Sequence record: DRR723986_4815
Reading direction: 5' to 3' (one strand)
DNA length: 64,000 bases
Shown here: positions 1 through 64,000 of the stretch, in pieces
Layout of the letters: each line of letters begins with the position of its first letter
Position numbering within the stretch: position 1 is the stretch's first letter
The notes under the pieces: generated by a model
Databases searched by the model: none
What the model was told of the DNA's origin: nothing
The model's input: the letters and a program-made list of their open reading frames with translations, nothing else
Program-made: the position numbers and the translations under genes

Positions 1-3000
1 GTGGATCACGCTCGCTTTGCTTACGCTGGTGGTGTGACTCGACTAGAGGGTACCTTCAAAGCGTTCAATACGATTGAGCTGCATCAAGCGGAAGCTCGTA
101 TTGCGAACACGCTGTTTGAGAACAATGCCGATGGTCAAGGTGGTCAAGGGCCTGGCACTCGACTTGGGCGTCTAAGCAACTCTCCAGCGACGATCTTCGT
201 TCGTGGGGCTCAGCCGACGATCATCGACAACGTTTTCCGTGACAACGCGGGCAGTGTGATTGATATCGACGCCAACAGCATGATTGATGATTCGCAGCCC
301 GATCAAGGTCGTCAAACTGGTGCGGCTGATAGCGACCCAGCGTACCTGGCCAACCGTGGCCCGTTGATTCGAAACAATCGTCTCGAGAACAACGAGCTGA
401 ATGGTTTGGAAGTGCGTGGAGATACGCTGACGACCGCGAGCGTTTGGGATGACACAGACATCGCTCACGTAGTGTTTGACGGGATCTTCACTGGGAACAT
501 TGAGCACGAAGGTGGACTTCGGCTGCAGAGCGCTCCCGACGAGTCCTTGGTAGTTAAATTCGACGGTTATGGTTCGAACTTCAACGACAACCTAGGAGCG
601 GGTATTACGGCAAACGGTCAGTTTGCTACGACAACAGGTCGCGTCGGTGGTACTCTGCACGTCTTGGGGCAGCCTGGTTTCCCTGTCATCCTGACCAGCC
701 TCTTCGACGACACTGTCGGTGCGGGGCTTCGTCCTGATGGGCAGCCTCAGGCTGATACTAACAACGATGGTATTGGCTCGGTACCTCAAGCGGCTGACTG
801 GCGTGGGTTATTCCTGGATCAGGATTCGAACGACCGCAACGTTGGCATTGTTCTTGAAACGGAAGATTTCACAGCGGCAGCTCCGGGGCCAAATGGTTCA
901 ACATTGTCCGCTCAAGTGTTGGGCGACCTGGCTAGCACGGTGAATTCAAGCAATGAAAATCGTCGACTTGGCTTCATCGTTGAAGGCGTGTTGAGTCAGA
1001 ACGAAGACGTTGACGTATACAGCTTCTCAGGGGCTGCGGGGTCCGAGATTTGGTTAGACGTTGACAACACGAACAACAACTTGGACCTAGTGCTTGAGCT
1101 GTTGGATGCGAACGGCAATCTGCTTGCTCGCAGTGACAACAGCACCGAAGAGGCGATGGATCCTTCGTTGATCGTTCGCTCCGCTTTGGTAGATCCGAGC
1201 AGTATCAATCCGTTGGCGACTCGAGTCAGCAGTACTCGTTTGTCGTCGGCTGGCGAAGTCAAGGAAGACGGCACGACCAACCCGCTTGATCCAGGGTTGC
1301 GAGTCCGGTTGCCAGGTTCTGCTGGTGCACGAAGTAATTTCTTCTTCCGAATTCGGTCCGCAAGTACGAATAGTGATGCCTCTGGGGCAGGGCTTACTAA
1401 AGGTTCATATCAGGTCCAGCTTCGAATGCAAGAGGAGCAGGAGTGGGCCGGATCGACCATTAACTACGCAGACATTCGGTACGCAACAAATGGTGTCCAT
1501 CTCAAGGGACTTCCGGGCGAATCGCCTCTACTTGGTGAAGTAGCGGAAGATGAAGGGGCGCCGGGTGGAACAACGGAAGCAGACAACGGCGTTGCGATCG
1601 GCCGGGGGCGTACAACATTCCCGCTTGACCCGAATCGCGGAACGACGTTCTTTGGCGAACGCCAGACTGGCAATCGCCCTCAGTACGTTGGGAATATTCT
1701 TGATACCGCAAAGGGTGCAATAAGCATTGCCGGCGAAATTTCGCGTCCCGACGATCTCGATTTCTACATGATCGATATCACGCCAGAAGACTTGGTGGAT
1801 CCCAGCGATTTCTTGAACTCCTATGCTTCTCTCGTGTTTGACCTCGATTACGCAGACGGCTTCAACCGTGCTGATACGTCAATCAATATTTTCCGAGAAG
1901 AATTTTCTGACAGTATCTTCTATCAGGGTGAAAACCAGTACCGCCTGATTTACACCTCGGACAGCAGCAACATCGTTGAGGATCAGCCAAGACCATTGTC
2001 GGTTACCGATGCTGACGACCTAAGTCGTGGTTCCGCCGGGACCGCAGATCCATACATCGGTCCAGTTGCCTTGCCGGTTGGCCGTTATTTGATTGGTGTT
2101 TCTTCGGCCGCATATCAGCCTCGAACCAAGTTGCTGTACCCATCCGACAACATCGAGCCAGTAAACTCGGTTCGTCGGATTGTTGATGAAGCTTGGAGTA
2201 CTGCAAATCGGACTACCGCAGAACCTCCGCAGGTTATCGACTTCTTGCCACGACAGACTATCGGCGCAAGTTTGGAACTGAACTCAGAAAGTTTCGACCT
2301 CGGCGGTTACTCTGCTGCAGATCTGCCGAATATCTATTTGGACTACTCGCACGGTTTAGGTGATTTCGAGGTTGTCGTTGTTGACGGCAACGGCAATGAA
2401 ACAACGGTTGCTGAAACGGTACCAAACACGAATCTGACTCAGCTATCTGCAGGTAACAATAGTGCGAAGATTCCGCTGAGTAGTTTTGCCTACGACTTTG
2501 CGGGGCAGAATGATCTATCGTTAGTTTTCCGCAGTCAGAATCCAGCCACGCGAATCAATAATATCATCATCGGCTTTGCCGAGCGTGGTGAGTTCTATGG
2601 TGTGGCGAATGAAGCTCCGCTATTGACATTTGGTTTCATACCTGGAGCGGCAGCTCCCGAGTTCACTCGGCAGTTTTCTCTGGAGTCGTATGATTTTGCA
2701 GATGCACCTGGGCTGGAGTTTAACTACAACATTCAGCAGAGTAACATGCAGGTGTTCGTCAATGGTTTCCGAGTTGCAACCTCTGAAGCCAACGATCTGC
2801 GACCCGGTGAGTTGCTGCTGGTAACGCAATCACCTCAGGTTGGATTAATCGATCTAACGCCATGGACTGGAGATCCGAACGTCATTGTCGAATTTCGGGC
2901 TCTCGATGATCAAGCTTCAATAACCTTAAGCAACGTTCATGTCGAACTTGCTGATGGGGCGCGGGCTTTCACAGGGGAGCCTAATTCGACGTACGGTGAC

Positions 3001-6000
3001 GTCAATGTGTCACCTGACGTCGTGACAACTGGGCAGTACCAGCTTGAGGTTCGACTCGGTGATACCTACTTCGAGTCACAGCGATTCGGCGCCCCTGTGC
3101 TGACTAGGTCCTTCGACACGAATGATCGTTTGTCGCAACAGACGAACTTGATTGCACCTGCTGGAGCTGACTTGACCGATGGAGACACTTTCGAGTTGTC
3201 TGATGGTGGTACGAGTGTGCGACTGGAATTTACCACCGACGGTTTGGTCGGATTGGGCAATATTCCCGTTCCGTTCTCGCCGACTGACGAAGATTTTGTA
3301 GTCGCCAGGGCGATTCGCGACGCAATCAATAATCCTAACGTGCAGTCGCGTCTGAGTATCCGTGCTGCAAGTTCGGGTGGTGCCGAATCAGGCGCAACTT
3401 CCGATCCACGCATTCAGTTGTTTGGCATCCCAATTGTTCGGACCCTGACGGCAGCGAATCCGGCCGGCGAAGTCCAGGTCGAACTGCAGGAAGGTTTTTC
3501 TGACGAGAACGTTCGACGTCAGCAAGGCCAAGTGCTCATTCAAAATAGCTTTATCCGTGAGTCCCGTGACTATGGAATCTGGAGCGAAGCGGCCGATCGT
3601 CTTCAAGATCCACGGGATGTGGAGGACTTTATTGCTCGGACCATCATTCAGGATCTACCTGAGTTCGTTGGAACGCAGGCCGTTCGCAATTTGGTTGTAC
3701 CCAACGATGACGTTGATGGCGGTTTGCTGCCCGGCCTCGTGATTCAAAACAACGTTCTTGAAGAAGGCGGCTTGGGCGGTATCAACATCCAGGGCGAATT
3801 GCCGATTTGGATGATTTCACCAATCAGTGGGCTGATTCCAGTAACGGACTCGACGGTCAATACAAATCCACACTTTGGTGGTGGTGATCCAGGTACACCT
3901 GGCATTCCAGATGGGTCTGGTTTTGTGCTAGAGTCTGACCGTTCAAGAGTCAATTTCGAATACGAAGATCTGACTTCTGCCGACCAAGGCAATGGCTACG
4001 CAGTAGATGCGATTCCCGTCGGAATTCGCCGAAATGGTGGCCAGTTATATCACCGTATTGCACCGACTTCTTTCGGTACCACGGTACTCGAGTCGCTTCA
4101 TGCAGTCCGAGATTCAGTTCTCGCGAGCCCGTTTGTGACCAATGGTACAACACAAACGATCGAGGCAACGATTGCAGGTAGTCTGCTTGGTCCTGATCCA
4201 AGTGCACCTGATGGAATCTCCGCTGGATACCCAATCTACTACAACCGGCCATCGGTGTATCTTGAGGGCGTCAATTCGATCGCTCTCCGAGGACCACAGC
4301 CATTCCAAACACACACGGTTTCTTTGGGGGCTGCTCCTCAGGCTCACGCTCGCATCGTGAACAATACGGTGATCGGTAAGGATGGTCGTGCGAGCTTCAA
4401 TGGTGAAGATCCGCACGATGAGAGCAACGACACGATTTCGACGGCGGTTCAGACTTGGCAGGGGACGGCCCACAATCCGCTCGCCTATACAGCCGAAGGC
4501 GTTATCGGTGATACAACCGAGGGGCCAATTGAAACCGATGTCGATATGTTCCAGTTCAAACTCGGAACTGGTGAACGTGCGATCATCGACATTGATACGA
4601 CCGACAGTGGCTTAGATTCTGTGCTGCAGATCTTTGATGCTCGCGGAATCGCTCAGACTTTTGTCAACGCTTCTGGTTTAGAAGTAACGCTCAGTGACAA
4701 CGATGCAGCTCCTGGTGAAGCGGTTGGGCTGGATTCGTACGCTGACTTTACTGCGACCGAACCAGGTGTGTACTTCGCTGCTGTGAGTTCGGTTGGTAAT
4801 AGCACTTACGACCCGATTTCACTGGCGAATCGAGCCATCGGTACGACCACTGGGCAGTATTCGATTTCGATTGGCGTACGTCACCTCCAGGACTTTGTAA
4901 TCACCGCCGAGCACGGTAATAACTACAACCAAGGTGACACATTCACGATCTTTGGTGTGCCAGATATCGGTGCGACAGGATCGAGCGGACGAACCTTTGA
5001 ATTTACCTTCACCGGAGGTGTCTCCGATCCAGCGAATATTCCAATCCACATCGCTGCCAACTGGTATCGACCAGATGTTGCTCGGGCGATTGCCAAGGCG
5101 ATTTCTGAGGGCGGCGTAGGTGGCACACCAGCAGTCACAAATTCCCAAGATTTGGATAATGGCGAGTTTGGAACAGCAAGTCCTTTGCCTCCTGTTCACG
5201 CTCGTGCTCTCGGTGGGTTGTCTGGAGTTATCGATGCACCGCTTGACTCGATCTCGGGCGACCGGGCAAACTTCCTAAACGCGTTCTCCGACAACGACTT
5301 CAACTTGGTCAATGAGCTCGGCACCAACGCACTCTCGGATCGCGAAGTGCGACGTCTGCTCAACGGTGACTTCTGGGAAATCAACCAAGGTTTGGAGCTA
5401 TTTGCTCGCCGCAACGATGGGCGATTGTTCACTACCAGTATTAATGGTCGAACCCCGATCACAACCAGCTTGAGTAATCTTGGACTTGGGCACGATCGCG
5501 ATTTGACGACAAGCCTTTCGCGAACCTCGTTGGCTGACGGTACGACCGAGATGCATGTTGTTGTCAACAACGCAGCCTGGATTGAAAGCAACGGGTCGAT
5601 CATCGTTGACCCAGATAGCGGCGTGAACAATAACCTGGACCAGATAATTCCTGAGTCCGGCGTCTTGGCTTCGCGTGGGTCAAGCCCGACGTTGTTGAAT
5701 AATGTATTCTTCAATGTGCAGACTCCAATCGTCAATCAGGAAGCTCGGCGTTTCCCACTCACGGGCGGGCTCGCACCGTTTGGTAGTGAGAATCCGAACG
5801 CTCCGCTCAAGCCTGGCGACGTTGTCATTGGTGGTTCCATCTATCAATACGACGAATCGGCAAATTCACGCTTGCGTCGTGGAACGGGAATCGAGCAGGT
5901 TCCAACCAATGTTCCAAACACGGGCTTCGACTTCAATTTTGATGTTGCTGATGACGTTCGGCTGTTCGTCAACGGTCAAGCTGGTAACTTCCTGCCTGCA

Positions 6001-9000
6001 GCGAATTCTCCGCTGGTTGATAGCTCGATTGACTCCCTGCCGGAACGTTCCGGACTTGCGGCAATCAAGAGTGCTGTCGGCTTGTCGGAGAGCCCAGTGC
6101 TTGCTCCAAACACCGACTTGTTTGGTCAGCTTCGTGCGGACGATCCGGATGTTGCTCCACCAAGTGGTCTTGGCCAAAACGTGTTCAAGGATCGTGGTGC
6201 AGTTGATCGCTCGGACTTCATCGGCCCAGCGGCTATTCTGTTGGATCCAATTGACAACGATGCACTCGGAGTAGATCGCGATAATGCGGACTCCGTCGTT
6301 CAGCTTGAATCAGGTGTTTACCCTGAGTTCCGCATTCAGATTGCCGACGGGAATGAACCAGCAAACCCATTGCTTGGAATCGGTGTCAATGACGACACAG
6401 TTATCAACTCAGTCATCCCTGATCAGCGTTTGACCGGAGCGGCTGTGGTCGTCTTCGAGAACGGTCGCATGCTGCAAGAAGGCGTAGACTATACATTCGC
6501 TTACAACGCAACTCGCGATGAGATCATTCTGACTCCGCTAGCTGGCGTTTGGCGAGACGGTAAGGTCTATGAGATTTCGATCAACAACAAAGACCGCTTT
6601 GTCATCACGGCTCCATCTGGTGATCAGGTTGCTGACGGCGACACCTTCACGGTTATTGACGATGAAGGCGGCAGCGTTGTCTACGAATTCGATAGTGGAT
6701 ACCGACTGCAAGTACCTCAAGGACTGCTCATTACGATTCCACTTGCAGGTGGTGCGTTTGGCGGCGTTGCCGATGGGGACCGTTTGACGATTACCGCAGG
6801 CGGCGAAACGGAAACATTTGAGTTTGACCTCAACGGCAATATCCTTCCTGGAAACCTTCCGATTCAGTTTGGTCTGACGGATACTCAGGAAGAGATAACG
6901 CAAGCTGTCGTTGCTGCGATTCAATCGAGCGGTTTGGCTGTGAATCCAGCTCAGCAATCAGCCGGAACGATCTTCCTCGGAGCGGAAGCCGGCTCGGTCG
7001 TCGACACAGAATTTGCAACGCTCGGCCAACCGTCTACGACTCAGGCTCTTGAGATCCCAGAGGCTGGTCCTCGGGGTGGCGTGCTTGATACACACACATT
7101 CACTGTCAGCGACGGTCGCAACACAGTTGTGTTCGAATATGACACTGATGGAAATGTCACGGCGGGCAATACCGCAATTGATTTCTCGTCCGCCATCACA
7201 GCAAACGATGTGGCGTTGCTGACCGCACAAGCTATCTCAAGCAGTGCGTTGAGCCTGAGCCCGTCGATTGTCAACGGACGGTGGGTGCACCTTGGGCTTA
7301 GCGAGAATGGTTCTGCATCAGTTCAGACGGGGCAGATCAAGTTGGTTGGGATTGCCCGAACGCTCCAGGACGGTGAGTCGTTTGTTGTGACAGGCAATGG
7401 CAACACAGCAACGTTCGAATTCACACGTGATGCTGACGTTGCCGCTGGCAACACTCCAATTAATTTCTCGATCGACGATACCCAGGAAGCAATTGCTCAA
7501 CGCGTTGTTGACGCTATCAACGCAGCCGACTTGGGGGTTAATCCGGTCGCTGTTGGCGATGGAAACATTGCGATCGGCGGTGAAGCCAGCAACAACGTCG
7601 ATGTTACTAACGCACCAGGTCTGGCTCTCTTCGGCGAACCCGGCGTCCAGAGCAAGACTCGGCTTGAAATATTTGGCCCATTAGTCGCACAAGTTCCACC
7701 AGGTGGCGCAAGTGCTCTAACGGACGATTCTGTCTTCTCGATCACATCTGGTGGACGCACGCAGGTGTTCGAGTTTGATGGGAACGGTAGTGGTTCGACA
7801 GTTGGTGGCAGTACGGTAATCGCTTACACGCCATTAAGCACTGCAGATGATATAGCCAACTCGATCGCTATCGCAGTCAATTCTGCAGGGTTGGGAGTCA
7901 CCGCTCGGAACCTTGGTGGCGGGCAAGTCAGTTTCGGCCAGATCGACGAGAGTCAGGTGTTGGTTGGAACAAGTGGTCTAACGACGTTCCGCGGAGTTGT
8001 CAGCGACGGTGAGGTGTTCACAATCACTGATGGCGATCAGATCGTTCGTTTTGAGTTTGATAATGTTGACCTGAACAATGGTTTCCTATTCGGAAACACT
8101 CAGATTCGATTCAGCAATACCACAACACCGGCAGAGCTGGTGCAGAGCATGCAGGCTGCCATCGAAGCTTCACCGCTCGGATTGACGGCAAACATTCTTA
8201 GTGCCGGAGTTCTTGAGCTAAACGATACGCCGAGATTCTCGACCGATACAACCGCTGCACCGACACTGGTTAAGTCTGGTGTTCCGGGCGGTAGTAACGC
8301 AGTGACGTTCATCCAGAGTTCCAGCTTCACCGGCGAAGACATGAAGCAAGCGATTATTGAGGCAATCAATGCCGCGGAGTCGACTCCGTTGCTGGCCTCT
8401 GATCGTGGTGGGGCGACGCTGTTCGTTGCAAATGCAGCCAGCGTTTCTGACGACCTTGAGAGCTTCTTCTTGAGGGGCGTTGCTGACTTGGCCGGCAATC
8501 TGTTGAAAGCGAATCGTATCAACAACGAAACGCAGTTCACGATCCTGATGCCTGGAGTCACGCTTGATTATGGTGACACACCTGATCCGGTTGTTTCCAC
8601 TCCAGGACGATACCCAGTACGTCACATCAACAATGGTGCACGTCACGTTGTCAGTGATGTAGCACTCCTTGGTTCGACGATCACGGCCGAGGCCGATGGC
8701 CAGCCTTCGCCTGGTGCAAGTGCTGATGCTGGCGACGATGGGGTAACCTTCGGAGCCAACTTGTCGCAGCCAGGGATTTTCAATCCTCACGTCATGACTG
8801 AGGTAGACGTCACGCTGAACAGTGCTGGTTTCGTAGATCTGTGGATTGACTTCAATGCTGATGGTGATTGGACTGATCCCGGTGAGCAAGTGCTTACATC
8901 GGCGAAGTTCACCGAAAACAGCCTAACCCAGACGTTTATGGTCACGGTGCCTGCTACGGCTCCAGTGCCGAACGGTCCAACAACGACCTATGCACGTGTC

Positions 9001-11547
9001 CGGTCCAGCAGTACCGGTGGTCTGCAGCCAACAGGGCTGGCGGTCGACGGTGAAGTGGAAGATTACCAAGTCACCATTGTGCCCGGGCAACCGCCTGTCG
9101 CAGTTGACGATACGTTTGAGTTCAACGAAGACACGCTGTTGGTCACAACGGACGTTGACGGTCTGGCAACACCTGGATTCACAATCGACGACGGTGTAAC
9201 TGCCAACGATACGGATCCAGATGGCCGGCCACTATTTATTCAGTTGCTTGAAGAGCCTCAGCACGCAGTGCCCGGTTCGTTCCAATTGAATCTAGACGGC
9301 ACGTTCTCGTATCGGCCGCTTCCAGACTTCAACGGTGTCGATACCTTTGTCTATCGCGTCAATGACGGTGTACTTTCGTCCAACAACATTGGGACGGTGA
9401 CACTGAATGTTCGCCAAGTAAACGATCGCCCGGTTGCTAACGACGATAGCCGCACGATCAACGAGGACGAAGTAGTAGACGTGCCGCAGAGCGTGTTGAC
9501 AGATAACGATTCGGCCGGCCCAGCTAACGAGTCGGATCAAACGCTGCGAATCGTTGCCGTTGATCCGATCTCGACGGCTGGTGGTACCGTTGTTTTGGTC
9601 GGCGAGCGGTTGATTTACACGCCGCCAAGTAACTACAGCGGTCCTGACTCGTTTACTTACACCATCAGCGACGATGGTACGACGGCTGGCGTTGCTGCTC
9701 CACTAACGGATACGGCTACCTTTAGCTTGACTGTTTTGGACAAGAACGATCCGCCAACCACAGGTTCGGATTCGTACGAGACTGTTGAAGATACGCCGCG
9801 GACGATTGATCCTGCTGAGTTAATCGCCAATGATTCGCCGGGTCCGAATCTGCCAGGTGCTGGTGGAGACGAGTCGGGTCAGAATCTGCGGTTCCGTGGT
9901 GTGGTTCCGACCAGCACCAATGGTGGGCAGGTCGTCTTCGAGGGTGGACAAGTTACTTACACACCACCGCTCGACTTTGTTGGCATCGATACATTCTTCT
10001 ACACCGTAGAAGACGATGGACAAAGCGGTGGATTGGCTGATCCGCAAGTCGCGACCGGCACCGTTACCATTACGGTCACCGGGGAAAATGACTCGCCACG
10101 ATTGGTTAACCCAATTGGCAACGTCTCGATGCAGGAAGATGATCCTGCTCGCGAGATTGATTTGTCCGGAGTGTTTGTCGATCCCGATGTTAACGACCCA
10201 GGAAGCGGAGAAACCGTTTCTTATCGAATCGTCAGCAATGACAACACGAATCTGGTGATGCCTGGTATCGTTGGGCAGAACCTGGTGTTGGAGCTGAAGC
10301 CAGACGCCAATGGTCAGGCCATCATTGTTGTCGAAGCACGAGATTCCATCGGTGAAACCGTAGAGGATACGCTGACGCTCACCGTCGGCGCAGTCAACGA
10401 TCCGCCTCGATTGATTCAAGCATTGCCAGACATCACCACCGATGAAGACGATGCTCCAGATCCAATTGTGCTGAGCCCTCAGTTCTTCTTTGACCCAGAT
10501 TTGGGCAACGGAGACGAACTGACGTTCGCTATCCAGGGGAACACGGATCCGCTGCTGGTGACACCAGTCATTTCCGGTAACACATTGACACTTCAACTGA
10601 CTGCCAACCGCTCTGGCGGATCTGAGATTACTGTCAGCGTTACGGACCTGTCTGGTCAAACGGCTAGCGACTCGTTCATCTTGAACGTTCGGCCTGTCAA
10701 CGATCCTCCAGAGACGAATCCAGACTCCTACGTCGTCAAACAAGGCGAAACGCTGGTCACCACTGACCCGCGGGGAGTCATTGGAGATGCCAATAACGAC
10801 GGTGTGCTGGCGAACGATTCCGATCCAGAAGGTTCAGACATCACGGCAATCTTGGTTGATGGCCCGCAACGGGCAACCAATTTTGTCTTGAATCCAGATG
10901 GTACGTTCACCTACGACCATGACTTCACTGAAGGAAGAGTACAGGATTCGTTTACATACCGTGCAACCGATGGTTCTGGGCAGAGTGTGGTAACGACCGT
11001 CACCATTGCAATTGACGAGCCACTGCCGCCTGAACATCAAAATTCGGCTGAGCACAAGGACGTCAACGCGGATGGATTCATCACTCCGATTGATGCCCTG
11101 CTGATTATCAATTACCTCAACAGTGACCCGGTAAGTGCATCCGTTGAGAATCTGCCGCCTCCTCCTCCGTTCCGAGATGTCAACGGTGACAACTTCATCA
11201 CCGCCCAAGATGTCTTGATCGTCATCAACGAGCTTAATTCTCAAAGTGGCGGTGGCGAGGGAGAAGGCTTCGGGCTTCCGGTCGAGTTCAGCTCGCCAGT
11301 GTTTGCAAGTCGTGCGAGCACTGGAGCTATCGGAGTTCGACAGGTTCAGCTTGACGAAGGTGTTCTGTACGGCCCACTCCGATCGCCTTCTCCAACGGAG
11401 GAAGTATTCGATGGGGTTGGTAGTCAGGATATGGCCAGTCAACTAGCTGGTTTGATCACAGACCTCGATGATGACAACAACGAAGAAGACACGGACCTCG
11501 CACTTGAGGACCTGTTGAGCGATTTTGATGAAAATGGAGCTCTGTAA
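1..11547 (+). CDS. Giant modular extracellular/surface protein, 5'-truncated (beta-helix, PPC-like, FEFD modules, GEVED, cadherin/Ig-like repeats, C-terminal dockerin-like pair)
   Basis: Frame open from base 1 to TAA at 11545-11547. Motifs: DVDVYSF/DVDMFQF (PPC-like), DGEVEDY (GEVED, ~9049), several VND.P repeats, DVNADGFITPIDALLIINYLN and DVNGDNFITAQDVLIVINELN (dockerin-like). Collinear with the next ORF from about its residue 1630, so the true start lies upstream of the window. Confidence 0.93.
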   Translation: MDHARFAYAGGVTRLEGTFKAFNTIELHQAEARIANTLFENNADGQGGQGPGTRLGRLSNSPATIFVRGAQPTIIDNVFRDNAGSVIDIDANSMIDDSQPDQGRQTGAADSDPAYLANRGPLIRNNRLENNELNGLEVRGDTLTTASVWDDTDIAHVVFDGIFTGNIEHEGGLRLQSAPDESLVVKFDGYGSNFNDNLGAGITANGQFATTTGRVGGTLHVLGQPGFPVILTSLFDDTVGAGLRPDGQPQADTNNDGIGSVPQAADWRGLFLDQDSNDRNVGIVLETEDFTAAAPGPNGSTLSAQVLGDLASTVNSSNENRRLGFIVEGVLSQNEDVDVYSFSGAAGSEIWLDVDNTNNNLDLVLELLDANGNLLARSDNSTEEAMDPSLIVRSALVDPSSINPLATRVSSTRLSSAGEVKEDGTTNPLDPGLRVRLPGSAGARSNFFFRIRSASTNSDASGAGLTKGSYQVQLRMQEEQEWAGSTINYADIRYATNGVHLKGLPGESPLLGEVAEDEGAPGGTTEADNGVAIGRGRTTFPLDPNRGTTFFGERQTGNRPQYVGNILDTAKGAISIAGEISRPDDLDFYMIDITPEDLVDPSDFLNSYASLVFDLDYADGFNRADTSINIFREEFSDSIFYQGENQYRLIYTSDSSNIVEDQPRPLSVTDADDLSRGSAGTADPYIGPVALPVGRYLIGVSSAAYQPRTKLLYPSDNIEPVNSVRRIVDEAWSTANRTTAEPPQVIDFLPRQTIGASLELNSESFDLGGYSAADLPNIYLDYSHGLGDFEVVVVDGNGNETTVAETVPNTNLTQLSAGNNSAKIPLSSFAYDFAGQNDLSLVFRSQNPATRINNIIIGFAERGEFYGVANEAPLLTFGFIPGAAAPEFTRQFSLESYDFADAPGLEFNYNIQQSNMQVFVNGFRVATSEANDLRPGELLLVTQSPQVGLIDLTPWTGDPNVIVEFRALDDQASITLSNVHVELADGARAFTGEPNSTYGDVNVSPDVVTTGQYQLEVRLGDTYFESQRFGAPVLTRSFDTNDRLSQQTNLIAPAGADLTDGDTFELSDGGTSVRLEFTTDGLVGLGNIPVPFSPTDEDFVVARAIRDAINNPNVQSRLSIRAASSGGAESGATSDPRIQLFGIPIVRTLTAANPAGEVQVELQEGFSDENVRRQQGQVLIQNSFIRESRDYGIWSEAADRLQDPRDVEDFIARTIIQDLPEFVGTQAVRNLVVPNDDVDGGLLPGLVIQNNVLEEGGLGGINIQGELPIWMISPISGLIPVTDSTVNTNPHFGGGDPGTPGIPDGSGFVLESDRSRVNFEYEDLTSADQGNGYAVDAIPVGIRRNGGQLYHRIAPTSFGTTVLESLHAVRDSVLASPFVTNGTTQTIEATIAGSLLGPDPSAPDGISAGYPIYYNRPSVYLEGVNSIALRGPQPFQTHTVSLGAAPQAHARIVNNTVIGKDGRASFNGEDPHDESNDTISTAVQTWQGTAHNPLAYTAEGVIGDTTEGPIETDVDMFQFKLGTGERAIIDIDTTDSGLDSVLQIFDARGIAQTFVNASGLEVTLSDNDAAPGEAVGLDSYADFTATEPGVYFAAVSSVGNSTYDPISLANRAIGTTTGQYSISIGVRHLQDFVITAEHGNNYNQGDTFTIFGVPDIGATGSSGRTFEFTFTGGVSDPANIPIHIAANWYRPDVARAIAKAISEGGVGGTPAVTNSQDLDNGEFGTASPLPPVHARALGGLSGVIDAPLDSISGDRANFLNAFSDNDFNLVNELGTNALSDREVRRLLNGDFWEINQGLELFARRNDGRLFTTSINGRTPITTSLSNLGLGHDRDLTTSLSRTSLADGTTEMHVVVNNAAWIESNGSIIVDPDSGVNNNLDQIIPESGVLASRGSSPTLLNNVFFNVQTPIVNQEARRFPLTGGLAPFGSENPNAPLKPGDVVIGGSIYQYDESANSRLRRGTGIEQVPTNVPNTGFDFNFDVADDVRLFVNGQAGNFLPAANSPLVDSSIDSLPERSGLAAIKSAVGLSESPVLAPNTDLFGQLRADDPDVAPPSGLGQNVFKDRGAVDRSDFIGPAAILLDPIDNDALGVDRDNADSVVQLESGVYPEFRIQIADGNEPANPLLGIGVNDDTVINSVIPDQRLTGAAVVVFENGRMLQEGVDYTFAYNATRDEIILTPLAGVWRDGKVYEISINNKDRFVITAPSGDQVADGDTFTVIDDEGGSVVYEFDSGYRLQVPQGLLITIPLAGGAFGGVADGDRLTITAGGETETFEFDLNGNILPGNLPIQFGLTDTQEEITQAVVAAIQSSGLAVNPAQQSAGTIFLGAEAGSVVDTEFATLGQPSTTQALEIPEAGPRGGVLDTHTFTVSDGRNTVVFEYDTDGNVTAGNTAIDFSSAITANDVALLTAQAISSSALSLSPSIVNGRWVHLGLSENGSASVQTGQIKLVGIARTLQDGESFVVTGNGNTATFEFTRDADVAAGNTPINFSIDDTQEAIAQRVVDAINAADLGVNPVAVGDGNIAIGGEASNNVDVTNAPGLALFGEPGVQSKTRLEIFGPLVAQVPPGGASALTDDSVFSITSGGRTQVFEFDGNGSGSTVGGSTVIAYTPLSTADDIANSIAIAVNSAGLGVTARNLGGGQVSFGQIDESQVLVGTSGLTTFRGVVSDGEVFTITDGDQIVRFEFDNVDLNNGFLFGNTQIRFSNTTTPAELVQSMQAAIEASPLGLTANILSAGVLELNDTPRFSTDTTAAPTLVKSGVPGGSNAVTFIQSSSFTGEDMKQAIIEAINAAESTPLLASDRGGATLFVANAASVSDDLESFFLRGVADLAGNLLKANRINNETQFTILMPGVTLDYGDTPDPVVSTPGRYPVRHINNGARHVVSDVALLGSTITAEADGQPSPGASADAGDDGVTFGANLSQPGIFNPHVMTEVDVTLNSAGFVDLWIDFNADGDWTDPGEQVLTSAKFTENSLTQTFMVTVPATAPVPNGPTTTYARVRSSSTGGLQPTGLAVDGEVEDYQVTIVPGQPPVAVDDTFEFNEDTLLVTTDVDGLATPGFTIDDGVTANDTDPDGRPLFIQLLEEPQHAVPGSFQLNLDGTFSYRPLPDFNGVDTFVYRVNDGVLSSNNIGTVTLNVRQVNDRPVANDDSRTINEDEVVDVPQSVLTDNDSAGPANESDQTLRIVAVDPISTAGGTVVLVGERLIYTPPSNYSGPDSFTYTISDDGTTAGVAAPLTDTATFSLTVLDKNDPPTTGSDSYETVEDTPRTIDPAELIANDSPGPNLPGAGGDESGQNLRFRGVVPTSTNGGQVVFEGGQVTYTPPLDFVGIDTFFYTVEDDGQSGGLADPQVATGTVTITVTGENDSPRLVNPIGNVSMQEDDPAREIDLSGVFVDPDVNDPGSGETVSYRIVSNDNTNLVMPGIVGQNLVLELKPDANGQAIIVVEARDSIGETVEDTLTLTVGAVNDPPRLIQALPDITTDEDDAPDPIVLSPQFFFDPDLGNGDELTFAIQGNTDPLLVTPVISGNTLTLQLTANRSGGSEITVSVTDLSGQTASDSFILNVRPVNDPPETNPDSYVVKQGETLVTTDPRGVIGDANNDGVLANDSDPEGSDITAILVDGPQRATNFVLNPDGTFTYDHDFTEGRVQDSFTYRATDGSGQSVVTTVTIAIDEPLPPEHQNSAEHKDVNADGFITPIDALLIINYLNSDPVSASVENLPPPPPFRDVNGDNFITAQDVLIVINELNSQSGGGEGEGFGLPVEFSSPVFASRASTGAIGVRQVQLDEGVLYGPLRSPSPTEEVFDGVGSQDMASQLAGLITDLDDDNNEEDTDLALEDLLSDFDENGAL

Positions 11548-11596
11548 CTGGTGACAAACAGACTCTATCGATCAGAATCAGATTAATGGAAATCCC

Positions 11597-11650
11597 GCGG
11601 GCGGCGTCTATTCGGCAAAATCGGATAGTCGTCGTCCGTTATGTTTATTC
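11597..11650 (+). terminator. Terminator-like RNA hairpin after giant gene 1
   Basis: gcgggcggcgtctattcgg-caaaa-tcggatagtcgtcgtccgt forms a 19-position stem with one mismatch and several G-U pairs (favoured on + strand), followed by tatgtttatt. Confidence 0.5.
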
Positions 11651-11944
11651 GGATCGACTCCGAAAGTAGCGGCTGGGGCTTGTGGTCCAGACGCGATTTT
11701 TCGTCGGTTGAAAAGGTTCGAGTAAGCACGCGGCTCGGTCTCTAATTGAGGCCCACGAGCTGCAACAAACAAACCACTCCGCCGCTGGCTGATGCTAGCG
11801 GCACCTATATCCTCAGGAAGATTCCATCCTCCTAGCGCATCGTCGTTCAGCACAAAAAGTTGGTCAATTGATCAACGTTGAGGTCGGCGGTTTAGCACGA
11901 TACCAAGCAAACCTTGTTCATAAGCTCCTTGGAAGGTAAGTCGA

Positions 11945-14900
11945 ATGGCTAGCCATTTCTCGTCACGCAATATTTTCTCTTCATCGACATCGCAGACGAC
12001 TGAGCAGAAGCGCAGTCATCTCCGCCGCGTGATCCTAGAAACACTCGAACGCCGGGAGCTGCTGGCTTACGACCTAGGAAGTGCTGTCTACTCTCCCGGT
12101 ACGCCGAGTGATTATATCGATGGCATTGAGGGCCGGTTCGTAAGGGGTTCAGGTAACAGTAATGCCTTCTTCGACTTGAACAGCCGCTGGACCAATCCAA
12201 CTGGTGGGCCTAGTCCCAATCAGGGTGATCCAGCGACAATCACTTGGAGCATCGTGCCCGACGGAACGCAAGCTCCCGATTTAAACTCAGCCCTTGGTGC
12301 AAGCAATTTGGTCCAGTTCATGGATGCAATTTACGGCGCGGGGGATGGCGGTGCAATTCAGGACCGACCGTGGTTCAATATCTTCGAGCGAGCCTACGGC
12401 ACTTGGTCTGACTTGACAGGGTTGAATTTCGTCTATGAACCTATGGACGATGGAGCGGCCTATTCCAATACCAGTCGCGGCGTTAGTGGCGTGCGCGGAG
12501 ACGTACGGATTGGTGGACGTGGCATGGACGGCAATGGTGGAGTCTTAGCGTTCAACTACACGCCAGCAAATGGTGGTGATGTAGGGTTCGACGGTGACAT
12601 GGTTATCGATACCGCGGGTAACGATATCCTTAATGCTGCGGACGGGCCCAACGGTGAGAACCGGTACCTGTTTAATATTCTGATGCACGAGATAGGCCAT
12701 GGAATTGGTCTAGGTCACGTTCGCCCTGTTAATCAAACGAAATTGATGGAGCCATTTGCATCATCTGCATTTCTTGGGGCTCAGCTCGATGATATTCTGG
12801 GCGGACATGAACTGTATGGCGACCGTCTTGAGAACAACGATACCCAAGGAACTGCGACTGACCTAGGGGATCTGCTTAACGGACGGACAGGCGTCGACGC
12901 GTTATCAGCCAACCGCGCGAATGACGAAGACTGGTTCGAGTTCGCTGTGTCTTCAAGAGGCGAAATAACCATTGCCGTGACGCCGACAGGCGAGCAATAT
13001 CGAGTTGGGAATACGACTGACGGTTCAGACGGCACGGAGAGTGATACTGACAGCCTACGCTACCTCGACTTAAACTTCGAACTGTACGATGCATTCGGAA
13101 CGCAATTAGCAACCGTTAACGCTAGTGGATTGGGTGAAGCCGAGACGACAGCTCTTGAGTTGCCGGAAGGTGGGTCCTATTTTTTGAAGGTTGCGGGAAC
13201 CGGAGCGGCGCATATTGGTCCGCAGATGTACGACCTCGATTTCTTGCTGAATGGCTTCACGACCGGCTTTGCGTCTGGCCAACCCCGGTTGTTATCGATC
13301 GCACCGAATTCTGGTGATATCTTCAGCTTCAACGAAACCAACGCCCTTGATGCGGCCCCAACGGAGTTGGTGTTCAGGTTTGATGGAGCTGAGTCCATCG
13401 ACCCAGCGACTCTCTCTGGCGGTCTCCGTGTAACGCGTGCCGGTGGAGACGGGACATTTGGTGACGGCAATGAAGAAATCATCGTACCCGGTTTCGTCGG
13501 TCTCGGTGACAATGACCGAATTGCGATTCTGCGATTTGCGACAACGCTGAAGGATGATCTCTATCGCGTTGAGGTGTTCGGAGAAGACGGTGTTGAACCT
13601 GGGGTAGTTGCAGTCAAGAGTCCTGCAGGAATACCAATCGAACCGCGAGCAATCGACTCTACACGTGATGACCTCACTCGTGACTCGATCGACTTCAATT
13701 TGGAACTCGGTGCTTTGGTGCAAGCTGTTGTTCCTCAGCCGGTGGAGCGGGCGGATGATGGAAGCTTAGTGCCACAGCGCGACACGATACGCGTCTACTT
13801 CAATGATGATGATCTGCATGACTCGTTCGTAACAACGGGTGATGCGGGTGCGCCAACCGTCGTAGATCCACAGTTTTATCAACTGATTCTCACCAACGAC
13901 ACGGTGCAGCCAGGGGATGATCAAGTCTTCATGCCGACATCGATCACCTACGATCCTGAAACTGATATCGCAGAACTGACCTTCTCTGCGCCAATTGACC
14001 AATTGGCCGGTGCAGGCACTTATCGTTTGAGAGTTGGCGGACAGGACGAAGTTGTTTCTGTTGCAAATCCTGGTAATGTCGAAATTCTCGATCCGGCAGA
14101 CGACCCGAGTGGTTTCGCCAGTGGGGCCCAGGACTTGGGTGCGATTAATAGTGCATTCTCGGCAATCATTAACGAATCGATTGAAACCACCGATGGGGAT
14201 GTCTTGCCACTGGACTATCCCGGCAGCCCACTCGAACCAGGTCAGCGTGACATCCAGGATGAGGCTCATGTTGCCTTTACTGGTTCCGACGCTGATCCTG
14301 GCATACGAACGATCCAGTACAACTTTGCCTTGGATCGCTCGTACGGAGTTGATGCGCAAGGGCGACCTACGAACACATCGATTACATCCGACCAGATCGC
14401 ACGAGTGCGCGAAGCTCTGGAGTTCTATTCGCGATCTCTGGGCGTTGATTTCGTTGAGACTCAAGACTCAGGCTTGACTATCGTCGTCGGTGACACGTTC
14501 CCGTTTGGAGTGAGCGGCTCTGGTGACAACGGATTCTTCGATCGACAATCCAACATTGTCGTCATGGATGCCGGTCGCGACTGGGACAATAGTTTTGCTC
14601 AGCGCGTAGACAGCAGCGATACAACTGACTATTTCCTGCCAGCGGTCATTCGTGAGATCGGCAGGTCGCTAGGTCTTGGCTATACGTTTGACCTACCCGA
14701 AGGAACATTCTTGGGTAGTGAAGATGAACTTGACAATCGAAACAAGGGGCTGCGTTTCGGTCAGGAATGGAATTTCCCAGGCGACGCAGACATTGTCCAT
14801 GGGCGGTTCTTACACCGTCCCGACAATCGCGACGTAGATACGTACCGGTTCCAAATTGAGGCAGGGCAAACCGCACAGGTTGTTGCCGAAACGATTGCAG

Positions 14901-17900
14901 AACGACTACCTGATAGTAGTAACTTAGATACCCATTTGACCCTGTTCCGAAGGACGGCGAACGGCTTTGAAGTCGTCGCCCAGAACAACGATAAAGTTAG
15001 CAGTGATTCTCTGATTGAGTTGGAGCTGACGGAAGGCGAATACTTCCTGAGCGTGACGGGGCGCGGCAATGAAGACTTCAATATCGAAGTCGACAACACC
15101 GGTAGTGGGGCCACTAGCCAAGGGCGTTACCAGTTGCGGTTGGATATTACACCGGTCGCCGAATCGATTGTCGATACATCTGGCACACCAATTGATGGCG
15201 ATGGTGATGGGATTGCTGGCGGCAACTTCAATTTCTGGTTTAGAACGGCTGCACCTATTGATGAAGCCGCATTTGGAGAAGCCAAGACAGTCTTTGTTGA
15301 CAAAGACAACTCCGGTGCTGAAGACGGTTCGGCTGCTGCTCCATTTAGTACCATCCCGGCAGCGCTTGCTGTGGTTGCTCCCGGCGACATTGTCCGAGTT
15401 ATCGGCTCAGAGGGGCTAGATGGTGAGATTTCGACAACTGATGACAACCCTGCTTATGAGATTGGCCGCGGTGGTGTCGGGAATGGTGTTCTGGAGGATG
15501 GATTGACGCTCGATGTTCCTCAGGGCGTTACGGTCATGATTGATGGCGGTGCAATCTTCAAGCTGGGGGCCAGCCGCATTTCGACAGGCAGCTTAAACGC
15601 TTCAACAAACAACAGCTTCTCGGCGCTTCAGGTTCTGGGTGTTCCTGGCAACGATGTATTGTTCACCAGCTACAACGACGAGGCGCTGGGCGTCGATACG
15701 AATCCACTTTCCACTACAGCTAGAAGCGGCGATTGGGGTGGACTCGATTTCCGTAACGACGTCGACTTAGCAGAAGGGCGGGGAGCTCACGAGCTAAATG
15801 GCGTTTTCCTGAACTACGTATCGCATGCCGATATCCGCTACGGCGGTGGCCAAGTCACGGTCACTATTCCAAATCGAGTGGTCAGTCCGATCTCAATGAG
15901 TGAGGCGCGGCCAACTCTACTGAACAACAAGATTAATCTTGGTGCCGATGCTGCGATGTCTGCAGATCCGAACAGTTTTGAAGAGACGCGGTTCACGCAT
16001 CCTCGATTCCAGTTGGCCGAATCCTTCAAGCCGGACTACGTCAGGGTTGGTCCAGATATCCGTGGCAACACTTTGACTGACAACTCGACTAACGGGTTGT
16101 TCGTACGAACAAGTACTGCCCCTGGACAGCCGCTTACAACACTGGAGGTCGCTGGCCGATTCGATGACACTGACATCGTGCACGTCCTCGGCGAAAACTT
16201 GATTGTCAATGGCACGCCGGGCGGAGCCGTGCTGGAGGAGGTCGCGCCTGATGTGAGTCTAACTCAGCGGGCTTCTGTTACTGGCGGCACTTTAACGGTC
16301 GGCAGCTCTGTTGAGTACAAAGTCACATTTGTGGATGCCTTTGGCGGCGTCAGTGTTCCAAGCGCGTCCACTCCGGCGCTAACACTGACCGATACAGCCG
16401 TTGACCTACAGCAATTGCCCCGAGCTACTGGCGATTTTGTAGGCAGACGACTGTGGAGGAGCACCGATGGTGGGTTGTTCACGCTAGTAGCTGAACTTGA
16501 TGGCGATACGCTAAGCTTCACCGACACAGGTCAAGATTTACAGGCGGTATTGAACGACCCTAACACTGCAGCTCTGCAGCGCGCTAGGTTAAATGGCCGG
16601 TTGCAGATTGACCCAGGTATCATCGTCAAGTCGTCTGGCTCTCGAATAGAAGCTGGAATCGGCGCGCAGATCATTGCAGAAGGATCGTCTGCCAATCCCG
16701 TAGTGTTTACGAGCAGGTTCGACGACAGCTACGGAGCAGCAGGTACTTTCGACACCAATAACGACTCGGCCGGCACCAATCCAGGTGCAGGGGATTGGGC
16801 GGGTATAGTAGCACGCCATCTTTCATCGTTGAGCTTGGATAATGTGTTGGTCACCTATGCTGGTGGGCCATCGAGTATTTCTGGTTCAACGGCTGCGTTC
16901 AATGCTGTAGAAATCCACCAGGCGGATGCCCGAATCGCCAATTCGACGTTCCAGATGAATCAATCTGGAATCATCACCGACGCGTCGCGCGACGGGCGTG
17001 GGCCCAACGAAGCCAGCGTTGTCTTTGTGACGGGTAGCCAGCCGACGATTATCAACAACGTTTTTCGCGATAACAGTGTTGCTGGTACAGCCGCGATAAG
17101 TATTAATGCCAACGCCCTCGATTCAGTTTCTCGCTCCGACATGGGACGTCAAACTGGTGCTGCGGACCGTTTGCCATCCGGAGTTGGTAACAAGGGGCCG
17201 TTAGTGAGCGGCAACCTCTTGTCCGACAATAGTATCAATGGGTTGCGCGTCCGCGGGCAAACCCTAACAACCGAGTCGGTCTGGGATGACACGGACATTG
17301 TTCACGTTCTCCAGAGTGAGATTGTTATTCCCGATCTTCATACATACGGCGGACTTCGTCTTCAGAGCCGTTCCGATGAGAGCCTTGTCGTTAAGCTCGA
17401 GGGTGCCAGCGCCGGCTTCACAGCACTTGGCCGGCCCCTGGATATTGAAGATCGAATTGGTGGCACTCTGCAGATTGTTGGCCAACCAGGTTTTCCGGTG
17501 TTCTTGACGAGCCTTTCTGATGACTCAGTCGGAGCAGGCTTCGATCCAACTGGTGTGGCCTTGGTTGATACAAACAATGACGGACCTTCGGCTGGTGCTC
17601 CAGGCAATTGGAGAAGCATAAGGCTGGAACCTTATGCCAACGATCGCAACGTCAATATCTTGGTTGAAAATGAGACGGACCAGATACAAGAGACAGGGAC
17701 GAACGATTCGACAATCTTCGCCGAGGATATCGGCGCTCTAGCTTCGACGTTGTCGGGCGGAGATGAAAACCTGAGGCTTGGAGTGACGGTTGACGGCACA
17801 ATTGCAGCGCCGCAAGACCTTGATGTTTACACATTTCTCGGTACTGCTGGGGTTCCGGTTTGGATCGATATCGATCGCACTAGTGGCGGCCTAGATACGG

Positions 17901-20900
17901 TCGTTGAACTGCTCGATCCCAATGGCAACATTCTTGCCCAGAGTGATAACTCTCTAAGGGAAACAGAGGGGACTGCAAACCGATTTGTAAGCGACAATGG
18001 TGCACAGATTCTTCCGGAGCAGGTACTGCCGCTGACGCAGCAGAACCAGTTTTATCCCGATCTGGATGGCAACGGTGTCGTTGATGATGAAGTCCACTCC
18101 AACGATGATCTCTATTCAACTAATCCGCTCGACGCAGGTATGCGACTGGTTCTGCCGGGAGCCGTTGGTGAAACGAATCAATACTTCATTCGCGTTCGTA
18201 GCAGCAACGTAGGCCCTGGGCAGGATAGTTCTCGACTACAAGACGATTTGCTTGAGCGTGATGGGCTCTCGCAAGGATCGTATCGACTTCAAGTCCGTAT
18301 GCAAGAAGCTGATGAGTTCGCTGGTGCAACCGTGCGTTATGCCGACATTCGATTCGCCACTAATGGTATCGAGGCTCGCGGTATGCCGACTAGTTCACAA
18401 TTGCTGGGCACGCTATCCACTGCGGCATCAACGACACTTGACCTCGGCAACATTGCCAATTCAGACCGAGGAAGCGTAACGGTCGCGGGTTCGATTGATA
18501 CGCCGAACGCGACCAATACGTTTGATTTTGAGATTCGCCGTGACTCGGTGAAGCCCGGCAACGGAGGGCATATTGCCACTACCTTTGACATTGACTACGC
18601 CGATGGTTTCGGGCGTCCAAACACGAGGCTTTGGGTCTTCAATCGTGACTCTGGCGAATTGGTGCTGATTGGCACCGATTCCAATATTGCCGATGATCAA
18701 GGTGCACCACTAAACGGTGTTGACGTTGATGATCTCTCTCGAGGATCGGCCGGAACTCGCGATGCATTCATTGGTACTGTTGAACTGCCAGAGGGCAATT
18801 ACCGTGCAATTGTGACAAATGATAGTCGTATCATTCAAGAGTTCGACCAGTTTCAAGTTGCCAACGCGACCAATCCGAACCTCCGTTTGGAACCTGTTAA
18901 TTCGATTCAACGGATTTCAGTCGACAGGTTTGAGAATCCTTCAACTGAAACGGCGCTACCAGCCGTTCAGACGTTGTTTCCGAACAATGGAGTTTCTAAC
19001 GCCAATGCGGTGCCTTGGACGCTTGCTGATGTTTCGGCTTATACCGTATCCTCCAATTCGCTTGTTCAGCTGGCAAATGCTCACACCGGTGCACGTGAGG
19101 CTTTGCTTAGCACAGCGAACAGAACGATAACCGACGCCGCACTCAGGCCGGACGGAACCTTTGTTGGTTTTGCCCTCCCGAACGGCAATGTGACGGATGC
19201 AAACAGCGGTGATTTCTTGAATTTGGATGTTGAAGGTACACCGAATAGCAACGTTGTTCCTACTATTACCACAACGTTTGGCAACCATGGTATCCAGACG
19301 TTCACAACTCAGCAGAGTGCTTTCGGGGGAAACCCGGCCTTCGCTGTTCAACAGCGTGACCAAGTGCCCGACGCCAACAACCAGCCATTGGGCGATGGTA
19401 TCCAGTTTAACGGGCTCACTTACTTCCATACCAGTGACAACGGACTAAGGATGTTCGGTGTAGGTTCGAGGGGCAACGGTCAGGCTGGATTCCGGACGCC
19501 AACCTTTGACGCAAACGGAGCGGTAAACGGAATCTCCAACACGGTTGTGTTGAATGGTACAAACGTGGTCTACCGACTTGATCCAAACAGCGGGCAGGCA
19601 ATCAACCGTGACGGTTTCGCAAATAGGGCAGCTCCAGCCGTTGCGAATGGGAATCATGCAGGCACGCAAATTGTTGAGTTTGGTCGTTTCCTTTCAGGTG
19701 ATGACGCTGATCAGTTTACTGCGGGTACGGTTACGGGGCTGGCGCAAGTTGGTGGGAACCTTTTCGCTGTTAGCGATCTCGGCGAGTTCTTTGCGACTTC
19801 GATCGGCGGCTTAGGTACCGGTGCAATGACCGGACAGGTTACGAGAGTCTTCGGTGACAATATTATGCGTGGCGTCCCCGAGCTCACCACGATCATAGAT
19901 CCTGAAACCAATCAGCCCGTGGCCTTTACGGGGCTCACATCGGGGCCGCGGAACTTGGAGAATGAGCGGTTTGCCAACATTTTGTTTGGTACAACTAGCG
20001 ATGGCTCCATATATGCATTCAATACCGCTGGCGAGCTTCAACCAGTCTTTCCTGGGTTCTCTTATAAGACGCGAACTGATGGCGGTGACGGAATCGGCAA
20101 TGGTATTGTCGGGCTCGACTTTTCGCCTCTTGATGTAAATCTCTGGCATCAAACAAATCGGCGATCCGGTGATGCTGGGCATGGCCGACCAGCTACGTTT
20201 GATAATTCGCAGCTCAATGACCGGCCCGGTGGGCAATCACTGTACTTCGGGTTCGACCCACAGCGCGTTGAGGGCGACTGGACCGGTGCATACAACGTGG
20301 CAGCATTTGACAACACGGTCGATTTGCCCGGTGGTGCTCGGGGGGCAATTGTTAGTCAGGCATTAGATCTTTCCGGTTACTCGGCCAATGATCTACCGAT
20401 GCTGTACTTCAACTACTTCCTCGCAACGACGGATACCAACGAAGACATAACCACTCAGCAGCGGATGCAAGATGCATTTCGGGTCTATGGGGCTGGTGAG
20501 GATGGCCAATGGCGATTGCTCGCAACCAACAATACACCAAGTGATGCAGGTGCCAATCGGTTGAACGGTCGCGATGAGTTCGACTTCAACGGTGGCAATG
20601 TTGATCCTTTTGGCAATCGAATTCGTACTCAAGAATTATTCGACAACACTGGGAATTGGCGTCAAGCACGCACGTCACTTTCGGCGTTTGCGGGTCAAGA
20701 CAACGTTCGAATTCGCTTCGAATTCAGCACCGGTGCAACCTTTAATACCGGTGACCCGGTTCGTGGCGGCGTCGAGGTAGTCACGGTATCGGCTGATCGC
20801 ACAAGCGATGGCGATTACTTTAAGATCACTCCGCAAAACGGTGTTAGTGATGTTGGGCGCAAGGCCATCGAATTTGATCATGGACTGGTCTTGAATCTAC

Positions 20901-23900
20901 CAAGTGCGGCCAGCTTGGTTGATGGTGTCAGCACGATCAGCATTGATGGCACGGATGTTGTGTTCTCGCTAACCGATAACACTGGGAGCATGATTCAGTA
21001 CGCGGAGGGTGATTCACCGAGCCAGATTGCTGAGAAGGTGGAAGCACGGCTTCCTGCTATTATTGCTGGCGTCCAAGTTGCAATAAACCCCGAACGCCCG
21101 GGCGTAATTGGTGTTCTGGGGCTAGCCGCCAATGATTTCGTGGTTCCGAACTATTCTGTCTCGGAATTAAGCGGTGACGTGATTTCCAGTCTTCCTGGGG
21201 CGGCCGACCACGTAATCGAGACACCCGCAGGTCCAACGCTCCAGTTCTTGGAGGGCTTTGGCGCTCCAGTTCAAATAACTGTAAACGATGTGGTTTACAC
21301 ATTTCGTCAGAACGGGAATGCGGCGAACGATATTCAATATGACCCCGCGGCAACGTCATTCGATATCGCTCAGTTACTGTTCGACCGTCTACAGGCTGAT
21401 CTGGCGCTGATTCAATTCGCGTCGGAGAACGTCCAATTGGTGCCCGAAACAGATATCATTAAGCTCTACGATGCTCCAGGAGGGACCTACGACGACAGCT
21501 TGTCCAGCATTATTTATTCCGTCGACAGCGTGGAGCTGGCACAGGATCTGTCCAGCAACGGAGTGCGTGATGCGGTTCGCCAGCGACTTGCCGATACGTA
21601 CACGAATCCTTTCAGCGTGGGACTTGGTGGGAATCCGCTGGACGCCTGGCCTCTGCTCGGCGCCCAGGGACACGGGATTCGAGTCCACCAGTTTACGATC
21701 AGCGACACTTCGCCAGGCGGCTTAGACACATCAGGTCTGGGAGTCACCGGCTCGCGCGTCGGAGATGCCTTCGGGGTTGAGAAGGGCGCGTTGAGTGATC
21801 GCGACGAGCAAACGCAGAGCAATGCAATCGAAGGTGTTTACATCGATGACATCATTGTCGGCCTGGCAGAACGTGGTGAAATGGTGCTTAGTTCAGCTGG
21901 CGGGCAGACTCAAGTTGACAACCAGCACTATGAAGATTTTCCGGGTTTCAACGAGGTCGAAACGGGGCCTTATCAACTAACTGTTCGGACGAGCGCCGAA
22001 TACGGAATTGGCGGAGGTACCAACTTCAGTCTTAGTCCATTGGTGGGTGCAAGGGCTTTTACGTCGAATGACCGTTTGGGTCAGGAGCTTGGTATTCAGG
22101 TGCGTCAGGATGCGGCTGGGCAGATTGTTGATGGAGTCACTTTCAGTCTGAGCGATGGTGGAGTTCCCGTGACATTTGAATTTGATGTTACGAGCGGGCT
22201 AGATGATCTGGCCAGTGGTGTGGAAGCAGGCAACATTCCTGTTGCGATCAATGCGTCAGACAACACAGTGCAGATTGCGAATGCAATTCTGTCAGCGATC
22301 AATTCGCCAGCGTCTCAGCTGGTGCTTGACCTGACAGCCAGTCTGGAGATGCGCGACACCCCCAATGGACGCCTACCTGTCGTTGCCTTGCACGGAGAAG
22401 CGGCCGCGGATGAATCGGGGGCCTTCACATTTGCTCAAGAGACATTCTTGGAGCCAGTCATATGGGGTGTCGAAACAGGTTTCGGACAAGACACTGCAGA
22501 CTCCGAACGCGAGCGAGCCCAGGGGCAATTGCTCCTCGTGGCAAATACCATTACCGACAGTAGTCAGTGGGGCATTGAGATCACTACAGGGACAAGGAGC
22601 CAGGGCTTCGGAGATGTGGGCAATCGCCCCTATCCTGGTGCTCCTATCAATCTGCCGACGTTAAACACTGATAGCCTGGCTCCCGGGGTTGTTGTGATCA
22701 ACAACATTATCGCGAGCAACGATACCGGTGGCATCAATATTGCCGGGGATCCGGCTGCCGATGCACCTGTTCAGATCGCAAGAGTCCTGAATAACACGAT
22801 CTATGGTGATGGCTCGGGCACAGGTATTCAGATCTCTGGCGATGCATCGCCGACAATCATGAATAACATTCTGGCATCCAATGCAAACGGGGTGACGGGA
22901 CCTGCTGGTAGCACTGCGATCGTGATTGCAAATACCTTCCAGGACAATGGAACCAATAGCAGTGGTGTTTCTCTGGGGTCATTCAACCAGTCACTCGGCT
23001 CGGCTGAACCACTATTTGTCAACACAACCAACCGCCGGTTCTACCTCGCTGAAGGCTCGCCGGCTATTGACGCTTCTTTGGAGGCGCTCCAAGAGCGTCC
23101 CGAATTGGCCCAAGTGCGCAATGCATTAAGTCTGCCCGTCAGCCCAATGCTAGCCCCTGACCTGGATGTGACAGGCCAGCGAAGAGTTGACGATCCGACT
23201 GCTAATTCGCCAGCAGGCCTTGGTGGCAATGTATTCAAGGATCGTGGTGCCGTCGACAGAAGTGACTTCATCGGTCTAGAAGCAGTCATACTGCAGCCGC
23301 AAGACAACGACGCACTTCAGGTTGATCAGGACCGAACGACTACCTACATCCAACTGCAAGAAGGTACGCTTGAGTTCTTCTCGATTTTGTTGCTAGACCG
23401 CAATGGAACAGGGCCTGATCCGAGCACGGTCCTTTCTCGTGCTGTGACTTTGACTGAGAATGGTCGACTTCTGCAGGCCGGTAATGACTACATTTTCGGC
23501 TACAACGCGAACAGCCGTACGATACAGCTCACGCCGGTTGCCGGTATCTGGCGATCAGACAGTGTTTATGAAATTACATTGGCCAACGCAGACTCATTTA
23601 CTTTGGATGTCAGTGATGGCGGAATTGCGCAGGACGGTGAGACTTTCACGATCACTCGCGGAGCGACGACCAATGTTTTCGAACTTGATAGTGATGGCAA
23701 TGTTGCGGACGGATCGATTGCGGTACCGTTTACGATTGATTCGACCGAGTATGAAATCGCCTTGCAGCTAATGAGCGCGATCAACAACTCAGGTATGGCG
23801 GTACGGTCTTACCTGCAGGGCGATGGTGCAGTCACAGTTTCCGGAGCGACAGATGTAGTTTCCGCAGGTGCAACGGTTGTTACACGGCCAGTGGGTGGCA

Positions 23901-26900
23901 TCAGTGACTTAGCTGGGAATCCTCTGTTTGCGAATCGAGTTAACAGTCTAACTCAGTTTACGATCGTTATGCCGGATGTATCCGTCGACTATGGTGACGC
24001 TTCGTTTGACGCAGAAGGGCGTTCCTATCCGACTGTTGCTACTGACGCGACAGGACAGCGAACGCTTGACCCAACTCGAAATGCTCTGCTGCCGGTCGAT
24101 GTTCCGCTACTAGCCTTGGGAGCATTCTCTGATGGTGAAGTAGACGGTCAGCCAAGCGTCGATGCACAGGGCGATGATTCGGCAACAACAACCCTCGCGA
24201 GCACGATCGCGGGAGCAACAGTCGTCAACACCGGAGCGATCCTGCTTGACGTGACCGCAGCACCAACTGACGGTGAAACGTTCACGATTACAGATCCACA
24301 ACTGCGGACAGCTACTTTTGAATTCGACAATGACGGATCCATCGCATTGGGCAACCTGCAGGTTTCCCTACCAGTCGGTGCAACGGCAGAGGATGCAGCC
24401 TCAGCAGTTCGCGACGCGGTCAACGCTGCTGTTGTTGCAGGAGCTGTCGGAGGCCTGTGGGCGTCGACCAACGGAAGTCAAGTAAGCCTGGGTGGTTCGA
24501 GTGACCACGCTCTTGTTACCGGTGCGAGCCTTACAAGGTTGGGCACTGGGACCTTCGATCTGACGATTCCACCGGCAGTTGATGACGGTGATACGATAAC
24601 CGTTTCGGATGGTCGTGGACGGACGGTTACGTTTGAGATCGACGACAATCCAGCCGGAGGCGATGCTTCAGTTGCGGCTGGCAACGTGCCAATCACCCTG
24701 GACCTCGTATCGTCAACTCCGGAGAATATCGCTGCTGCAGCCGCGGAGGCCATCAACGCTGCGGTATCAGCCCGACAGTTGGTCATCGCACCAGTAACCG
24801 TCGATGGCCCAACACTACGTGTTAGCGGAGATGATGAAGATGGCGTTCGGTTCGATGGTTTGTTTAATCCGAATCTGGAACCTGTGCCGGTTGTCGTTAC
24901 TTCCACCGGTGCTGGCGTCCTGGATGCTTGGTTTGACTGGAATGCAGATGGCGACTTTGCCGATCCGGGTGAGCGCGTCGTAACAGACCTGCCGGTGCAA
25001 GCTGGTGAGAATACAGTTTTGGTTTCTACGCCGTCCATCGCGGCAGTTGGAGCCACGTTCGCTAGATTCCGTATTAGTACCACCGGCAACTTACCGTTGG
25101 GTGGTATTGGGATTGGCGGTGAGGTTGAAGATCACTTGATTGAGATCGTCGATGGCGAACCTCCGGTTGCCGTCGATGACAATTACTCGGTTGATGAAGA
25201 CGCGAGTCTGACCGTAGCTGCGCCAGGTGTCTTGGCCAACGATACGGATTCAGACAGTCCGGCGCTGACGGTTCGCGACCAGGATCCTCTGACTCCAGCG
25301 ATTGACGCAGTTCGTGCACCTGAGCATGGCGATTTGGTGCTGAACGCCGATGGTAGCTTCACGTACACGCCGGATCCAGATTTCTTCGGCGAAGATACAT
25401 TCATCTATTACGCCGCGGACGAACGCTTACAAAGCGCCCTTCCTGCGACGGTAACCATCACCGTAAACCCGATCAATGACGCGCCGACGGCGGTTGATGA
25501 CGAAATCACGATACTCGAAGACGAAGTGATTTTGCGCCCCGGCAGCGATTTCACCGGCAATGATTTCAAGGGAGTCGAAGGCACGCCGAGCCAGTTCAAT
25601 GAGCTCGGACAAGATCTAGAGGTGGTTGCGGTTTCGATTATCCATCCACCGGTAGGAGTTTACGGTGGAACGGTTAGTGTTATCGATGACCAGATCACGT
25701 ACGTGCCACCAGCGCACTACAACTCCAATATTGACGGGCCAGCATTGATCCAGGTTACCATCCGTGACAGTGGTGTTGCGGGAGCGGATGAAATGCCGAT
25801 TGAAAGCATCAGCACGCTGACGATCAACATTACCGCCGTCAACGATGCACCTGAGTTCGTCATGCCTGAAACGACTACTGTTGTTGAAGACGCTGGTGCT
25901 GTTGTTGTGGATAATTTCCTGACAGACTTGCGACCTGGGCCGGCCATTGCCACTGATGAATCAGATGGCCCGGCAGTCGCCTTCGAAGATCAGCAGGTGT
26001 CTTATACGGTTACTGCGCTCGACGAAACGTTGTTCACGACGCTTCCAGCCATCGCAGGATCGCTGGATCCGAATCCTGGCCAGCTAACCTATGAGTTGGC
26101 TCCGAATGTTAGTTCTGCTGATCCATTCCCAGAGATCTTGGTCACTGTGACGGCCGTAGATACTGGGCTCGACGGCGGGCCTAACAATGACGTGAACACG
26201 AGTGAGACGCGGACGTTCACGATTATTCCAACGCCGGTAAATGACGCCCCTGAGTTCGATATTCTCGAGCGGGTGGCTTCCTTGGAAGACGAGGGTGTCA
26301 TAACGGTCACAGATTTCATGACGGGGATTCGCCCTGGTCCAGCATCGGCGACCGACGAAGCGGACCAAGTGCTCTCGGTTGTAATCGATGCAGATCCAAC
26401 AGCATTTACAGCGGCAGGGTTCCCGACGATTGATCTGGAAACAGGTGTTCTCACGTACGAAACGGCACCTCATGTCAATCAGTTCACCGGTCAAAACTTC
26501 GTCGTCGAAGTAACGTTGATCGACGATGGCGGTACCGCTCTTGGTGGCGTTGACCGAACATCGAAGTCGTTCACAATCGATGTCACTGAGCTGAATGATG
26601 CTCCTGAGTACGATATGCCAAGTGTCACAAGTGCCTTCCAGGAAGATCCGACTGCGGACCCTGATGCACCGACTATTGTGCCGAACTTTGCCAGTAACAT
26701 CATGCCCGGTCCAGCGGCAGCAATAGACGAAGGTCCAGCTCGCGAAGATCAGCAAGTCAGTTTTGTTGTGCGAGCAATCGACGCAGCAACTGAAGCTCTG
26801 TTCGATCCTGCTTGGCTACCTGCAATCGACGCATCCGGTACGCTCACGTATCGTTTGAACCCTGATGTCAACGAGATGACGCCATTCCCAACCATCTTGG

Positions 26901-29900
26901 TTGAAGTCATCGCGTCTGACACCGGATTGAATGACGATCCATCCGTAGGTGCCAACCGCAATATCAATACGGCAGAGACAAGAACGTTCACAATCTTGCC
27001 AGATCCGATCAATGATGCACCTGAGTTCACCATTCCTGCGACGCTTGACGCTCGCGAAGATCAAGGGGCAACGACTACTGTTGATTTTGTGACTGAAGCC
27101 CGTCCCGGCCCTGTTTCTGCTCTGGACGAGTTGGCCTCGCAAACGCTGACCATTACGGTCGAAGCACTTGATCCGTCAGCATTTACAATGACGGGACAAC
27201 CTGCGATCACGCTCGACCAGGCAACTGGTTTGGGAACGTTGACATTCGAGCTGGCCCCTGACGTCAATAGTCTGACGGGACACGATCTGGGCGTTCGCGT
27301 AACGCTTCAGGACGATGGTGGGACAGTCAATCCTGGCGACGTTGATACAACGATAAAGACATTTACGCTCGTCGTTGACGATGTGAATGATGCCCCGAGC
27401 TTCGATATTGATGTGCCGGAAGTCACTGTTGATGAAGATCAAGAAGACGTGGTGATGGCTAGCCCGACGGTCATCCCAGGCTTTGCCTCAAATATCGTTG
27501 CCGGTCCTTCTACAGCCGTTGATGAAACGACCATACCAGCGACTCAGCAAGTGCTTACGTTTGAGACCCTTTCGGTTTCTGATCCTTCTCTGTTTGCTGT
27601 AGATCCAATGATTACGCCAGATGGCGACCTGGTCTTTACAACGGCGGACAATCAGAACGGAACGGCAGTTGTCGTGGTCCGATTGATGGACAACGGTGAT
27701 GATTCGTCGACTGGTGAAGGTGACGAAAACGTTTCGACCGAAAGTACGTTTACGATCACGTTGCGGCCAATCAACGATGCTCCTGTGTTCTCAATACCAG
27801 ACACGGCGAACAGCATTGAGGACCAGGGATTGGTAACGATTCCTAGCTTCGCAACCGGCATGTTGCCTGGACCAGCCTCAGCAACCGACGAAGCTGGGCA
27901 GCAGTTCACGGTTACTGTCACCGCGGTCGACCCAACAGCCTTCTCGGTTCAACCAACGATCGGTGCCGATGGAACGCTTTCGTTCCAAACAGCACAGGAC
28001 ATCAACTCAAACTCTGGCAAGAGTCTTGAAGTCACTGTCTTCCTGACTGACGATGGAATTGCCGGTCCGCTTCCGCACCGCAACACGTCCGACGTGCAGA
28101 CGTTCACGATTACCACGACTCCAGTGAATGACGAACCAGTCTTCACACTGACACAGTCAACGGTTACGGTGATCGAGGACGTGGAAGAGTTCGAAGGAAC
28201 ACTTAACACGGTGATTCCAGCGTTTGCGACCGACATAGCACCTGGACCTGCAAATGCGACTGATGAAGCGGGCCAAATGGTCAACTTCGAAGTGGTCTCT
28301 GTGACTGCACCGGAGTTGTTCGAAGAAGCTCCAGCAATCGATGCAACGACGGGTGACCTATCCTTCAAGACCGCTCAGCACAAGAACGGCAAATCGGTCG
28401 TCGTTGTGCGTCTAGTCGATGATGGGCCCAACTCGCCGGCACCAAATGACAACACGTCGCGTCTACAGACCTTCACGATTTCGGTAACACCGATCAACGA
28501 TGAACCAGAGTTCTCGTTGCCAAACCAAGTTATCGTTGATGAAGATGGAGGATTGGTTAGTCGTGGGCAGTTCGCAACTGACGTAAGACGTGGTCCGGTA
28601 GGGGCTGATGACGAAAACAGTCAGTTGATTCAGTTCAGCGTTGTGGCTTTGGATCCGACCTCGTTTACAGTTCAGCCGTCAATCGGTGTAGATGGAACAT
28701 TGACATTCCAAACAGCCGAACATGTCAATTCACTCAACGCTGATCTGCGTGTTGTAGCCACTTTGCTGGACAATGGTGCATCTAGTCCTGTGCCGAACGA
28801 CAATACGTCGCCTTCGCAGACGTTTACGATCCAGGTCAATCCAGTTAATGACGCTCCTACGACTGACGACTACGAGATTAGTGGTACAGAAGACGCTCCT
28901 CTGACAATTCAAGCCGCCGATGTGTTGGTTGGCGATGTTGCTGGTCCGACTCCGGACGAGTTGAATCAGAATCTTCGCATTACTCAGGTAGCTCGTACGA
29001 GTCAGAACGGTGGTTCGGTGGTTCCTGTATTTGGTAATCCTGCCGATCCAACTCAGATCACCTCGATCGACTACCTACCGCCTGCGAACTTGGCCGGAAC
29101 TGACTTCATTCTCTACGTCGTTACCGACGATGGTTCCCCAGAGCGAAGCGGAACTGGAACTATAACGATCAGCATCGACGGAGTGAATGATCCACCGCAG
29201 TTCACGCGTGGCGCCGATCAGGCTGCTCCAGAAGATTCTGGTGAAGTTTCGATCGAAGATTGGGCAAGCAACATTTTGGCTGGTCCTCCTTCTGCCGCTG
29301 ATGAGCTTGCGGAGCAAACGGTAACGTTCAACGTTGCTGCAACTGACACAAGTCTCTTTGCAGTTCAGCCAGCGATTAGCTCGGATGGAACGCTCACCTT
29401 CACCCCTGCCAAGGATGCGAACGGTTCCACAACTGTGACCGTTCAGGCTCAGGATGATGGCGCGAGTGCTTTTCCGAACAACAATTTGTCGCCGGTTCAA
29501 ACGTTTACGATTCGCATCAATCCAGTGAACGACGCTCCAGTGTTCACCGCGGGTGGCGACATCGCCGTTGATGAAGATAGTCCAACCTTTGCTGGCAATT
29601 GGGCGACTGACATCGCTCCTGCTGCTGGACTGCTTGACGATCCGCAGACTGCAACTGACGAAGCCACTCAAGGTGTCGACTTTATCATCGCAGTTGATCG
29701 TCCAGAGCTATTCGCAGTACAACCAAGCATCAGCAGTACTGGTGAACTGACGTTTACGCCGGAGGCCGACGCGTTCGGTGAAGCGGTCGTGACGGCAACC
29801 TTGGTGGATCGTGGGCCAAACAACGCAGGTGATGAAAATACTTCGACACCAGCGACCTTCACGGTGACGATCAATCCAATCAACGACCGCCCAGTAGCAG

Positions 29901-31303
29901 TCGAGGATTCGTTCAGCACCACTGAAGACAGTAGTCTCCTTGTGCTTGCGACCGGGTTGCTGCGAAATGACACCGACGTTGACTTGCCACTGGATTCGCT
30001 CTCGGTTGTTGCTGGCGATGTCGTTACAGACGCTGGTGTCACGGTGACGCTAAACGCTAACGGCTCGTTCACTTACGATGCGACCAGTCAAGAAGAATTC
30101 CAGCAGTTGCAAGCGGGCCAAAGTGTCTTTGACCGCTTCACTTACACCATTGAAGATACTGCTGGCGAAGTCAGCCTGCCCGGCACGGTGACCATTCGGG
30201 TAGACGGACTCGACGACGCTCCGGTAGCCAATGATGATACGTTCTCCATTGGCGTTGGTGGCGGCCGAGATCTGCCAGTACTCGCCAACGATACAGACGT
30301 TGATTCGACCATCGATCCGCAAACGATCGAGATCACTGCTAGCCCTGCGTTTGGTAGTGTTGAAGTCAATGACTTGGGCGTCGTTCGTTACACGCCAGAT
30401 GCTGGGTTCCGTGGTGCGGATACATTCCGCTACACCGTCCGAGACAGCTCGGGGAATGTCTCCAACGAAGCTATTGTGACGGTAAATGTCAACAGTGCTC
30501 CGGTTGCTGTTGATGATTCAGCGATCACAGTCAAGAACGAAGCGATCGAGATCGACGTCATCGGCAATGATAGTGATATCGATGGTACGATTGATCCGGA
30601 TTCGATCCAGATTGAACAACAGCCTGTCAACGGAGTTGTTGAGGTTCTGGGTGACGGAACGGTTCGATTCACACCGAGTACTGATTTCTCCGGTCTTGCT
30701 ACTTTCGCCTATAGCGTTCGCGACAATGTTGGAACTCCGTCAAATGTGGCTAGTGTCAACGTCCAAGTGCTGAACAGTAGATGGCAGAATCCTTCCGAGT
30801 TCCTCGACGTGAACGCGGACGGTGCAGTCTCGCCAATTGATGCGTTGATCCTGATCAACTATCTCAATTCCGGCGCGGAAACTCAACTTCCGTTGACTGA
30901 CATCGAGCCAGCTCCATTCTTGGATCCGAACGGTGACGAAGTAGTGACACCATCGGATGTGCTGCTGATCATCAACTTCTTGAATGCAAATTCAGCCGGT
31001 GGTGAGGGCGAAGGTTCAGTGGACTACGCAATGATGGTGACACCGCAGCAAGTAATTGAAACGGTGGGTCCACTGATTGTGAAGGAGATCGAAGCTGAGC
31101 TTGAGGCAGCCCGCATGGCTATCCTAGCCGAGGGCGAAGCGGACGAGCTAGAAAGTGCGATGCCTGTCGACTTCAGCGATCTTGATGACGATGAAGGCAT
31201 GTTGGACGCACTGACCTGTTCGCATGACGAATCGGAGAAGACTGACTTTGATGCAGCCTTGGATGATTTCTACAGCGGCATCGGACCAAAGCGACCGAAG
31301 TAA
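11945..31303 (+). CDS. Giant 6452-aa extracellular protein with planctomycete N-terminal motif, matrixin/M10-like metalloprotease, PPC-like, beta-helix, propeller-like insert, GEVED, about 16 cadherin/Ig-like repeats and dockerin-like C-terminus
   Basis: ATG preceded by ggaaggt. RRVILETLERRELLA at the N-terminus; HEIGHGIGLGH plus TKLMEP Met-turn; VFVDK..DGSAAAPFSTIPAAL beta-helix cap; GGEVEDH; repeated (V/I)NDAP.F; DVNADGAVSPIDALILINYLN. Confidence 0.95.
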   Translation: MASHFSSRNIFSSSTSQTTEQKRSHLRRVILETLERRELLAYDLGSAVYSPGTPSDYIDGIEGRFVRGSGNSNAFFDLNSRWTNPTGGPSPNQGDPATITWSIVPDGTQAPDLNSALGASNLVQFMDAIYGAGDGGAIQDRPWFNIFERAYGTWSDLTGLNFVYEPMDDGAAYSNTSRGVSGVRGDVRIGGRGMDGNGGVLAFNYTPANGGDVGFDGDMVIDTAGNDILNAADGPNGENRYLFNILMHEIGHGIGLGHVRPVNQTKLMEPFASSAFLGAQLDDILGGHELYGDRLENNDTQGTATDLGDLLNGRTGVDALSANRANDEDWFEFAVSSRGEITIAVTPTGEQYRVGNTTDGSDGTESDTDSLRYLDLNFELYDAFGTQLATVNASGLGEAETTALELPEGGSYFLKVAGTGAAHIGPQMYDLDFLLNGFTTGFASGQPRLLSIAPNSGDIFSFNETNALDAAPTELVFRFDGAESIDPATLSGGLRVTRAGGDGTFGDGNEEIIVPGFVGLGDNDRIAILRFATTLKDDLYRVEVFGEDGVEPGVVAVKSPAGIPIEPRAIDSTRDDLTRDSIDFNLELGALVQAVVPQPVERADDGSLVPQRDTIRVYFNDDDLHDSFVTTGDAGAPTVVDPQFYQLILTNDTVQPGDDQVFMPTSITYDPETDIAELTFSAPIDQLAGAGTYRLRVGGQDEVVSVANPGNVEILDPADDPSGFASGAQDLGAINSAFSAIINESIETTDGDVLPLDYPGSPLEPGQRDIQDEAHVAFTGSDADPGIRTIQYNFALDRSYGVDAQGRPTNTSITSDQIARVREALEFYSRSLGVDFVETQDSGLTIVVGDTFPFGVSGSGDNGFFDRQSNIVVMDAGRDWDNSFAQRVDSSDTTDYFLPAVIREIGRSLGLGYTFDLPEGTFLGSEDELDNRNKGLRFGQEWNFPGDADIVHGRFLHRPDNRDVDTYRFQIEAGQTAQVVAETIAERLPDSSNLDTHLTLFRRTANGFEVVAQNNDKVSSDSLIELELTEGEYFLSVTGRGNEDFNIEVDNTGSGATSQGRYQLRLDITPVAESIVDTSGTPIDGDGDGIAGGNFNFWFRTAAPIDEAAFGEAKTVFVDKDNSGAEDGSAAAPFSTIPAALAVVAPGDIVRVIGSEGLDGEISTTDDNPAYEIGRGGVGNGVLEDGLTLDVPQGVTVMIDGGAIFKLGASRISTGSLNASTNNSFSALQVLGVPGNDVLFTSYNDEALGVDTNPLSTTARSGDWGGLDFRNDVDLAEGRGAHELNGVFLNYVSHADIRYGGGQVTVTIPNRVVSPISMSEARPTLLNNKINLGADAAMSADPNSFEETRFTHPRFQLAESFKPDYVRVGPDIRGNTLTDNSTNGLFVRTSTAPGQPLTTLEVAGRFDDTDIVHVLGENLIVNGTPGGAVLEEVAPDVSLTQRASVTGGTLTVGSSVEYKVTFVDAFGGVSVPSASTPALTLTDTAVDLQQLPRATGDFVGRRLWRSTDGGLFTLVAELDGDTLSFTDTGQDLQAVLNDPNTAALQRARLNGRLQIDPGIIVKSSGSRIEAGIGAQIIAEGSSANPVVFTSRFDDSYGAAGTFDTNNDSAGTNPGAGDWAGIVARHLSSLSLDNVLVTYAGGPSSISGSTAAFNAVEIHQADARIANSTFQMNQSGIITDASRDGRGPNEASVVFVTGSQPTIINNVFRDNSVAGTAAISINANALDSVSRSDMGRQTGAADRLPSGVGNKGPLVSGNLLSDNSINGLRVRGQTLTTESVWDDTDIVHVLQSEIVIPDLHTYGGLRLQSRSDESLVVKLEGASAGFTALGRPLDIEDRIGGTLQIVGQPGFPVFLTSLSDDSVGAGFDPTGVALVDTNNDGPSAGAPGNWRSIRLEPYANDRNVNILVENETDQIQETGTNDSTIFAEDIGALASTLSGGDENLRLGVTVDGTIAAPQDLDVYTFLGTAGVPVWIDIDRTSGGLDTVVELLDPNGNILAQSDNSLRETEGTANRFVSDNGAQILPEQVLPLTQQNQFYPDLDGNGVVDDEVHSNDDLYSTNPLDAGMRLVLPGAVGETNQYFIRVRSSNVGPGQDSSRLQDDLLERDGLSQGSYRLQVRMQEADEFAGATVRYADIRFATNGIEARGMPTSSQLLGTLSTAASTTLDLGNIANSDRGSVTVAGSIDTPNATNTFDFEIRRDSVKPGNGGHIATTFDIDYADGFGRPNTRLWVFNRDSGELVLIGTDSNIADDQGAPLNGVDVDDLSRGSAGTRDAFIGTVELPEGNYRAIVTNDSRIIQEFDQFQVANATNPNLRLEPVNSIQRISVDRFENPSTETALPAVQTLFPNNGVSNANAVPWTLADVSAYTVSSNSLVQLANAHTGAREALLSTANRTITDAALRPDGTFVGFALPNGNVTDANSGDFLNLDVEGTPNSNVVPTITTTFGNHGIQTFTTQQSAFGGNPAFAVQQRDQVPDANNQPLGDGIQFNGLTYFHTSDNGLRMFGVGSRGNGQAGFRTPTFDANGAVNGISNTVVLNGTNVVYRLDPNSGQAINRDGFANRAAPAVANGNHAGTQIVEFGRFLSGDDADQFTAGTVTGLAQVGGNLFAVSDLGEFFATSIGGLGTGAMTGQVTRVFGDNIMRGVPELTTIIDPETNQPVAFTGLTSGPRNLENERFANILFGTTSDGSIYAFNTAGELQPVFPGFSYKTRTDGGDGIGNGIVGLDFSPLDVNLWHQTNRRSGDAGHGRPATFDNSQLNDRPGGQSLYFGFDPQRVEGDWTGAYNVAAFDNTVDLPGGARGAIVSQALDLSGYSANDLPMLYFNYFLATTDTNEDITTQQRMQDAFRVYGAGEDGQWRLLATNNTPSDAGANRLNGRDEFDFNGGNVDPFGNRIRTQELFDNTGNWRQARTSLSAFAGQDNVRIRFEFSTGATFNTGDPVRGGVEVVTVSADRTSDGDYFKITPQNGVSDVGRKAIEFDHGLVLNLPSAASLVDGVSTISIDGTDVVFSLTDNTGSMIQYAEGDSPSQIAEKVEARLPAIIAGVQVAINPERPGVIGVLGLAANDFVVPNYSVSELSGDVISSLPGAADHVIETPAGPTLQFLEGFGAPVQITVNDVVYTFRQNGNAANDIQYDPAATSFDIAQLLFDRLQADLALIQFASENVQLVPETDIIKLYDAPGGTYDDSLSSIIYSVDSVELAQDLSSNGVRDAVRQRLADTYTNPFSVGLGGNPLDAWPLLGAQGHGIRVHQFTISDTSPGGLDTSGLGVTGSRVGDAFGVEKGALSDRDEQTQSNAIEGVYIDDIIVGLAERGEMVLSSAGGQTQVDNQHYEDFPGFNEVETGPYQLTVRTSAEYGIGGGTNFSLSPLVGARAFTSNDRLGQELGIQVRQDAAGQIVDGVTFSLSDGGVPVTFEFDVTSGLDDLASGVEAGNIPVAINASDNTVQIANAILSAINSPASQLVLDLTASLEMRDTPNGRLPVVALHGEAAADESGAFTFAQETFLEPVIWGVETGFGQDTADSERERAQGQLLLVANTITDSSQWGIEITTGTRSQGFGDVGNRPYPGAPINLPTLNTDSLAPGVVVINNIIASNDTGGINIAGDPAADAPVQIARVLNNTIYGDGSGTGIQISGDASPTIMNNILASNANGVTGPAGSTAIVIANTFQDNGTNSSGVSLGSFNQSLGSAEPLFVNTTNRRFYLAEGSPAIDASLEALQERPELAQVRNALSLPVSPMLAPDLDVTGQRRVDDPTANSPAGLGGNVFKDRGAVDRSDFIGLEAVILQPQDNDALQVDQDRTTTYIQLQEGTLEFFSILLLDRNGTGPDPSTVLSRAVTLTENGRLLQAGNDYIFGYNANSRTIQLTPVAGIWRSDSVYEITLANADSFTLDVSDGGIAQDGETFTITRGATTNVFELDSDGNVADGSIAVPFTIDSTEYEIALQLMSAINNSGMAVRSYLQGDGAVTVSGATDVVSAGATVVTRPVGGISDLAGNPLFANRVNSLTQFTIVMPDVSVDYGDASFDAEGRSYPTVATDATGQRTLDPTRNALLPVDVPLLALGAFSDGEVDGQPSVDAQGDDSATTTLASTIAGATVVNTGAILLDVTAAPTDGETFTITDPQLRTATFEFDNDGSIALGNLQVSLPVGATAEDAASAVRDAVNAAVVAGAVGGLWASTNGSQVSLGGSSDHALVTGASLTRLGTGTFDLTIPPAVDDGDTITVSDGRGRTVTFEIDDNPAGGDASVAAGNVPITLDLVSSTPENIAAAAAEAINAAVSARQLVIAPVTVDGPTLRVSGDDEDGVRFDGLFNPNLEPVPVVVTSTGAGVLDAWFDWNADGDFADPGERVVTDLPVQAGENTVLVSTPSIAAVGATFARFRISTTGNLPLGGIGIGGEVEDHLIEIVDGEPPVAVDDNYSVDEDASLTVAAPGVLANDTDSDSPALTVRDQDPLTPAIDAVRAPEHGDLVLNADGSFTYTPDPDFFGEDTFIYYAADERLQSALPATVTITVNPINDAPTAVDDEITILEDEVILRPGSDFTGNDFKGVEGTPSQFNELGQDLEVVAVSIIHPPVGVYGGTVSVIDDQITYVPPAHYNSNIDGPALIQVTIRDSGVAGADEMPIESISTLTINITAVNDAPEFVMPETTTVVEDAGAVVVDNFLTDLRPGPAIATDESDGPAVAFEDQQVSYTVTALDETLFTTLPAIAGSLDPNPGQLTYELAPNVSSADPFPEILVTVTAVDTGLDGGPNNDVNTSETRTFTIIPTPVNDAPEFDILERVASLEDEGVITVTDFMTGIRPGPASATDEADQVLSVVIDADPTAFTAAGFPTIDLETGVLTYETAPHVNQFTGQNFVVEVTLIDDGGTALGGVDRTSKSFTIDVTELNDAPEYDMPSVTSAFQEDPTADPDAPTIVPNFASNIMPGPAAAIDEGPAREDQQVSFVVRAIDAATEALFDPAWLPAIDASGTLTYRLNPDVNEMTPFPTILVEVIASDTGLNDDPSVGANRNINTAETRTFTILPDPINDAPEFTIPATLDAREDQGATTTVDFVTEARPGPVSALDELASQTLTITVEALDPSAFTMTGQPAITLDQATGLGTLTFELAPDVNSLTGHDLGVRVTLQDDGGTVNPGDVDTTIKTFTLVVDDVNDAPSFDIDVPEVTVDEDQEDVVMASPTVIPGFASNIVAGPSTAVDETTIPATQQVLTFETLSVSDPSLFAVDPMITPDGDLVFTTADNQNGTAVVVVRLMDNGDDSSTGEGDENVSTESTFTITLRPINDAPVFSIPDTANSIEDQGLVTIPSFATGMLPGPASATDEAGQQFTVTVTAVDPTAFSVQPTIGADGTLSFQTAQDINSNSGKSLEVTVFLTDDGIAGPLPHRNTSDVQTFTITTTPVNDEPVFTLTQSTVTVIEDVEEFEGTLNTVIPAFATDIAPGPANATDEAGQMVNFEVVSVTAPELFEEAPAIDATTGDLSFKTAQHKNGKSVVVVRLVDDGPNSPAPNDNTSRLQTFTISVTPINDEPEFSLPNQVIVDEDGGLVSRGQFATDVRRGPVGADDENSQLIQFSVVALDPTSFTVQPSIGVDGTLTFQTAEHVNSLNADLRVVATLLDNGASSPVPNDNTSPSQTFTIQVNPVNDAPTTDDYEISGTEDAPLTIQAADVLVGDVAGPTPDELNQNLRITQVARTSQNGGSVVPVFGNPADPTQITSIDYLPPANLAGTDFILYVVTDDGSPERSGTGTITISIDGVNDPPQFTRGADQAAPEDSGEVSIEDWASNILAGPPSAADELAEQTVTFNVAATDTSLFAVQPAISSDGTLTFTPAKDANGSTTVTVQAQDDGASAFPNNNLSPVQTFTIRINPVNDAPVFTAGGDIAVDEDSPTFAGNWATDIAPAAGLLDDPQTATDEATQGVDFIIAVDRPELFAVQPSISSTGELTFTPEADAFGEAVVTATLVDRGPNNAGDENTSTPATFTVTINPINDRPVAVEDSFSTTEDSSLLVLATGLLRNDTDVDLPLDSLSVVAGDVVTDAGVTVTLNANGSFTYDATSQEEFQQLQAGQSVFDRFTYTIEDTAGEVSLPGTVTIRVDGLDDAPVANDDTFSIGVGGGRDLPVLANDTDVDSTIDPQTIEITASPAFGSVEVNDLGVVRYTPDAGFRGADTFRYTVRDSSGNVSNEAIVTVNVNSAPVAVDDSAITVKNEAIEIDVIGNDSDIDGTIDPDSIQIEQQPVNGVVEVLGDGTVRFTPSTDFSGLATFAYSVRDNVGTPSNVASVNVQVLNSRWQNPSEFLDVNADGAVSPIDALILINYLNSGAETQLPLTDIEPAPFLDPNGDEVVTPSDVLLIINFLNANSAGGEGEGSVDYAMMVTPQQVIETVGPLIVKEIEAELEAARMAILAEGEADELESAMPVDFSDLDDDEGMLDALTCSHDESEKTDFDAALDDFYSGIGPKRPK

Positions 31304-31407
31304 GCCTTCCATCTGGCTAGTGCAAACCGTAAGTCGCAAATGGATGCTGCGTACGGTTTGTCGCCTTGGCCGTCTGAGATGACGGCTTTGACATGGAACG
31401 GACGATG

Positions 31408-31444
31408 AAAGACCACCTGACTGTTTGAGTCTCGGTGGTCTTTT
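31408..31444. terminator. Intrinsic, possibly bidirectional, terminator between convergent genes
   Basis: aaagaccacc...ggtggtcttt perfect 10-bp inverted repeat, A-run on the left and T-run on the right, between the giant gene (+) and a small gene (-). Confidence 0.65.
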
Positions 31445-31647
31445 ACGGTTCTGGGGCGAAACGCCTCGGTCGCTGGACGCAGCTATCTAAGGGGATTTTT
31501 TAGCGCTGGACGTGTCTTCCGGTGGCGAGAGTGCAACCGCGTGCTACGAAGGTCTGCGATAGACTGGTGCAGCATGCATTTGCCGCGGGAATCAGCAGGG
31601 AACGAGATAGGGTGGTGTCAACCGATCGAGTTGGCTCGAGCGGACCG

Positions 31648-31866
31648 TCAGACGTCTTCTTGGTCGTCGACAGCAGTTGCCATAACGACCTGAGTTATTT
31701 CCTCTGCTGACATTCCGCGGTCGACGAGCATTTGCTTCAGCTCAACTTCGTTGCGGTGTCGGACGATACCTCGCATGCCTGATACGATGCTTGAAATCGT
31801 CAACCACGAGAAAACACCAACAATTGCAACTACAGGAATGACGAAGGGTGAAGCCAGTATTGCCAT
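31648..31866 (-). CDS. Small single-pass membrane protein (72 aa)
   Basis: N-terminal hydrophobic helix, then RHRNEVELKQMLVDRGMSAEEITQVV. A gaggg RBS-like site lies upstream. Fills the intergenic gap. Confidence 0.75.
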   Translation of the reverse strand: MAILASPFVIPVVAIVGVFSWLTISSIVSGMRGIVRHRNEVELKQMLVDRGMSAEEITQVVMATAVDDQEDV

Positions 31867-31993
31867 CGTTGTTGTTCCCTCGGAATAATAGATGAACTGT
31901 GAAACCCAGTAGACAAGGTTTCCATTGGGTGTCTAGTTTACATGGCCCGGCTCTGCCCACATTCGGGCGCGGCGTCATTCCGAATTCCAGGAC

Positions 31994-33109
31994 GTGGAAA
32001 TGGTTAGTCGAGCAACGCTCTCAATTTCGAACGATGACGCTCAATCTTGGGGAAATTCCCCCGAAAAGGGCCAGGATTGTCAGCTTGAGCAGCAGCCGTC
32101 CCCCCTGGAGATTGGTGGGCTAACGGTTGATCCCCCAATTCTGCAGGCGCCGATGGCTGGGTTTACGAATTTTGCCTACCGGCAGGTCGTTCGTGAGTAC
32201 GGTGGGGTTGGCCTGCAAGCAACCGAGATGGTCAACGCGCGAGGGTTCGTGTGGCTCGACGAACATGAGGCGGAGCATCCAGACCGCCTTTGGGGCGTTA
32301 AGGAAGAGGACCGGCCACTAGCTGTGCAGATCTGGGACAATGATCCAGAGACGATGGCGAAGGTCGGCAAGCGGCTCGTAGAAGAGTACAAAGTAAGCGT
32401 TGTTGATATCAACTTTGGATGTCCGGTCCGCCAGGTAACGCAACGGGCCCACAGTGGATCGTATCTGCTCCGCGAGCCGGCCAGAATGCATGCCATCATT
32501 AGCTCTTTGGTGAAGGCATGTTCTCCCACGCCAGTAACCGCCAAAATCCGTCTCGGCTGCACGCGAAAGAGTGCAAATGCTCCCGAGGTTGCCCGAGTTG
32601 TTGAGGAGGCCGGGGCGGCGGCTTTGACAGTGCATGGACGGACTGCCGAAGATTACTTCAAAGGAAGCGCTGACTGGAATCAGATCTCGGAACTAAAGTC
32701 GCACCTCAAGAACATTCCACTGATCGGCAACGGAGATTTGGACAGTGCTGAGAAAGTAGTTTTCGCTTTTCGCAATTACAATGTAGACGGTGTCATGATA
32801 GCGAGAGCGGCGCTTGGCAGACCGTGGCTATTTGCGCAAGCTGCCGCGGCACTCCGTGGTGAGCCTGTTCCTCCGGATCCTACGCTGGAACAGCAGAAGC
32901 AGTGCATGCTTCGCCATTTCGATTTGGTCGTTCAGCGATTCGGCGTCCAGAAGGGCACTCACTTGATGCGAAAATTTGCGTGTTGTTATGCGCAGGGGCG
33001 GCCGGGGGCGCGGCTCTTTCGAACCAAAGTAGCCAAAGTGGATTCACCTGAGGAGTTCTACGAGATTGTTGAATCCACCTTCCCACGCGACGAAGATGCA
33101 GCCACTTGA
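31994..33109 (+). CDS. dusB: tRNA-dihydrouridine synthase
   Basis: LQAPMAGFT, DINFGCP, LTVHGRT, IGNGD and VMIARAALGRPW motifs. Start uncertain (GTG 31994 or ATG 32000). Confidence 0.92.
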   Translation: MEMVSRATLSISNDDAQSWGNSPEKGQDCQLEQQPSPLEIGGLTVDPPILQAPMAGFTNFAYRQVVREYGGVGLQATEMVNARGFVWLDEHEAEHPDRLWGVKEEDRPLAVQIWDNDPETMAKVGKRLVEEYKVSVVDINFGCPVRQVTQRAHSGSYLLREPARMHAIISSLVKACSPTPVTAKIRLGCTRKSANAPEVARVVEEAGAAALTVHGRTAEDYFKGSADWNQISELKSHLKNIPLIGNGDLDSAEKVVFAFRNYNVDGVMIARAALGRPWLFAQAAAALRGEPVPPDPTLEQQKQCMLRHFDLVVQRFGVQKGTHLMRKFACCYAQGRPGARLFRTKVAKVDSPEEFYEIVESTFPRDEDAAT

Positions 33110-33241
33110 TTTTAGTTTGTCACCTCGCACGGCCCGTAGTTGCATCGGTGTGTGCTGTCTTCGGATGGCTTCATTGCTCTTTAGGGTGTTTGGACAGGGC
33201 CCCTGCAAACAGTTTCGTGATAGCCGCCGCGGAGGTCAGCA

Positions 33242-34375
33242 ATGACAGGCGTCAACGCCCGCGTCGCAGTGCTCACGCACTATCTTCCGCCCTACACAGC
33301 CAGGATCCTGTATCACCTTTCCCGCCAAGTTAGTGAGTGTAAGGTCTTGCTGTCTATCGAGCAGGAGCCGAATCGTGACTTTGGCAACACCTGGGATGGG
33401 CTGGATGTTGAGGTGCAGCAAAGTGTCATGGTTCGCCGCCCGTGGCGCCACGACGCTGGGTTTGCCGAAGATTTGTACGTGCATTTTCCCTACGACACCG
33501 TTTCCCAGTTGAAGCGTTTCAAACCTGACATCGTCTTTTCGTACGAGTTGGGGTTTCGTTCACTGGCAAGCCTCTACTATTGCAAGCGACACGGTGCAAA
33601 ACTGGCCGTGTGCGTGTGTGTCAGTGAGCGTACGGAGATGGGCAGGGGGCGAGCACGGGCTTTTCTGAGGCGAAGAATCCTAAAAGGGGCAGATGCGATT
33701 TCATACAACGGCCCAAGTTGCCTGCGATACCTGAAGCGCTTGTCTGTTCCGGAGACGAAGTGTTTCCACTACCCCTATGCAGCTAGCGATTTGGTCTCCG
33801 TCCCGGAGCAACAGACGAGAACACCGGAGGAGGACTTTCGTTTCTTGTGCGTTGGCAGTCTGACCGAACGAAAAGGAATGATGCCTATGCTGGAGTCTCT
33901 CTCGCGGTACTGTGTCCAGCGGCCGCAACGTGAGATCTTTCTTTCATTGATTGGCGACGGACCGCTGCGGAAACAAATTGAGGCGATGCGGTTGCCAGCG
34001 AATCTGCGCCTGGAAATCTGTGGTCACAAGCAACCGCCTGAGATCCAGCAAACAATGGCCCACGCTGGCATACTTCTCTTCCCGACCATGGCAGATGAAT
34101 GGGGCATGGTCGTTAACGAAGCGATGCAATCCGGAATGCCGGTGCTGGGGAGTGTGCACTCTCAGGCCGTTGAAACGCTCGTGGTGGATGGCAAGAATGG
34201 CTGGCGTTTCGACCCTGCTGAGCCGTCATCGCTGGAAGAGGCGATGGATCGAGTACTGGCCACAGATCGAGGCAGTTTAAGAGAGATGCGGGCCGCAGCA
34301 AGAAATACGGTCGCGAGCATCACGCCTCAGGCATCAGCCGCCAGCGCTGTTGAAGCATTCCGGCGGCTGATTTAA
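33242..34375 (+). CDS. Glycosyltransferase family 4 (GT-B)
   Basis: FLCVGSLTERKG, LIGDGPLR and LLFPTMADEWGMVVNEAMQSGMPV motifs. Confidence 0.9.
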   Translation: MTGVNARVAVLTHYLPPYTARILYHLSRQVSECKVLLSIEQEPNRDFGNTWDGLDVEVQQSVMVRRPWRHDAGFAEDLYVHFPYDTVSQLKRFKPDIVFSYELGFRSLASLYYCKRHGAKLAVCVCVSERTEMGRGRARAFLRRRILKGADAISYNGPSCLRYLKRLSVPETKCFHYPYAASDLVSVPEQQTRTPEEDFRFLCVGSLTERKGMMPMLESLSRYCVQRPQREIFLSLIGDGPLRKQIEAMRLPANLRLEICGHKQPPEIQQTMAHAGILLFPTMADEWGMVVNEAMQSGMPVLGSVHSQAVETLVVDGKNGWRFDPAEPSSLEEAMDRVLATDRGSLREMRAAARNTVASITPQASAASAVEAFRRLI

Positions 34376-34418
34376 AGGCTCAGGAGCGGCATTGAGACAA
34401 GCTCAATGATAGTTTCGA

Positions 34419-34781
34419 CTAGAAGCAGATACGGCGTGTTCCGTACCGCGGAGCTGGAATAAACGCTGGCTGGCTAATCCGACTGATCCCGTAGTACGAG
34501 GTTCGAGGGGCGGAATAGTAGCTTCGGTAAACCGGTGCGCCGTACGAGGAACGGTACAGGGAACGCGAATAGCCGCTTCCGTAGAAGCTTGACCGAGGAG
34601 CTGTGTAGACCCCTGGGAACCCGCGATTGTAAACACCGGGATACCCACCGATGCCAGGGTGGAAACCATTTCCGACTCCAATGCTGATTCCGAATTGCGC
34701 ATTGGCGTCTTTGGTATCAGCGAAGCTCAAGAGTGCGACCGCTACGATGGGCGCTAGGCCCCATTTCAATACAGAATTCAT
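34419..34781 (-). CDS. Small secreted Gly/Tyr/Ser/Arg-rich low-complexity protein
   Basis: Signal peptide ending ANA-Q, then FGISIG and Tyr-rich repeats. Good ggagga RBS upstream on the minus strand. Confidence 0.75.
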   Translation of the reverse strand: MNSVLKWGLAPIVAVALLSFADTKDANAQFGISIGVGNGFHPGIGGYPGVYNRGFPGVYTAPRSSFYGSGYSRSLYRSSYGAPVYRSYYSAPRTSYYGISRISQPAFIPAPRYGTRRICF

Positions 34782-34998
34782 AGAATCCTCCCACGTGAAT
34801 TGGTTCTTCCTCTGGCCGAGGGTGGCTGAGTGAAGTTAAGCGGAAGTAAAGTAATTGCACGTCCTGCGCCAATCGGCTTGGAAACCGCAGGTTGGGCCCT
34901 AAGTCGTTGCAGAGTTTGGGTTTAGGGGCAGTTTCGGCTTGGCCGTTTAGCGATCACCGACATCGAAGTTGGTCTGCGAAAAGCCTGTTTTGATATCA

Positions 34999-35019
34999 CC
35001 GATGTCGAATTGACATCGG
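34999..35019 (-). terminator. Hairpin downstream of ilvD
   Basis: ccgatgtc-gaatt-gacatcgg perfect 8-bp inverted repeat about 20 nt past the ilvD stop. The U-tract is weak. Confidence 0.35.
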
Positions 35020-35039
35020 CGGCCGCGAGCCAAGTGTGA

Positions 35040-36719
<1,680 letters not shown>

Positions 36720-36934
36720 GATTTTGGGTCTCGCCAGACTTGGCAAGCTTGATAGTGAATCGGCTCAGTGATGTTTATCGAGCAACCAAGGCGCATTGCG
36801 ACTGCGGGCTAGCCAAGGCTACAACCCGAAAGTCTACAGCTTGGGTCGCTCAGTGTGTAGGATATAGCGCGGCAGGTGCTAGGAATCTGCGCTTGGATTC
36901 TTAACCGATTGGTCGTGAGGGTGAGGTAGGTTCG

Positions 36935-37939
36935 ATGGCAAAGCTGTTTGGGCGTTCGGTATGTGTCGCGTTGTTGCTCAACTGTGTCACTCTAGGCAGT
37001 GTTGTTCTGATCACTGGCGGGCTGGTCAGCGCCTCTGCTCAGGCGGCTGAAAAGGGTTTCAAGCAGCTCTTTGATGGGAAATCGCTCGCCGGGTGGGAAG
37101 GGAATGAAGATTGCTTTCGCGTCGAAGACGGCAGTATTGTTGCCGGTACGCTGAAAGAGAAAATTCCTCACAACGAGTTCTTGGCAACAGAGCAGCAGTA
37201 TTCGAACTTTGAACTCCGCTTGGACGTGAAGCTGGTCGGCGCGGGCGAAAATGCTGGAGTGCAGTTTCGTTCTAAGAGAGTTGAGGGTTCCACTGAAGTT
37301 GAAGGCTATCAAGCCGATGCAGGGCAAGCCTGGGACCGTCCAGTATGGGGAGCACTTTACGATGAATCTCGGCGGCGAAAAATGCTGGCCGAAGGCCCCA
37401 AAGAAAAACTTGTCGGCTGGGTGAAGCAGGGAGACTGGAACGAGCTACGAATTGTAGCAGTAGACGAACATATCAGTTTGTATCTGAACGGACATCTTAC
37501 AGTTAATTACACCGAAGAAGACGATGCCATCGCACGTAGCGGCATCATCGCGCTGCAGATTCACTCCGGTCCGCCAAGCGAGGCTTGGTATCGTAACATT
37601 CGCGTTCGCAAAATCGGCAAGGTTGAGGCACTGCGCCGCCAGAAGATTGCGATCCTCACGAAGCTTGTCGAGTGGCGAACAGCAAGCAGTGAGAACGGAA
37701 CCCTTGATGTAGTGCAGGTGCTTGCAGCCAAAAAGGATCTACTGCGTGCTAAGTTAGAATTGGCCGAAACAACCGACCAGAAGCAATCAATCTTGCGTGA
37801 GATGATTGATTGCCAGTCGGACGTTGTCGACATCGCCCAAGCTAGACACGGAGTAGCTGCTTCTGGTGCTGAGAATGCGTTGTCTGCGAAAGTCGAGCTG
37901 ATCGACCTTCAGGTGCAACTTGAACAACTGGGCAACTGA
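36935..37939 (+). CDS. Secreted DUF1080 (3-keto-disaccharide hydrolase-like) protein with a C-terminal helical extension
   Basis: Signal peptide; LFDGKSLAGW, NAGVQFRS, GDWN and IALQIHSG..WYRNIRV motifs; about 105 extra helical residues. Confidence 0.88.
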   Translation: MAKLFGRSVCVALLLNCVTLGSVVLITGGLVSASAQAAEKGFKQLFDGKSLAGWEGNEDCFRVEDGSIVAGTLKEKIPHNEFLATEQQYSNFELRLDVKLVGAGENAGVQFRSKRVEGSTEVEGYQADAGQAWDRPVWGALYDESRRRKMLAEGPKEKLVGWVKQGDWNELRIVAVDEHISLYLNGHLTVNYTEEDDAIARSGIIALQIHSGPPSEAWYRNIRVRKIGKVEALRRQKIAILTKLVEWRTASSENGTLDVVQVLAAKKDLLRAKLELAETTDQKQSILREMIDCQSDVVDIAQARHGVAASGAENALSAKVELIDLQVQLEQLGN

Positions 37940-37944
37940 GCCAG

Positions 37945-38892
37945 CTACGCTTGAATGTAGCCGGATAGCTGGTCAAGCAGTCTCTCGAGAATTTCGACGT
38001 CGCTGCTCGGTCGAGTCGGACTGCCTGGATAGGTCGTATCGTTGCTCAGCCAACCTCGCAGCTTGAGAAACTGAGCTGCCGTGTGCTTGTAAGCCGGCAC
38101 TGGATCTCGAAAGGCGAAAAAGCCCATGTACTGTAAAACATCATTGAGTTGGTAGAAGTCTGAATCTCCAGCCTGCCACATGGCGTCTCGACGCGCGAAC
38201 AAGTCTGGAGCCATGGTTGATAGCCCGAGCAGATAGTCGCTGCCGTACATCACCATGTCGATCGCAAGATCATTTCCGGTCAGCACGTGAAACTCAGGCC
38301 GAACTTCGTCCCGGATCGCGAGACGCTGCCACTCTAGTTCCCGGTTCAGTGAGCTGTGTTTTGCACCAACGCAAGCAGGGATCTGAATCAACTGCCGGTA
38401 GGTTTCGAGCGAGTAGATCTTGCCGAATGGGGCAAACATGGTTCCGAGCTCAAACGCGATGAAACGATCTGCGATACGACCGAATGATTCATAGGCACCG
38501 ATCAGCTCAGCGTCACTCAGGCTTGTAAGTCCGAATGACTGGAAGATGACGGGGGTTCCATCGTGCGCGGTGATTGAGCTGATCTGCTGCGCGTAGCCAT
38601 CCGCATCGAAGCTGGCGTCTGGACCGCCCGGTACGAAAGCTCCAGCGACATATTCCCTACCGCTGCATAACGATTGCGTTCGCTCAAGAACATTCACGCG
38701 AGTTGATTCGTTGATAAGGTTCGCAAACCCAGTGTCCATGTTGACGGCTGGGACGAGTCCAGCGTCGAGCGTGCGAGTCACATGGGCATCGAAACTCGGC
38801 CAGTCCACTTCGTCGCCACCGGTCAACGGAAGGAGTATGGCGGACATGCCGAGGATTTTTCGCTTCGGCTTGATGCTCGGGACGTTGTTCAT
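37945..38892 (-). CDS. Dihydrodipicolinate synthase-like (class I aldolase fold) protein
   Basis: SAILLP..GDEVDW, GAKHSS (Schiff-base Lys position), VLTGND. Start set at MNNVPS. Confidence 0.8.
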
Positions 38893-38960
38893 AACTCTGG
38901 ATCGTATTGCGGGACCTAGATTAGTTCTTCGCCTTCCGGCGGCCTTCTCAATCTCAAATC

Positions 38961-39833
38961 CTACATGCCCTTCCATTTTACGCCACCGGAGTGACGGATA
39001 TCGCCGGAGTGAGACGACGGGCGCTTTCGATTTTGGTCGTCCGACGGCGGGGCTGGTTCGCTTGAGGATGCAACCTCTGATTCCTGCGGACCGCCCTGCT
39101 CTGCCTCGGCGTCTGGATCGTAGTTCAGCGCCGCCATGGCGGCTTGGAAGTCGCTCGTGTCTTCAACAACCTCACCGTCGCGAAGCACAATTGTCCGTTT
39201 GGCATTTCGGGCAACGTTGGGATCGTGGGTTACCAGAATCACAGTCAGTCCGTGAACTTCGTTCAGTTCTCTGAAGAGGGCGATGACTTCTCGTGATGTT
39301 TTGGAATCCAGGTTTCCTGTCGGCTCATCACCCATCAAGATCGAAGGGTGGTTCACGAGCGCTCGGGCAATAGCAACACGTTGCTGCTGGCCACCGGAAA
39401 GTTGGCTTGAATGGTGATAGAGCCGATCGCCCAGTCCCACTTTGGTGAGCAAGTCAATTGCCCGTTGTCGCCGCGCTTTCGGTGACAAGCCTTTCGCGTA
39501 CAAAAGCGGCAGTTCGACGTTTTCAACTGCGGATGTTCGGTTGAGCAGATTGAAATTCTGAAATACGAAGCCAAGCTGCTTGTTGCGAATCCTTGCTCGC
39601 TCGTCACGAGACATGGAGACAATTTCATCTCCGTCGAGTTTATAGCTGCCATGCGATGGCCGATCGAGGCAGCCGAGTGTGTTCATCAGCGTGCTCTTGC
39701 CACTGCCGCTGGGGCCGATCAGCGCAACGTACTCACCCTTTTCGATATTGAGTGTCACGCTGCGCAGCGCGTGGACTTCGACCTCGCCCAGGTCGTATAC
39801 ACGTCGGACGCCATTGAGTTCGATGAGGGCCAT
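38961..39833 (-). CDS. ABC transporter ATP-binding protein (MacB/LolD-type)
   Basis: [32 protein letters not shown] and VTHD motifs. Confidence 0.95.
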
Positions 39834-39837
39834 AGCG

Positions 39838-41079
39838 TTACTCGTACCTCAATGCATCGATCGGATCGAGCTTGCTTGCGCGGCGGGCGGGATAGTACCC
39901 GAAGAAAATTCCAACGGCAGCGGCAAAGCCCATGGCAATACCTGCTGCTGGAAGCGAGATGACAATTGGCCAGTCGCTTCCGGAGCTGAATGAGTTGATC
40001 AGCATCGTCGCGCCGGCGGAGGCGCTCATGCCAAGGACGACACCGATGAATCCACCGATGCAGCTTAGTACAATCGATTCGACTAAGAACTGACGCAGGA
40101 TGTCTTTCCCGCGTGCGCCGATAGCCATGCGAATGCCGATTTCTCGTGTTCGCTCGGTCACGCTAACGAGCATGATGTTCATAATCCCGACACCGCCGAC
40201 GAGCAGGGAAATACCGGCAATGGCAGCCAGCATGAGTGTCAGGATGCCGGTGATGACGCCAAGGGAATCGGCGATTTCTGTGGTGTTTTGTACGCGAAAG
40301 TCCGGTTTCTCTCCCGGAGGAATTCCGTGGCGTTCAAAGAGAAGTTGTTCAATTTCACTGGTCGCCGTTGCCATCAACTGCGGGGAAACGGCGGATACCA
40401 TCAGTGCGTTGACATCGTTGAATCGTGAACCCTGTAGGCTTCGGCGAACCGTTGTGTAAGGCATCAACAGGACGTTGTCTTGGTCTTGCCCGACCATGTT
40501 GGCACCCTTCTTGTCGAGGATGCCGATCACGCGAAACGGAATGTTCTTGACGCGAATCATCTTGCCGATCGGATTCGTCGTTTGAAAGAGCTTGCGGACG
40601 ACCGTGTGCCCGATGACGCAAACTTTGGAAGCGCTGCGGATTTCGGTTTCGGTAAAGAAGCCTCCGGCGTCTAACTGCCAGTTTCGAACAGTCAGGTAGT
40701 TCGCGCCAACGCCCTGCATCTCATTTGGGTTCCAGTTGGCATTGCCGTAGATGACTTGGCCACCGGTTCCGACGATCGGGGAAGAAGCCAGTACACTCTT
40801 GCACTCCGACTCTATCGCTTCAGAGTCATCAGCGGTCAGCGTCACGACGGCTGACTGCCGAACGCCGCCACGGCTTTGAGACGCGGGAAACACAACGATG
40901 ACATTTGTCCCGAGTGCTTCGAATTGCTGTTGAACCAGCGCGCCAGCACTTTGGCCGATCGACACCATCGTAGTCACAGCGGCGATGCCAATGACCACAC
41001 CGAGAACGGTAAGGCTGGCCCGCATCTTGTTCTTCAGGAGCGCTCGGATGGCGATTTTAAATGTGTCCCAGATCGACAT
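39838..41079 (-). CDS. MacB-type ABC permease
   Basis: NKMRASLTVLGVVIG, GGVGIMNIMLVSVTERTREIGIRMAIGA and PARRASKLDPIDALRYE motifs. Confidence 0.95.
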   Translation of the reverse strand: MSIWDTFKIAIRALLKNKMRASLTVLGVVIGIAAVTTMVSIGQSAGALVQQQFEALGTNVIVVFPASQSRGGVRQSAVVTLTADDSEAIESECKSVLASSPIVGTGGQVIYGNANWNPNEMQGVGANYLTVRNWQLDAGGFFTETEIRSASKVCVIGHTVVRKLFQTTNPIGKMIRVKNIPFRVIGILDKKGANMVGQDQDNVLLMPYTTVRRSLQGSRFNDVNALMVSAVSPQLMATATSEIEQLLFERHGIPPGEKPDFRVQNTTEIADSLGVITGILTLMLAAIAGISLLVGGVGIMNIMLVSVTERTREIGIRMAIGARGKDILRQFLVESIVLSCIGGFIGVVLGMSASAGATMLINSFSSGSDWPIVISLPAAGIAMGFAAAVGIFFGYYPARRASKLDPIDALRYE

Positions 41080-41083
41080 TGGC

Positions 41084-42340
41084 CTACTTGCGCTTTCTGC
41101 CAGTAACCAATTCCATCTCGTCCGTCACGTCGCCTTCGTCAACAACCGTATACCGGCTCTCGCTGATTCCGGTGACGATTTCGATCGCCTTGAGGTACTC
41201 ACCATCTTGCACCCAAACGTGCCTGCGGTTCTTGTCACGTTGGGCGGTTGCTTTCTCTTCGGCAGAGAGATCGCCGTCGGACTCCGATTCCTCAGTGCTT
41301 GACCATCGCGAACCGTCTAGCAACTCGCGGTCCTCTTCGCGAACCAGATTGATTTCTTCGGGGAAGAAACGAAGTGCCGAGTTGGGGATCTTCAGAACGT
41401 CGGTCCGTTTGTCGACTTCGAAGGAGATGGTAGCCGTCATCCCAGGCAGCAGTTTCAAATCTGGATTGGAAGCCGCGACAACTACTGGGTACGTGACCAC
41501 GTTTTGGACTTCGGTCGCACTGATCCGAATTTGTTCAATCTCGCCTTCGAACAGCTCTCCGTCGTAAGCGCTGACGGTGAAGGTAACAGGTCGGCCTTCC
41601 TCTTGCGCTCGCTGTAGTTGGCCAATGTCTTGTTCGTCGACGGAAGCGAAGACATGAACTTTCTCACGCAGATCGGGGGCAATGACGAAAAGCTCTGGCG
41701 TCTGGAATTGGGATGCAAGTGTTGCACCGGGGTCGATTTTACGTTCAATAATGATCCCATCGACGGGCGATCGAATTTCACAGTAGTTTAGGTTTGCGGT
41801 CGAATTTTGCAGACTCGCTCGCGCCTGCAAGACGGAAGCCCTAGCTAGCTTCAGTTGTGCTTCGAGCCCTTCGCAGTCAAAACGCAGGGCGTCCATTTCA
41901 CGGTCCGACAGAAAATCTTCGTTGCGCTCGCGAAGCTTCTCGCCACGCATGAGATTGTTCCGTGCCTGCTGCAACTGAGCAGTGACACGATCCACTTCGG
42001 CTTCGCGCGACGACAGGGTCGCTTCGTCGCGTGCAACGTTGGCAGCAAACAGCCGTGGGTCAACTCGTGCCAGAAGATCACCCTCTTTGACTTCATCGTT
42101 GAAGTCCACGCTCAGTTCAACGATGGGGCCGGAGACAAACGAGCCAATCGCGACGCTGAGAACAGGTTCAATCTTGCCGCTGGTGGTAATGGTCTTGGTG
42201 GCGTCGCCCGTAACGACCTTTGCGGTTTCCCATTCCGGTTTGTTGCGCTCGCGAAGATACTTCATCGCTGGTTGGTAACCGGCCGCGCCCAGGCCACCGA
42301 CGATGACCGAGAAAATCAGTAATTTGACCAGGAATCTCAT
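41084..42340 (-). CDS. MacA-like periplasmic adaptor (membrane fusion protein)
   Basis: N-terminal anchor, GSFVSGPIVELSVDFND, coiled coil, IRSPVDG, VDEQDIG, LLPGMTA. Confidence 0.93.
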   Translation of the reverse strand: MRFLVKLLIFSVIVGGLGAAGYQPAMKYLRERNKPEWETAKVVTGDATKTITTSGKIEPVLSVAIGSFVSGPIVELSVDFNDEVKEGDLLARVDPRLFAANVARDEATLSSREAEVDRVTAQLQQARNNLMRGEKLRERNEDFLSDREMDALRFDCEGLEAQLKLARASVLQARASLQNSTANLNYCEIRSPVDGIIIERKIDPGATLASQFQTPELFVIAPDLREKVHVFASVDEQDIGQLQRAQEEGRPVTFTVSAYDGELFEGEIEQIRISATEVQNVVTYPVVVAASNPDLKLLPGMTATISFEVDKRTDVLKIPNSALRFFPEEINLVREEDRELLDGSRWSSTEESESDGDLSAEEKATAQRDKNRRHVWVQDGEYLKAIEIVTGISESRYTVVDEGDVTDEMELVTGRKRK

Positions 42341-42620
42341 AGTGTGATGATTGTCAGTGGCTTTAGGTGGGAGCAGCAGCTCAGGGCGGGCGAGTCGGCG
42401 CGAAAAGAGTGCTTCTAGTACGCAAGCGGCAACCGACTTATACGCCGATTCGCTTCAAAGTTGCACGCTATTCTGACTTGGCTGACGAGCCGCGTCCATT
42501 GTTTTCCGCGGCTTGTATTCGACAGTGTCCGCTAAATGTTGCCATCGCAGCCAGAATTCGTTGCATTCTCCGCACGAAAAGCCGGCCATGGAAACTCTGG
42601 TCTACCCGCCGCACTGTTCA

Positions 42621-44492
42621 CTACTGTCCAGAGACTGGCATCAGCCCGGTACCAATTGTTTGCTCGGGGCTGTTTTCGCCAGCTTTTACTGTGAAGGGCC
42701 CGTTGGAGTAGACCTTGGGCGTGAAGGAAGCGTCTTGGGAACGGACGGTGTAGAGGGTTTCGCCTGTCGCTTCATCAATGACCTGGACGACAGGGCGGCG
42801 AACGCCTTCGATGGAGACAGGGGCCAGTTCTCCGGTCGGCTTCCTGCCGTCGTTGTCTTCCATCCGGATTGTGATTGGCCAGCCTGGGAACTGCGCCTCG
42901 TCACCTTCGGAAAGGTCGACGAATCTTGGCCAGCACTCGAAGCGAGCGGTGCCTTTGGCTTTGTTGACTCGGACGATGCCATAGCCGTCGGCACGCTGCT
43001 TTTCGTCCCGGACGTTGGGAGGGTTAGCGTAGGCCAGCATTGAAATCTTGTTGCCTAGGCCGTCCTCGAACTCTCCGGTCCACGGTAGCGGTCCGCCTTC
43101 GACAGCGTTCGGACCAGCCTTTTCGTCCTCGGGATGCCACCACCTTCCGTAGATTGTGTTGACGATCGCTGGACTGGTAAAGCCAAACGGCCCGTCGGCG
43201 TAGTCGTCGATACCATGCTTGACGACGACGGCTAAGTGTTGGTCGCCACACAGGTGAGGTGCCCACGCGCTGCGGATCAGTCGCAGTGCTTTGTTCCGGC
43301 CAGTTTGCGGCCAGCCGTTGCTATCCAAGTCTGCAAGCAAGCGATTGGAGGGTTGGCCGTGCAGGTGGACTGCACCGCAGAAGGCCGTTTGTGACAAGGC
43401 GATCTTGAATCGGGCACCTTCCCAATCTTCGCTCCAAGCCTTGAGGAATGCGAGCTGCCGATCGCCAAGTAGCTTGAGCCCTTCTACGTCAACACTTGCA
43501 CGATCGTAAGCCGGATCGTTGATGTGATCCGGGCGTGGTCCCATCTTTGGGATTTTGCCTTCTGGTCCACTCTTGAACTTTCGATCTTCCAGGATCGCGA
43601 AGTCGATTTCTCCGACGCGAAGACGTGTGAAGTACACGCCAATGTCCTGTCCAATCGTTTGGCTGTCGAATGCATCCGGAAGGTGCCAAGTTTGTTGGCG
43701 CTGCACCATGTTGACATAGGAGCCTGGGTAGAAGTAGCCGCCATCGGGGCCAGCCGCCGTCGATGCCTTCTTGCCAGATTCACCCCACAGGTTTGCTTGG
43801 CCAACATCGTGGTCATCAGGAATCGTAATGGTTGGCCGGTCACGCATGATCTCGCGGAACTGGAGCCCAAATTCTAGCCAGCCAGCGGTGTGTTCAGTGT
43901 GGTGATAAGTTTGGTCGCCTGCGAAAAACAAAATGTCTGGATCTTGCTCAAGCAGGTTGGCAATCATAGTCTCGCGGGGGCCCTTCGTCCGGCTCGAATT
44001 GCACGATAGAGAGCCGATCACGATTTCGTTCTTGTCGACGGGGTCTTTCCGGATCGTACCCTCGAATACAGCCTCTTTACCGTGGCGGACGCGGTATTTC
44101 TTACTCTGGGAACCGTCCCAGTCGTCAATGCGGAAATGTGCGTCCCACCCGGGATACAGCACCTCGGAAGTGGCTACTTGCTTAAATTCTCCATCGCCAC
44201 TTTCGATCTCAAGCCGAGCAAGGCGGGCTTCATCAGGTTTGAGCGGGAAGAGCTGCGCAGTTAGCTTCAGGATTCCTGAGTCGTGCGTGTAGAGAGCGAA
44301 GGCAACGACATCCTTTCGGTCGACGTTGAGATCGAGGATTGAGCGTTTGCGTTTCGCCTGTTTTTCCCACCACTTGCCCGTCGTTTGCGAATCCAGGTTT
44401 GGAAAGCGTTCATCGAACAGTGCTGTCTGGGCAAGCGTTTCCGAGCATACGCACGCGACAAGTGCCAATGCGCAAATTCGAGTCAGGTGCAT
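42621..44492 (-). CDS. Secreted PhoD-like metallophosphatase
   Basis: Signal peptide from MHLTRICALAL; metal-ligand motifs FFAGDQTY, PDDHDVG and CGDQH. The longer ORF-track start overlaps folK and was not used. Confidence 0.82.
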   Translation of the reverse strand: MHLTRICALALVACVCSETLAQTALFDERFPNLDSQTTGKWWEKQAKRKRSILDLNVDRKDVVAFALYTHDSGILKLTAQLFPLKPDEARLARLEIESGDGEFKQVATSEVLYPGWDAHFRIDDWDGSQSKKYRVRHGKEAVFEGTIRKDPVDKNEIVIGSLSCNSSRTKGPRETMIANLLEQDPDILFFAGDQTYHHTEHTAGWLEFGLQFREIMRDRPTITIPDDHDVGQANLWGESGKKASTAAGPDGGYFYPGSYVNMVQRQQTWHLPDAFDSQTIGQDIGVYFTRLRVGEIDFAILEDRKFKSGPEGKIPKMGPRPDHINDPAYDRASVDVEGLKLLGDRQLAFLKAWSEDWEGARFKIALSQTAFCGAVHLHGQPSNRLLADLDSNGWPQTGRNKALRLIRSAWAPHLCGDQHLAVVVKHGIDDYADGPFGFTSPAIVNTIYGRWWHPEDEKAGPNAVEGGPLPWTGEFEDGLGNKISMLAYANPPNVRDEKQRADGYGIVRVNKAKGTARFECWPRFVDLSEGDEAQFPGWPITIRMEDNDGRKPTGELAPVSIEGVRRPVVQVIDEATGETLYTVRSQDASFTPKVYSNGPFTVKAGENSPEQTIGTGLMPVSGQ

Positions 44493-44572
44493 GAAAAAGC
44501 TCCGTCTGTTTCTTGATAGGCTTAAGTTCAGTTTTAAGGGAGTATATCCGATGCGGCGGGTCCACGCGCGAC

Positions 44573-45505
44573 CTAATGACTCGTCGGCGTGATTCGTTCC
44601 ACTGGGCAATCCATTGCATCTAAAGCCGCAGCAATCTCGTGCGCAGCCCAGTCGGGGTCGTCGGAGGATAATAGGTAGCGTGGGCAGTTGGCGTGGTTGG
44701 TTGCCAAGGTTTTCTGCGCAGAAGATTGTGGTTTGAATCCAAGTTGTATGGCTAGTTTGGAGTGGATGTCCTCCCACTGCGCTCCTTCGATGTCAACGCG
44801 AGGCGTCAGGTGTACCTCGAGGCCCGGCAGCAAGTCGCGATCATCATTGCTGAAGCTAGAAATCGCGTGATCAGAGGAATCGCTGTCTTCGGATGCAATC
44901 AGTTGCACCCAGCGTGAGCCGGGAGGCGGATCGATGCCTGGCATTCTCCATTTCGCGCCGGCGACGTGCACGGCACGCTGTAGCATTGCTTGGTGTTCCG
45001 CAGCGGTGGGGGCGATGACTGCGAGGCTCGATGGCCGTCCGTCCAGCCGCTGGGCGAGTTGAGAGATCGAGAACTTGGAGACTGGGTCGATCCAGTCCGC
45101 AGCAACTTCGTTGGCCGGAGCCAGGATGAATCTGCGCATGCACATGCGTGGGTGTGGGATTTTCAGCTTCGGAGTCCAAATGCGGTGCTCGCCGTGAAGC
45201 AAGATGTCGACATCGATTCTCCGCGCTTCCCAGCGGCGCTGTCGCACCCGACCCAGCTCCGTTTCAACCCGTCGAACGATCGACCACGCTTCCCAGGGAT
45301 CCAACTTGCTGGTCAGGGCGATGACCGCGTTGACAAAAGGCGGTTGGCCGGAGGGGCCGCCGACAGGTGGCGTGCGGTAAAGGCCGCTCAGTCGAAATTC
45401 CGAGTTTCCAGCACCAAACAATGACTGGAGGCGGTCGGCAGCCTGTCGTACGGACTTGCTCGGGTCGCCCAGGTTGGCTCCCAGGCTAATCAGCGTTTGG
45501 TACAT
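44573..45505 (-). CDS. folK: 2-amino-4-hydroxy-6-hydroxymethyldihydropteridine pyrophosphokinase with C-terminal extension
   Basis: ISLGANLG, PFVNAV, ELGRVR..RWEARRIDVDIL and IPHPRM..RRFIL.P motifs, plus about 145 extra residues. Confidence 0.92.
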   Translation of the reverse strand: MYQTLISLGANLGDPSKSVRQAADRLQSLFGAGNSEFRLSGLYRTPPVGGPSGQPPFVNAVIALTSKLDPWEAWSIVRRVETELGRVRQRRWEARRIDVDILLHGEHRIWTPKLKIPHPRMCMRRFILAPANEVAADWIDPVSKFSISQLAQRLDGRPSSLAVIAPTAAEHQAMLQRAVHVAGAKWRMPGIDPPPGSRWVQLIASEDSDSSDHAISSFSNDDRDLLPGLEVHLTPRVDIEGAQWEDIHSKLAIQLGFKPQSSAQKTLATNHANCPRYLLSSDDPDWAAHEIAAALDAMDCPVERITPTSH

Positions 45506-45775
45506 GGTTGACGAAACATCCTACGGTCATAACTGCGGAGGGGCCCCCGGCTGCCCATAAGTCCTGCCACTGGGCTGCCAACGGCCCAGTGAAGCCCTGT
45601 TCCCGAACGATTCTCGCGATCTCGTGATGCGTGTTATTGGTGCGGGGGCATTGCATTATTGAGGCATTTCGTTCACCCTGCCACCTGTGCGTAGGGTTTT
45701 GCAAACCTTCAATTTCGGGGACTTTCGGCTCGTCCCCACGCCAACGCTTTGGACCGTTGCTTCGTTGGCGAATCG

Positions 45776-45807
45776 TACAGTGACCAAAGGTTACAGTGAC
45801 CAAAGGT
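45776..45807 (+). repeat. Perfect 16-bp tandem duplication at the ABC operon translation start
   Basis: tacagtgaccaaaggt at 45776-45791 and again at 45792-45807. Confidence 0.9.
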
Positions 45808-45814
45808 AGTGTGG

Positions 45815-46546
45815 ATGACAATTCTGGAAGCCTGCGACGTCGTCAAAACGTACTCCAGCGGCGAAAGCCAGGTGCAGGCCTTGCGTGGAGTCTCGGTGTC
45901 ATTCGAGGTCGGGGAGTTTGCGGCCATTATGGGGCCCAGCGGTTCTGGCAAAAGTACTCTGCTTACCATACTGGGCGGTGTCGAGCGTCCGACTTCTGGC
46001 AAAGTTCTCCTTGAAGGGGCGGACATGTCGGAAATGGAGGAGGACCAGCGGACCATTTTGCGTCGACGAAGGCTGGGGTTCATCTTCCAGTCGTTCAATC
46101 TGCTTCCGAATCTTACCGCTTTAGAAAACGTTGCTTTGCCCATGGAGTTGGATGGCCGGCGGAGCAAAGACGCACGCCAGCAGGCGCTCGAATCGCTCGA
46201 GTTGGTAGAAATGGAACATCGTTGCGACCATCGGCCAAGTGCGCTTTCTGGGGGAGAACAACAGAGAGTTGCCATCGCACGAGCCCTTGCCATCAAGCCC
46301 GCTCTGTTGCTTGCCGACGAACCGACCGGGAATTTGGACTCCCGACAGGCTGGCCGCGTTATCGAGCTGCTCCGTGGGCTCGTTGAAGAGCACCAACAGT
46401 CTATCGTCATGGTGACTCACGATCCGGCCGTTGCCAAAGCAAGCCACCGTCTGGTTACGATTCGTGACGGACAGATCGAAGATGATGGTGACGCCGATAC
46501 GGTGCTTGGTCGCAACTCGCTCGCATTGACCCGGGACGAGCGATGA
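45815..46546 (+). CDS. ABC transporter ATP-binding protein (LolD/FtsE-type)
   Basis: [24 protein letters not shown] and DEPTGNLD motifs. ATG 45815 lies 7 nt after aaaggt. Confidence 0.95.
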   Translation: MTILEACDVVKTYSSGESQVQALRGVSVSFEVGEFAAIMGPSGSGKSTLLTILGGVERPTSGKVLLEGADMSEMEEDQRTILRRRRLGFIFQSFNLLPNLTALENVALPMELDGRRSKDARQQALESLELVEMEHRCDHRPSALSGGEQQRVAIARALAIKPALLLADEPTGNLDSRQAGRVIELLRGLVEEHQQSIVMVTHDPAVAKASHRLVTIRDGQIEDDGDADTVLGRNSLALTRDER

Positions 46547-49074
46547 GTCTTGCCAAGTTCAGTATCCGAGAGCTTCGCGCACGACCAATGCGTGCCGTCT
46601 TAACACTGGCCAGCATCACGATCGGTGTCGCTGCGGTTGTGTCGGTCATGCTGGTCACCAGCACGGTTCGGCTCGCTCAACAGGAGATGGCATCCGCCAT
46701 CGCGGGTGAAGCCTGTTTGGAAGTTGTTTCCGATGGTTCGCAGGGGTTCGCTTATGATGTGGTCAAGCAAATCAACGACGTCGAAGGCGTCCAGGTAGCA
46801 GTCCCGACGCTGAAACGCTTCGCAAGTGTTTTTGTCGGCGAGACTAAGGCTCGGACTCAGGTGCTGGGGATTGATCCGCGAGTCGACCAGCAAGTGCGGG
46901 GCTACGACGTTGTCGAAGGGCGGCTGCCAGAGAAGTTATCCGAAGTCATGCTCGACGAGAGTTTTGCATTCTCGATCGATGCGTCAGTCGGCGGCGAGCT
47001 GAAGATTCTCGGCCGCGGTGGCCTGCGAGAATACACGCTGGTAGGACTCGTTCGTCCAACTGGTACCGACGGACTGACTCTAGGTAGTGCCGCGTACATG
47101 GTGCTGCCTGCTGCCCAGCGTGCGTTTCGGCTAAAGAACGTCGTCGACCAAGTGCTCGTTAAGGCGGAAGGGGAAACGCCGTCGGATGATGCGATCGAGC
47201 AGTTGCAGCAGAGTGTTTCTGCGGTCATTCCGGATGGAGTGGATGTGCGGCCGCCACGTGTCGGTGGCATGGATACGTCGAAAGAAACGACATTTGCCAC
47301 TGAAAATGGGCTGATGATGTCCATTGCTTTTGCGCTGCTGATCTCCCTGTTCATCATTTACAACACGTTTCAGATGGCCGTTGGTGAGCGGCGAAAGCAG
47401 CTTGGAGTGCTCCGAGCAATCGGTGCAACGCCACGTCAAGTCGGGCGGCTCATTTTGGGCGAAGCACTGCTGTTAAGCGTGATTGGGACCATCATTGGTG
47501 CAGTTCTTGGCGTGGTCGGGGCGAATTACGGCATCACGGCTAGCAGTACGTTGCTTCAGGTTGAGTTGCCGCGAGTGGCGATTACTCCACTGCCGTTTGT
47601 TGTGGCCGCAGTTTTCGGAAGCGGTGTATCGCTGCTGGGAGCCTATCTGCCCGCGCGACGTGCTAGCAGCGTGAGTCCTCTGGAGGCCATGCGGGCCGTT
47701 GAACTTGAGGCCAACAACGCAGTCATCAAAGCTGCAACGCCACTCGGATTTGTGCTGTTTCCCGCCGGAGCTCTGTTGCTGTATTTGACCACGCTGCAGA
47801 TCTTGCCCATCGGGGCTGACGTAGTTGCCATCGTGATGATGTTGCTCGGGTGCGTCTTGTTGATTCCGCTGTTGCTTGGGCCGGTCAGCGGTTTTGTTAG
47901 TCGGTGGCTTGAGCGGCTGCTCGGCGTTGAGGCTCGCCTAGCGCAGCGACAACTAACTCGGCACATTGGTCGCAGTACTCTTACCGTGGGAGTGTTGTTC
48001 ATCGCTCTCGGAACCACAACCGGCATGGCGGGAAATATCCTGGACAACGTTCGCAACGTTCGTCTTTGGTACCAACGGACTTTTGCTGGCGACTTCTTCG
48101 TTCGAGCGAGCATGCCTGACCTTGCCACCGGCACGAGCGCAGATATCCCTGATGGAGTCGGTGAGGAACTAAAGGCACTACCGGGAATCGAGTCGCTCGA
48201 CACCGTGCGATTTGTCCAGTCGAAGTCGGGGGATAGCGATGTTCTGCTGATCGCTGGCAGTTACAGCGGCGGCGAAGCCGGCCAATTCGCCATGGATCTT
48301 GTTCAGGGTGAGTTCGACGCGGCCCGTCAGGGGCTTGCCCAAGGAAAAGTTATTGTTGGGTCCGTGCTGGCAGAAAGGCGCGGATACAAGATTGGCGATC
48401 AAGTTCCGTTTCAGACTCAGGACGGCACGGTCCAGCGCGAAATTGTGGCCGTCACAAATGATTACGTCGGAGGCGGCTTGACGGTGCACATGGATGCGGT
48501 CGCGGCAGAGAAAGAGTTTGGGATTACAGGCGTGGACGCTTTTGTGATTCGAGCAGAGGACGGACAACTGCGCGAGCTGCAGACTGTTCTGAAGTCCTTC
48601 TGTCGTCAGCGGGGCCTGATATTTCAGTCCTACGCCGATATGGTTGCCTTTGTGGACGCAATGATCAACGGAGTGGTTGCGATTCTCTGGGTTCTGCTCG
48701 GATTGGGCTTTGTTATCGCCGCAATGGGGCTGGTCAATACTCTAACGATGAACATCCTGGAGCAGACACGAGAAATCGGTATGCTAAGAGTTGTAGCGAT
48801 GACTCAATCTCAGGTTCGGCGCATGGTGTTCTCGCAGGCTATACTGCTTGGCGTCATTGGCTTGCTTCCCGGGGCTGTAGCTGGCGTGTTTGTGTCTTGG
48901 GCGATAGGGCTCAGTTCTCAAGCGGTTCTTGGGCATGACGTCGAGTATCTGTTCCGACCGGAGTTGACCGTCGGTTGTCTTATTGTCGGTTTCGTGGTGG
49001 TGTTCGCGTCCTCGATGCTCCCTGCCAGACGGGCCGCGCGACTGAATTTGGCTGAGGCACTCCAGCACGAGTAG
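46543..49074 (+). CDS. FtsX/MacB-family ABC permease with two repeats
   Basis: Two FtsX-like segments (ERRKQLGVLRAIGAT; EQTREIGMLRVVAMT). ATGA overlap with the ATPase gene. Confidence 0.92.
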   Translation: MSLAKFSIRELRARPMRAVLTLASITIGVAAVVSVMLVTSTVRLAQQEMASAIAGEACLEVVSDGSQGFAYDVVKQINDVEGVQVAVPTLKRFASVFVGETKARTQVLGIDPRVDQQVRGYDVVEGRLPEKLSEVMLDESFAFSIDASVGGELKILGRGGLREYTLVGLVRPTGTDGLTLGSAAYMVLPAAQRAFRLKNVVDQVLVKAEGETPSDDAIEQLQQSVSAVIPDGVDVRPPRVGGMDTSKETTFATENGLMMSIAFALLISLFIIYNTFQMAVGERRKQLGVLRAIGATPRQVGRLILGEALLLSVIGTIIGAVLGVVGANYGITASSTLLQVELPRVAITPLPFVVAAVFGSGVSLLGAYLPARRASSVSPLEAMRAVELEANNAVIKAATPLGFVLFPAGALLLYLTTLQILPIGADVVAIVMMLLGCVLLIPLLLGPVSGFVSRWLERLLGVEARLAQRQLTRHIGRSTLTVGVLFIALGTTTGMAGNILDNVRNVRLWYQRTFAGDFFVRASMPDLATGTSADIPDGVGEELKALPGIESLDTVRFVQSKSGDSDVLLIAGSYSGGEAGQFAMDLVQGEFDAARQGLAQGKVIVGSVLAERRGYKIGDQVPFQTQDGTVQREIVAVTNDYVGGGLTVHMDAVAAEKEFGITGVDAFVIRAEDGQLRELQTVLKSFCRQRGLIFQSYADMVAFVDAMINGVVAILWVLLGLGFVIAAMGLVNTLTMNILEQTREIGMLRVVAMTQSQVRRMVFSQAILLGVIGLLPGAVAGVFVSWAIGLSSQAVLGHDVEYLFRPELTVGCLIVGFVVVFASSMLPARRAARLNLAEALQHE

Positions 49075-49127
49075 CGCCTGCATGACAGGCAGCTTATCGA
49101 ATAACTTTTCTAACAAAGGGTAGCACG

Positions 49128-49922
49128 ATGGATGCAATGGATATTCTCGGTGGTTTATTGGGCGGTGGGAAATCCAAGTCTGGAAGTGGCTCGCTCGGTG
49201 GCAAGATCTTGAAAGACCTGTTGGGGCGTCGTAGCGGCGGTGCGGCAAGCTCTGGACAAACGACCGGTTCTGGTCGAGGCGCGGGGCGCTCGGTGCCCGC
49301 CGGCGTTGGCAGTCGTAGTGGACGGTCCGGTGCAAGCCTGCGATCGCAGGCACAAGAGCTGGAGGATCTGCTGGGAGTGGCCACAGGGAGCTCAAGTCGG
49401 TCAGGCAGTTCAACGGGGCATCGCAGTCAGGCCGAAGGTACTACTGCTGGGTTCCAAGGCCGTGACCGAACACCAATGCGGCGGCCACCAAGTTTCGAAG
49501 AAGCCGGCAGTCGTTATCGCCAGCCTAAGCAGACTCGTCCAAGTCGTGGCGTAGAGCCGCCGGCTGTTAGCAATCAGGACGAGGTGTTGGTCTTGGTTCG
49601 CGCGATGATCAATGCCGCCAAAGCCGATGGCAGGATTGGCGATGATGAGCAGCAGGCGATCTTGGCGCGAGTCGCCGATCGATCGGCTGAGACGATTAGC
49701 TTCTTGCGGAAGGAATTTGCCAAGCCAGTAGATGTTCGCGAATTTGCATGGTCAGTGCCACTTGGACTGGAAGAAAAGGTCTACATGATGTCGCTGGCAG
49801 CTATCGACTTAGATGAAAATCGCGAGGCGGATTATCTTCGTGATTTGGCGCATGGGCTGCGACTGTCGCCGCAGGAATGCAACGAGCTACACCAACAACT
49901 CGGTGCGCCCACCCTATATTGA
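49128..49922 (+). CDS. DUF533/YebE (TerB-like) protein with a long Gly/Ser/Arg-rich linker
   Basis: LVRAMINAAKADGRI..EQQAI, VYMMSLAAIDLD..E.DYL..LA.GL.L motifs. Confidence 0.88.
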   Translation: MDAMDILGGLLGGGKSKSGSGSLGGKILKDLLGRRSGGAASSGQTTGSGRGAGRSVPAGVGSRSGRSGASLRSQAQELEDLLGVATGSSSRSGSSTGHRSQAEGTTAGFQGRDRTPMRRPPSFEEAGSRYRQPKQTRPSRGVEPPAVSNQDEVLVLVRAMINAAKADGRIGDDEQQAILARVADRSAETISFLRKEFAKPVDVREFAWSVPLGLEEKVYMMSLAAIDLDENREADYLRDLAHGLRLSPQECNELHQQLGAPTLY

Positions 49923-49976
49923 GTTCCGCTTTCACGAGCCCTGTAGTGAACTCGACCAGGAATCTAGCCGGCAAGC

Positions 49977-51479
49977 TTACTGTTCGGCCGATGTTCGGGC
50001 GACTGTCATTTCGATAGCTTTCAGCATTGCGCCGGCCTTGTTGAGCGTTTCTTGGTATTCTGCACTGGGGACACTATCGGCTACGACGCCAGCTCCGGCC
50101 TGGACGTAGATCTTGTCGCCCGTGAATACGAGTGTTCTGAGGGCAATGCAAGTGTCCATGTTGCCAGAGTAGTCTAGGTAACCGACTGCACCGGCGTAGG
50201 GGCCGCGGCGATGGGGTTCAATTTCATCAATGACTTCCATGGCACGCACTTTGGGGGCACCGCTAACTGTACCAGCCGGCAAGCAGGCTTTGAGGGCATC
50301 CATTGCTGTCTTGCCTTCGGCCAGTTGTCCTTGAACGTTTGAGCTAATGTGCATGACGTGGCTGTAACGCTCAATGCACATCACATCGCTCAATTCAACA
50401 CTTCCATATTCTGCGACGCGGCCGACATCGTTTCGCCCCAGGTCGACCAACATGACGTGCTCGGCGCGTTCCTTGGGGTCGGCGAGCAAATCTTCGGCTA
50501 GCGCGAGATCTTCTTTCTCGGTTTTGCCGCGTGGCCGCGTTCCTGCAAGTGGGCGAACGGTGGTCACGCCATCAATAACACGGCACATGACTTCCGGTGA
50601 GGATCCGACCAGCGTGACGGACGGCGTTCTCACGTAGAACATGAACGGGCTGGGGTTGACGATGCGAAGCGTTCGGTAAACTTCGAACGGATCGCAAAGG
50701 CCGGGTAGTTCGAGTCGTTGACTGATGACGACTTGGAAGATGTCCCCGGCGCGGATGTACTCACAGCACTTTTCGACCGATGCTTCAAACTGCTCTTTGG
50801 TAAAATTGCTTTTCGGTTCAAGCGAGACGGCGTTTTCGCTCTCGAAGTCCGTGACGTCGAGCGAATGTGGTTGTTGTAGTTTGCAGGTTAGGTCTTCTAG
50901 CCGAGTTTCGCCATCGGCGTAAGCTTGGTCGATCGAATCAAAGTCCTTGCAGTGAACGATCGCGACGACGAAAAGGCTCTTCGTCACTTGGTCGAAGATG
51001 AGCAGGTCATCAAAGAACGAAAAATCCAAGTCGGGCAGATCACGGTCGTCTTCGGGAGCATCGGGCAGGTGCTCAACGTAACGGACAACGTCGTAGGCGG
51101 CGTAACCGATGGCTCCACCGGTAAGAGGCGGGAGTTCTGGGAGGTCGGCGACTCGTTGTCCCGAGACTGCTTGCCAGAGCGTGTCCAAAGGATCGCTGGC
51201 TTGACGCTGTTCAACCGACCCGTCTCGAGCCTCAACGGTGATGTCGTCACCACGGGCGGCAATCCGGCCTTTCGGAGAGACTGCAATAAAGCTGTACCTG
51301 CCGACTTTTTCGCCACCAATGACGCTTTCGAAAAGGCAGGCGGCCGTTTTTCCGTCGTCGAGCAGACCAAAGGCGGAAACGGGAGTGAGCGAATCACTGA
51401 TCAACCGACGGTACATTGGGACCAGGTCGTGTGTCTTGGCCAGCTCTTGGAAGCGAACTTTGTCCGGGCACGCAGGCAT
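49977..51479 (-). CDS. trpE: Anthranilate synthase component I
   Basis: LFES..GRYS, AGDIFQVV, NPSPFM, GSSPE, PLAGTRPRG, EHVMLVDLGRND and PAGTVSGAPK motifs. Start set at MPACPD. Confidence 0.95.
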   Translation of the reverse strand: MPACPDKVRFQELAKTHDLVPMYRRLISDSLTPVSAFGLLDDGKTAACLFESVIGGEKVGRYSFIAVSPKGRIAARGDDITVEARDGSVEQRQASDPLDTLWQAVSGQRVADLPELPPLTGGAIGYAAYDVVRYVEHLPDAPEDDRDLPDLDFSFFDDLLIFDQVTKSLFVVAIVHCKDFDSIDQAYADGETRLEDLTCKLQQPHSLDVTDFESENAVSLEPKSNFTKEQFEASVEKCCEYIRAGDIFQVVISQRLELPGLCDPFEVYRTLRIVNPSPFMFYVRTPSVTLVGSSPEVMCRVIDGVTTVRPLAGTRPRGKTEKEDLALAEDLLADPKERAEHVMLVDLGRNDVGRVAEYGSVELSDVMCIERYSHVMHISSNVQGQLAEGKTAMDALKACLPAGTVSGAPKVRAMEVIDEIEPHRRGPYAGAVGYLDYSGNMDTCIALRTLVFTGDKIYVQAGAGVVADSVPSAEYQETLNKAGAMLKAIEMTVARTSAEQ

Positions 51480-51820
51480 GTCAGTTTGGTTTCGTGGGAG
51501 GTGCGGATTTGACTTGGATTGGGCGTGCCCATTTGCATGCATCAGCAGAGCACAAGTGTCCACTTCGTGGGATCGCAAAATGCAAGCCCGCCAAATGGCG
51601 ATATTCCCTATTGTAGCTGCGACGCGAAAGTGCCAAGGGCGGCTGCATTGGCAAAAATCGAACTCTAACGAATCTTCGCCAACGGCCGATTTGCTCATCC
51701 GGTACACTTGCGAGGGCGATACGATTGCCGGAGACTGGGAATAGCGATTGCTTTCCAAGGATCGAATAACGAAGCCAGCTTCACAGCGGCGGCCACCCAC
51801 AACCGTTCAAGGGCGAAGAT

Positions 51821-52357
51821 ATGAAGTGCCAACAATGCGAAAAGCCAGCGACGTTTCATATCACTGAGTTGACTGATCCATCGGGGCCGGTCATGGTCCA
51901 TCTGTGTGAGGACCACGCACGAGTTTATCTCGCTCAGGACAATTCCAGCGATTCGCCGACAAGCGCACTGGCTGGCATGTTGGCAAAGCAATTGAAGCTG
52001 GAGCAAACCGCCGAGCAATTAGCCACTTTGGACAAGAAAACGTGTCCGGTCTGTGGGATCACCTTTGCCGAATTTCGCCAAGCTGGGCGTTTGGGCTGCG
52101 GATACGATTATGTTTGTTTCGAAGACGATCTAGGGCCACTGCTGCTGAATATTCACGGTGCTCGAGCCCATCGTGGAAAACGGCCGACGCGGGAAAGTGG
52201 TTCCCCAGATCGGCAGCATCAACTCATTCAGTTGCGTCGCGAGATGCAGCAGGCGATTTCGAAGGAAGCTTATGAGCAGGCTGGCGAGCTTCGCGACCTG
52301 ATCCAGCGCTTGGAGAACGGTGAGGACGTCGATTTGGATCGGGGTTCTCAAGACTAG
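51821..52357 (+). CDS. mcsA: McsA-like activator of protein arginine kinase (metal-binding motifs plus UvrB/C motif)
   Basis: MKCQQC..PAT.H, HLC, CPVCG.TF..FR..GRLGC, H.GK.P and EAYEQAGELRD motifs. Directly upstream of mcsB. Confidence 0.9.
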   Translation: MKCQQCEKPATFHITELTDPSGPVMVHLCEDHARVYLAQDNSSDSPTSALAGMLAKQLKLEQTAEQLATLDKKTCPVCGITFAEFRQAGRLGCGYDYVCFEDDLGPLLLNIHGARAHRGKRPTRESGSPDRQHQLIQLRREMQQAISKEAYEQAGELRDLIQRLENGEDVDLDRGSQD

Positions 52358-52543
52358 CGGTCGAAAGTGAGCTCCCAGGCTTTAAGCGATTTGCCCGGTA
52401 AAGACAGCATTGGCGTTTTGCAAAAAGTGCTTTGAGAGCCACTGCCCGTTTTTCACAGGCCGCCGTTCCGGTTAAGATGTCTCGACGATCGCCTCCAGCA
52501 ATTCACTATTCGTCCCGGTCCCCCTGCACGATAAGCCACGCCT

Positions 52544-53611
52544 GTGGAACTCAAAGATCTAGCAAGTAAATGCGGTGAATGGCTCAAAGGCAGTGGCCCG
52601 GAGTCAGATATCGTTATCAGTAGTCGCATCCGGCTTGCGAGGAATCTGGCTGAGTTTCCGTTCGTTCGGAAGGCTAGCGACGAAGAAAAAACGCAGATCG
52701 CCCAAGCTGTCCACTCGAAAATTGAATCGGTAGATCAGTGGAAGCAACTGATCTACATGGATGTGCAGGATCTCGACGCGTTGGATCGTCAATTTCTTGT
52801 CGAACGACAGTTGATCAGTCGCGAAATTGCGGAGGCCGATGGAGACCGTGCGGTTGCGATCGACAGCGATGAACGCTTCAGCATTATGGTCAACGAAGAG
52901 GACCATCTTCGACTGCAAGTAATGTGTAGCGGGCTCGATCTGGAGAAGGCCTGGGCGAACATCGATCAGATCGATGATCTGCTCGAAGAGCGTCTGACTT
53001 ATGCCTTCCATGATGAACTGGGGTATTTGACCGCTTGCCCGACCAACGTCGGCACTGGCTTGCGAGTTAGCGTGATGCTGCACCTTCCGGCGCTGGTGAT
53101 CACGCGAGAGATTGACAAAGTTTTCCGCAGTCTTCAGAAGATCAACGTGGCCGTCCGCGGGCTATATGGTGAGGGCTCTCAGTACATGGGGGACTTCTAC
53201 CAAGTGAGTAATCAGATTACACTTGGTCGCACCGAGGCGGAGTTGGTTGATACGGTTGGCGAAGTTGTACCGCGGATCATCGAGTACGAGCGACGGGCGC
53301 GAGATTTTCTGGTCAACGAAAGTGAACAGGATCTGCACGACGACGTTTCTCGTGCCTACGGGATCCTTTGTACGGCCAAGAAGATCAGCAGCGAAGAAAC
53401 GTTGCACTACCTGTCCAAGGTCAGGATGGGCGTGAATTTAGGCCTGATCCGCAGCATCGATGTTGAGACGATCAATAAGCTCTTTGTCCACACGCAGCCT
53501 GCCCATTTGCAGACTATCCGTGGCAAGTCTCTATCGGTTGCAGAGCGAAATATTCAGCGTGCGTCCTATCTTCAGAGTCATCTGGGACGCGGCGACGATT
53601 CAGCATCTTAG
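52544..53611 (+). CDS. mcsB: Protein arginine kinase
   Basis: ISSRIRLARN, MVNEEDHLR, LTACPTNVGTGLRVSVMLHLP, RGLYGEGS and QVSNQITLG motifs. Confidence 0.95.
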   Translation: MELKDLASKCGEWLKGSGPESDIVISSRIRLARNLAEFPFVRKASDEEKTQIAQAVHSKIESVDQWKQLIYMDVQDLDALDRQFLVERQLISREIAEADGDRAVAIDSDERFSIMVNEEDHLRLQVMCSGLDLEKAWANIDQIDDLLEERLTYAFHDELGYLTACPTNVGTGLRVSVMLHLPALVITREIDKVFRSLQKINVAVRGLYGEGSQYMGDFYQVSNQITLGRTEAELVDTVGEVVPRIIEYERRARDFLVNESEQDLHDDVSRAYGILCTAKKISSEETLHYLSKVRMGVNLGLIRSIDVETINKLFVHTQPAHLQTIRGKSLSVAERNIQRASYLQSHLGRGDDSAS

Positions 53612-53808
53612 CGGTTGCCTCGTTGAAATGCGGGGCAAAAACTGCAATGATCTTCACCTGGCGGGGCGTATGCCCGTTGGCTGGTCAACTCGCACTGTCC
53701 CTTTGCGGTCTGCCTGAGGCTTGGGGATAGCATGTGGTTGCACCGCCGCCTCTGCCCGAGTAGCTGCCTGGAATCTATTCTGTTAACCCCCTCCATCAAA
53801 AACCTGCC

Positions 53809-55785
53809 ATGAGTGATTCAACTGCTTCCGACGGAAACGAAAAAAAATCCGGTGATGTCGACACTGTGATGGTGGAAAGTCGGCTGTTTGCGCCCAGCGA
53901 TGCTTTTTCCGCTGCGGCTCGCATTAAGAGTGAGGCCGAGTATCAGCAGCTCTATGATCGCTCGGTCGCCAATCCAGAAGAGTTTTGGGCCGACCAAGCG
54001 CGGGAGCATTTGCATTGGTTCACTCCATTTACCAAGACACTTTCGTGGAATGAGCCCGACGCCGAGTGGTTCACGGACGGAACTACGAATGCCAGTTACA
54101 ACTGCGTCGATGCTCACGTTGCGGCGGGCAACGGTGACAAGACGGCGATTATCTGGGAAGGTGAGCCGGGCGATACACGAAAGCTCTCGTACAAAGAATT
54201 GCAACAGGAAGTCGCCACGTTTGCCGGTGGGTTGAAATCGCTGGGTGTCGAGAAGGGGGACGTGGTTAGTATTTACATGCCGATGACTCCTGAGCTGGCA
54301 ATCGCAATGCTCGCTTGTGCAAGAATCGGTGCGATTCATAGTGTGATATTTGCCGGATTCTCAGCAGAGTCGATCGCCGATCGAAACAATGACGCCGGCG
54401 CGAAAGTGCAACTGACCAGCGATGGGCTCTATCGTCGTGGGAAAGTGCTGCCGCTGAAAGAAACCGTTGACGAAGCGCTTGCCAAGAGCCCCACGGTTGA
54501 AAAATGCATCGTCTTGCAGCGAGCAAAGAATGACATCAACATGCAGGATGGACGTGATGTTTGGTGGCATGATGTCGTCGCTGCGGCTGAGCCAGTTGAC
54601 GCAGAGCCACTGTCTGCTGAAACCCCGCTCTTTATTCTTTACACAAGCGGTTCAACCGGAAAGCCGAAGGGGATTCGGCACACGACCGCGGGCTACAACC
54701 TATACGCTAAGCGAACGTTTCAGTGGGTCTTCGACCACCGCGAAGACGATATCTATTGGTGTACGGCGGATTGCGGTTGGATCACCGGACACAGCTACTT
54801 GGTGTATGGGCCTTTGTCCGCCGGCGCGACGGCACTGATGTACGAGGGTGCTCCAAATCACCCCGCCGAAGATCGCTTCTGGGAGTTGGTAGAGAAATAC
54901 AAGGTGACGATCCTCTACACCGCACCAACCGCCATTCGCGCGTTCATCAAATGGGGTGACGAGCACGTCGACAAGCATGACCTATCGAGTCTACGGTTGC
55001 TTGGCAGCGTCGGTGAAGGGATCAATCCTGAAGCGTGGATGTGGTATCACGAAAAGATTGGATCATCACGTTGTCCTATCGTTGATACTTGGTGGCAAAC
55101 CGAGACCGGTGGCATCATGATGTCGCCACTACCGGGAGCCATTGCGACCAAGCCAGGCAGTTGCACAAAACCCCTTCCAGGTATCGTCCCAAAGATCGTT
55201 GCTGAAGATGGAAGCGAAGTTCCGCAGGGGCGCGGCGGTATGTTGTGCATCGGCCATCCTTGGCCAGGGATGTTGCGGGGGATCTGGAAAGACGACGCTC
55301 GGTTCAAGGAGCAGTACTGGAGCAAGGTGCCCGGCATGTACCTGACGGGTGACAACGCTCGCCAAGACAGTGACGGATACTACTGGATCATGGGACGCAT
55401 TGACGACGTGATCAATGTCTCCGGTCACCGGCTAAGCACGATTGAAGTGGAAAGTGCGCTGGTTTCGCATCCTGCAGTTGCTGAAGCGGCCGTGGTGGCA
55501 AAGCCCGATGAAATCAAGGGGCAGGCGATTGCTGCTTTTGTAACTTTGCGAGTTGAAGCATCTGAGGAGATTCGCGCTGAGCTCCGTCAGCATGTTCGCA
55601 AGGAAATTGGGGCGCTCGCACAGCCCGACATGATTCGATTTACAGGATCATTGCCCAAGACACGCAGTGGCAAAATCATGCGAAGGCTGCTTCGCGACGT
55701 TGCTGCAGGCAAGGAGCAGTCAGGCGACACGTCAACACTCGAGGACTTCACCGTTCTAGCAAAGCTACGCGGTGACGAAGAATAG
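53809..55785 (+). CDS. acs: Acetyl-CoA synthetase
   Basis: [34 protein letters not shown] and [12 protein letters not shown] motifs. Confidence 0.97.
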
Positions 55786-55846
55786 GTGACGAAGAGTGAT
55801 TGTTGCCCCCTTGTGAGTTAACCAATACCTTCAACGAAGTTTAACG

Positions 55847-56596
55847 ATGCCATCGCCCGTCAAAGTGACCGTGTGGAATGAATTCGTCCACGAAAAAACG
55901 AATCCAATCGTGCAGGAGATTTATCCTGACGGTATCCACAAAGTCATTCAAGCTGGTCTTGAGCAATCGCTTCCGGGGCAAGCCAACGTCCGATGCGCGA
56001 CACTGGATGAACCCGAGCACGGTCTTACCGAGAGCGTGCTGAAGGAGACGGAGGTTTTGCTGTGGTGGGGGCACGCGGCTCATGACAAAGTGGACGATGC
56101 GATCGTCCAGCGGGTGCAACGCCGTGTGTTAGAAGGGATGGGCCTCATTGTGCTTCACAGCGGCCATGGAGCGAAGATTTTCCAGCGACTGATGGGTACC
56201 AGTTGCATGCTTCGCTGGCGCGAGGCGGCTGAGAAAGAGCGGTTGTGGATCACCACTCCAGGACACCCGATTTTAAACGGGATTGCAGGTGATTACATCG
56301 AACTGCCCCAGGCTGAAATGTACGGCGAACATTTCGATATTCCCCAGCCAGATGAATTGCTGATGGTGAGCTGGTTTGAAGGTGGTGAAGTGTTCCGCAG
56401 TGCGTGCACTTTCCAGCGTGGGCAAGGGAAAATCTTCTACTTCCGACCTGGGCACGAGACATATCCGATCTACCACAACGAACAAATCCAGCGAGTGATT
56501 GCAAACGCCGTCTTGTGGGCTCGTGGTTCAGGTGGCAACTACGCCTTTGACGCTCGGCACATCCCTGATCCACTCAGCCCCATCGGCGATTCGTAG
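55847..56596 (+). CDS. ThuA-like (trehalose utilization family) protein
   Basis: [43 protein letters not shown] and [11 protein letters not shown] motifs. Confidence 0.9.
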
Positions 56597-56641
56597 CGAG
56601 CAGGTTTTCTGGTTGCAGCCCGGTTGTAGCCTGGCCGTTGT

Positions 56642-57724
56642 CTACGCGTCGCTTTCCGTTTCCCGTTTTGTGACGAGAACATTCGACGCGAGCGCTTTGA
56701 CAACGCGCTGCTCTAGTCCATTCTCTTCTTTCCGCAAAGTGCGAATCTCTGAGGCGGAAAAGTCCTCTGGCAGCTTTCCTAGATTGCAGATCGGCTCACC
56801 GGGGCTCGTGGCGGGAAGCGTGGTCATGCCGATCACAACACCCGCAAAAGGTGCCTCCAGGACCCGTTGCTCGCGGCCAAGTAGGGTTGTGTTTGTCGCT
56901 ATGGGCTGTCCCTTCTCGATGATTTGTCCAGGTCTGATGTGGAATTGCAGGAAGCCGCCCTGCTCCGCCCGAATCCACTTCGATCGCTCTATGGTCAACT
57001 GGTAATCTGGACTCGATTCCGTACCTGAGATCATTTGCAGATGCATGAGGACGTTTGAGATGCCGCGCACTGCGGACTCCACGATCCCAGGCTCTACCTT
57101 GGAGACTTCACCGCCTTCAAACACGATTGTTGGACAGCCATGCCGAGTGGCTTCGCGACGCAGTGACCCGCGTGGGCCCTTTCCGTTCATCAGAATTTCG
57201 CAGCCGAAAGCTTCTGCTATTTCGCGGACATCTGCTCGCGATAAGTCTGCGCGGACGTTGGGGTAGTTGGTCCGTCGAACGGATGCGGTATGCAGGTCAA
57301 TTCCGAAGTCGCATTTTGCGAGGATTTCCTCGAAGATGCGGCGTGCCATTCGGCTGGCAAGGCTGCCAGTCAGCGAGCCTGGGAAAGCGCGATTTAAATC
57401 TCGTCGATCTGGCAGGTACCGCGAGTGTCGATCGAAGCCTAATATGTTCAGAACCGGTGCAAGTATAAGTGTTCCGCGGTCCAGGTTTAATTCGTCATTT
57501 TGCAGAAGTGCCCGAATCGCTCCGGTGCCGTTGATTTCATCGCCGTGCAGGGCCGCCGTAACAAAAACGGTCGGACCATCCTCACGCCCGCGGCTGACGT
57601 GGATGGGGATCTGGACATTCATCCCGCTATAGCTTTCACCGACGACCAGATGGAGGTCTCTGCTCTGTCCAGCAGCAATGTGAGTGCCCTGCCAGGTCTC
57701 AATCGGGCCTTTTAGTGGTTCCAT
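56642..57724 (-). CDS. Succinylglutamate desuccinylase/aspartoacylase-family (M14-like) peptidase
   Basis: TAALHGDEING, RDLNRAFPG, IDLHT and FEGGE motifs, with a C-terminal barrel-sandwich segment. Confidence 0.9.
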   Translation of the reverse strand: MEPLKGPIETWQGTHIAAGQSRDLHLVVGESYSGMNVQIPIHVSRGREDGPTVFVTAALHGDEINGTGAIRALLQNDELNLDRGTLILAPVLNILGFDRHSRYLPDRRDLNRAFPGSLTGSLASRMARRIFEEILAKCDFGIDLHTASVRRTNYPNVRADLSRADVREIAEAFGCEILMNGKGPRGSLRREATRHGCPTIVFEGGEVSKVEPGIVESAVRGISNVLMHLQMISGTESSPDYQLTIERSKWIRAEQGGFLQFHIRPGQIIEKGQPIATNTTLLGREQRVLEAPFAGVVIGMTTLPATSPGEPICNLGKLPEDFSASEIRTLRKEENGLEQRVVKALASNVLVTKRETESDA

Positions 57725-57816
57725 GGCGAATGAACTCGGTGTTCGGTTGGTACGGATCGATACTCCGGAGCGTGTCGGTTGACGCTCGGTTGCGGCGCTT
57801 TGCAGATTTGGTTTGC

Positions 57817-59070
57817 CTAGTCAGATTCTTGGTCTTCAGGCATCGCCTGCGAATTATCCGCATGGTCGCGGTGCACCTCCTCCGCAACTGGCAAATCAGG
57901 CAGATCCTGAACCTTCGGCTTGCGTCGGCGTCGCGTTTTCGGAGGAATCAAGTCACGCATCAATTCTAGTTTGCCGAAGCATAGTAGCCGATCCCCAGAT
58001 TCAAGCACGCGCGTAGATTTTGGATTGGGGATTATCGAGCTGCCGCGATAGAGCGTGAGTACGTTCAGGTCGCGCTCGCGCAGCCCTGATTCCCCGATCG
58101 TCTTGCCGACAAACTTGGAACCATCCGGCAAGTGGATCTCGGTAACTCCATACCCGCGACTAACCGTCAATCGCTGGCGTACGTCAATCTCCGGGAAATC
58201 GACTTGTGCAGCAATGTAGTCAACGATCGCGCCGGCGATATCGAGTTGCGTGCAGCGTTCGATACCCTCTAGTCCTGGCGACGAGTTGACTTCCATGATC
58301 TGGGGGCCATCTTTGCCCTCCAGCATGTCAACGCCAGCCACACGGAGACCGAGGATTTGGGTCGCTCGAAGTGCAGTTTCGCAATAGGATTCATCCAAGA
58401 GTACCGGTTCGGTAATTCCACCGCGATGCACGTTGCTACGGAACTCTTGTCCTTGAGCAACACGTCGCATCGCAGCAACGACCTGATCACCAACGACAAA
58501 TGCCCGAACATCGCGGCCACGGCTTTCCGATATAAATTTTTGGATCAGAACGTTTTGCTTCTGACTCTGCAGCAGCTCGACGAGTGCCTCCGCAGATTTT
58601 TCAGTTTCGGCGAGCAATACGCCGATTCCCTGCGTTCCCTCGAGCAATTTGATGATCACCGGCGCGCCACCGACTCTGCGTATGGCCGGAATGACATCTT
58701 TCTTGTCGGTGACAAACGTTGTCCGCGGAATACCCACTTGGTGTTTGCTCAAGATTTGAAGGCTGCGCAGTTTGTCTCTCGAGTTGGAGATGCCCGATGA
58801 TGAATTGGCGCAGAAGACATCCATTTGCTCAAACTGCCGCACCAGGGCTGTGCCGAAGTTCGTTATTGAAGCGCCGATCCTTGGCAACACAGCATCGTAA
58901 TCGGAGAGTTGCTTGCGGCGGAAGTAAAGGTCTGGTTCACCTTTTTGTAAGTCAATTGAAAACCGAAGCGTGTCGAGAACCTTCGTCTGGTGTCCACGTT
59001 GCAGTGCAGCCTCCTTCAGGCGTCGAGTGCTGTAGCATCTAGGGCTTCTGGAAAGGATTGCAAATTTCAT
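57817..59070 (-). CDS. rimK: RimK-family alpha-L-glutamate ligase fused to a C-terminal TrkA-C/RCK_C domain
   Basis: YSTRRL, PRIGAS, RDKLRSLQ, KLLEGTQGIGV, FRSNVHRGG and EVNSSPGLEGIE motifs, then SKFVGKTIGESGLRERDLNVLTLYRG..IIPNP....LESGDRLL. Start set at MKFAILS. Confidence 0.93.
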   Translation of the reverse strand: MKFAILSRSPRCYSTRRLKEAALQRGHQTKVLDTLRFSIDLQKGEPDLYFRRKQLSDYDAVLPRIGASITNFGTALVRQFEQMDVFCANSSSGISNSRDKLRSLQILSKHQVGIPRTTFVTDKKDVIPAIRRVGGAPVIIKLLEGTQGIGVLLAETEKSAEALVELLQSQKQNVLIQKFISESRGRDVRAFVVGDQVVAAMRRVAQGQEFRSNVHRGGITEPVLLDESYCETALRATQILGLRVAGVDMLEGKDGPQIMEVNSSPGLEGIERCTQLDIAGAIVDYIAAQVDFPEIDVRQRLTVSRGYGVTEIHLPDGSKFVGKTIGESGLRERDLNVLTLYRGSSIIPNPKSTRVLESGDRLLCFGKLELMRDLIPPKTRRRRKPKVQDLPDLPVAEEVHRDHADNSQAMPEDQESD

Positions 59071-59116
59071 GGTCGCTTGCGTGCTATCTTGGAGAGAGCG
59101 AGGATCGTTAAATCTA

Positions 59117-59575
59117 CTAGTTGGCTGGTGTCTTCGGGATGCCGCCGAGGTACGATTTTCCGGCATCGACGAGGAAGCGTTTCCGAAACGCTTGGCGACC
59201 GAGCAGCATACGAAAACCCATTTGGTCGCGATTGGTCAGTGTCAGTTCGACTGGCCAAATGCCCCCGTGAAGCGTTATCTGGGTCATGATGACGGGCCGT
59301 AGTTCAGCTTTACCGCTTGAGCTTCGAACCGATCGGAAATCGAGCACCTTCGCTTGCACTTGAACGATTTCGGTCGTCTTTCGGTGCAGCGGATGTACTT
59401 CAAACTCCACCCAGTCTTCTTCGTCGCGCGTGAATTGCTTGATGCTTAGCGCGTGCAGTGCCGATGATCTCGCACCGCTGTCAACTTTGGCTTTTACTTT
59501 GGGGATGCCCAGGTCGGGAAGGCCGACCCACTCACGCCAACCGATAACAGGGAGTTCCTTGGGTTTCTTCTGCAT
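59117..59575 (-). CDS. RimB-like retropepsin-fold protease (the 'putative ATP-dependent zinc protease' family)
   Basis: IGWREWV.LP, KAKVDSGARSSALHA, VRSSSG..E.RPVI and LTNRDQMGFRMLLGR motifs. Confidence 0.9.
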   Translation of the reverse strand: MQKKPKELPVIGWREWVGLPDLGIPKVKAKVDSGARSSALHALSIKQFTRDEEDWVEFEVHPLHRKTTEIVQVQAKVLDFRSVRSSSGKAELRPVIMTQITLHGGIWPVELTLTNRDQMGFRMLLGRQAFRKRFLVDAGKSYLGGIPKTPAN

Positions 59576-59649
59576 GTTCGATTTTCACTTCGAGTAGTCC
59601 GAGAGTCTTCGTTTCATCCAAAAGCTAAGCCTGGTAGAGTTGCACGAGG

Positions 59650-60978
59650 CTACTCTCCAATTGCAAACAATCGATGCCCGATGCGGATGACCAGTTTGCC
59701 GTCTGTGGCGGCGACACCGTAGACGGTCGGGCCGTTGAACATGGCAGCCGCCTGCCGCCGCTCGGCAGTGCTCTCCTCAGTCTGCAGCGAGCTGTCAGGG
59801 GGAAGTTGCTCTTTTGACCAAAGCTGACTCTCAGATAACACTTCAAATTCTCGCCCAGCCTTCACGGCGGAAGTCAAACCGCCTTTGCCGAAGAACAGAA
59901 TCGTATCGCCAACTACCAACGGAGTTGCCCAGCAGGATTCCTTCAGTCGCTGGGTGTAAACGGTCTCGCCGTTGCTTGCATCGATGCAATAAAGTGCTCC
60001 GACGCGATTAACCCAGTAGGCGAATCCGTCGTGATGAATAGGCGAAGCCCAGCTTGGAGACGCCTTTGCATTGGACCATAACTTCTGAATGCTCCAGGAC
60101 TCTTTGCCAGGTTCGTCTGTTACGGAGACTTGCATCATGCAGTTGGAAACCTTCGACATCTTGGCATTTTCTCCACTGCGACCAGCGCTTGCGCCAACGA
60201 GAAATCGGCCCTCGCCGCAGTCCATTGGCGTAGTGCCTGTGTTGCCGCCAATGTCGGTGTAGTTCCACAGTTGGTTCCCGCTAGCGGGCGCGTAGCCGTC
60301 GATACTTCCTGCCGAGCTGACAACGATGGCTTGTTTGCCAGAAACGTTCAGCATCATGGGGGACGTCCAGCTACGGCGAGACTCGCGCTTTGTCTTCCAG
60401 TCGGTCTTGCCGGTCTGTTTGTTCAGTGCGACCAGGTAGCTTGGCCCGTCATGTTCTAACAGAACGAAAACGTGTGATTCGTTTTGACAAGGTGATGCGC
60501 CTAGGCCGAATTCCGCATTCAGTGGTCCAGTTTCGTCGGTTAGCTTCCGCTGCCAAAGCGTCTCGCCATCGTGGGAGTAGGCCGTACAGTCACCACTTTC
60601 GAACTGCACAACCACACGGTCGCCGTCAACGACCGGCGTCGGCGCAGCCCGACTAACGTACAGACTATTCTTGACGGGATTGGAATTGGCCGACGCTTTA
60701 TTCCAGAGCTGCTTGCCGGTTTTGAGGTCAAAGCAGGTTGTAATCTGGGATTCTTTGTTTGGACCGTCGACGCTCGTAACGAACACTCGATTGCCCCAGA
60801 TAACGGGGCTCGACTGGCCGTGACCTTTAATTGCGGCTTGCCAACTGACACTGTCTGGCGACCACTGCGTGGGTGTGCTCGCGCCGCTAAGGTCCGATCC
60901 AGCGCCTAGGAACGCTGGCCAGTGGGCGCTGCCATCAGCAAACAGGATGACGACCGACATGAGGGCAGTTGTGAGCAT
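59650..60978 (-). CDS. Secreted PQQ-like/BamB-like beta-propeller protein
   Basis: WPAFLG, GHGQSSPVIWGNRVFVT, repeated 'TGK..W' blades and WATP. Confidence 0.88.
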   Translation of the reverse strand: MLTTALMSVVILFADGSAHWPAFLGAGSDLSGASTPTQWSPDSVSWQAAIKGHGQSSPVIWGNRVFVTSVDGPNKESQITTCFDLKTGKQLWNKASANSNPVKNSLYVSRAAPTPVVDGDRVVVQFESGDCTAYSHDGETLWQRKLTDETGPLNAEFGLGASPCQNESHVFVLLEHDGPSYLVALNKQTGKTDWKTKRESRRSWTSPMMLNVSGKQAIVVSSAGSIDGYAPASGNQLWNYTDIGGNTGTTPMDCGEGRFLVGASAGRSGENAKMSKVSNCMMQVSVTDEPGKESWSIQKLWSNAKASPSWASPIHHDGFAYWVNRVGALYCIDASNGETVYTQRLKESCWATPLVVGDTILFFGKGGLTSAVKAGREFEVLSESQLWSKEQLPPDSSLQTEESTAERRQAAAMFNGPTVYGVAATDGKLVIRIGHRLFAIGE

Positions 60979-61225
60979 TATGGATTCCTAGTTGTTGTCA
61001 GACTCGAGTTTTCGCAAACCATCTCCGGCAGTCCAAGCCGTCAGACTTTGTGGGAAGGCCTAGTAGCACAAGGCCGCTAGTAACAGGCTGGTCACGCGAC
61101 GAAGTGGGCGGGGTTCAAACGTCCTGAGGTCTCGTCAAGTAGAACACTCGGAGGCGAGTTTTGCGAGTAGCCAGCCGCGGCGTTTCAAGAATCGGTCGGG
61201 AGGGACAAGCAGAGCTTGTGCCCCT

Positions 61226-61690
61226 CTACCAGAGTTTTTCGAGAACTTTGTAGTGCGGGTCGGTAAAGCCCGTTTTTTGATAAACGCCCTGAGCCCGCTC
61301 GTTGTCGACCTCAACGTACAGACGAAGTCCCAGTGTGTCGGGCTCAGATTCGCAAAGCTCACTAACGTGATCTAGCAGGCGGCGAAAAACACCGATGCCA
61401 CGATATTCCTGGGCGACATATACGCTCTGAATCCAGACAATCCAGCCGTTTCTCCAATCGCTCCATTCGCGTGTGAGCAGCAAGCAGCCAACTGGTCGAT
61501 CACGATCACAAGCGACGAAGTACCTCGCCTCTTGGCCTTGTTGCATGCCGCGTTTCACGCCGGCAAGCACCATGTCCCGGCTCAACTCTTTGTCTTCCGT
61601 TTCACGTGCGATTCCGCAATTGAAATCAGCCAAAACTTCCGCATCGCCTTCAACGGCCGGTCGAATGGTAATCTGTTCAATCGAAACCAT
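61226..61690 (-). CDS. GNAT acetyltransferase
   Basis: EWSDWRNG..WIQSVYV..EYRGIGVF, LRLYVE.DN..AQ.VY.K.GF motifs. Confidence 0.9.
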   Translation of the reverse strand: MVSIEQITIRPAVEGDAEVLADFNCGIARETEDKELSRDMVLAGVKRGMQQGQEARYFVACDRDRPVGCLLLTREWSDWRNGWIVWIQSVYVAQEYRGIGVFRRLLDHVSELCESEPDTLGLRLYVEVDNERAQGVYQKTGFTDPHYKVLEKLW

Positions 61691-61754
61691 AAGGTCGTCT
61701 TTGCGGAATACAGGCGGCTTGCCCCGGGTGGAAGTGTTTGAGCTGCCGTGCGGT

Positions 61755-62561
61755 CTAGAATTTATGACCCTTTTGAGGGCCGTTCTCAGTCTTCGTCAAC
61801 AGTTCGGGACCTTCTTCGGTCATCAGGATCGAGTGTTCGAACTGGGCGGTCAGTCGGCGGTCACGAGTACGAACGGTCCAGCCGTCGCTCTTGTCCAGTT
61901 GGGTAAAGCGGGTGCCCGCGTTGATCATCGGCTCAACGGTGAAGCACATGCCTGGCAGGATCTTCTGCTGTCGCGACTTGCGATCAGGGTAGTGTGGCAC
62001 GTTGGGAGGCTGGTGGAAATTCTGACCAAGTCCGTGACCAACGTACTCGCGGACAACTGAGAAGCCTCGCTTGTGCGCCTCTTCAACGATCGCATCTCCA
62101 ATGGCGCTGACCGTGCAGCCCGGGTGCAAGGCATCGATGCCAAGATGCATGCAGTCAAATGCGGCTTGGGTTACCGCGCGAGCTTCATCGCTGACTTCGC
62201 CAATCAAGAATGTTTCGGATTGGTCACCATGCCATCCGTCCACAACACTTGTAATATCAACGTTGACGATATCACCATCAACTAGCACGGTGTTGTCGGG
62301 AATGCCGTGGCAGATGACTTCGTTGACACTCGTGCAGCAACTCTTTGTGAAGCCCAGGTAGCCGAGTGTGGCGGCGGTATGGCCGTGCGACTTCGTGTAC
62401 TCAACCACCAAATCGTCGATCGACTGAGTCGTAATGCCCGGCCGAATATGCTCACGAATGTGGTCCATTAGGCTGGCATTGAACTTGCCCGCCGCTCGCA
62501 TGCTCTCGCGACCGCTGTGGCCGAGCAGTAGTTTTCGGCTTTTCTTTTCTTTTTGCAGCAT
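61755..62561 (-). CDS. map: Methionine aminopeptidase type I
   Basis: [41 protein letters not shown] and AQFEHS motifs. Start set at MLQKEK. Confidence 0.95.
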
Positions 62562-62903
62562 AGTCTTGGTCTTCTGTCGGCGGGGAAAGCCCTGCAAGCG
62601 TTCGGTGCGGGCGTAACGTCGGATGCCACAGCAGTTTGAGGCGATTTCGATGCGGCCCTGCAGTATATCTCGGCACAGGACGTTTTGAAAACGCAAATCA
62701 TTCCTTGGGTTTCGGTGGGAGGAGCGGCCTTTGGCACCGGTTGCATGGGGCTGGTGTGTGCGATGCGGGATTCACTGCACTGCGGTGGTAAAGCATGTCA
62801 TGGGCAGCCAGGCGCTACGAGAAGCCGGCGGTGCTCAGGGCGGGAATGCTGCAAGAGTGGCAAAATTATTGTGAAAACGCGAAACTTCCGATTGGTAACT
62901 ATG

Positions 62904-62924
62904 TTTACTTTACGGTAGAGTAAA
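62904..62924. promoter_or_regulatory. Candidate TetR operator (near-perfect palindrome)
   Basis: tttactttacggtagagtaaa matches its reverse complement except for one pair and the centre base. It lies 60 nt upstream of the TetR start in an AT-rich stretch. Confidence 0.6.
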
Positions 62925-62984
62925 GTTAGTTGCTCGGTACGTCCGAACAATTGGCTTGAGAAACGGTCCTCGACAGGCAGGAAA

Positions 62985-63707
62985 ATGAACGACGCAAGGC
63001 GAGAAAAGGGCAAGGCGACGCGGCAGTTGATACTCCAACGGGCAATCGAGCTGTTTCTTAGCGAAGGTTACTCCACAACCAGTATCGACCGTGTCGCCGA
63101 GGCTGCTGGGGTGACGAAGCCGACCGTCTACAGTCATTTCCAATCCAAGACGGGGTTATTCAAGGCCGCCGTCAATGCAAGTGCTGAGCAACGTGCTGGC
63201 AAACTGGGAGAACTGTTGCGAGTCACTGATGACGCCGCGCACGACTTGGAGCGATTCGGCGAGAAGTTTCTCGGGATCGTTTTGAGTCCGGAAGCAGACT
63301 CGTGGGACCGGATCGCAGCCGCCGAAGCTCGGACGCACCCCGAGGTTGGGCGGATGTTCTACGACGCTGGGCCGAGGCGGGTAAATGAAGCACTTGCTAA
63401 CTATATGAAGCAGCAAACTGAAGCAGGGTTGTTGTCCGTCGAATCACATCAGGAGGCTGCTGAGCTATTCATTGGGATGCTTCTGGGAATCGATCTGCTA
63501 AGAACCCGCATCGGTGCGCCGCCTCCCAACAAGTCGCAGATTCAACGGAAGTGCAAGACGGCGGTTGCAGCGTTTCTCGCGGCCTTTGGTCCGGCGGCTA
63601 GTTCGCCATCTCGATCCGCCCGTCTCGGTGCAGCAGGCAGTGAAGTAAACAGTGCAGCAGACAGCGCCAACTCGAAGAAGACCACAGACGAGGAGCACAA
63701 GCAATGA
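62985..63707 (+). CDS. TetR/AcrR family transcriptional regulator
   Basis: ILQRAIELFLSEGY..TSIDRVAEAAGVTKPTVYSHFQSK helix-turn-helix. Confidence 0.95.
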   Translation: MNDARREKGKATRQLILQRAIELFLSEGYSTTSIDRVAEAAGVTKPTVYSHFQSKTGLFKAAVNASAEQRAGKLGELLRVTDDAAHDLERFGEKFLGIVLSPEADSWDRIAAAEARTHPEVGRMFYDAGPRRVNEALANYMKQQTEAGLLSVESHQEAAELFIGMLLGIDLLRTRIGAPPPNKSQIQRKCKTAVAAFLAAFGPAASSPSRSARLGAAGSEVNSAADSANSKKTTDEEHKQ

Positions 63708-64000
63708 GCATGCGTTTGCAATTCCTGAGATCACGCCGCTTGCTCTGGTTGCCACCAGTCTTGGTCGGCGTGGGCGTTCTCGCTTTCTTCATCAGAGGTA
63801 AACGCGAGCTGCCAAGGAAAGAGATTCAAGAGGTCGCGGTACCAATTCGTGTGATCGAAATCAAGCCAAAGGACATTGTGCCGTCGGCAACGGGTTTCGG
63901 CTCGGCAAGCCCTTCTCGAAAGTGGAGTGCCGTAGCTGAGGTATCCGGAAGAGTTGTCGAAGTGAATCCCAGGTTGGAGTCGGGCAATGTCGTCCAGGCA
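63704..64000 (+). CDS. RND efflux periplasmic adaptor subunit, 3'-truncated (absent from the ORF track)
   Basis: My translation: MSMRLQFLRSRRLLWLPPVLVGVGVLAFF...VPIRVIEI...ATGFGSASPSRKWSAVAEVSGRVVEVNPRLESGNVVQA. ATGA overlap with the TetR stop. Confidence 0.85.
   Translation, partial: MSMRLQFLRSRRLLWLPPVLVGVGVLAFFIRGKRELPRKEIQEVAVPIRVIEIKPKDIVPSATGFGSASPSRKWSAVAEVSGRVVEVNPRLESGNVVQA

Follow-up and report, generated by a model that had tools for sequence, protein, structure and literature searches.

A tandem pair of giant planctomycete proteins whose shared trunk probably carries domains nested in its loops

Two giant open reading frames in tandem

The window, which is the whole stretch of 64,000 nucleotides that was analyzed, begins with two giant open reading frames on the same strand:

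1..11547, + strand: ORF1 (P1), the C-terminal 3848 aa of a giant protein whose gene start lies upstream of the window
11945..31303, + strand: ORF2 (P2), a complete giant protein of 6452 aa

An earlier reading of the letters alone (the sequence-only reading) had described these as two tandem giant paralogs on one scaffold, and BLASTP confirmed this with five collinear blocks: P1 1-742 with P2 1631-2339 (40% identity, E 8.7e-139, the best block), P1 1008-1266 with P2 3338-3602 (E 5e-17), P1 1978-2598 with P2 3680-4238 (E 1.6e-60), P1 2912-3321 with P2 4298-4688 (E 1.3e-50) and P1 3101-3756 with P2 5707-6357 (E 2e-26). ORF1 therefore stands as a collinear paralog, but it is incomplete within the window: its frame is stop-free up to the window start, so that the 5′ end is cut, and in an ortholog (94% identity, measured on the query block) the frame stays open for ~5677 aa and begins with a start of its own. 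Fifteen of the 16 anchor motifs from that reading match exactly once per protein and in identical order in P1 and P2. The remaining motif, DLAGN...TQFTI.MP, matched neither protein as written because its spacing was off by one residue, and the block itself is found in both proteins, with HMM anchor a15 at P1 2819 and P2 3979.

We propose that the trunk would run in the order beta-helix 1, PPC 1, PPC-like 2, beta-helix 2, a Big_5/SbsC-like Ig domain, a DYGD-GEVED unit, a cadherin-like stalk and a dockerin-like pair. The following features lie at the ends of the two proteins:

9088..11238, + strand: P1 cadherin-like/Big_9 stalk and Dockerin_1 pair (aa 3030-3746)
25157..30985, + strand: P2 cadherin-like/Big_9 stalk with at least 14 repeats of 110-139 aa, and Dockerin_1 pair (aa 6288-6347)
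12002..12820, + strand: P2 leader motif (aa 27-41, Planc_extracel-like, below cut-off) and Matrixin M10 domain (aa 145-292)

The dockerin pair that had been claimed for both proteins was detected as Dockerin_1 (PF00404) at both C-termini, with E 1.3e-13 in P1 and 1.4e-18 in P2, both above the 22.9-bit cut-off. A Pfam profile search found no cohesin in P1 or P2, and the best cohesin (PF00963) match in the genome of a close relative (G001) reached 22.6 bits, below the 24.1 cut-off. No cell-surface anchor motif was found in either protein, which end in the dockerin pair instead. The stalks carry several copies of Cadherin_4, Cadherin_5 and Big_9 in P1 and P2 and differ in length by ~1226 aa of ordinary tandem repeats. 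At the other end, the M10 region is present in P2 and missing from the ORF1 type. The P2 Matrixin (PF00413) scores 47.3 bits vs a cut-off of 24 (E 2.6e-12), with the zinc site HEIGHGIGLGH at aa 248. Planc_extracel (PF07595) matches all three tested N-termini in one and the same position, scoring 15.1-17.1 bits, which is under the cut-off of 25.5. Together with GEVED (PF20009, E 2.9e-14 and 2e-11 in the two proteins) and PPC, the Dockerin_1, Cadherin_4/5 and Big_9 domains make up an extracellular-type domain content.

Variable intervals between fixed anchors

The sequence-only reading had also placed, at five or more sites, 190-630 inserted residues in one paralog opposite a short loop in the other. 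We found six variable intervals; in five of them the two proteins are 214-636 aa apart in length, and in the sixth 111 aa. The spacing in P1 vs P2 is 46 vs 491 from EPVNS to DLxGYSA, 87 vs 494 from DLxGYSA to IIxGxAERGE, 178 vs 67 from IIxG to NDRL, 1011 vs 375 from NDRL to NVFKD, 669 vs 144 from the Ig anchor to DLAGN, and 158 vs 372 from DLAGN to GEVED.

For the family, 80 loci were kept from 88 confirmed relatives, all labeled Pirellulaceae, Planctomycetota or similar, and interval statistics were taken from 64 related ORFs with at least 6 of 15 anchors. The mapping of insertion sites over orthologs, which the sequence-only reading had put forward as a check, showed that the same sites are variable among these 64 ORFs. 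Constant intervals are narrow across the family, with a13>a14 spanning 100-125 (n=63) and a06>a07 35-55 (n=61), and seven intervals fall into discrete length classes. For a08>a09 these are 44-46 (14 ORFs), 262-289 (4), 482-516 (11), 745-772 (7), 854 (1) and 1034 (1); for a14>a15 they are 38-48 (5), 141-149 (12), 246-354 (4), 463-514 (3) and 665-815 (35); and for a15>a16 they are 118-167 (41), 262-288 (6) and 372-392 (12). Loci L071 and L070 have flanks that are 90% identical and differ by ~137-156 aa where L071 has a PPC match. The insert states would be mostly old and clade-specific, with gain or loss occasionally being recent.

Nesting does not extend to all six sites. Serial addition in a linker accounts for a08>a09 (EPVNS to DLxGYSA) and for a10>a11, which gains an extra jelly roll, and insert B (below) is assigned by homology. 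The two linker-type sites nonetheless sit within a nested branch.

Host domains and the domains placed within them

Strand membership was assigned from the first and last aligned residues in VIA-align, DSSP, pLDDT and comparison with insert-free orthologs. Model 1 covers P1 545-1135 (mean pLDDT 77.0, pTM 0.47), and model 2 is of P2 (pLDDT 74.6, pTM 0.42), both being of middling confidence. In these predicted models, host elements flank a separately folding insert in the PPC-like and the Ig-like hosts. The features of the PPC-like host are as follows:

1663..2121, + strand: P1 PPC/collagen-binding-like host, all strands except the last (aa 555-707; model 1 and VIA-align)
2227..2973, + strand: P1 PPC hairpin insert, two CBM-like jelly rolls (aa 743-860 and 870-991; model 1, VIA-align)
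3031..3057, + strand: P1 PPC-like host, final strand GQYQLEVR (aa 1011-1019)
18452..18823, + strand: P2 PPC-like host, all strands except the last (aa ~2170-2293; homology to P1 555-707 in the E 9e-139 block)
18932..20344, + strand: P2 insert A (aa 2330-2800; no recognized family, weak beta-propeller lead)
20333..20824, + strand: P2 jelly roll 1, all strands except the last (aa 2797-2960; aligned to P1 model 1)
20837..21814, + strand: P2 insert B, within jelly roll 1 (aa 2965-3290; no family match)
21827..21988, + strand: P2 jelly roll 1 last strand (aa 3295-3310), then the PPC-like host last strand GPYQLTVR (aa 3341-3348)

The host in model 1 has a PPC fold, aligning with the ColG collagen-binding domain 5iku_A (Z 11.9, rmsd 2.4, 105 aligned, range 11..475), with PPC domain 5sv5_A (Z 11.1, 105/105 residues, range 9..474) and with 3jqw_A (Z 10.7, 105 aligned, range 11..476), the rmsd over the three being 2.4-2.5. 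Inside that range the two jelly rolls match separately at 199..316 and 326..447 as CBM22/29/35/36-like folds (Z 7-8). The last host strand is thus split off by ~305 aa in P1 or ~1045 aa in P2, and insert-free orthologs close the same hairpin tightly: in L030 the host strands GRYRLVISGG-NG-DYQVEIR are joined by a 4-residue turn, and in L038 a 9-residue loop replaces the insert. Pfam gave 0 families at E<=1, PF04151 (PPC) included, in 5/5 pieces of the PPC-like host (P1 host, P1 last strand and three insert-free orthologs); other PPC domains in both P1 and P2 do match PF04151.

Within the hairpin, the second P1 jelly roll (aa 870-991) is absent from P2. In model 1 the a10 strand closes the CBM-like fold (range ..316), and in 21 insert-bearing orthologs it lies >300 aa downstream of the rest of the jelly roll. 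Homology to P1 model 1 accordingly places insert B within P2 jelly roll 1, and the P2 hairpin, which takes up insert A and then a jelly roll with insert B inside it, reads by alignment as a three-layer nest. Insert A is conserved within the P2 clade, and in a third clade modules divide it in turn; the middle part of insert B varies within the P2 clade.

The Ig-like host and the DYGD-GEVED unit share an inserted module of ~100 aa:

6631..8409, + strand: P1 module array (aa 2211-2803), with 6 modules and a partial seventh at 2211-2242 (first HMM)
8476..8550, + strand: P1 Ig-like host closing segment DLAGN...TQFTILMP (aa 2826-2850; by homology with P2)
23342..23968, + strand: P2 Ig-like host (aa 3800-3881 and 3989-4008) with one nested module (aa 3882-3984; VIA-align)
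8566..9075, + strand: P1 DYGD-GEVED unit, uninterrupted (aa 2856-3025)
23987..25156, + strand: P2 DYGD arm (aa 4015-4077), two modules (aa 4108-4280) and GEVED sandwich (aa 4296-4404)

In model 2 the Ig host aligns with SbsC 2ra1_A (Z 8.9, 94 aligned, 471..682) and with 4uj6_A (Z 8.6, 471..681), and both ranges span the module at 553..655. Pfam found no match to Big_5 on the interrupted P1 and P2 Ig pieces. In the insert-free L075, Big_5 (PF13205) is matched across both flanks with 24.7 vs the 23.6-bit cut-off (E 4e-5), and the YxVxL strand continues directly into ISDLAGN; L074 scores 14.6 bits against the same cut-off. The Ig loop holds 0-7 module copies in the family, 1 in P2 and 6-7 in P1, the arrays extend in tandem within the loop, and the a14>a15 interval length tracks module number (0, 1, 2, 3, 5-7).

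The module is unannotated and has at least 3414 database cluster representatives, and its copies are ~20-30% identical to one another. Its fold in model 2 (553..655) resembles that of phage sheath proteins 8kee_A (Z 11.1) and 9cb9_A (Z 10.4), with three phage tail proteins at Z 9.0-11.1, and its PDB profile matches (E 0.011-0.04, the best at 0.011-0.027) fall below significance at the sequence level. A conserved helix (...IA..I..AIN..G+.V.A) resembles the IN motif of Flagellin_IN (PF07196), which was matched at E<=1 by 8/78 module copies (best 0.0036, none at the gathering score) and by none of the other 70/78. A module-like stretch at the N-terminus of an ORF1 ortholog weakly matches PF17481, phage tail sheath domain II (E 0.012). 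This family and the flagellin hook IN motif domains are both surface-exposed variable domains.

The DYGD-GEVED unit holds 0-2 modules in the family, 2 in P2 and none in P1. In P2 model 2 a complete GEVED sandwich (967..1075) follows the insert, and pLDDT is under 50 for the DYGD arm ahead of it. That the DYGD arm is part of the GEVED unit is argued only by DxGD...GEVED units in L074, L078 and L065, which repeat in tandem every ~165 aa.

A further host is beta-helix 2:

3481..3807, + strand: P1 beta-helix 2 N-terminal rungs (aa 1161-1269; HMM nodes 44-139, i-E 3.7e-10)
3808..4329, + strand: P1 helix insert 1 (aa 1270-1443, ~175 aa; no family match)
4387..5625, + strand: P1 helix insert 2 (aa 1463-1875, ~410 aa), with PPC at aa ~1513-1597 and one module at aa 1645-1717
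5626..6267, + strand: P1 beta-helix 2 C-terminal rungs and cap with NVFKDRGAVDRSDFIG (aa 1876-2089)
22448..23275, + strand: P2 beta-helix 2, uninterrupted (aa 3502-3701), and cap motif (aa 3762-3777)

The P2 helix matches Pfam Beta_helix (E 4e-7), and in model 2 VIA-align gives Z 9-12.5 vs pectate/alginate lyases and tailspikes. An HMM of the P2-type helix matches P1 in four collinear pieces, with nodes 44-139 at 1161-1269, 140-158 at 1444-1462, 150-186 at 1876-1912 and 218-325 at 1982-2089; of these, the middle two score weakly, at i-E 0.0065 and 9e-4 in a comparison with one sequence. L002 shows the same split pattern. The break points correspond to model-2 residues 276/277 and 295/296, which lie between strands in a helix with pLDDT 78-95.

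In orthologs, helix insert 2 is the site of a subtilase cassette (Peptidase_S8 E 1.5e-49, prodomain E 2.5e-7). It was found in 14 ORFs, among them 12/63 of the ORFs spanning a07-a13, all in P1's own subclade, and its absence from P1 and L001 is a clean indel. On this comparison P1 has lost a cassette that orthologs carry.

These results bear on whether the variation could be that of a linear mosaic, in which whole domains are gained or lost in linkers and nesting is an artefact of alignment or modeling. Two of the six sites are serial, the a08>a09 site falling in a 36-residue stretch of model 1 (167-202) below pLDDT 50 and a10>a11 holding one extra jelly roll; the GEVED sandwich is complete following its insert; stalk and module arrays vary in tandem; and domain shuffling is stressed for GEVED-bearing adhesins in the available part of a published account (PMC10952558). 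However, the 105-residue PPC-fold alignments at rmsd 2.4 reach ~475, beyond the two separately matched jelly rolls, insert-free orthologs close the flanks by a tight turn or read through the Ig domain with Big_5 regained, the Ig alignment spans the module, and helix pieces are collinear on either side of the inserts in P1 and L002. We consider a purely linear mosaic improbable.

It is also conceivable that the giant ORFs or their differences arose from assembly or annotation (chimeric contigs, collapsed repeats or pseudogenes). Repeat-rich genes such as these tend to collapse in assembly, and the related loci come mostly from metagenome bins. Against this, the frames are open across 11.5 and 19.4 kb, loci assembled independently, among them those in the complete genomes of two cultured strains (L018 and L044), show the architecture and length classes again, and the S8-less state of P1 is common to L001 from a separate assembly. 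Additionally, the module copies are only ~20-30% identical and therefore not collapse-prone. An artefact of this kind is extremely improbable.

A proposed building plan and its relation to known systems

We conclude that the loop-insertion reading is largely right. The last strands of the PPC-like host, of the Ig-like host and of the jelly roll follow their inserts and two inserts lie between helix rungs, but the claim does not extend to a08>a09 and a10>a11, and it would apply to the DYGD-GEVED site only if the DYGD arm belongs to the unit. Hosts appear incomplete ahead of the insert at the PPC-like, Ig-like and helix sites, as the sequence-only reading had supposed, and the linker sites are serial. 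Its further claim that loop insertion acts rather than end-to-end addition did not hold, given the ~1226 aa of tandem stalk repeats, the P2-only M10 region, the serial linker sites and the tandem module arrays.

In the explanation that we favor, the two trunks would differ in size mostly by independently folding whole domains placed in host turns, with the remaining host strand or strands following the insert. The PPC-like 2 hairpin would hold ~305 aa in ORF1 (the two CBM-like jelly rolls) vs ~1045 aa in ORF2, and two adjoining turns of beta-helix 2 would hold ~175 and ~410 aa in ORF1 and nothing in ORF2. The plug-in repertoire appears small, comprising the ~100-aa alpha/beta module (phage tail sheath outer domain-like), PPC, jelly rolls and a possible propeller, with the prodomain-subtilase cassette as a further plug-in in orthologs only. 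The host turns would act as structurally permissive "sockets", and the side branches on the trunk may display binding domains, and in some members proteolytic ones, outside the cell. A second giant ORF starts <600 nt away in 37/39 evaluable upstream-type loci, which is consistent with a pair of giant extracellular proteins that is old and has been conserved in tandem in Pirellulaceae. We give this explanation as a whole, including the nested inserts as the source of the trunk differences, a probability of about 0.72. ORF1 and ORF2 are probably co-expressed. We further infer that they may serve as adhesins, be branched in shape and co-assemble. No known adhesive family was matched in P1 or P2 in Pfam and NCBIfam, and the CBM-like jelly rolls are recognized by fold only (Z 7-8).

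If the nests are real, the pair could instead be chiefly an extracellular protease or substrate-capture complex, "planctosome"-like and held by dockerins, rather than an adhesive fiber. PPC domains are the usual partners of secreted peptidases. The ORF2 N-terminal Matrixin has an intact HExxHxxGxxH, a complete prodomain-subtilase cassette followed by PPC occurs in 14 upstream-type orthologs, Dockerin_1 ends both proteins, and a cohesin/dockerin peptidase complex has been proposed for freshwater Planctomycetes in the available part of one report (PMC6461901). On the other hand, ORF1 itself has no subtilase, the second M10-like motif of ORF2 is degenerate (REIGRSLGLGY), the genome of the close relative has no cohesin above the cut-off, and the bulk of the mass (stalk repeats, modules and CBM-like domains) is non-catalytic. 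We regard a chiefly proteolytic complex as possible, although unlikely.

Giant genes are a hallmark of Planctomycetota. In its available part, a 2025 review ties their products "apparently" to surface structure or extracellular activities (PMC12673574), and a 2024 survey, likewise in its available part, finds Big_9, Cadherin_4/5 and Dockerin_1 typical of giant genes and leaves the architecture unsettled (PMC11573180). For one widespread family, the locus offers a concrete building plan, with a trunk that has defined sockets, a plug-in repertoire, and insert-free and insert-rich variants. The plan predicts shape (side branches), function (binding and proteolysis) and cargo-tolerant loops that could be used in display engineering, and it highlights an unnamed domain family, that of the ~100-aa module. 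A bolder and speculative version, which we doubt in this full form, is a general rule in which a rigid trunk has a few fixed permissive turns that take up, multiply or exchange insertion-tolerant modules and PPC, CBM-like, propeller and subtilase domains, the tandem proteins form one heteromeric surface organelle whose binding and proteolysis are tuned by its sockets, and nests of at least three layers are regular. If true, such nests would be a regular building rule in a large class of giant proteins that has been little studied so far.

Domain-in-loop design is known in principle and is not known to have been described for these proteins. For GEVED-bearing CshA-type fibrillar adhesins, the available part of the source describes chain-wise domain shuffling, and the strand insertions that it mentions are all short (Barringer et al. 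2023, PMC10952558). P1 and P2 are like these adhesins in having GEVED, a long stalk of Ig/cadherin-like repeats, a predicted extracellular location and a mosaic of domains; the CshA NR2 domain was not detected in either protein. As far as that source goes, they differ in that P1 and P2 have the dockerin-like pair in place of a cell-wall anchor and that the core varies by nested domains. The "planctosome" proposal, in its available text, concerns Nemodlikiaceae, whose ~2200-aa proteins carry cohesins together with M12B/M14 peptidases (Andrei et al. 2019, PMC6461901). The likeness there, to the extent of that text, lies in extracellular proteins of freshwater planctomycetes that combine dockerins with peptidase domains, and the difference in the family and in the lack of a cohesin above cut-off in the G001 genome.

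The PPC/collagen-binding domains of clostridial collagenases (ColG 5iku, ColH 3jqw) and the B. anthracis domain 5sv5 have the same fold as our host domain, but the host in P1 and P2 is split by 305-1045 aa ahead of its last strand and has no Pfam PPC match. SPATE autotransporters such as Hbp have a right-handed beta-helix passenger with sub-domains that emerge from turns between rungs, much as domains emerge between the rungs of the P1 trunk. In contrast, the helix is one of several hosts here and the ortholog inserts include PPC and a whole subtilase cassette; an autotransporter beta-barrel was not found in P1 or P2. Lastly, the phage T4 tail sheath protein gp18 and the pneumococcal pilus adhesin RrgA reportedly have nested "Russian-doll" domains with the outer domains exposed. 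P1 and P2 resemble these in having a domain within the loop of a domain within a third, and in a module fold like that of the phage sheath region, and they differ in having a trunk of >5000 aa, nests at several sites, arrays of up to 7 copies, and variation between clades and paralogs.

A tandem gene pair built on one order of anchors

The two giant open reading frames lie in tandem on the same strand of the window:

1..11547, + strand: ORF1, 3848 aa, frame open up to the window start with no stop
11945..31303, + strand: ORF2, 6452 aa, a second giant ORF beginning 397 nt after ORF1

The nearest relative found was L001, a related locus in another genome with 94% identity over the query block, where the ORF1 ortholog is open over ~5677 aa from its own start and the ORF2 ortholog has 6478 aa. 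ORF1 is therefore cut by the window edge, and ~1830 of its codons are missing.

The sequence-only reading had described two paralogs that share motifs in one order, end in dockerins and differ in length at five or more sites. BLASTP of ORF1 against ORF2 returned five collinear blocks, the top one (E 8.7e-139) spanning 773 columns at 40% identity, and 15 of the 16 motifs matched once only per protein, in identical order. The spacer of the 16th motif was written one residue short, although the block itself is present in both proteins. Dockerin_1 was found at the C-terminus of both, and six inter-anchor intervals differ between ORF1 and ORF2 (46 vs 491, 87 vs 494, 178 vs 67, 1011 vs 375, 669 vs 144 and 158 vs 372 aa, respectively).

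Relatives were sought in one genome for each prokaryotic species; 88 stretches were confirmed as related, and 80 loci were retained. All are labeled Pirellulaceae, Pirellula, Planctomycetota or similar, and two (L018 and L044) come from complete genomes of isolates. Running 15 anchor HMMs on every long open frame of these loci yielded 64 ORFs with at least six anchors. Among them, some intervals are near-constant (a13>a14, 100-125, n=63; a06>a07, 35-55, n=61) and seven fall into discrete length classes:

Discrete length classes (aa, number of ORFs in brackets) of seven intervals between conserved anchors in the 64 ORFs with at least six anchors
a02>a03: 160-179 (49), 409-490 (9)
a08>a09: 44-46 (14), 262-289 (4), 482-516 (11), 745-772 (7), 854 (1), 1034 (1)
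a09>a10: 79-113 (22), 337-407 (10), 494-590 (12)
a10>a11: 64-88 (25), 178-208 (14)
a11>a13: 375-386 (12), 576-696 (8), 825-886 (4), 1011-1020 (2), 1114 (1), 1471-1497 (12)
a14>a15: 38-48 (5), 141-149 (12), 246-354 (4), 463-514 (3), 665-815 (35)
a15>a16: 118-167 (41), 262-288 (6), 372-392 (12)

The six sites that distinguish ORF1 from ORF2 are thus family-wide hot spots. In a quick maximum-likelihood tree of 80 rows covering the conserved region around NVFKD, ORF2 fell in a 12-row clade (SH-aLRT 100) and ORF1 in a 17-row clade (98), itself part of a broader group of upstream genes. A third clade of 15 rows had a support of 92 (drawn open), with several rows on long branches. The length states are mostly in step with these clades. 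Pfam returned no families for the inserts at a08>a09 of L055, a02>a03 of L052, a07>a10 of L029 and a11>a13 of L043. The third clade, to which L074, L078 and L065 belong, carries ~280 aa extra, without a family, at a02-a03.

We also asked how often the two genes occur together. Among the upstream-type (ORF1-like) loci, 39 extend 2.5 kb or more past the gene, and in 37 of these a second giant ORF begins within 600 nt; most of the second ORFs bear the first anchors together with a zincin motif. The two-gene arrangement is old and conserved. Scanning the 397 nt between ORF1 and ORF2 for promoters and terminators gave one match each, against chance expectations of 0.6 and 0.7.

Probable interruption of host domains by inserts

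The sequence-only reading had further claimed that the paralogs grew by insertion into loops rather than end to end, and this held in part: predicted structures, HMMs and insert-free orthologs point to split PPC-like, Ig-like and beta-helix hosts, whereas the stalk and N-terminal region of ORF1 and ORF2 differ serially. Two segments were modeled, both with middling confidence: model 1 (ORF1 aa 545-1135; alignment of 112 rows from the loci; mean pLDDT 77.0, pTM 0.47) and model 2 (ORF2 aa 3330-4420; 107 rows; mean pLDDT 74.6, pTM 0.42). In the structural comparisons a model range runs from the first to the last aligned residue, and strand membership was taken from these ranges and from insert-free orthologs rather than from contacts.

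The top three fold matches of model 1 among representative structures were collagen-binding/PPC domains, namely ColG (5iku_A, Z 11.9), the whole chain of a B. anthracis collagenase (5sv5_A, Z 11.1) and ColH (3jqw_A, Z 10.7), each with 105 residues at an rmsd of 2.4-2.5 over a model range of ~10 to 475. Separate matches at 199..316 and 326..447 (Z 7-8) correspond to two CBM-like jelly rolls. Since the PPC range reaches ~475 and the jelly rolls lie inside it, the final PPC strand (GQYQLEVR, model 467-475) comes after both. The strands on either side of the insert adjoin in L030, with a four-residue turn between them (GRYRLVISGG-NG-DYQVEIR), in L038 nine residues separate them, and the anchors of the inserted region are missing throughout this ortholog group. 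The turn before the final PPC-like strand holds ~305 aa in ORF1 and ~1045 aa in ORF2. A Foldseek search of model 1 against the PDB was uninformative on topology, all of its matches being multi-domain, low-TM hits on CBM-like domains in tandem (TMq 0.09-0.16).

The branch that ORF2 carries in this turn consists, in order, of a linker, insert A (aa 2330-2800) and jelly roll 1 holding insert B. Insert B places ~330 aa between the penultimate and the last strand of the jelly roll, the latter being the IIVGLAERGE block, which forms the last strand of the CBM-like fold in model 1 (range end 316) and lies more than 300 aa beyond the remainder of the jelly roll in 21 orthologs. By homology to ORF1's model, the ORF2 branch is predicted to be a three-layer nest. 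The 445-aa difference at a08>a09 maps within model 1 stretch 167-202 (pLDDT <50) and the 111-aa difference at a10>a11 is the second jelly roll of ORF1; both are serial additions inside the branch. Insert A is kept in ten loci of the ORF2 clade with 46-71% identity, and in the third clade (e.g. L075) its halves are split by ~345 aa that include two copies of a ~100-aa unnamed domain, here called the module. Neither insert A in Pfam or NCBIfam nor insert B in a family scan of that type matched any family. A single PDB sequence match of insert A, to cardosin, was at chance level (E 0.0011). Its Atlas feature matches were to propeller clusters of the NHL, DUF4394 and DUF6923 type at 0.81-0.84, under the 0.9 level, and we treat a propeller as a lead only.

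The second host is a right-handed beta-helix. Helix 2 of ORF2 is unbroken (Pfam Beta_helix, E 4e-7), and its fold matches pectate and alginate lyases, tailspikes, AlgG and NosD (Z 9-12.5). An HMM of this helix type matched ORF1 in four collinear pieces, of which the middle two are individually weak:

ORF1 aa 1161-1269: helix piece 1, i-E 3.7e-10
ORF1 aa 1444-1462: helix piece 2, i-E 0.0065
ORF1 aa 1876-1912: helix piece 3, i-E 9e-4
ORF1 aa 1982-2089: helix piece 4, i-E 1.1e-36

L002 shows the same four-piece pattern. The breaks correspond to model 2 residues 276/277 and 295/296, which are inter-strand turns of a well-modeled helix. By the collinear pieces and the break positions, ORF1 carries ~175 and ~410 aa in two neighboring helix turns. 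The first of these inserts and the tail of the second had no match in the family scan; the second also contains a PPC domain and one module. Within ORF1's own subclade, insert 2 of 14 ORFs additionally holds a complete cassette of prodomain and Peptidase_S8, ~440 aa long, just before the PPC domain (PF00082, E 1.5e-49; Fervidolysin N-prodomain, E 2.5e-7); of the 63 ORFs that span a07-a13, 12 have this subtilase cassette. Its absence from ORF1 and L001 is a clean indel (window 4387-4540, ORF1 aa ~1463-1513; compare L002 7274-8599), and both are nested among cassette-bearers in the tree. Loss is the likely history, with the PPC domain that usually follows the protease still in place. L071 and L070 have flanks that are 90% identical and differ by ~137-156 aa where L071 has a PPC match, which is a second recent event.

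The family's most conserved motif, NVFKDRGAVDRSDFIG, is identical in ORF1 and ORF2 (window 23138-23320, ORF2 aa ~3727-3787) and falls at model 2 398-458 with pLDDT <50. It may resemble the D..G..R......DxGAxE motif, a closing element of many beta-helix domains.

The third host is an Ig-like domain similar to that of the S-layer protein SbsC (94 residues aligned, model 2 range 471..682; 2ra1_A, Z 8.9; 4uj6_A, Z 8.6). Inside this range, a module at 553..655 matches a domain of phage tail proteins, with the sheaths of cyanophage A-1(L) (8kee_A, Z 11.1, rmsd 1.8) and PhiTE (9cb9_A, Z 10.4) followed by P-SCSP1u (8i4m_A, Z 9.0). In L075, which has 46 aa between the Ig anchors, a YxVxL strand runs directly into ISDLAGN and Pfam Big_5 matched over both flanks (24.7 vs a cut-off of 23.6 bits); no Big_5 match was obtained with the split pieces of either window protein. 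The length of a14>a15 tracks the number of modules, with 41-48 aa for zero copies, 141-149 for one, 246-354 for two, 463-514 for three and 665-815 for five to seven. ORF2 has one module in this loop, and ORF1 has six and a partial seventh.

At a further site, ORF2 carries two modules between its DYGD arm and its GEVED sandwich, and a15>a16 is quantized at 118-167, 262-288 and 372-392 aa for zero, one and two copies. In model 2 the GEVED sandwich is complete alone (967..1075; unrelated beta-sandwiches matched at Z 9.2-9.6), with pLDDT <50 for the DYGD arm. In L074, L078 and L065, DxGD...GEVED units follow each other with a period of ~165 aa, the next DxGD starting ~14 residues past GEVED. This tandem periodicity argues that the DYGD arm may be part of the GEVED unit. 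These three loci have 3-5 such units vs one in the window proteins.

The module itself was defined by an iterative HMM seeded with one repeat, which matches ~70 aa of a structural unit of ~100 aa and counts eight copies in ORF1 and four in ORF2. With a profile of 78 copies, the number of matching cluster representatives was 3414 at E<=0.001, falling to 1547 at E<=1e-10 and to 445 at E<=1e-30. Most of the top 150 measure 1000-8000 aa and contain 5-26 matching segments; among proteins of 231-2000 aa only, there were 11 matches. Ten clusters were looked up, and the five with an organism label are Pirellulaceae or Planctomycetota; names included hypothetical, PPC domain-containing, tandem-95 repeat, DVUA0089 family and GEVED domain-containing. 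No Pfam family matched any of the 78 copies at its threshold, the commonest sub-threshold match being Flagellin_IN (8/78 copies, best E 0.0036), and Atlas comparisons gave unnamed clusters only (0.80-0.84). The best PDB sequence matches of the profile were flagellin, FlgI, PhiTE sheath and FliD (E 0.011-0.04). We conclude that the module is an unnamed, widespread domain that most resembles, among known domains, those that are exposed and variable in flagellar and phage-tail proteins.

Serial variation, termini and neighboring genes

Outside the hosts the paralogs vary serially. The stalk between GEVED and dockerin measures 670 aa in ORF1 vs 1896 aa in ORF2, a difference of ordinary tandem repeats and not of loop insertion, and an N-terminal M10/PPC region is found in ORF2 and is absent from the ORF1 type; in G001, the genome of L001, the ORF1 ortholog was matched by query residues 446-500 only. 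Pfam covers only part of either protein, with several PPC domains, the right-handed beta-helix, GEVED, many Cadherin_4, Cadherin_5 and Big_9 repeats and Dockerin_1 in both.

The N-terminus of ORF2 has a Matrixin domain with an intact HEIGHGIGLGH motif (12686-12718). A second M10-like zinc site reads REIGRSLGLGY, its histidines gone (window 14651-14683, aa 903-913); several downstream-type (ORF2-like) orthologs, e.g. L002, L007, L012, L017, L045 and L048, have two intact HExGHxxGxxH motifs. Common to both gene types is a basic leader followed by LLExLExRxLL(A/T), at window 12023-12067 (ORF2 aa 27-41) and at aa 30-45 of the ORF1 ortholog N-terminus in L085. The Planctomycete extracellular motif (Planc_extracel) scored 15.1-17.1 bits, under its 25.5-bit cut-off, at the same place in all three N-termini scored (ORF1 type, ORF2 and an ORF2 ortholog), and no classical signal peptide was obvious by eye in either gene type. 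The first Ig-like domain of the L085 ortholog (1-1788, - strand; aa ~100-230), a part of the ORF1-type protein that falls outside the window, is, by eye, ~110 aa longer than that of ORF2 (aa ~450-560), and the extra stretch may be another nested insert. The same ortholog has a weak Phage_sheath_domII match at aa 423-489 (E 0.012). Both window proteins end in strongly acidic tails of ~100 aa past the dockerin pair, without a family (window 11239-11544 and 30986-31300).

Judged by sequence, the domain set appears to be that of extracellular fibrillar proteins. The pair would form an extracellular trunk with side branches displaying binding domains and, in some members, proteases, and its predicted main role is either that of an adhesin or that of a protease/substrate-capture device. 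No cohesin scored above cut-off in G001, which served in place of the window's own genome. Of the 18 remaining ORFs of at least 300 aa in the window, 17 were scanned and gave housekeeping functions, generic transport or no family, with no cohesin and no evident partner. The one left out, a 307-aa ORF (9820-10743, - strand) antisense within the cadherin-like stalk of ORF1, is most likely open by chance. Generic exporters are encoded a few kb farther downstream, past the giant pair, in the form of a MacB-type permease with an HlyD-type adaptor and a second FtsX/MacB_PCD gene:

39838-42340, - strand: exporter genes
46543-49074, + strand: exporter genes

Comparison with known systems

Domain insertion as such is well known. 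Nested architectures occur in the phage T4 tail sheath protein gp18 and the pilus adhesin RrgA, and decorated beta-helices in the SPATE autotransporters. The literature nearest to our searches on nested domains, domain insertion, adhesins and beta-helices concerned other systems. In the published work consulted, GEVED-bearing adhesins are described as shuffling domains along the chain (PMC10952558), a survey of huge proteins names typical planctomycete domains without an architecture (PMC11573180), a peptidase complex held by cohesins and dockerins is proposed for another family from fresh water (PMC6461901) and a 2025 review does not commit itself on what giant planctomycete proteins do (PMC12673574). 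Searches of main-article full texts found nothing on nested insertion in giant proteins of the planctomycete type, on the combination of domain insertion, Planctomycetes and a giant protein, or on fibrillar adhesins with inserted or nested stalk domains. The insertion principle is familiar; its scale and the fixed sockets across a large family appear undescribed, as do nests of up to three layers, a dedicated unnamed module and a conserved gene pair.
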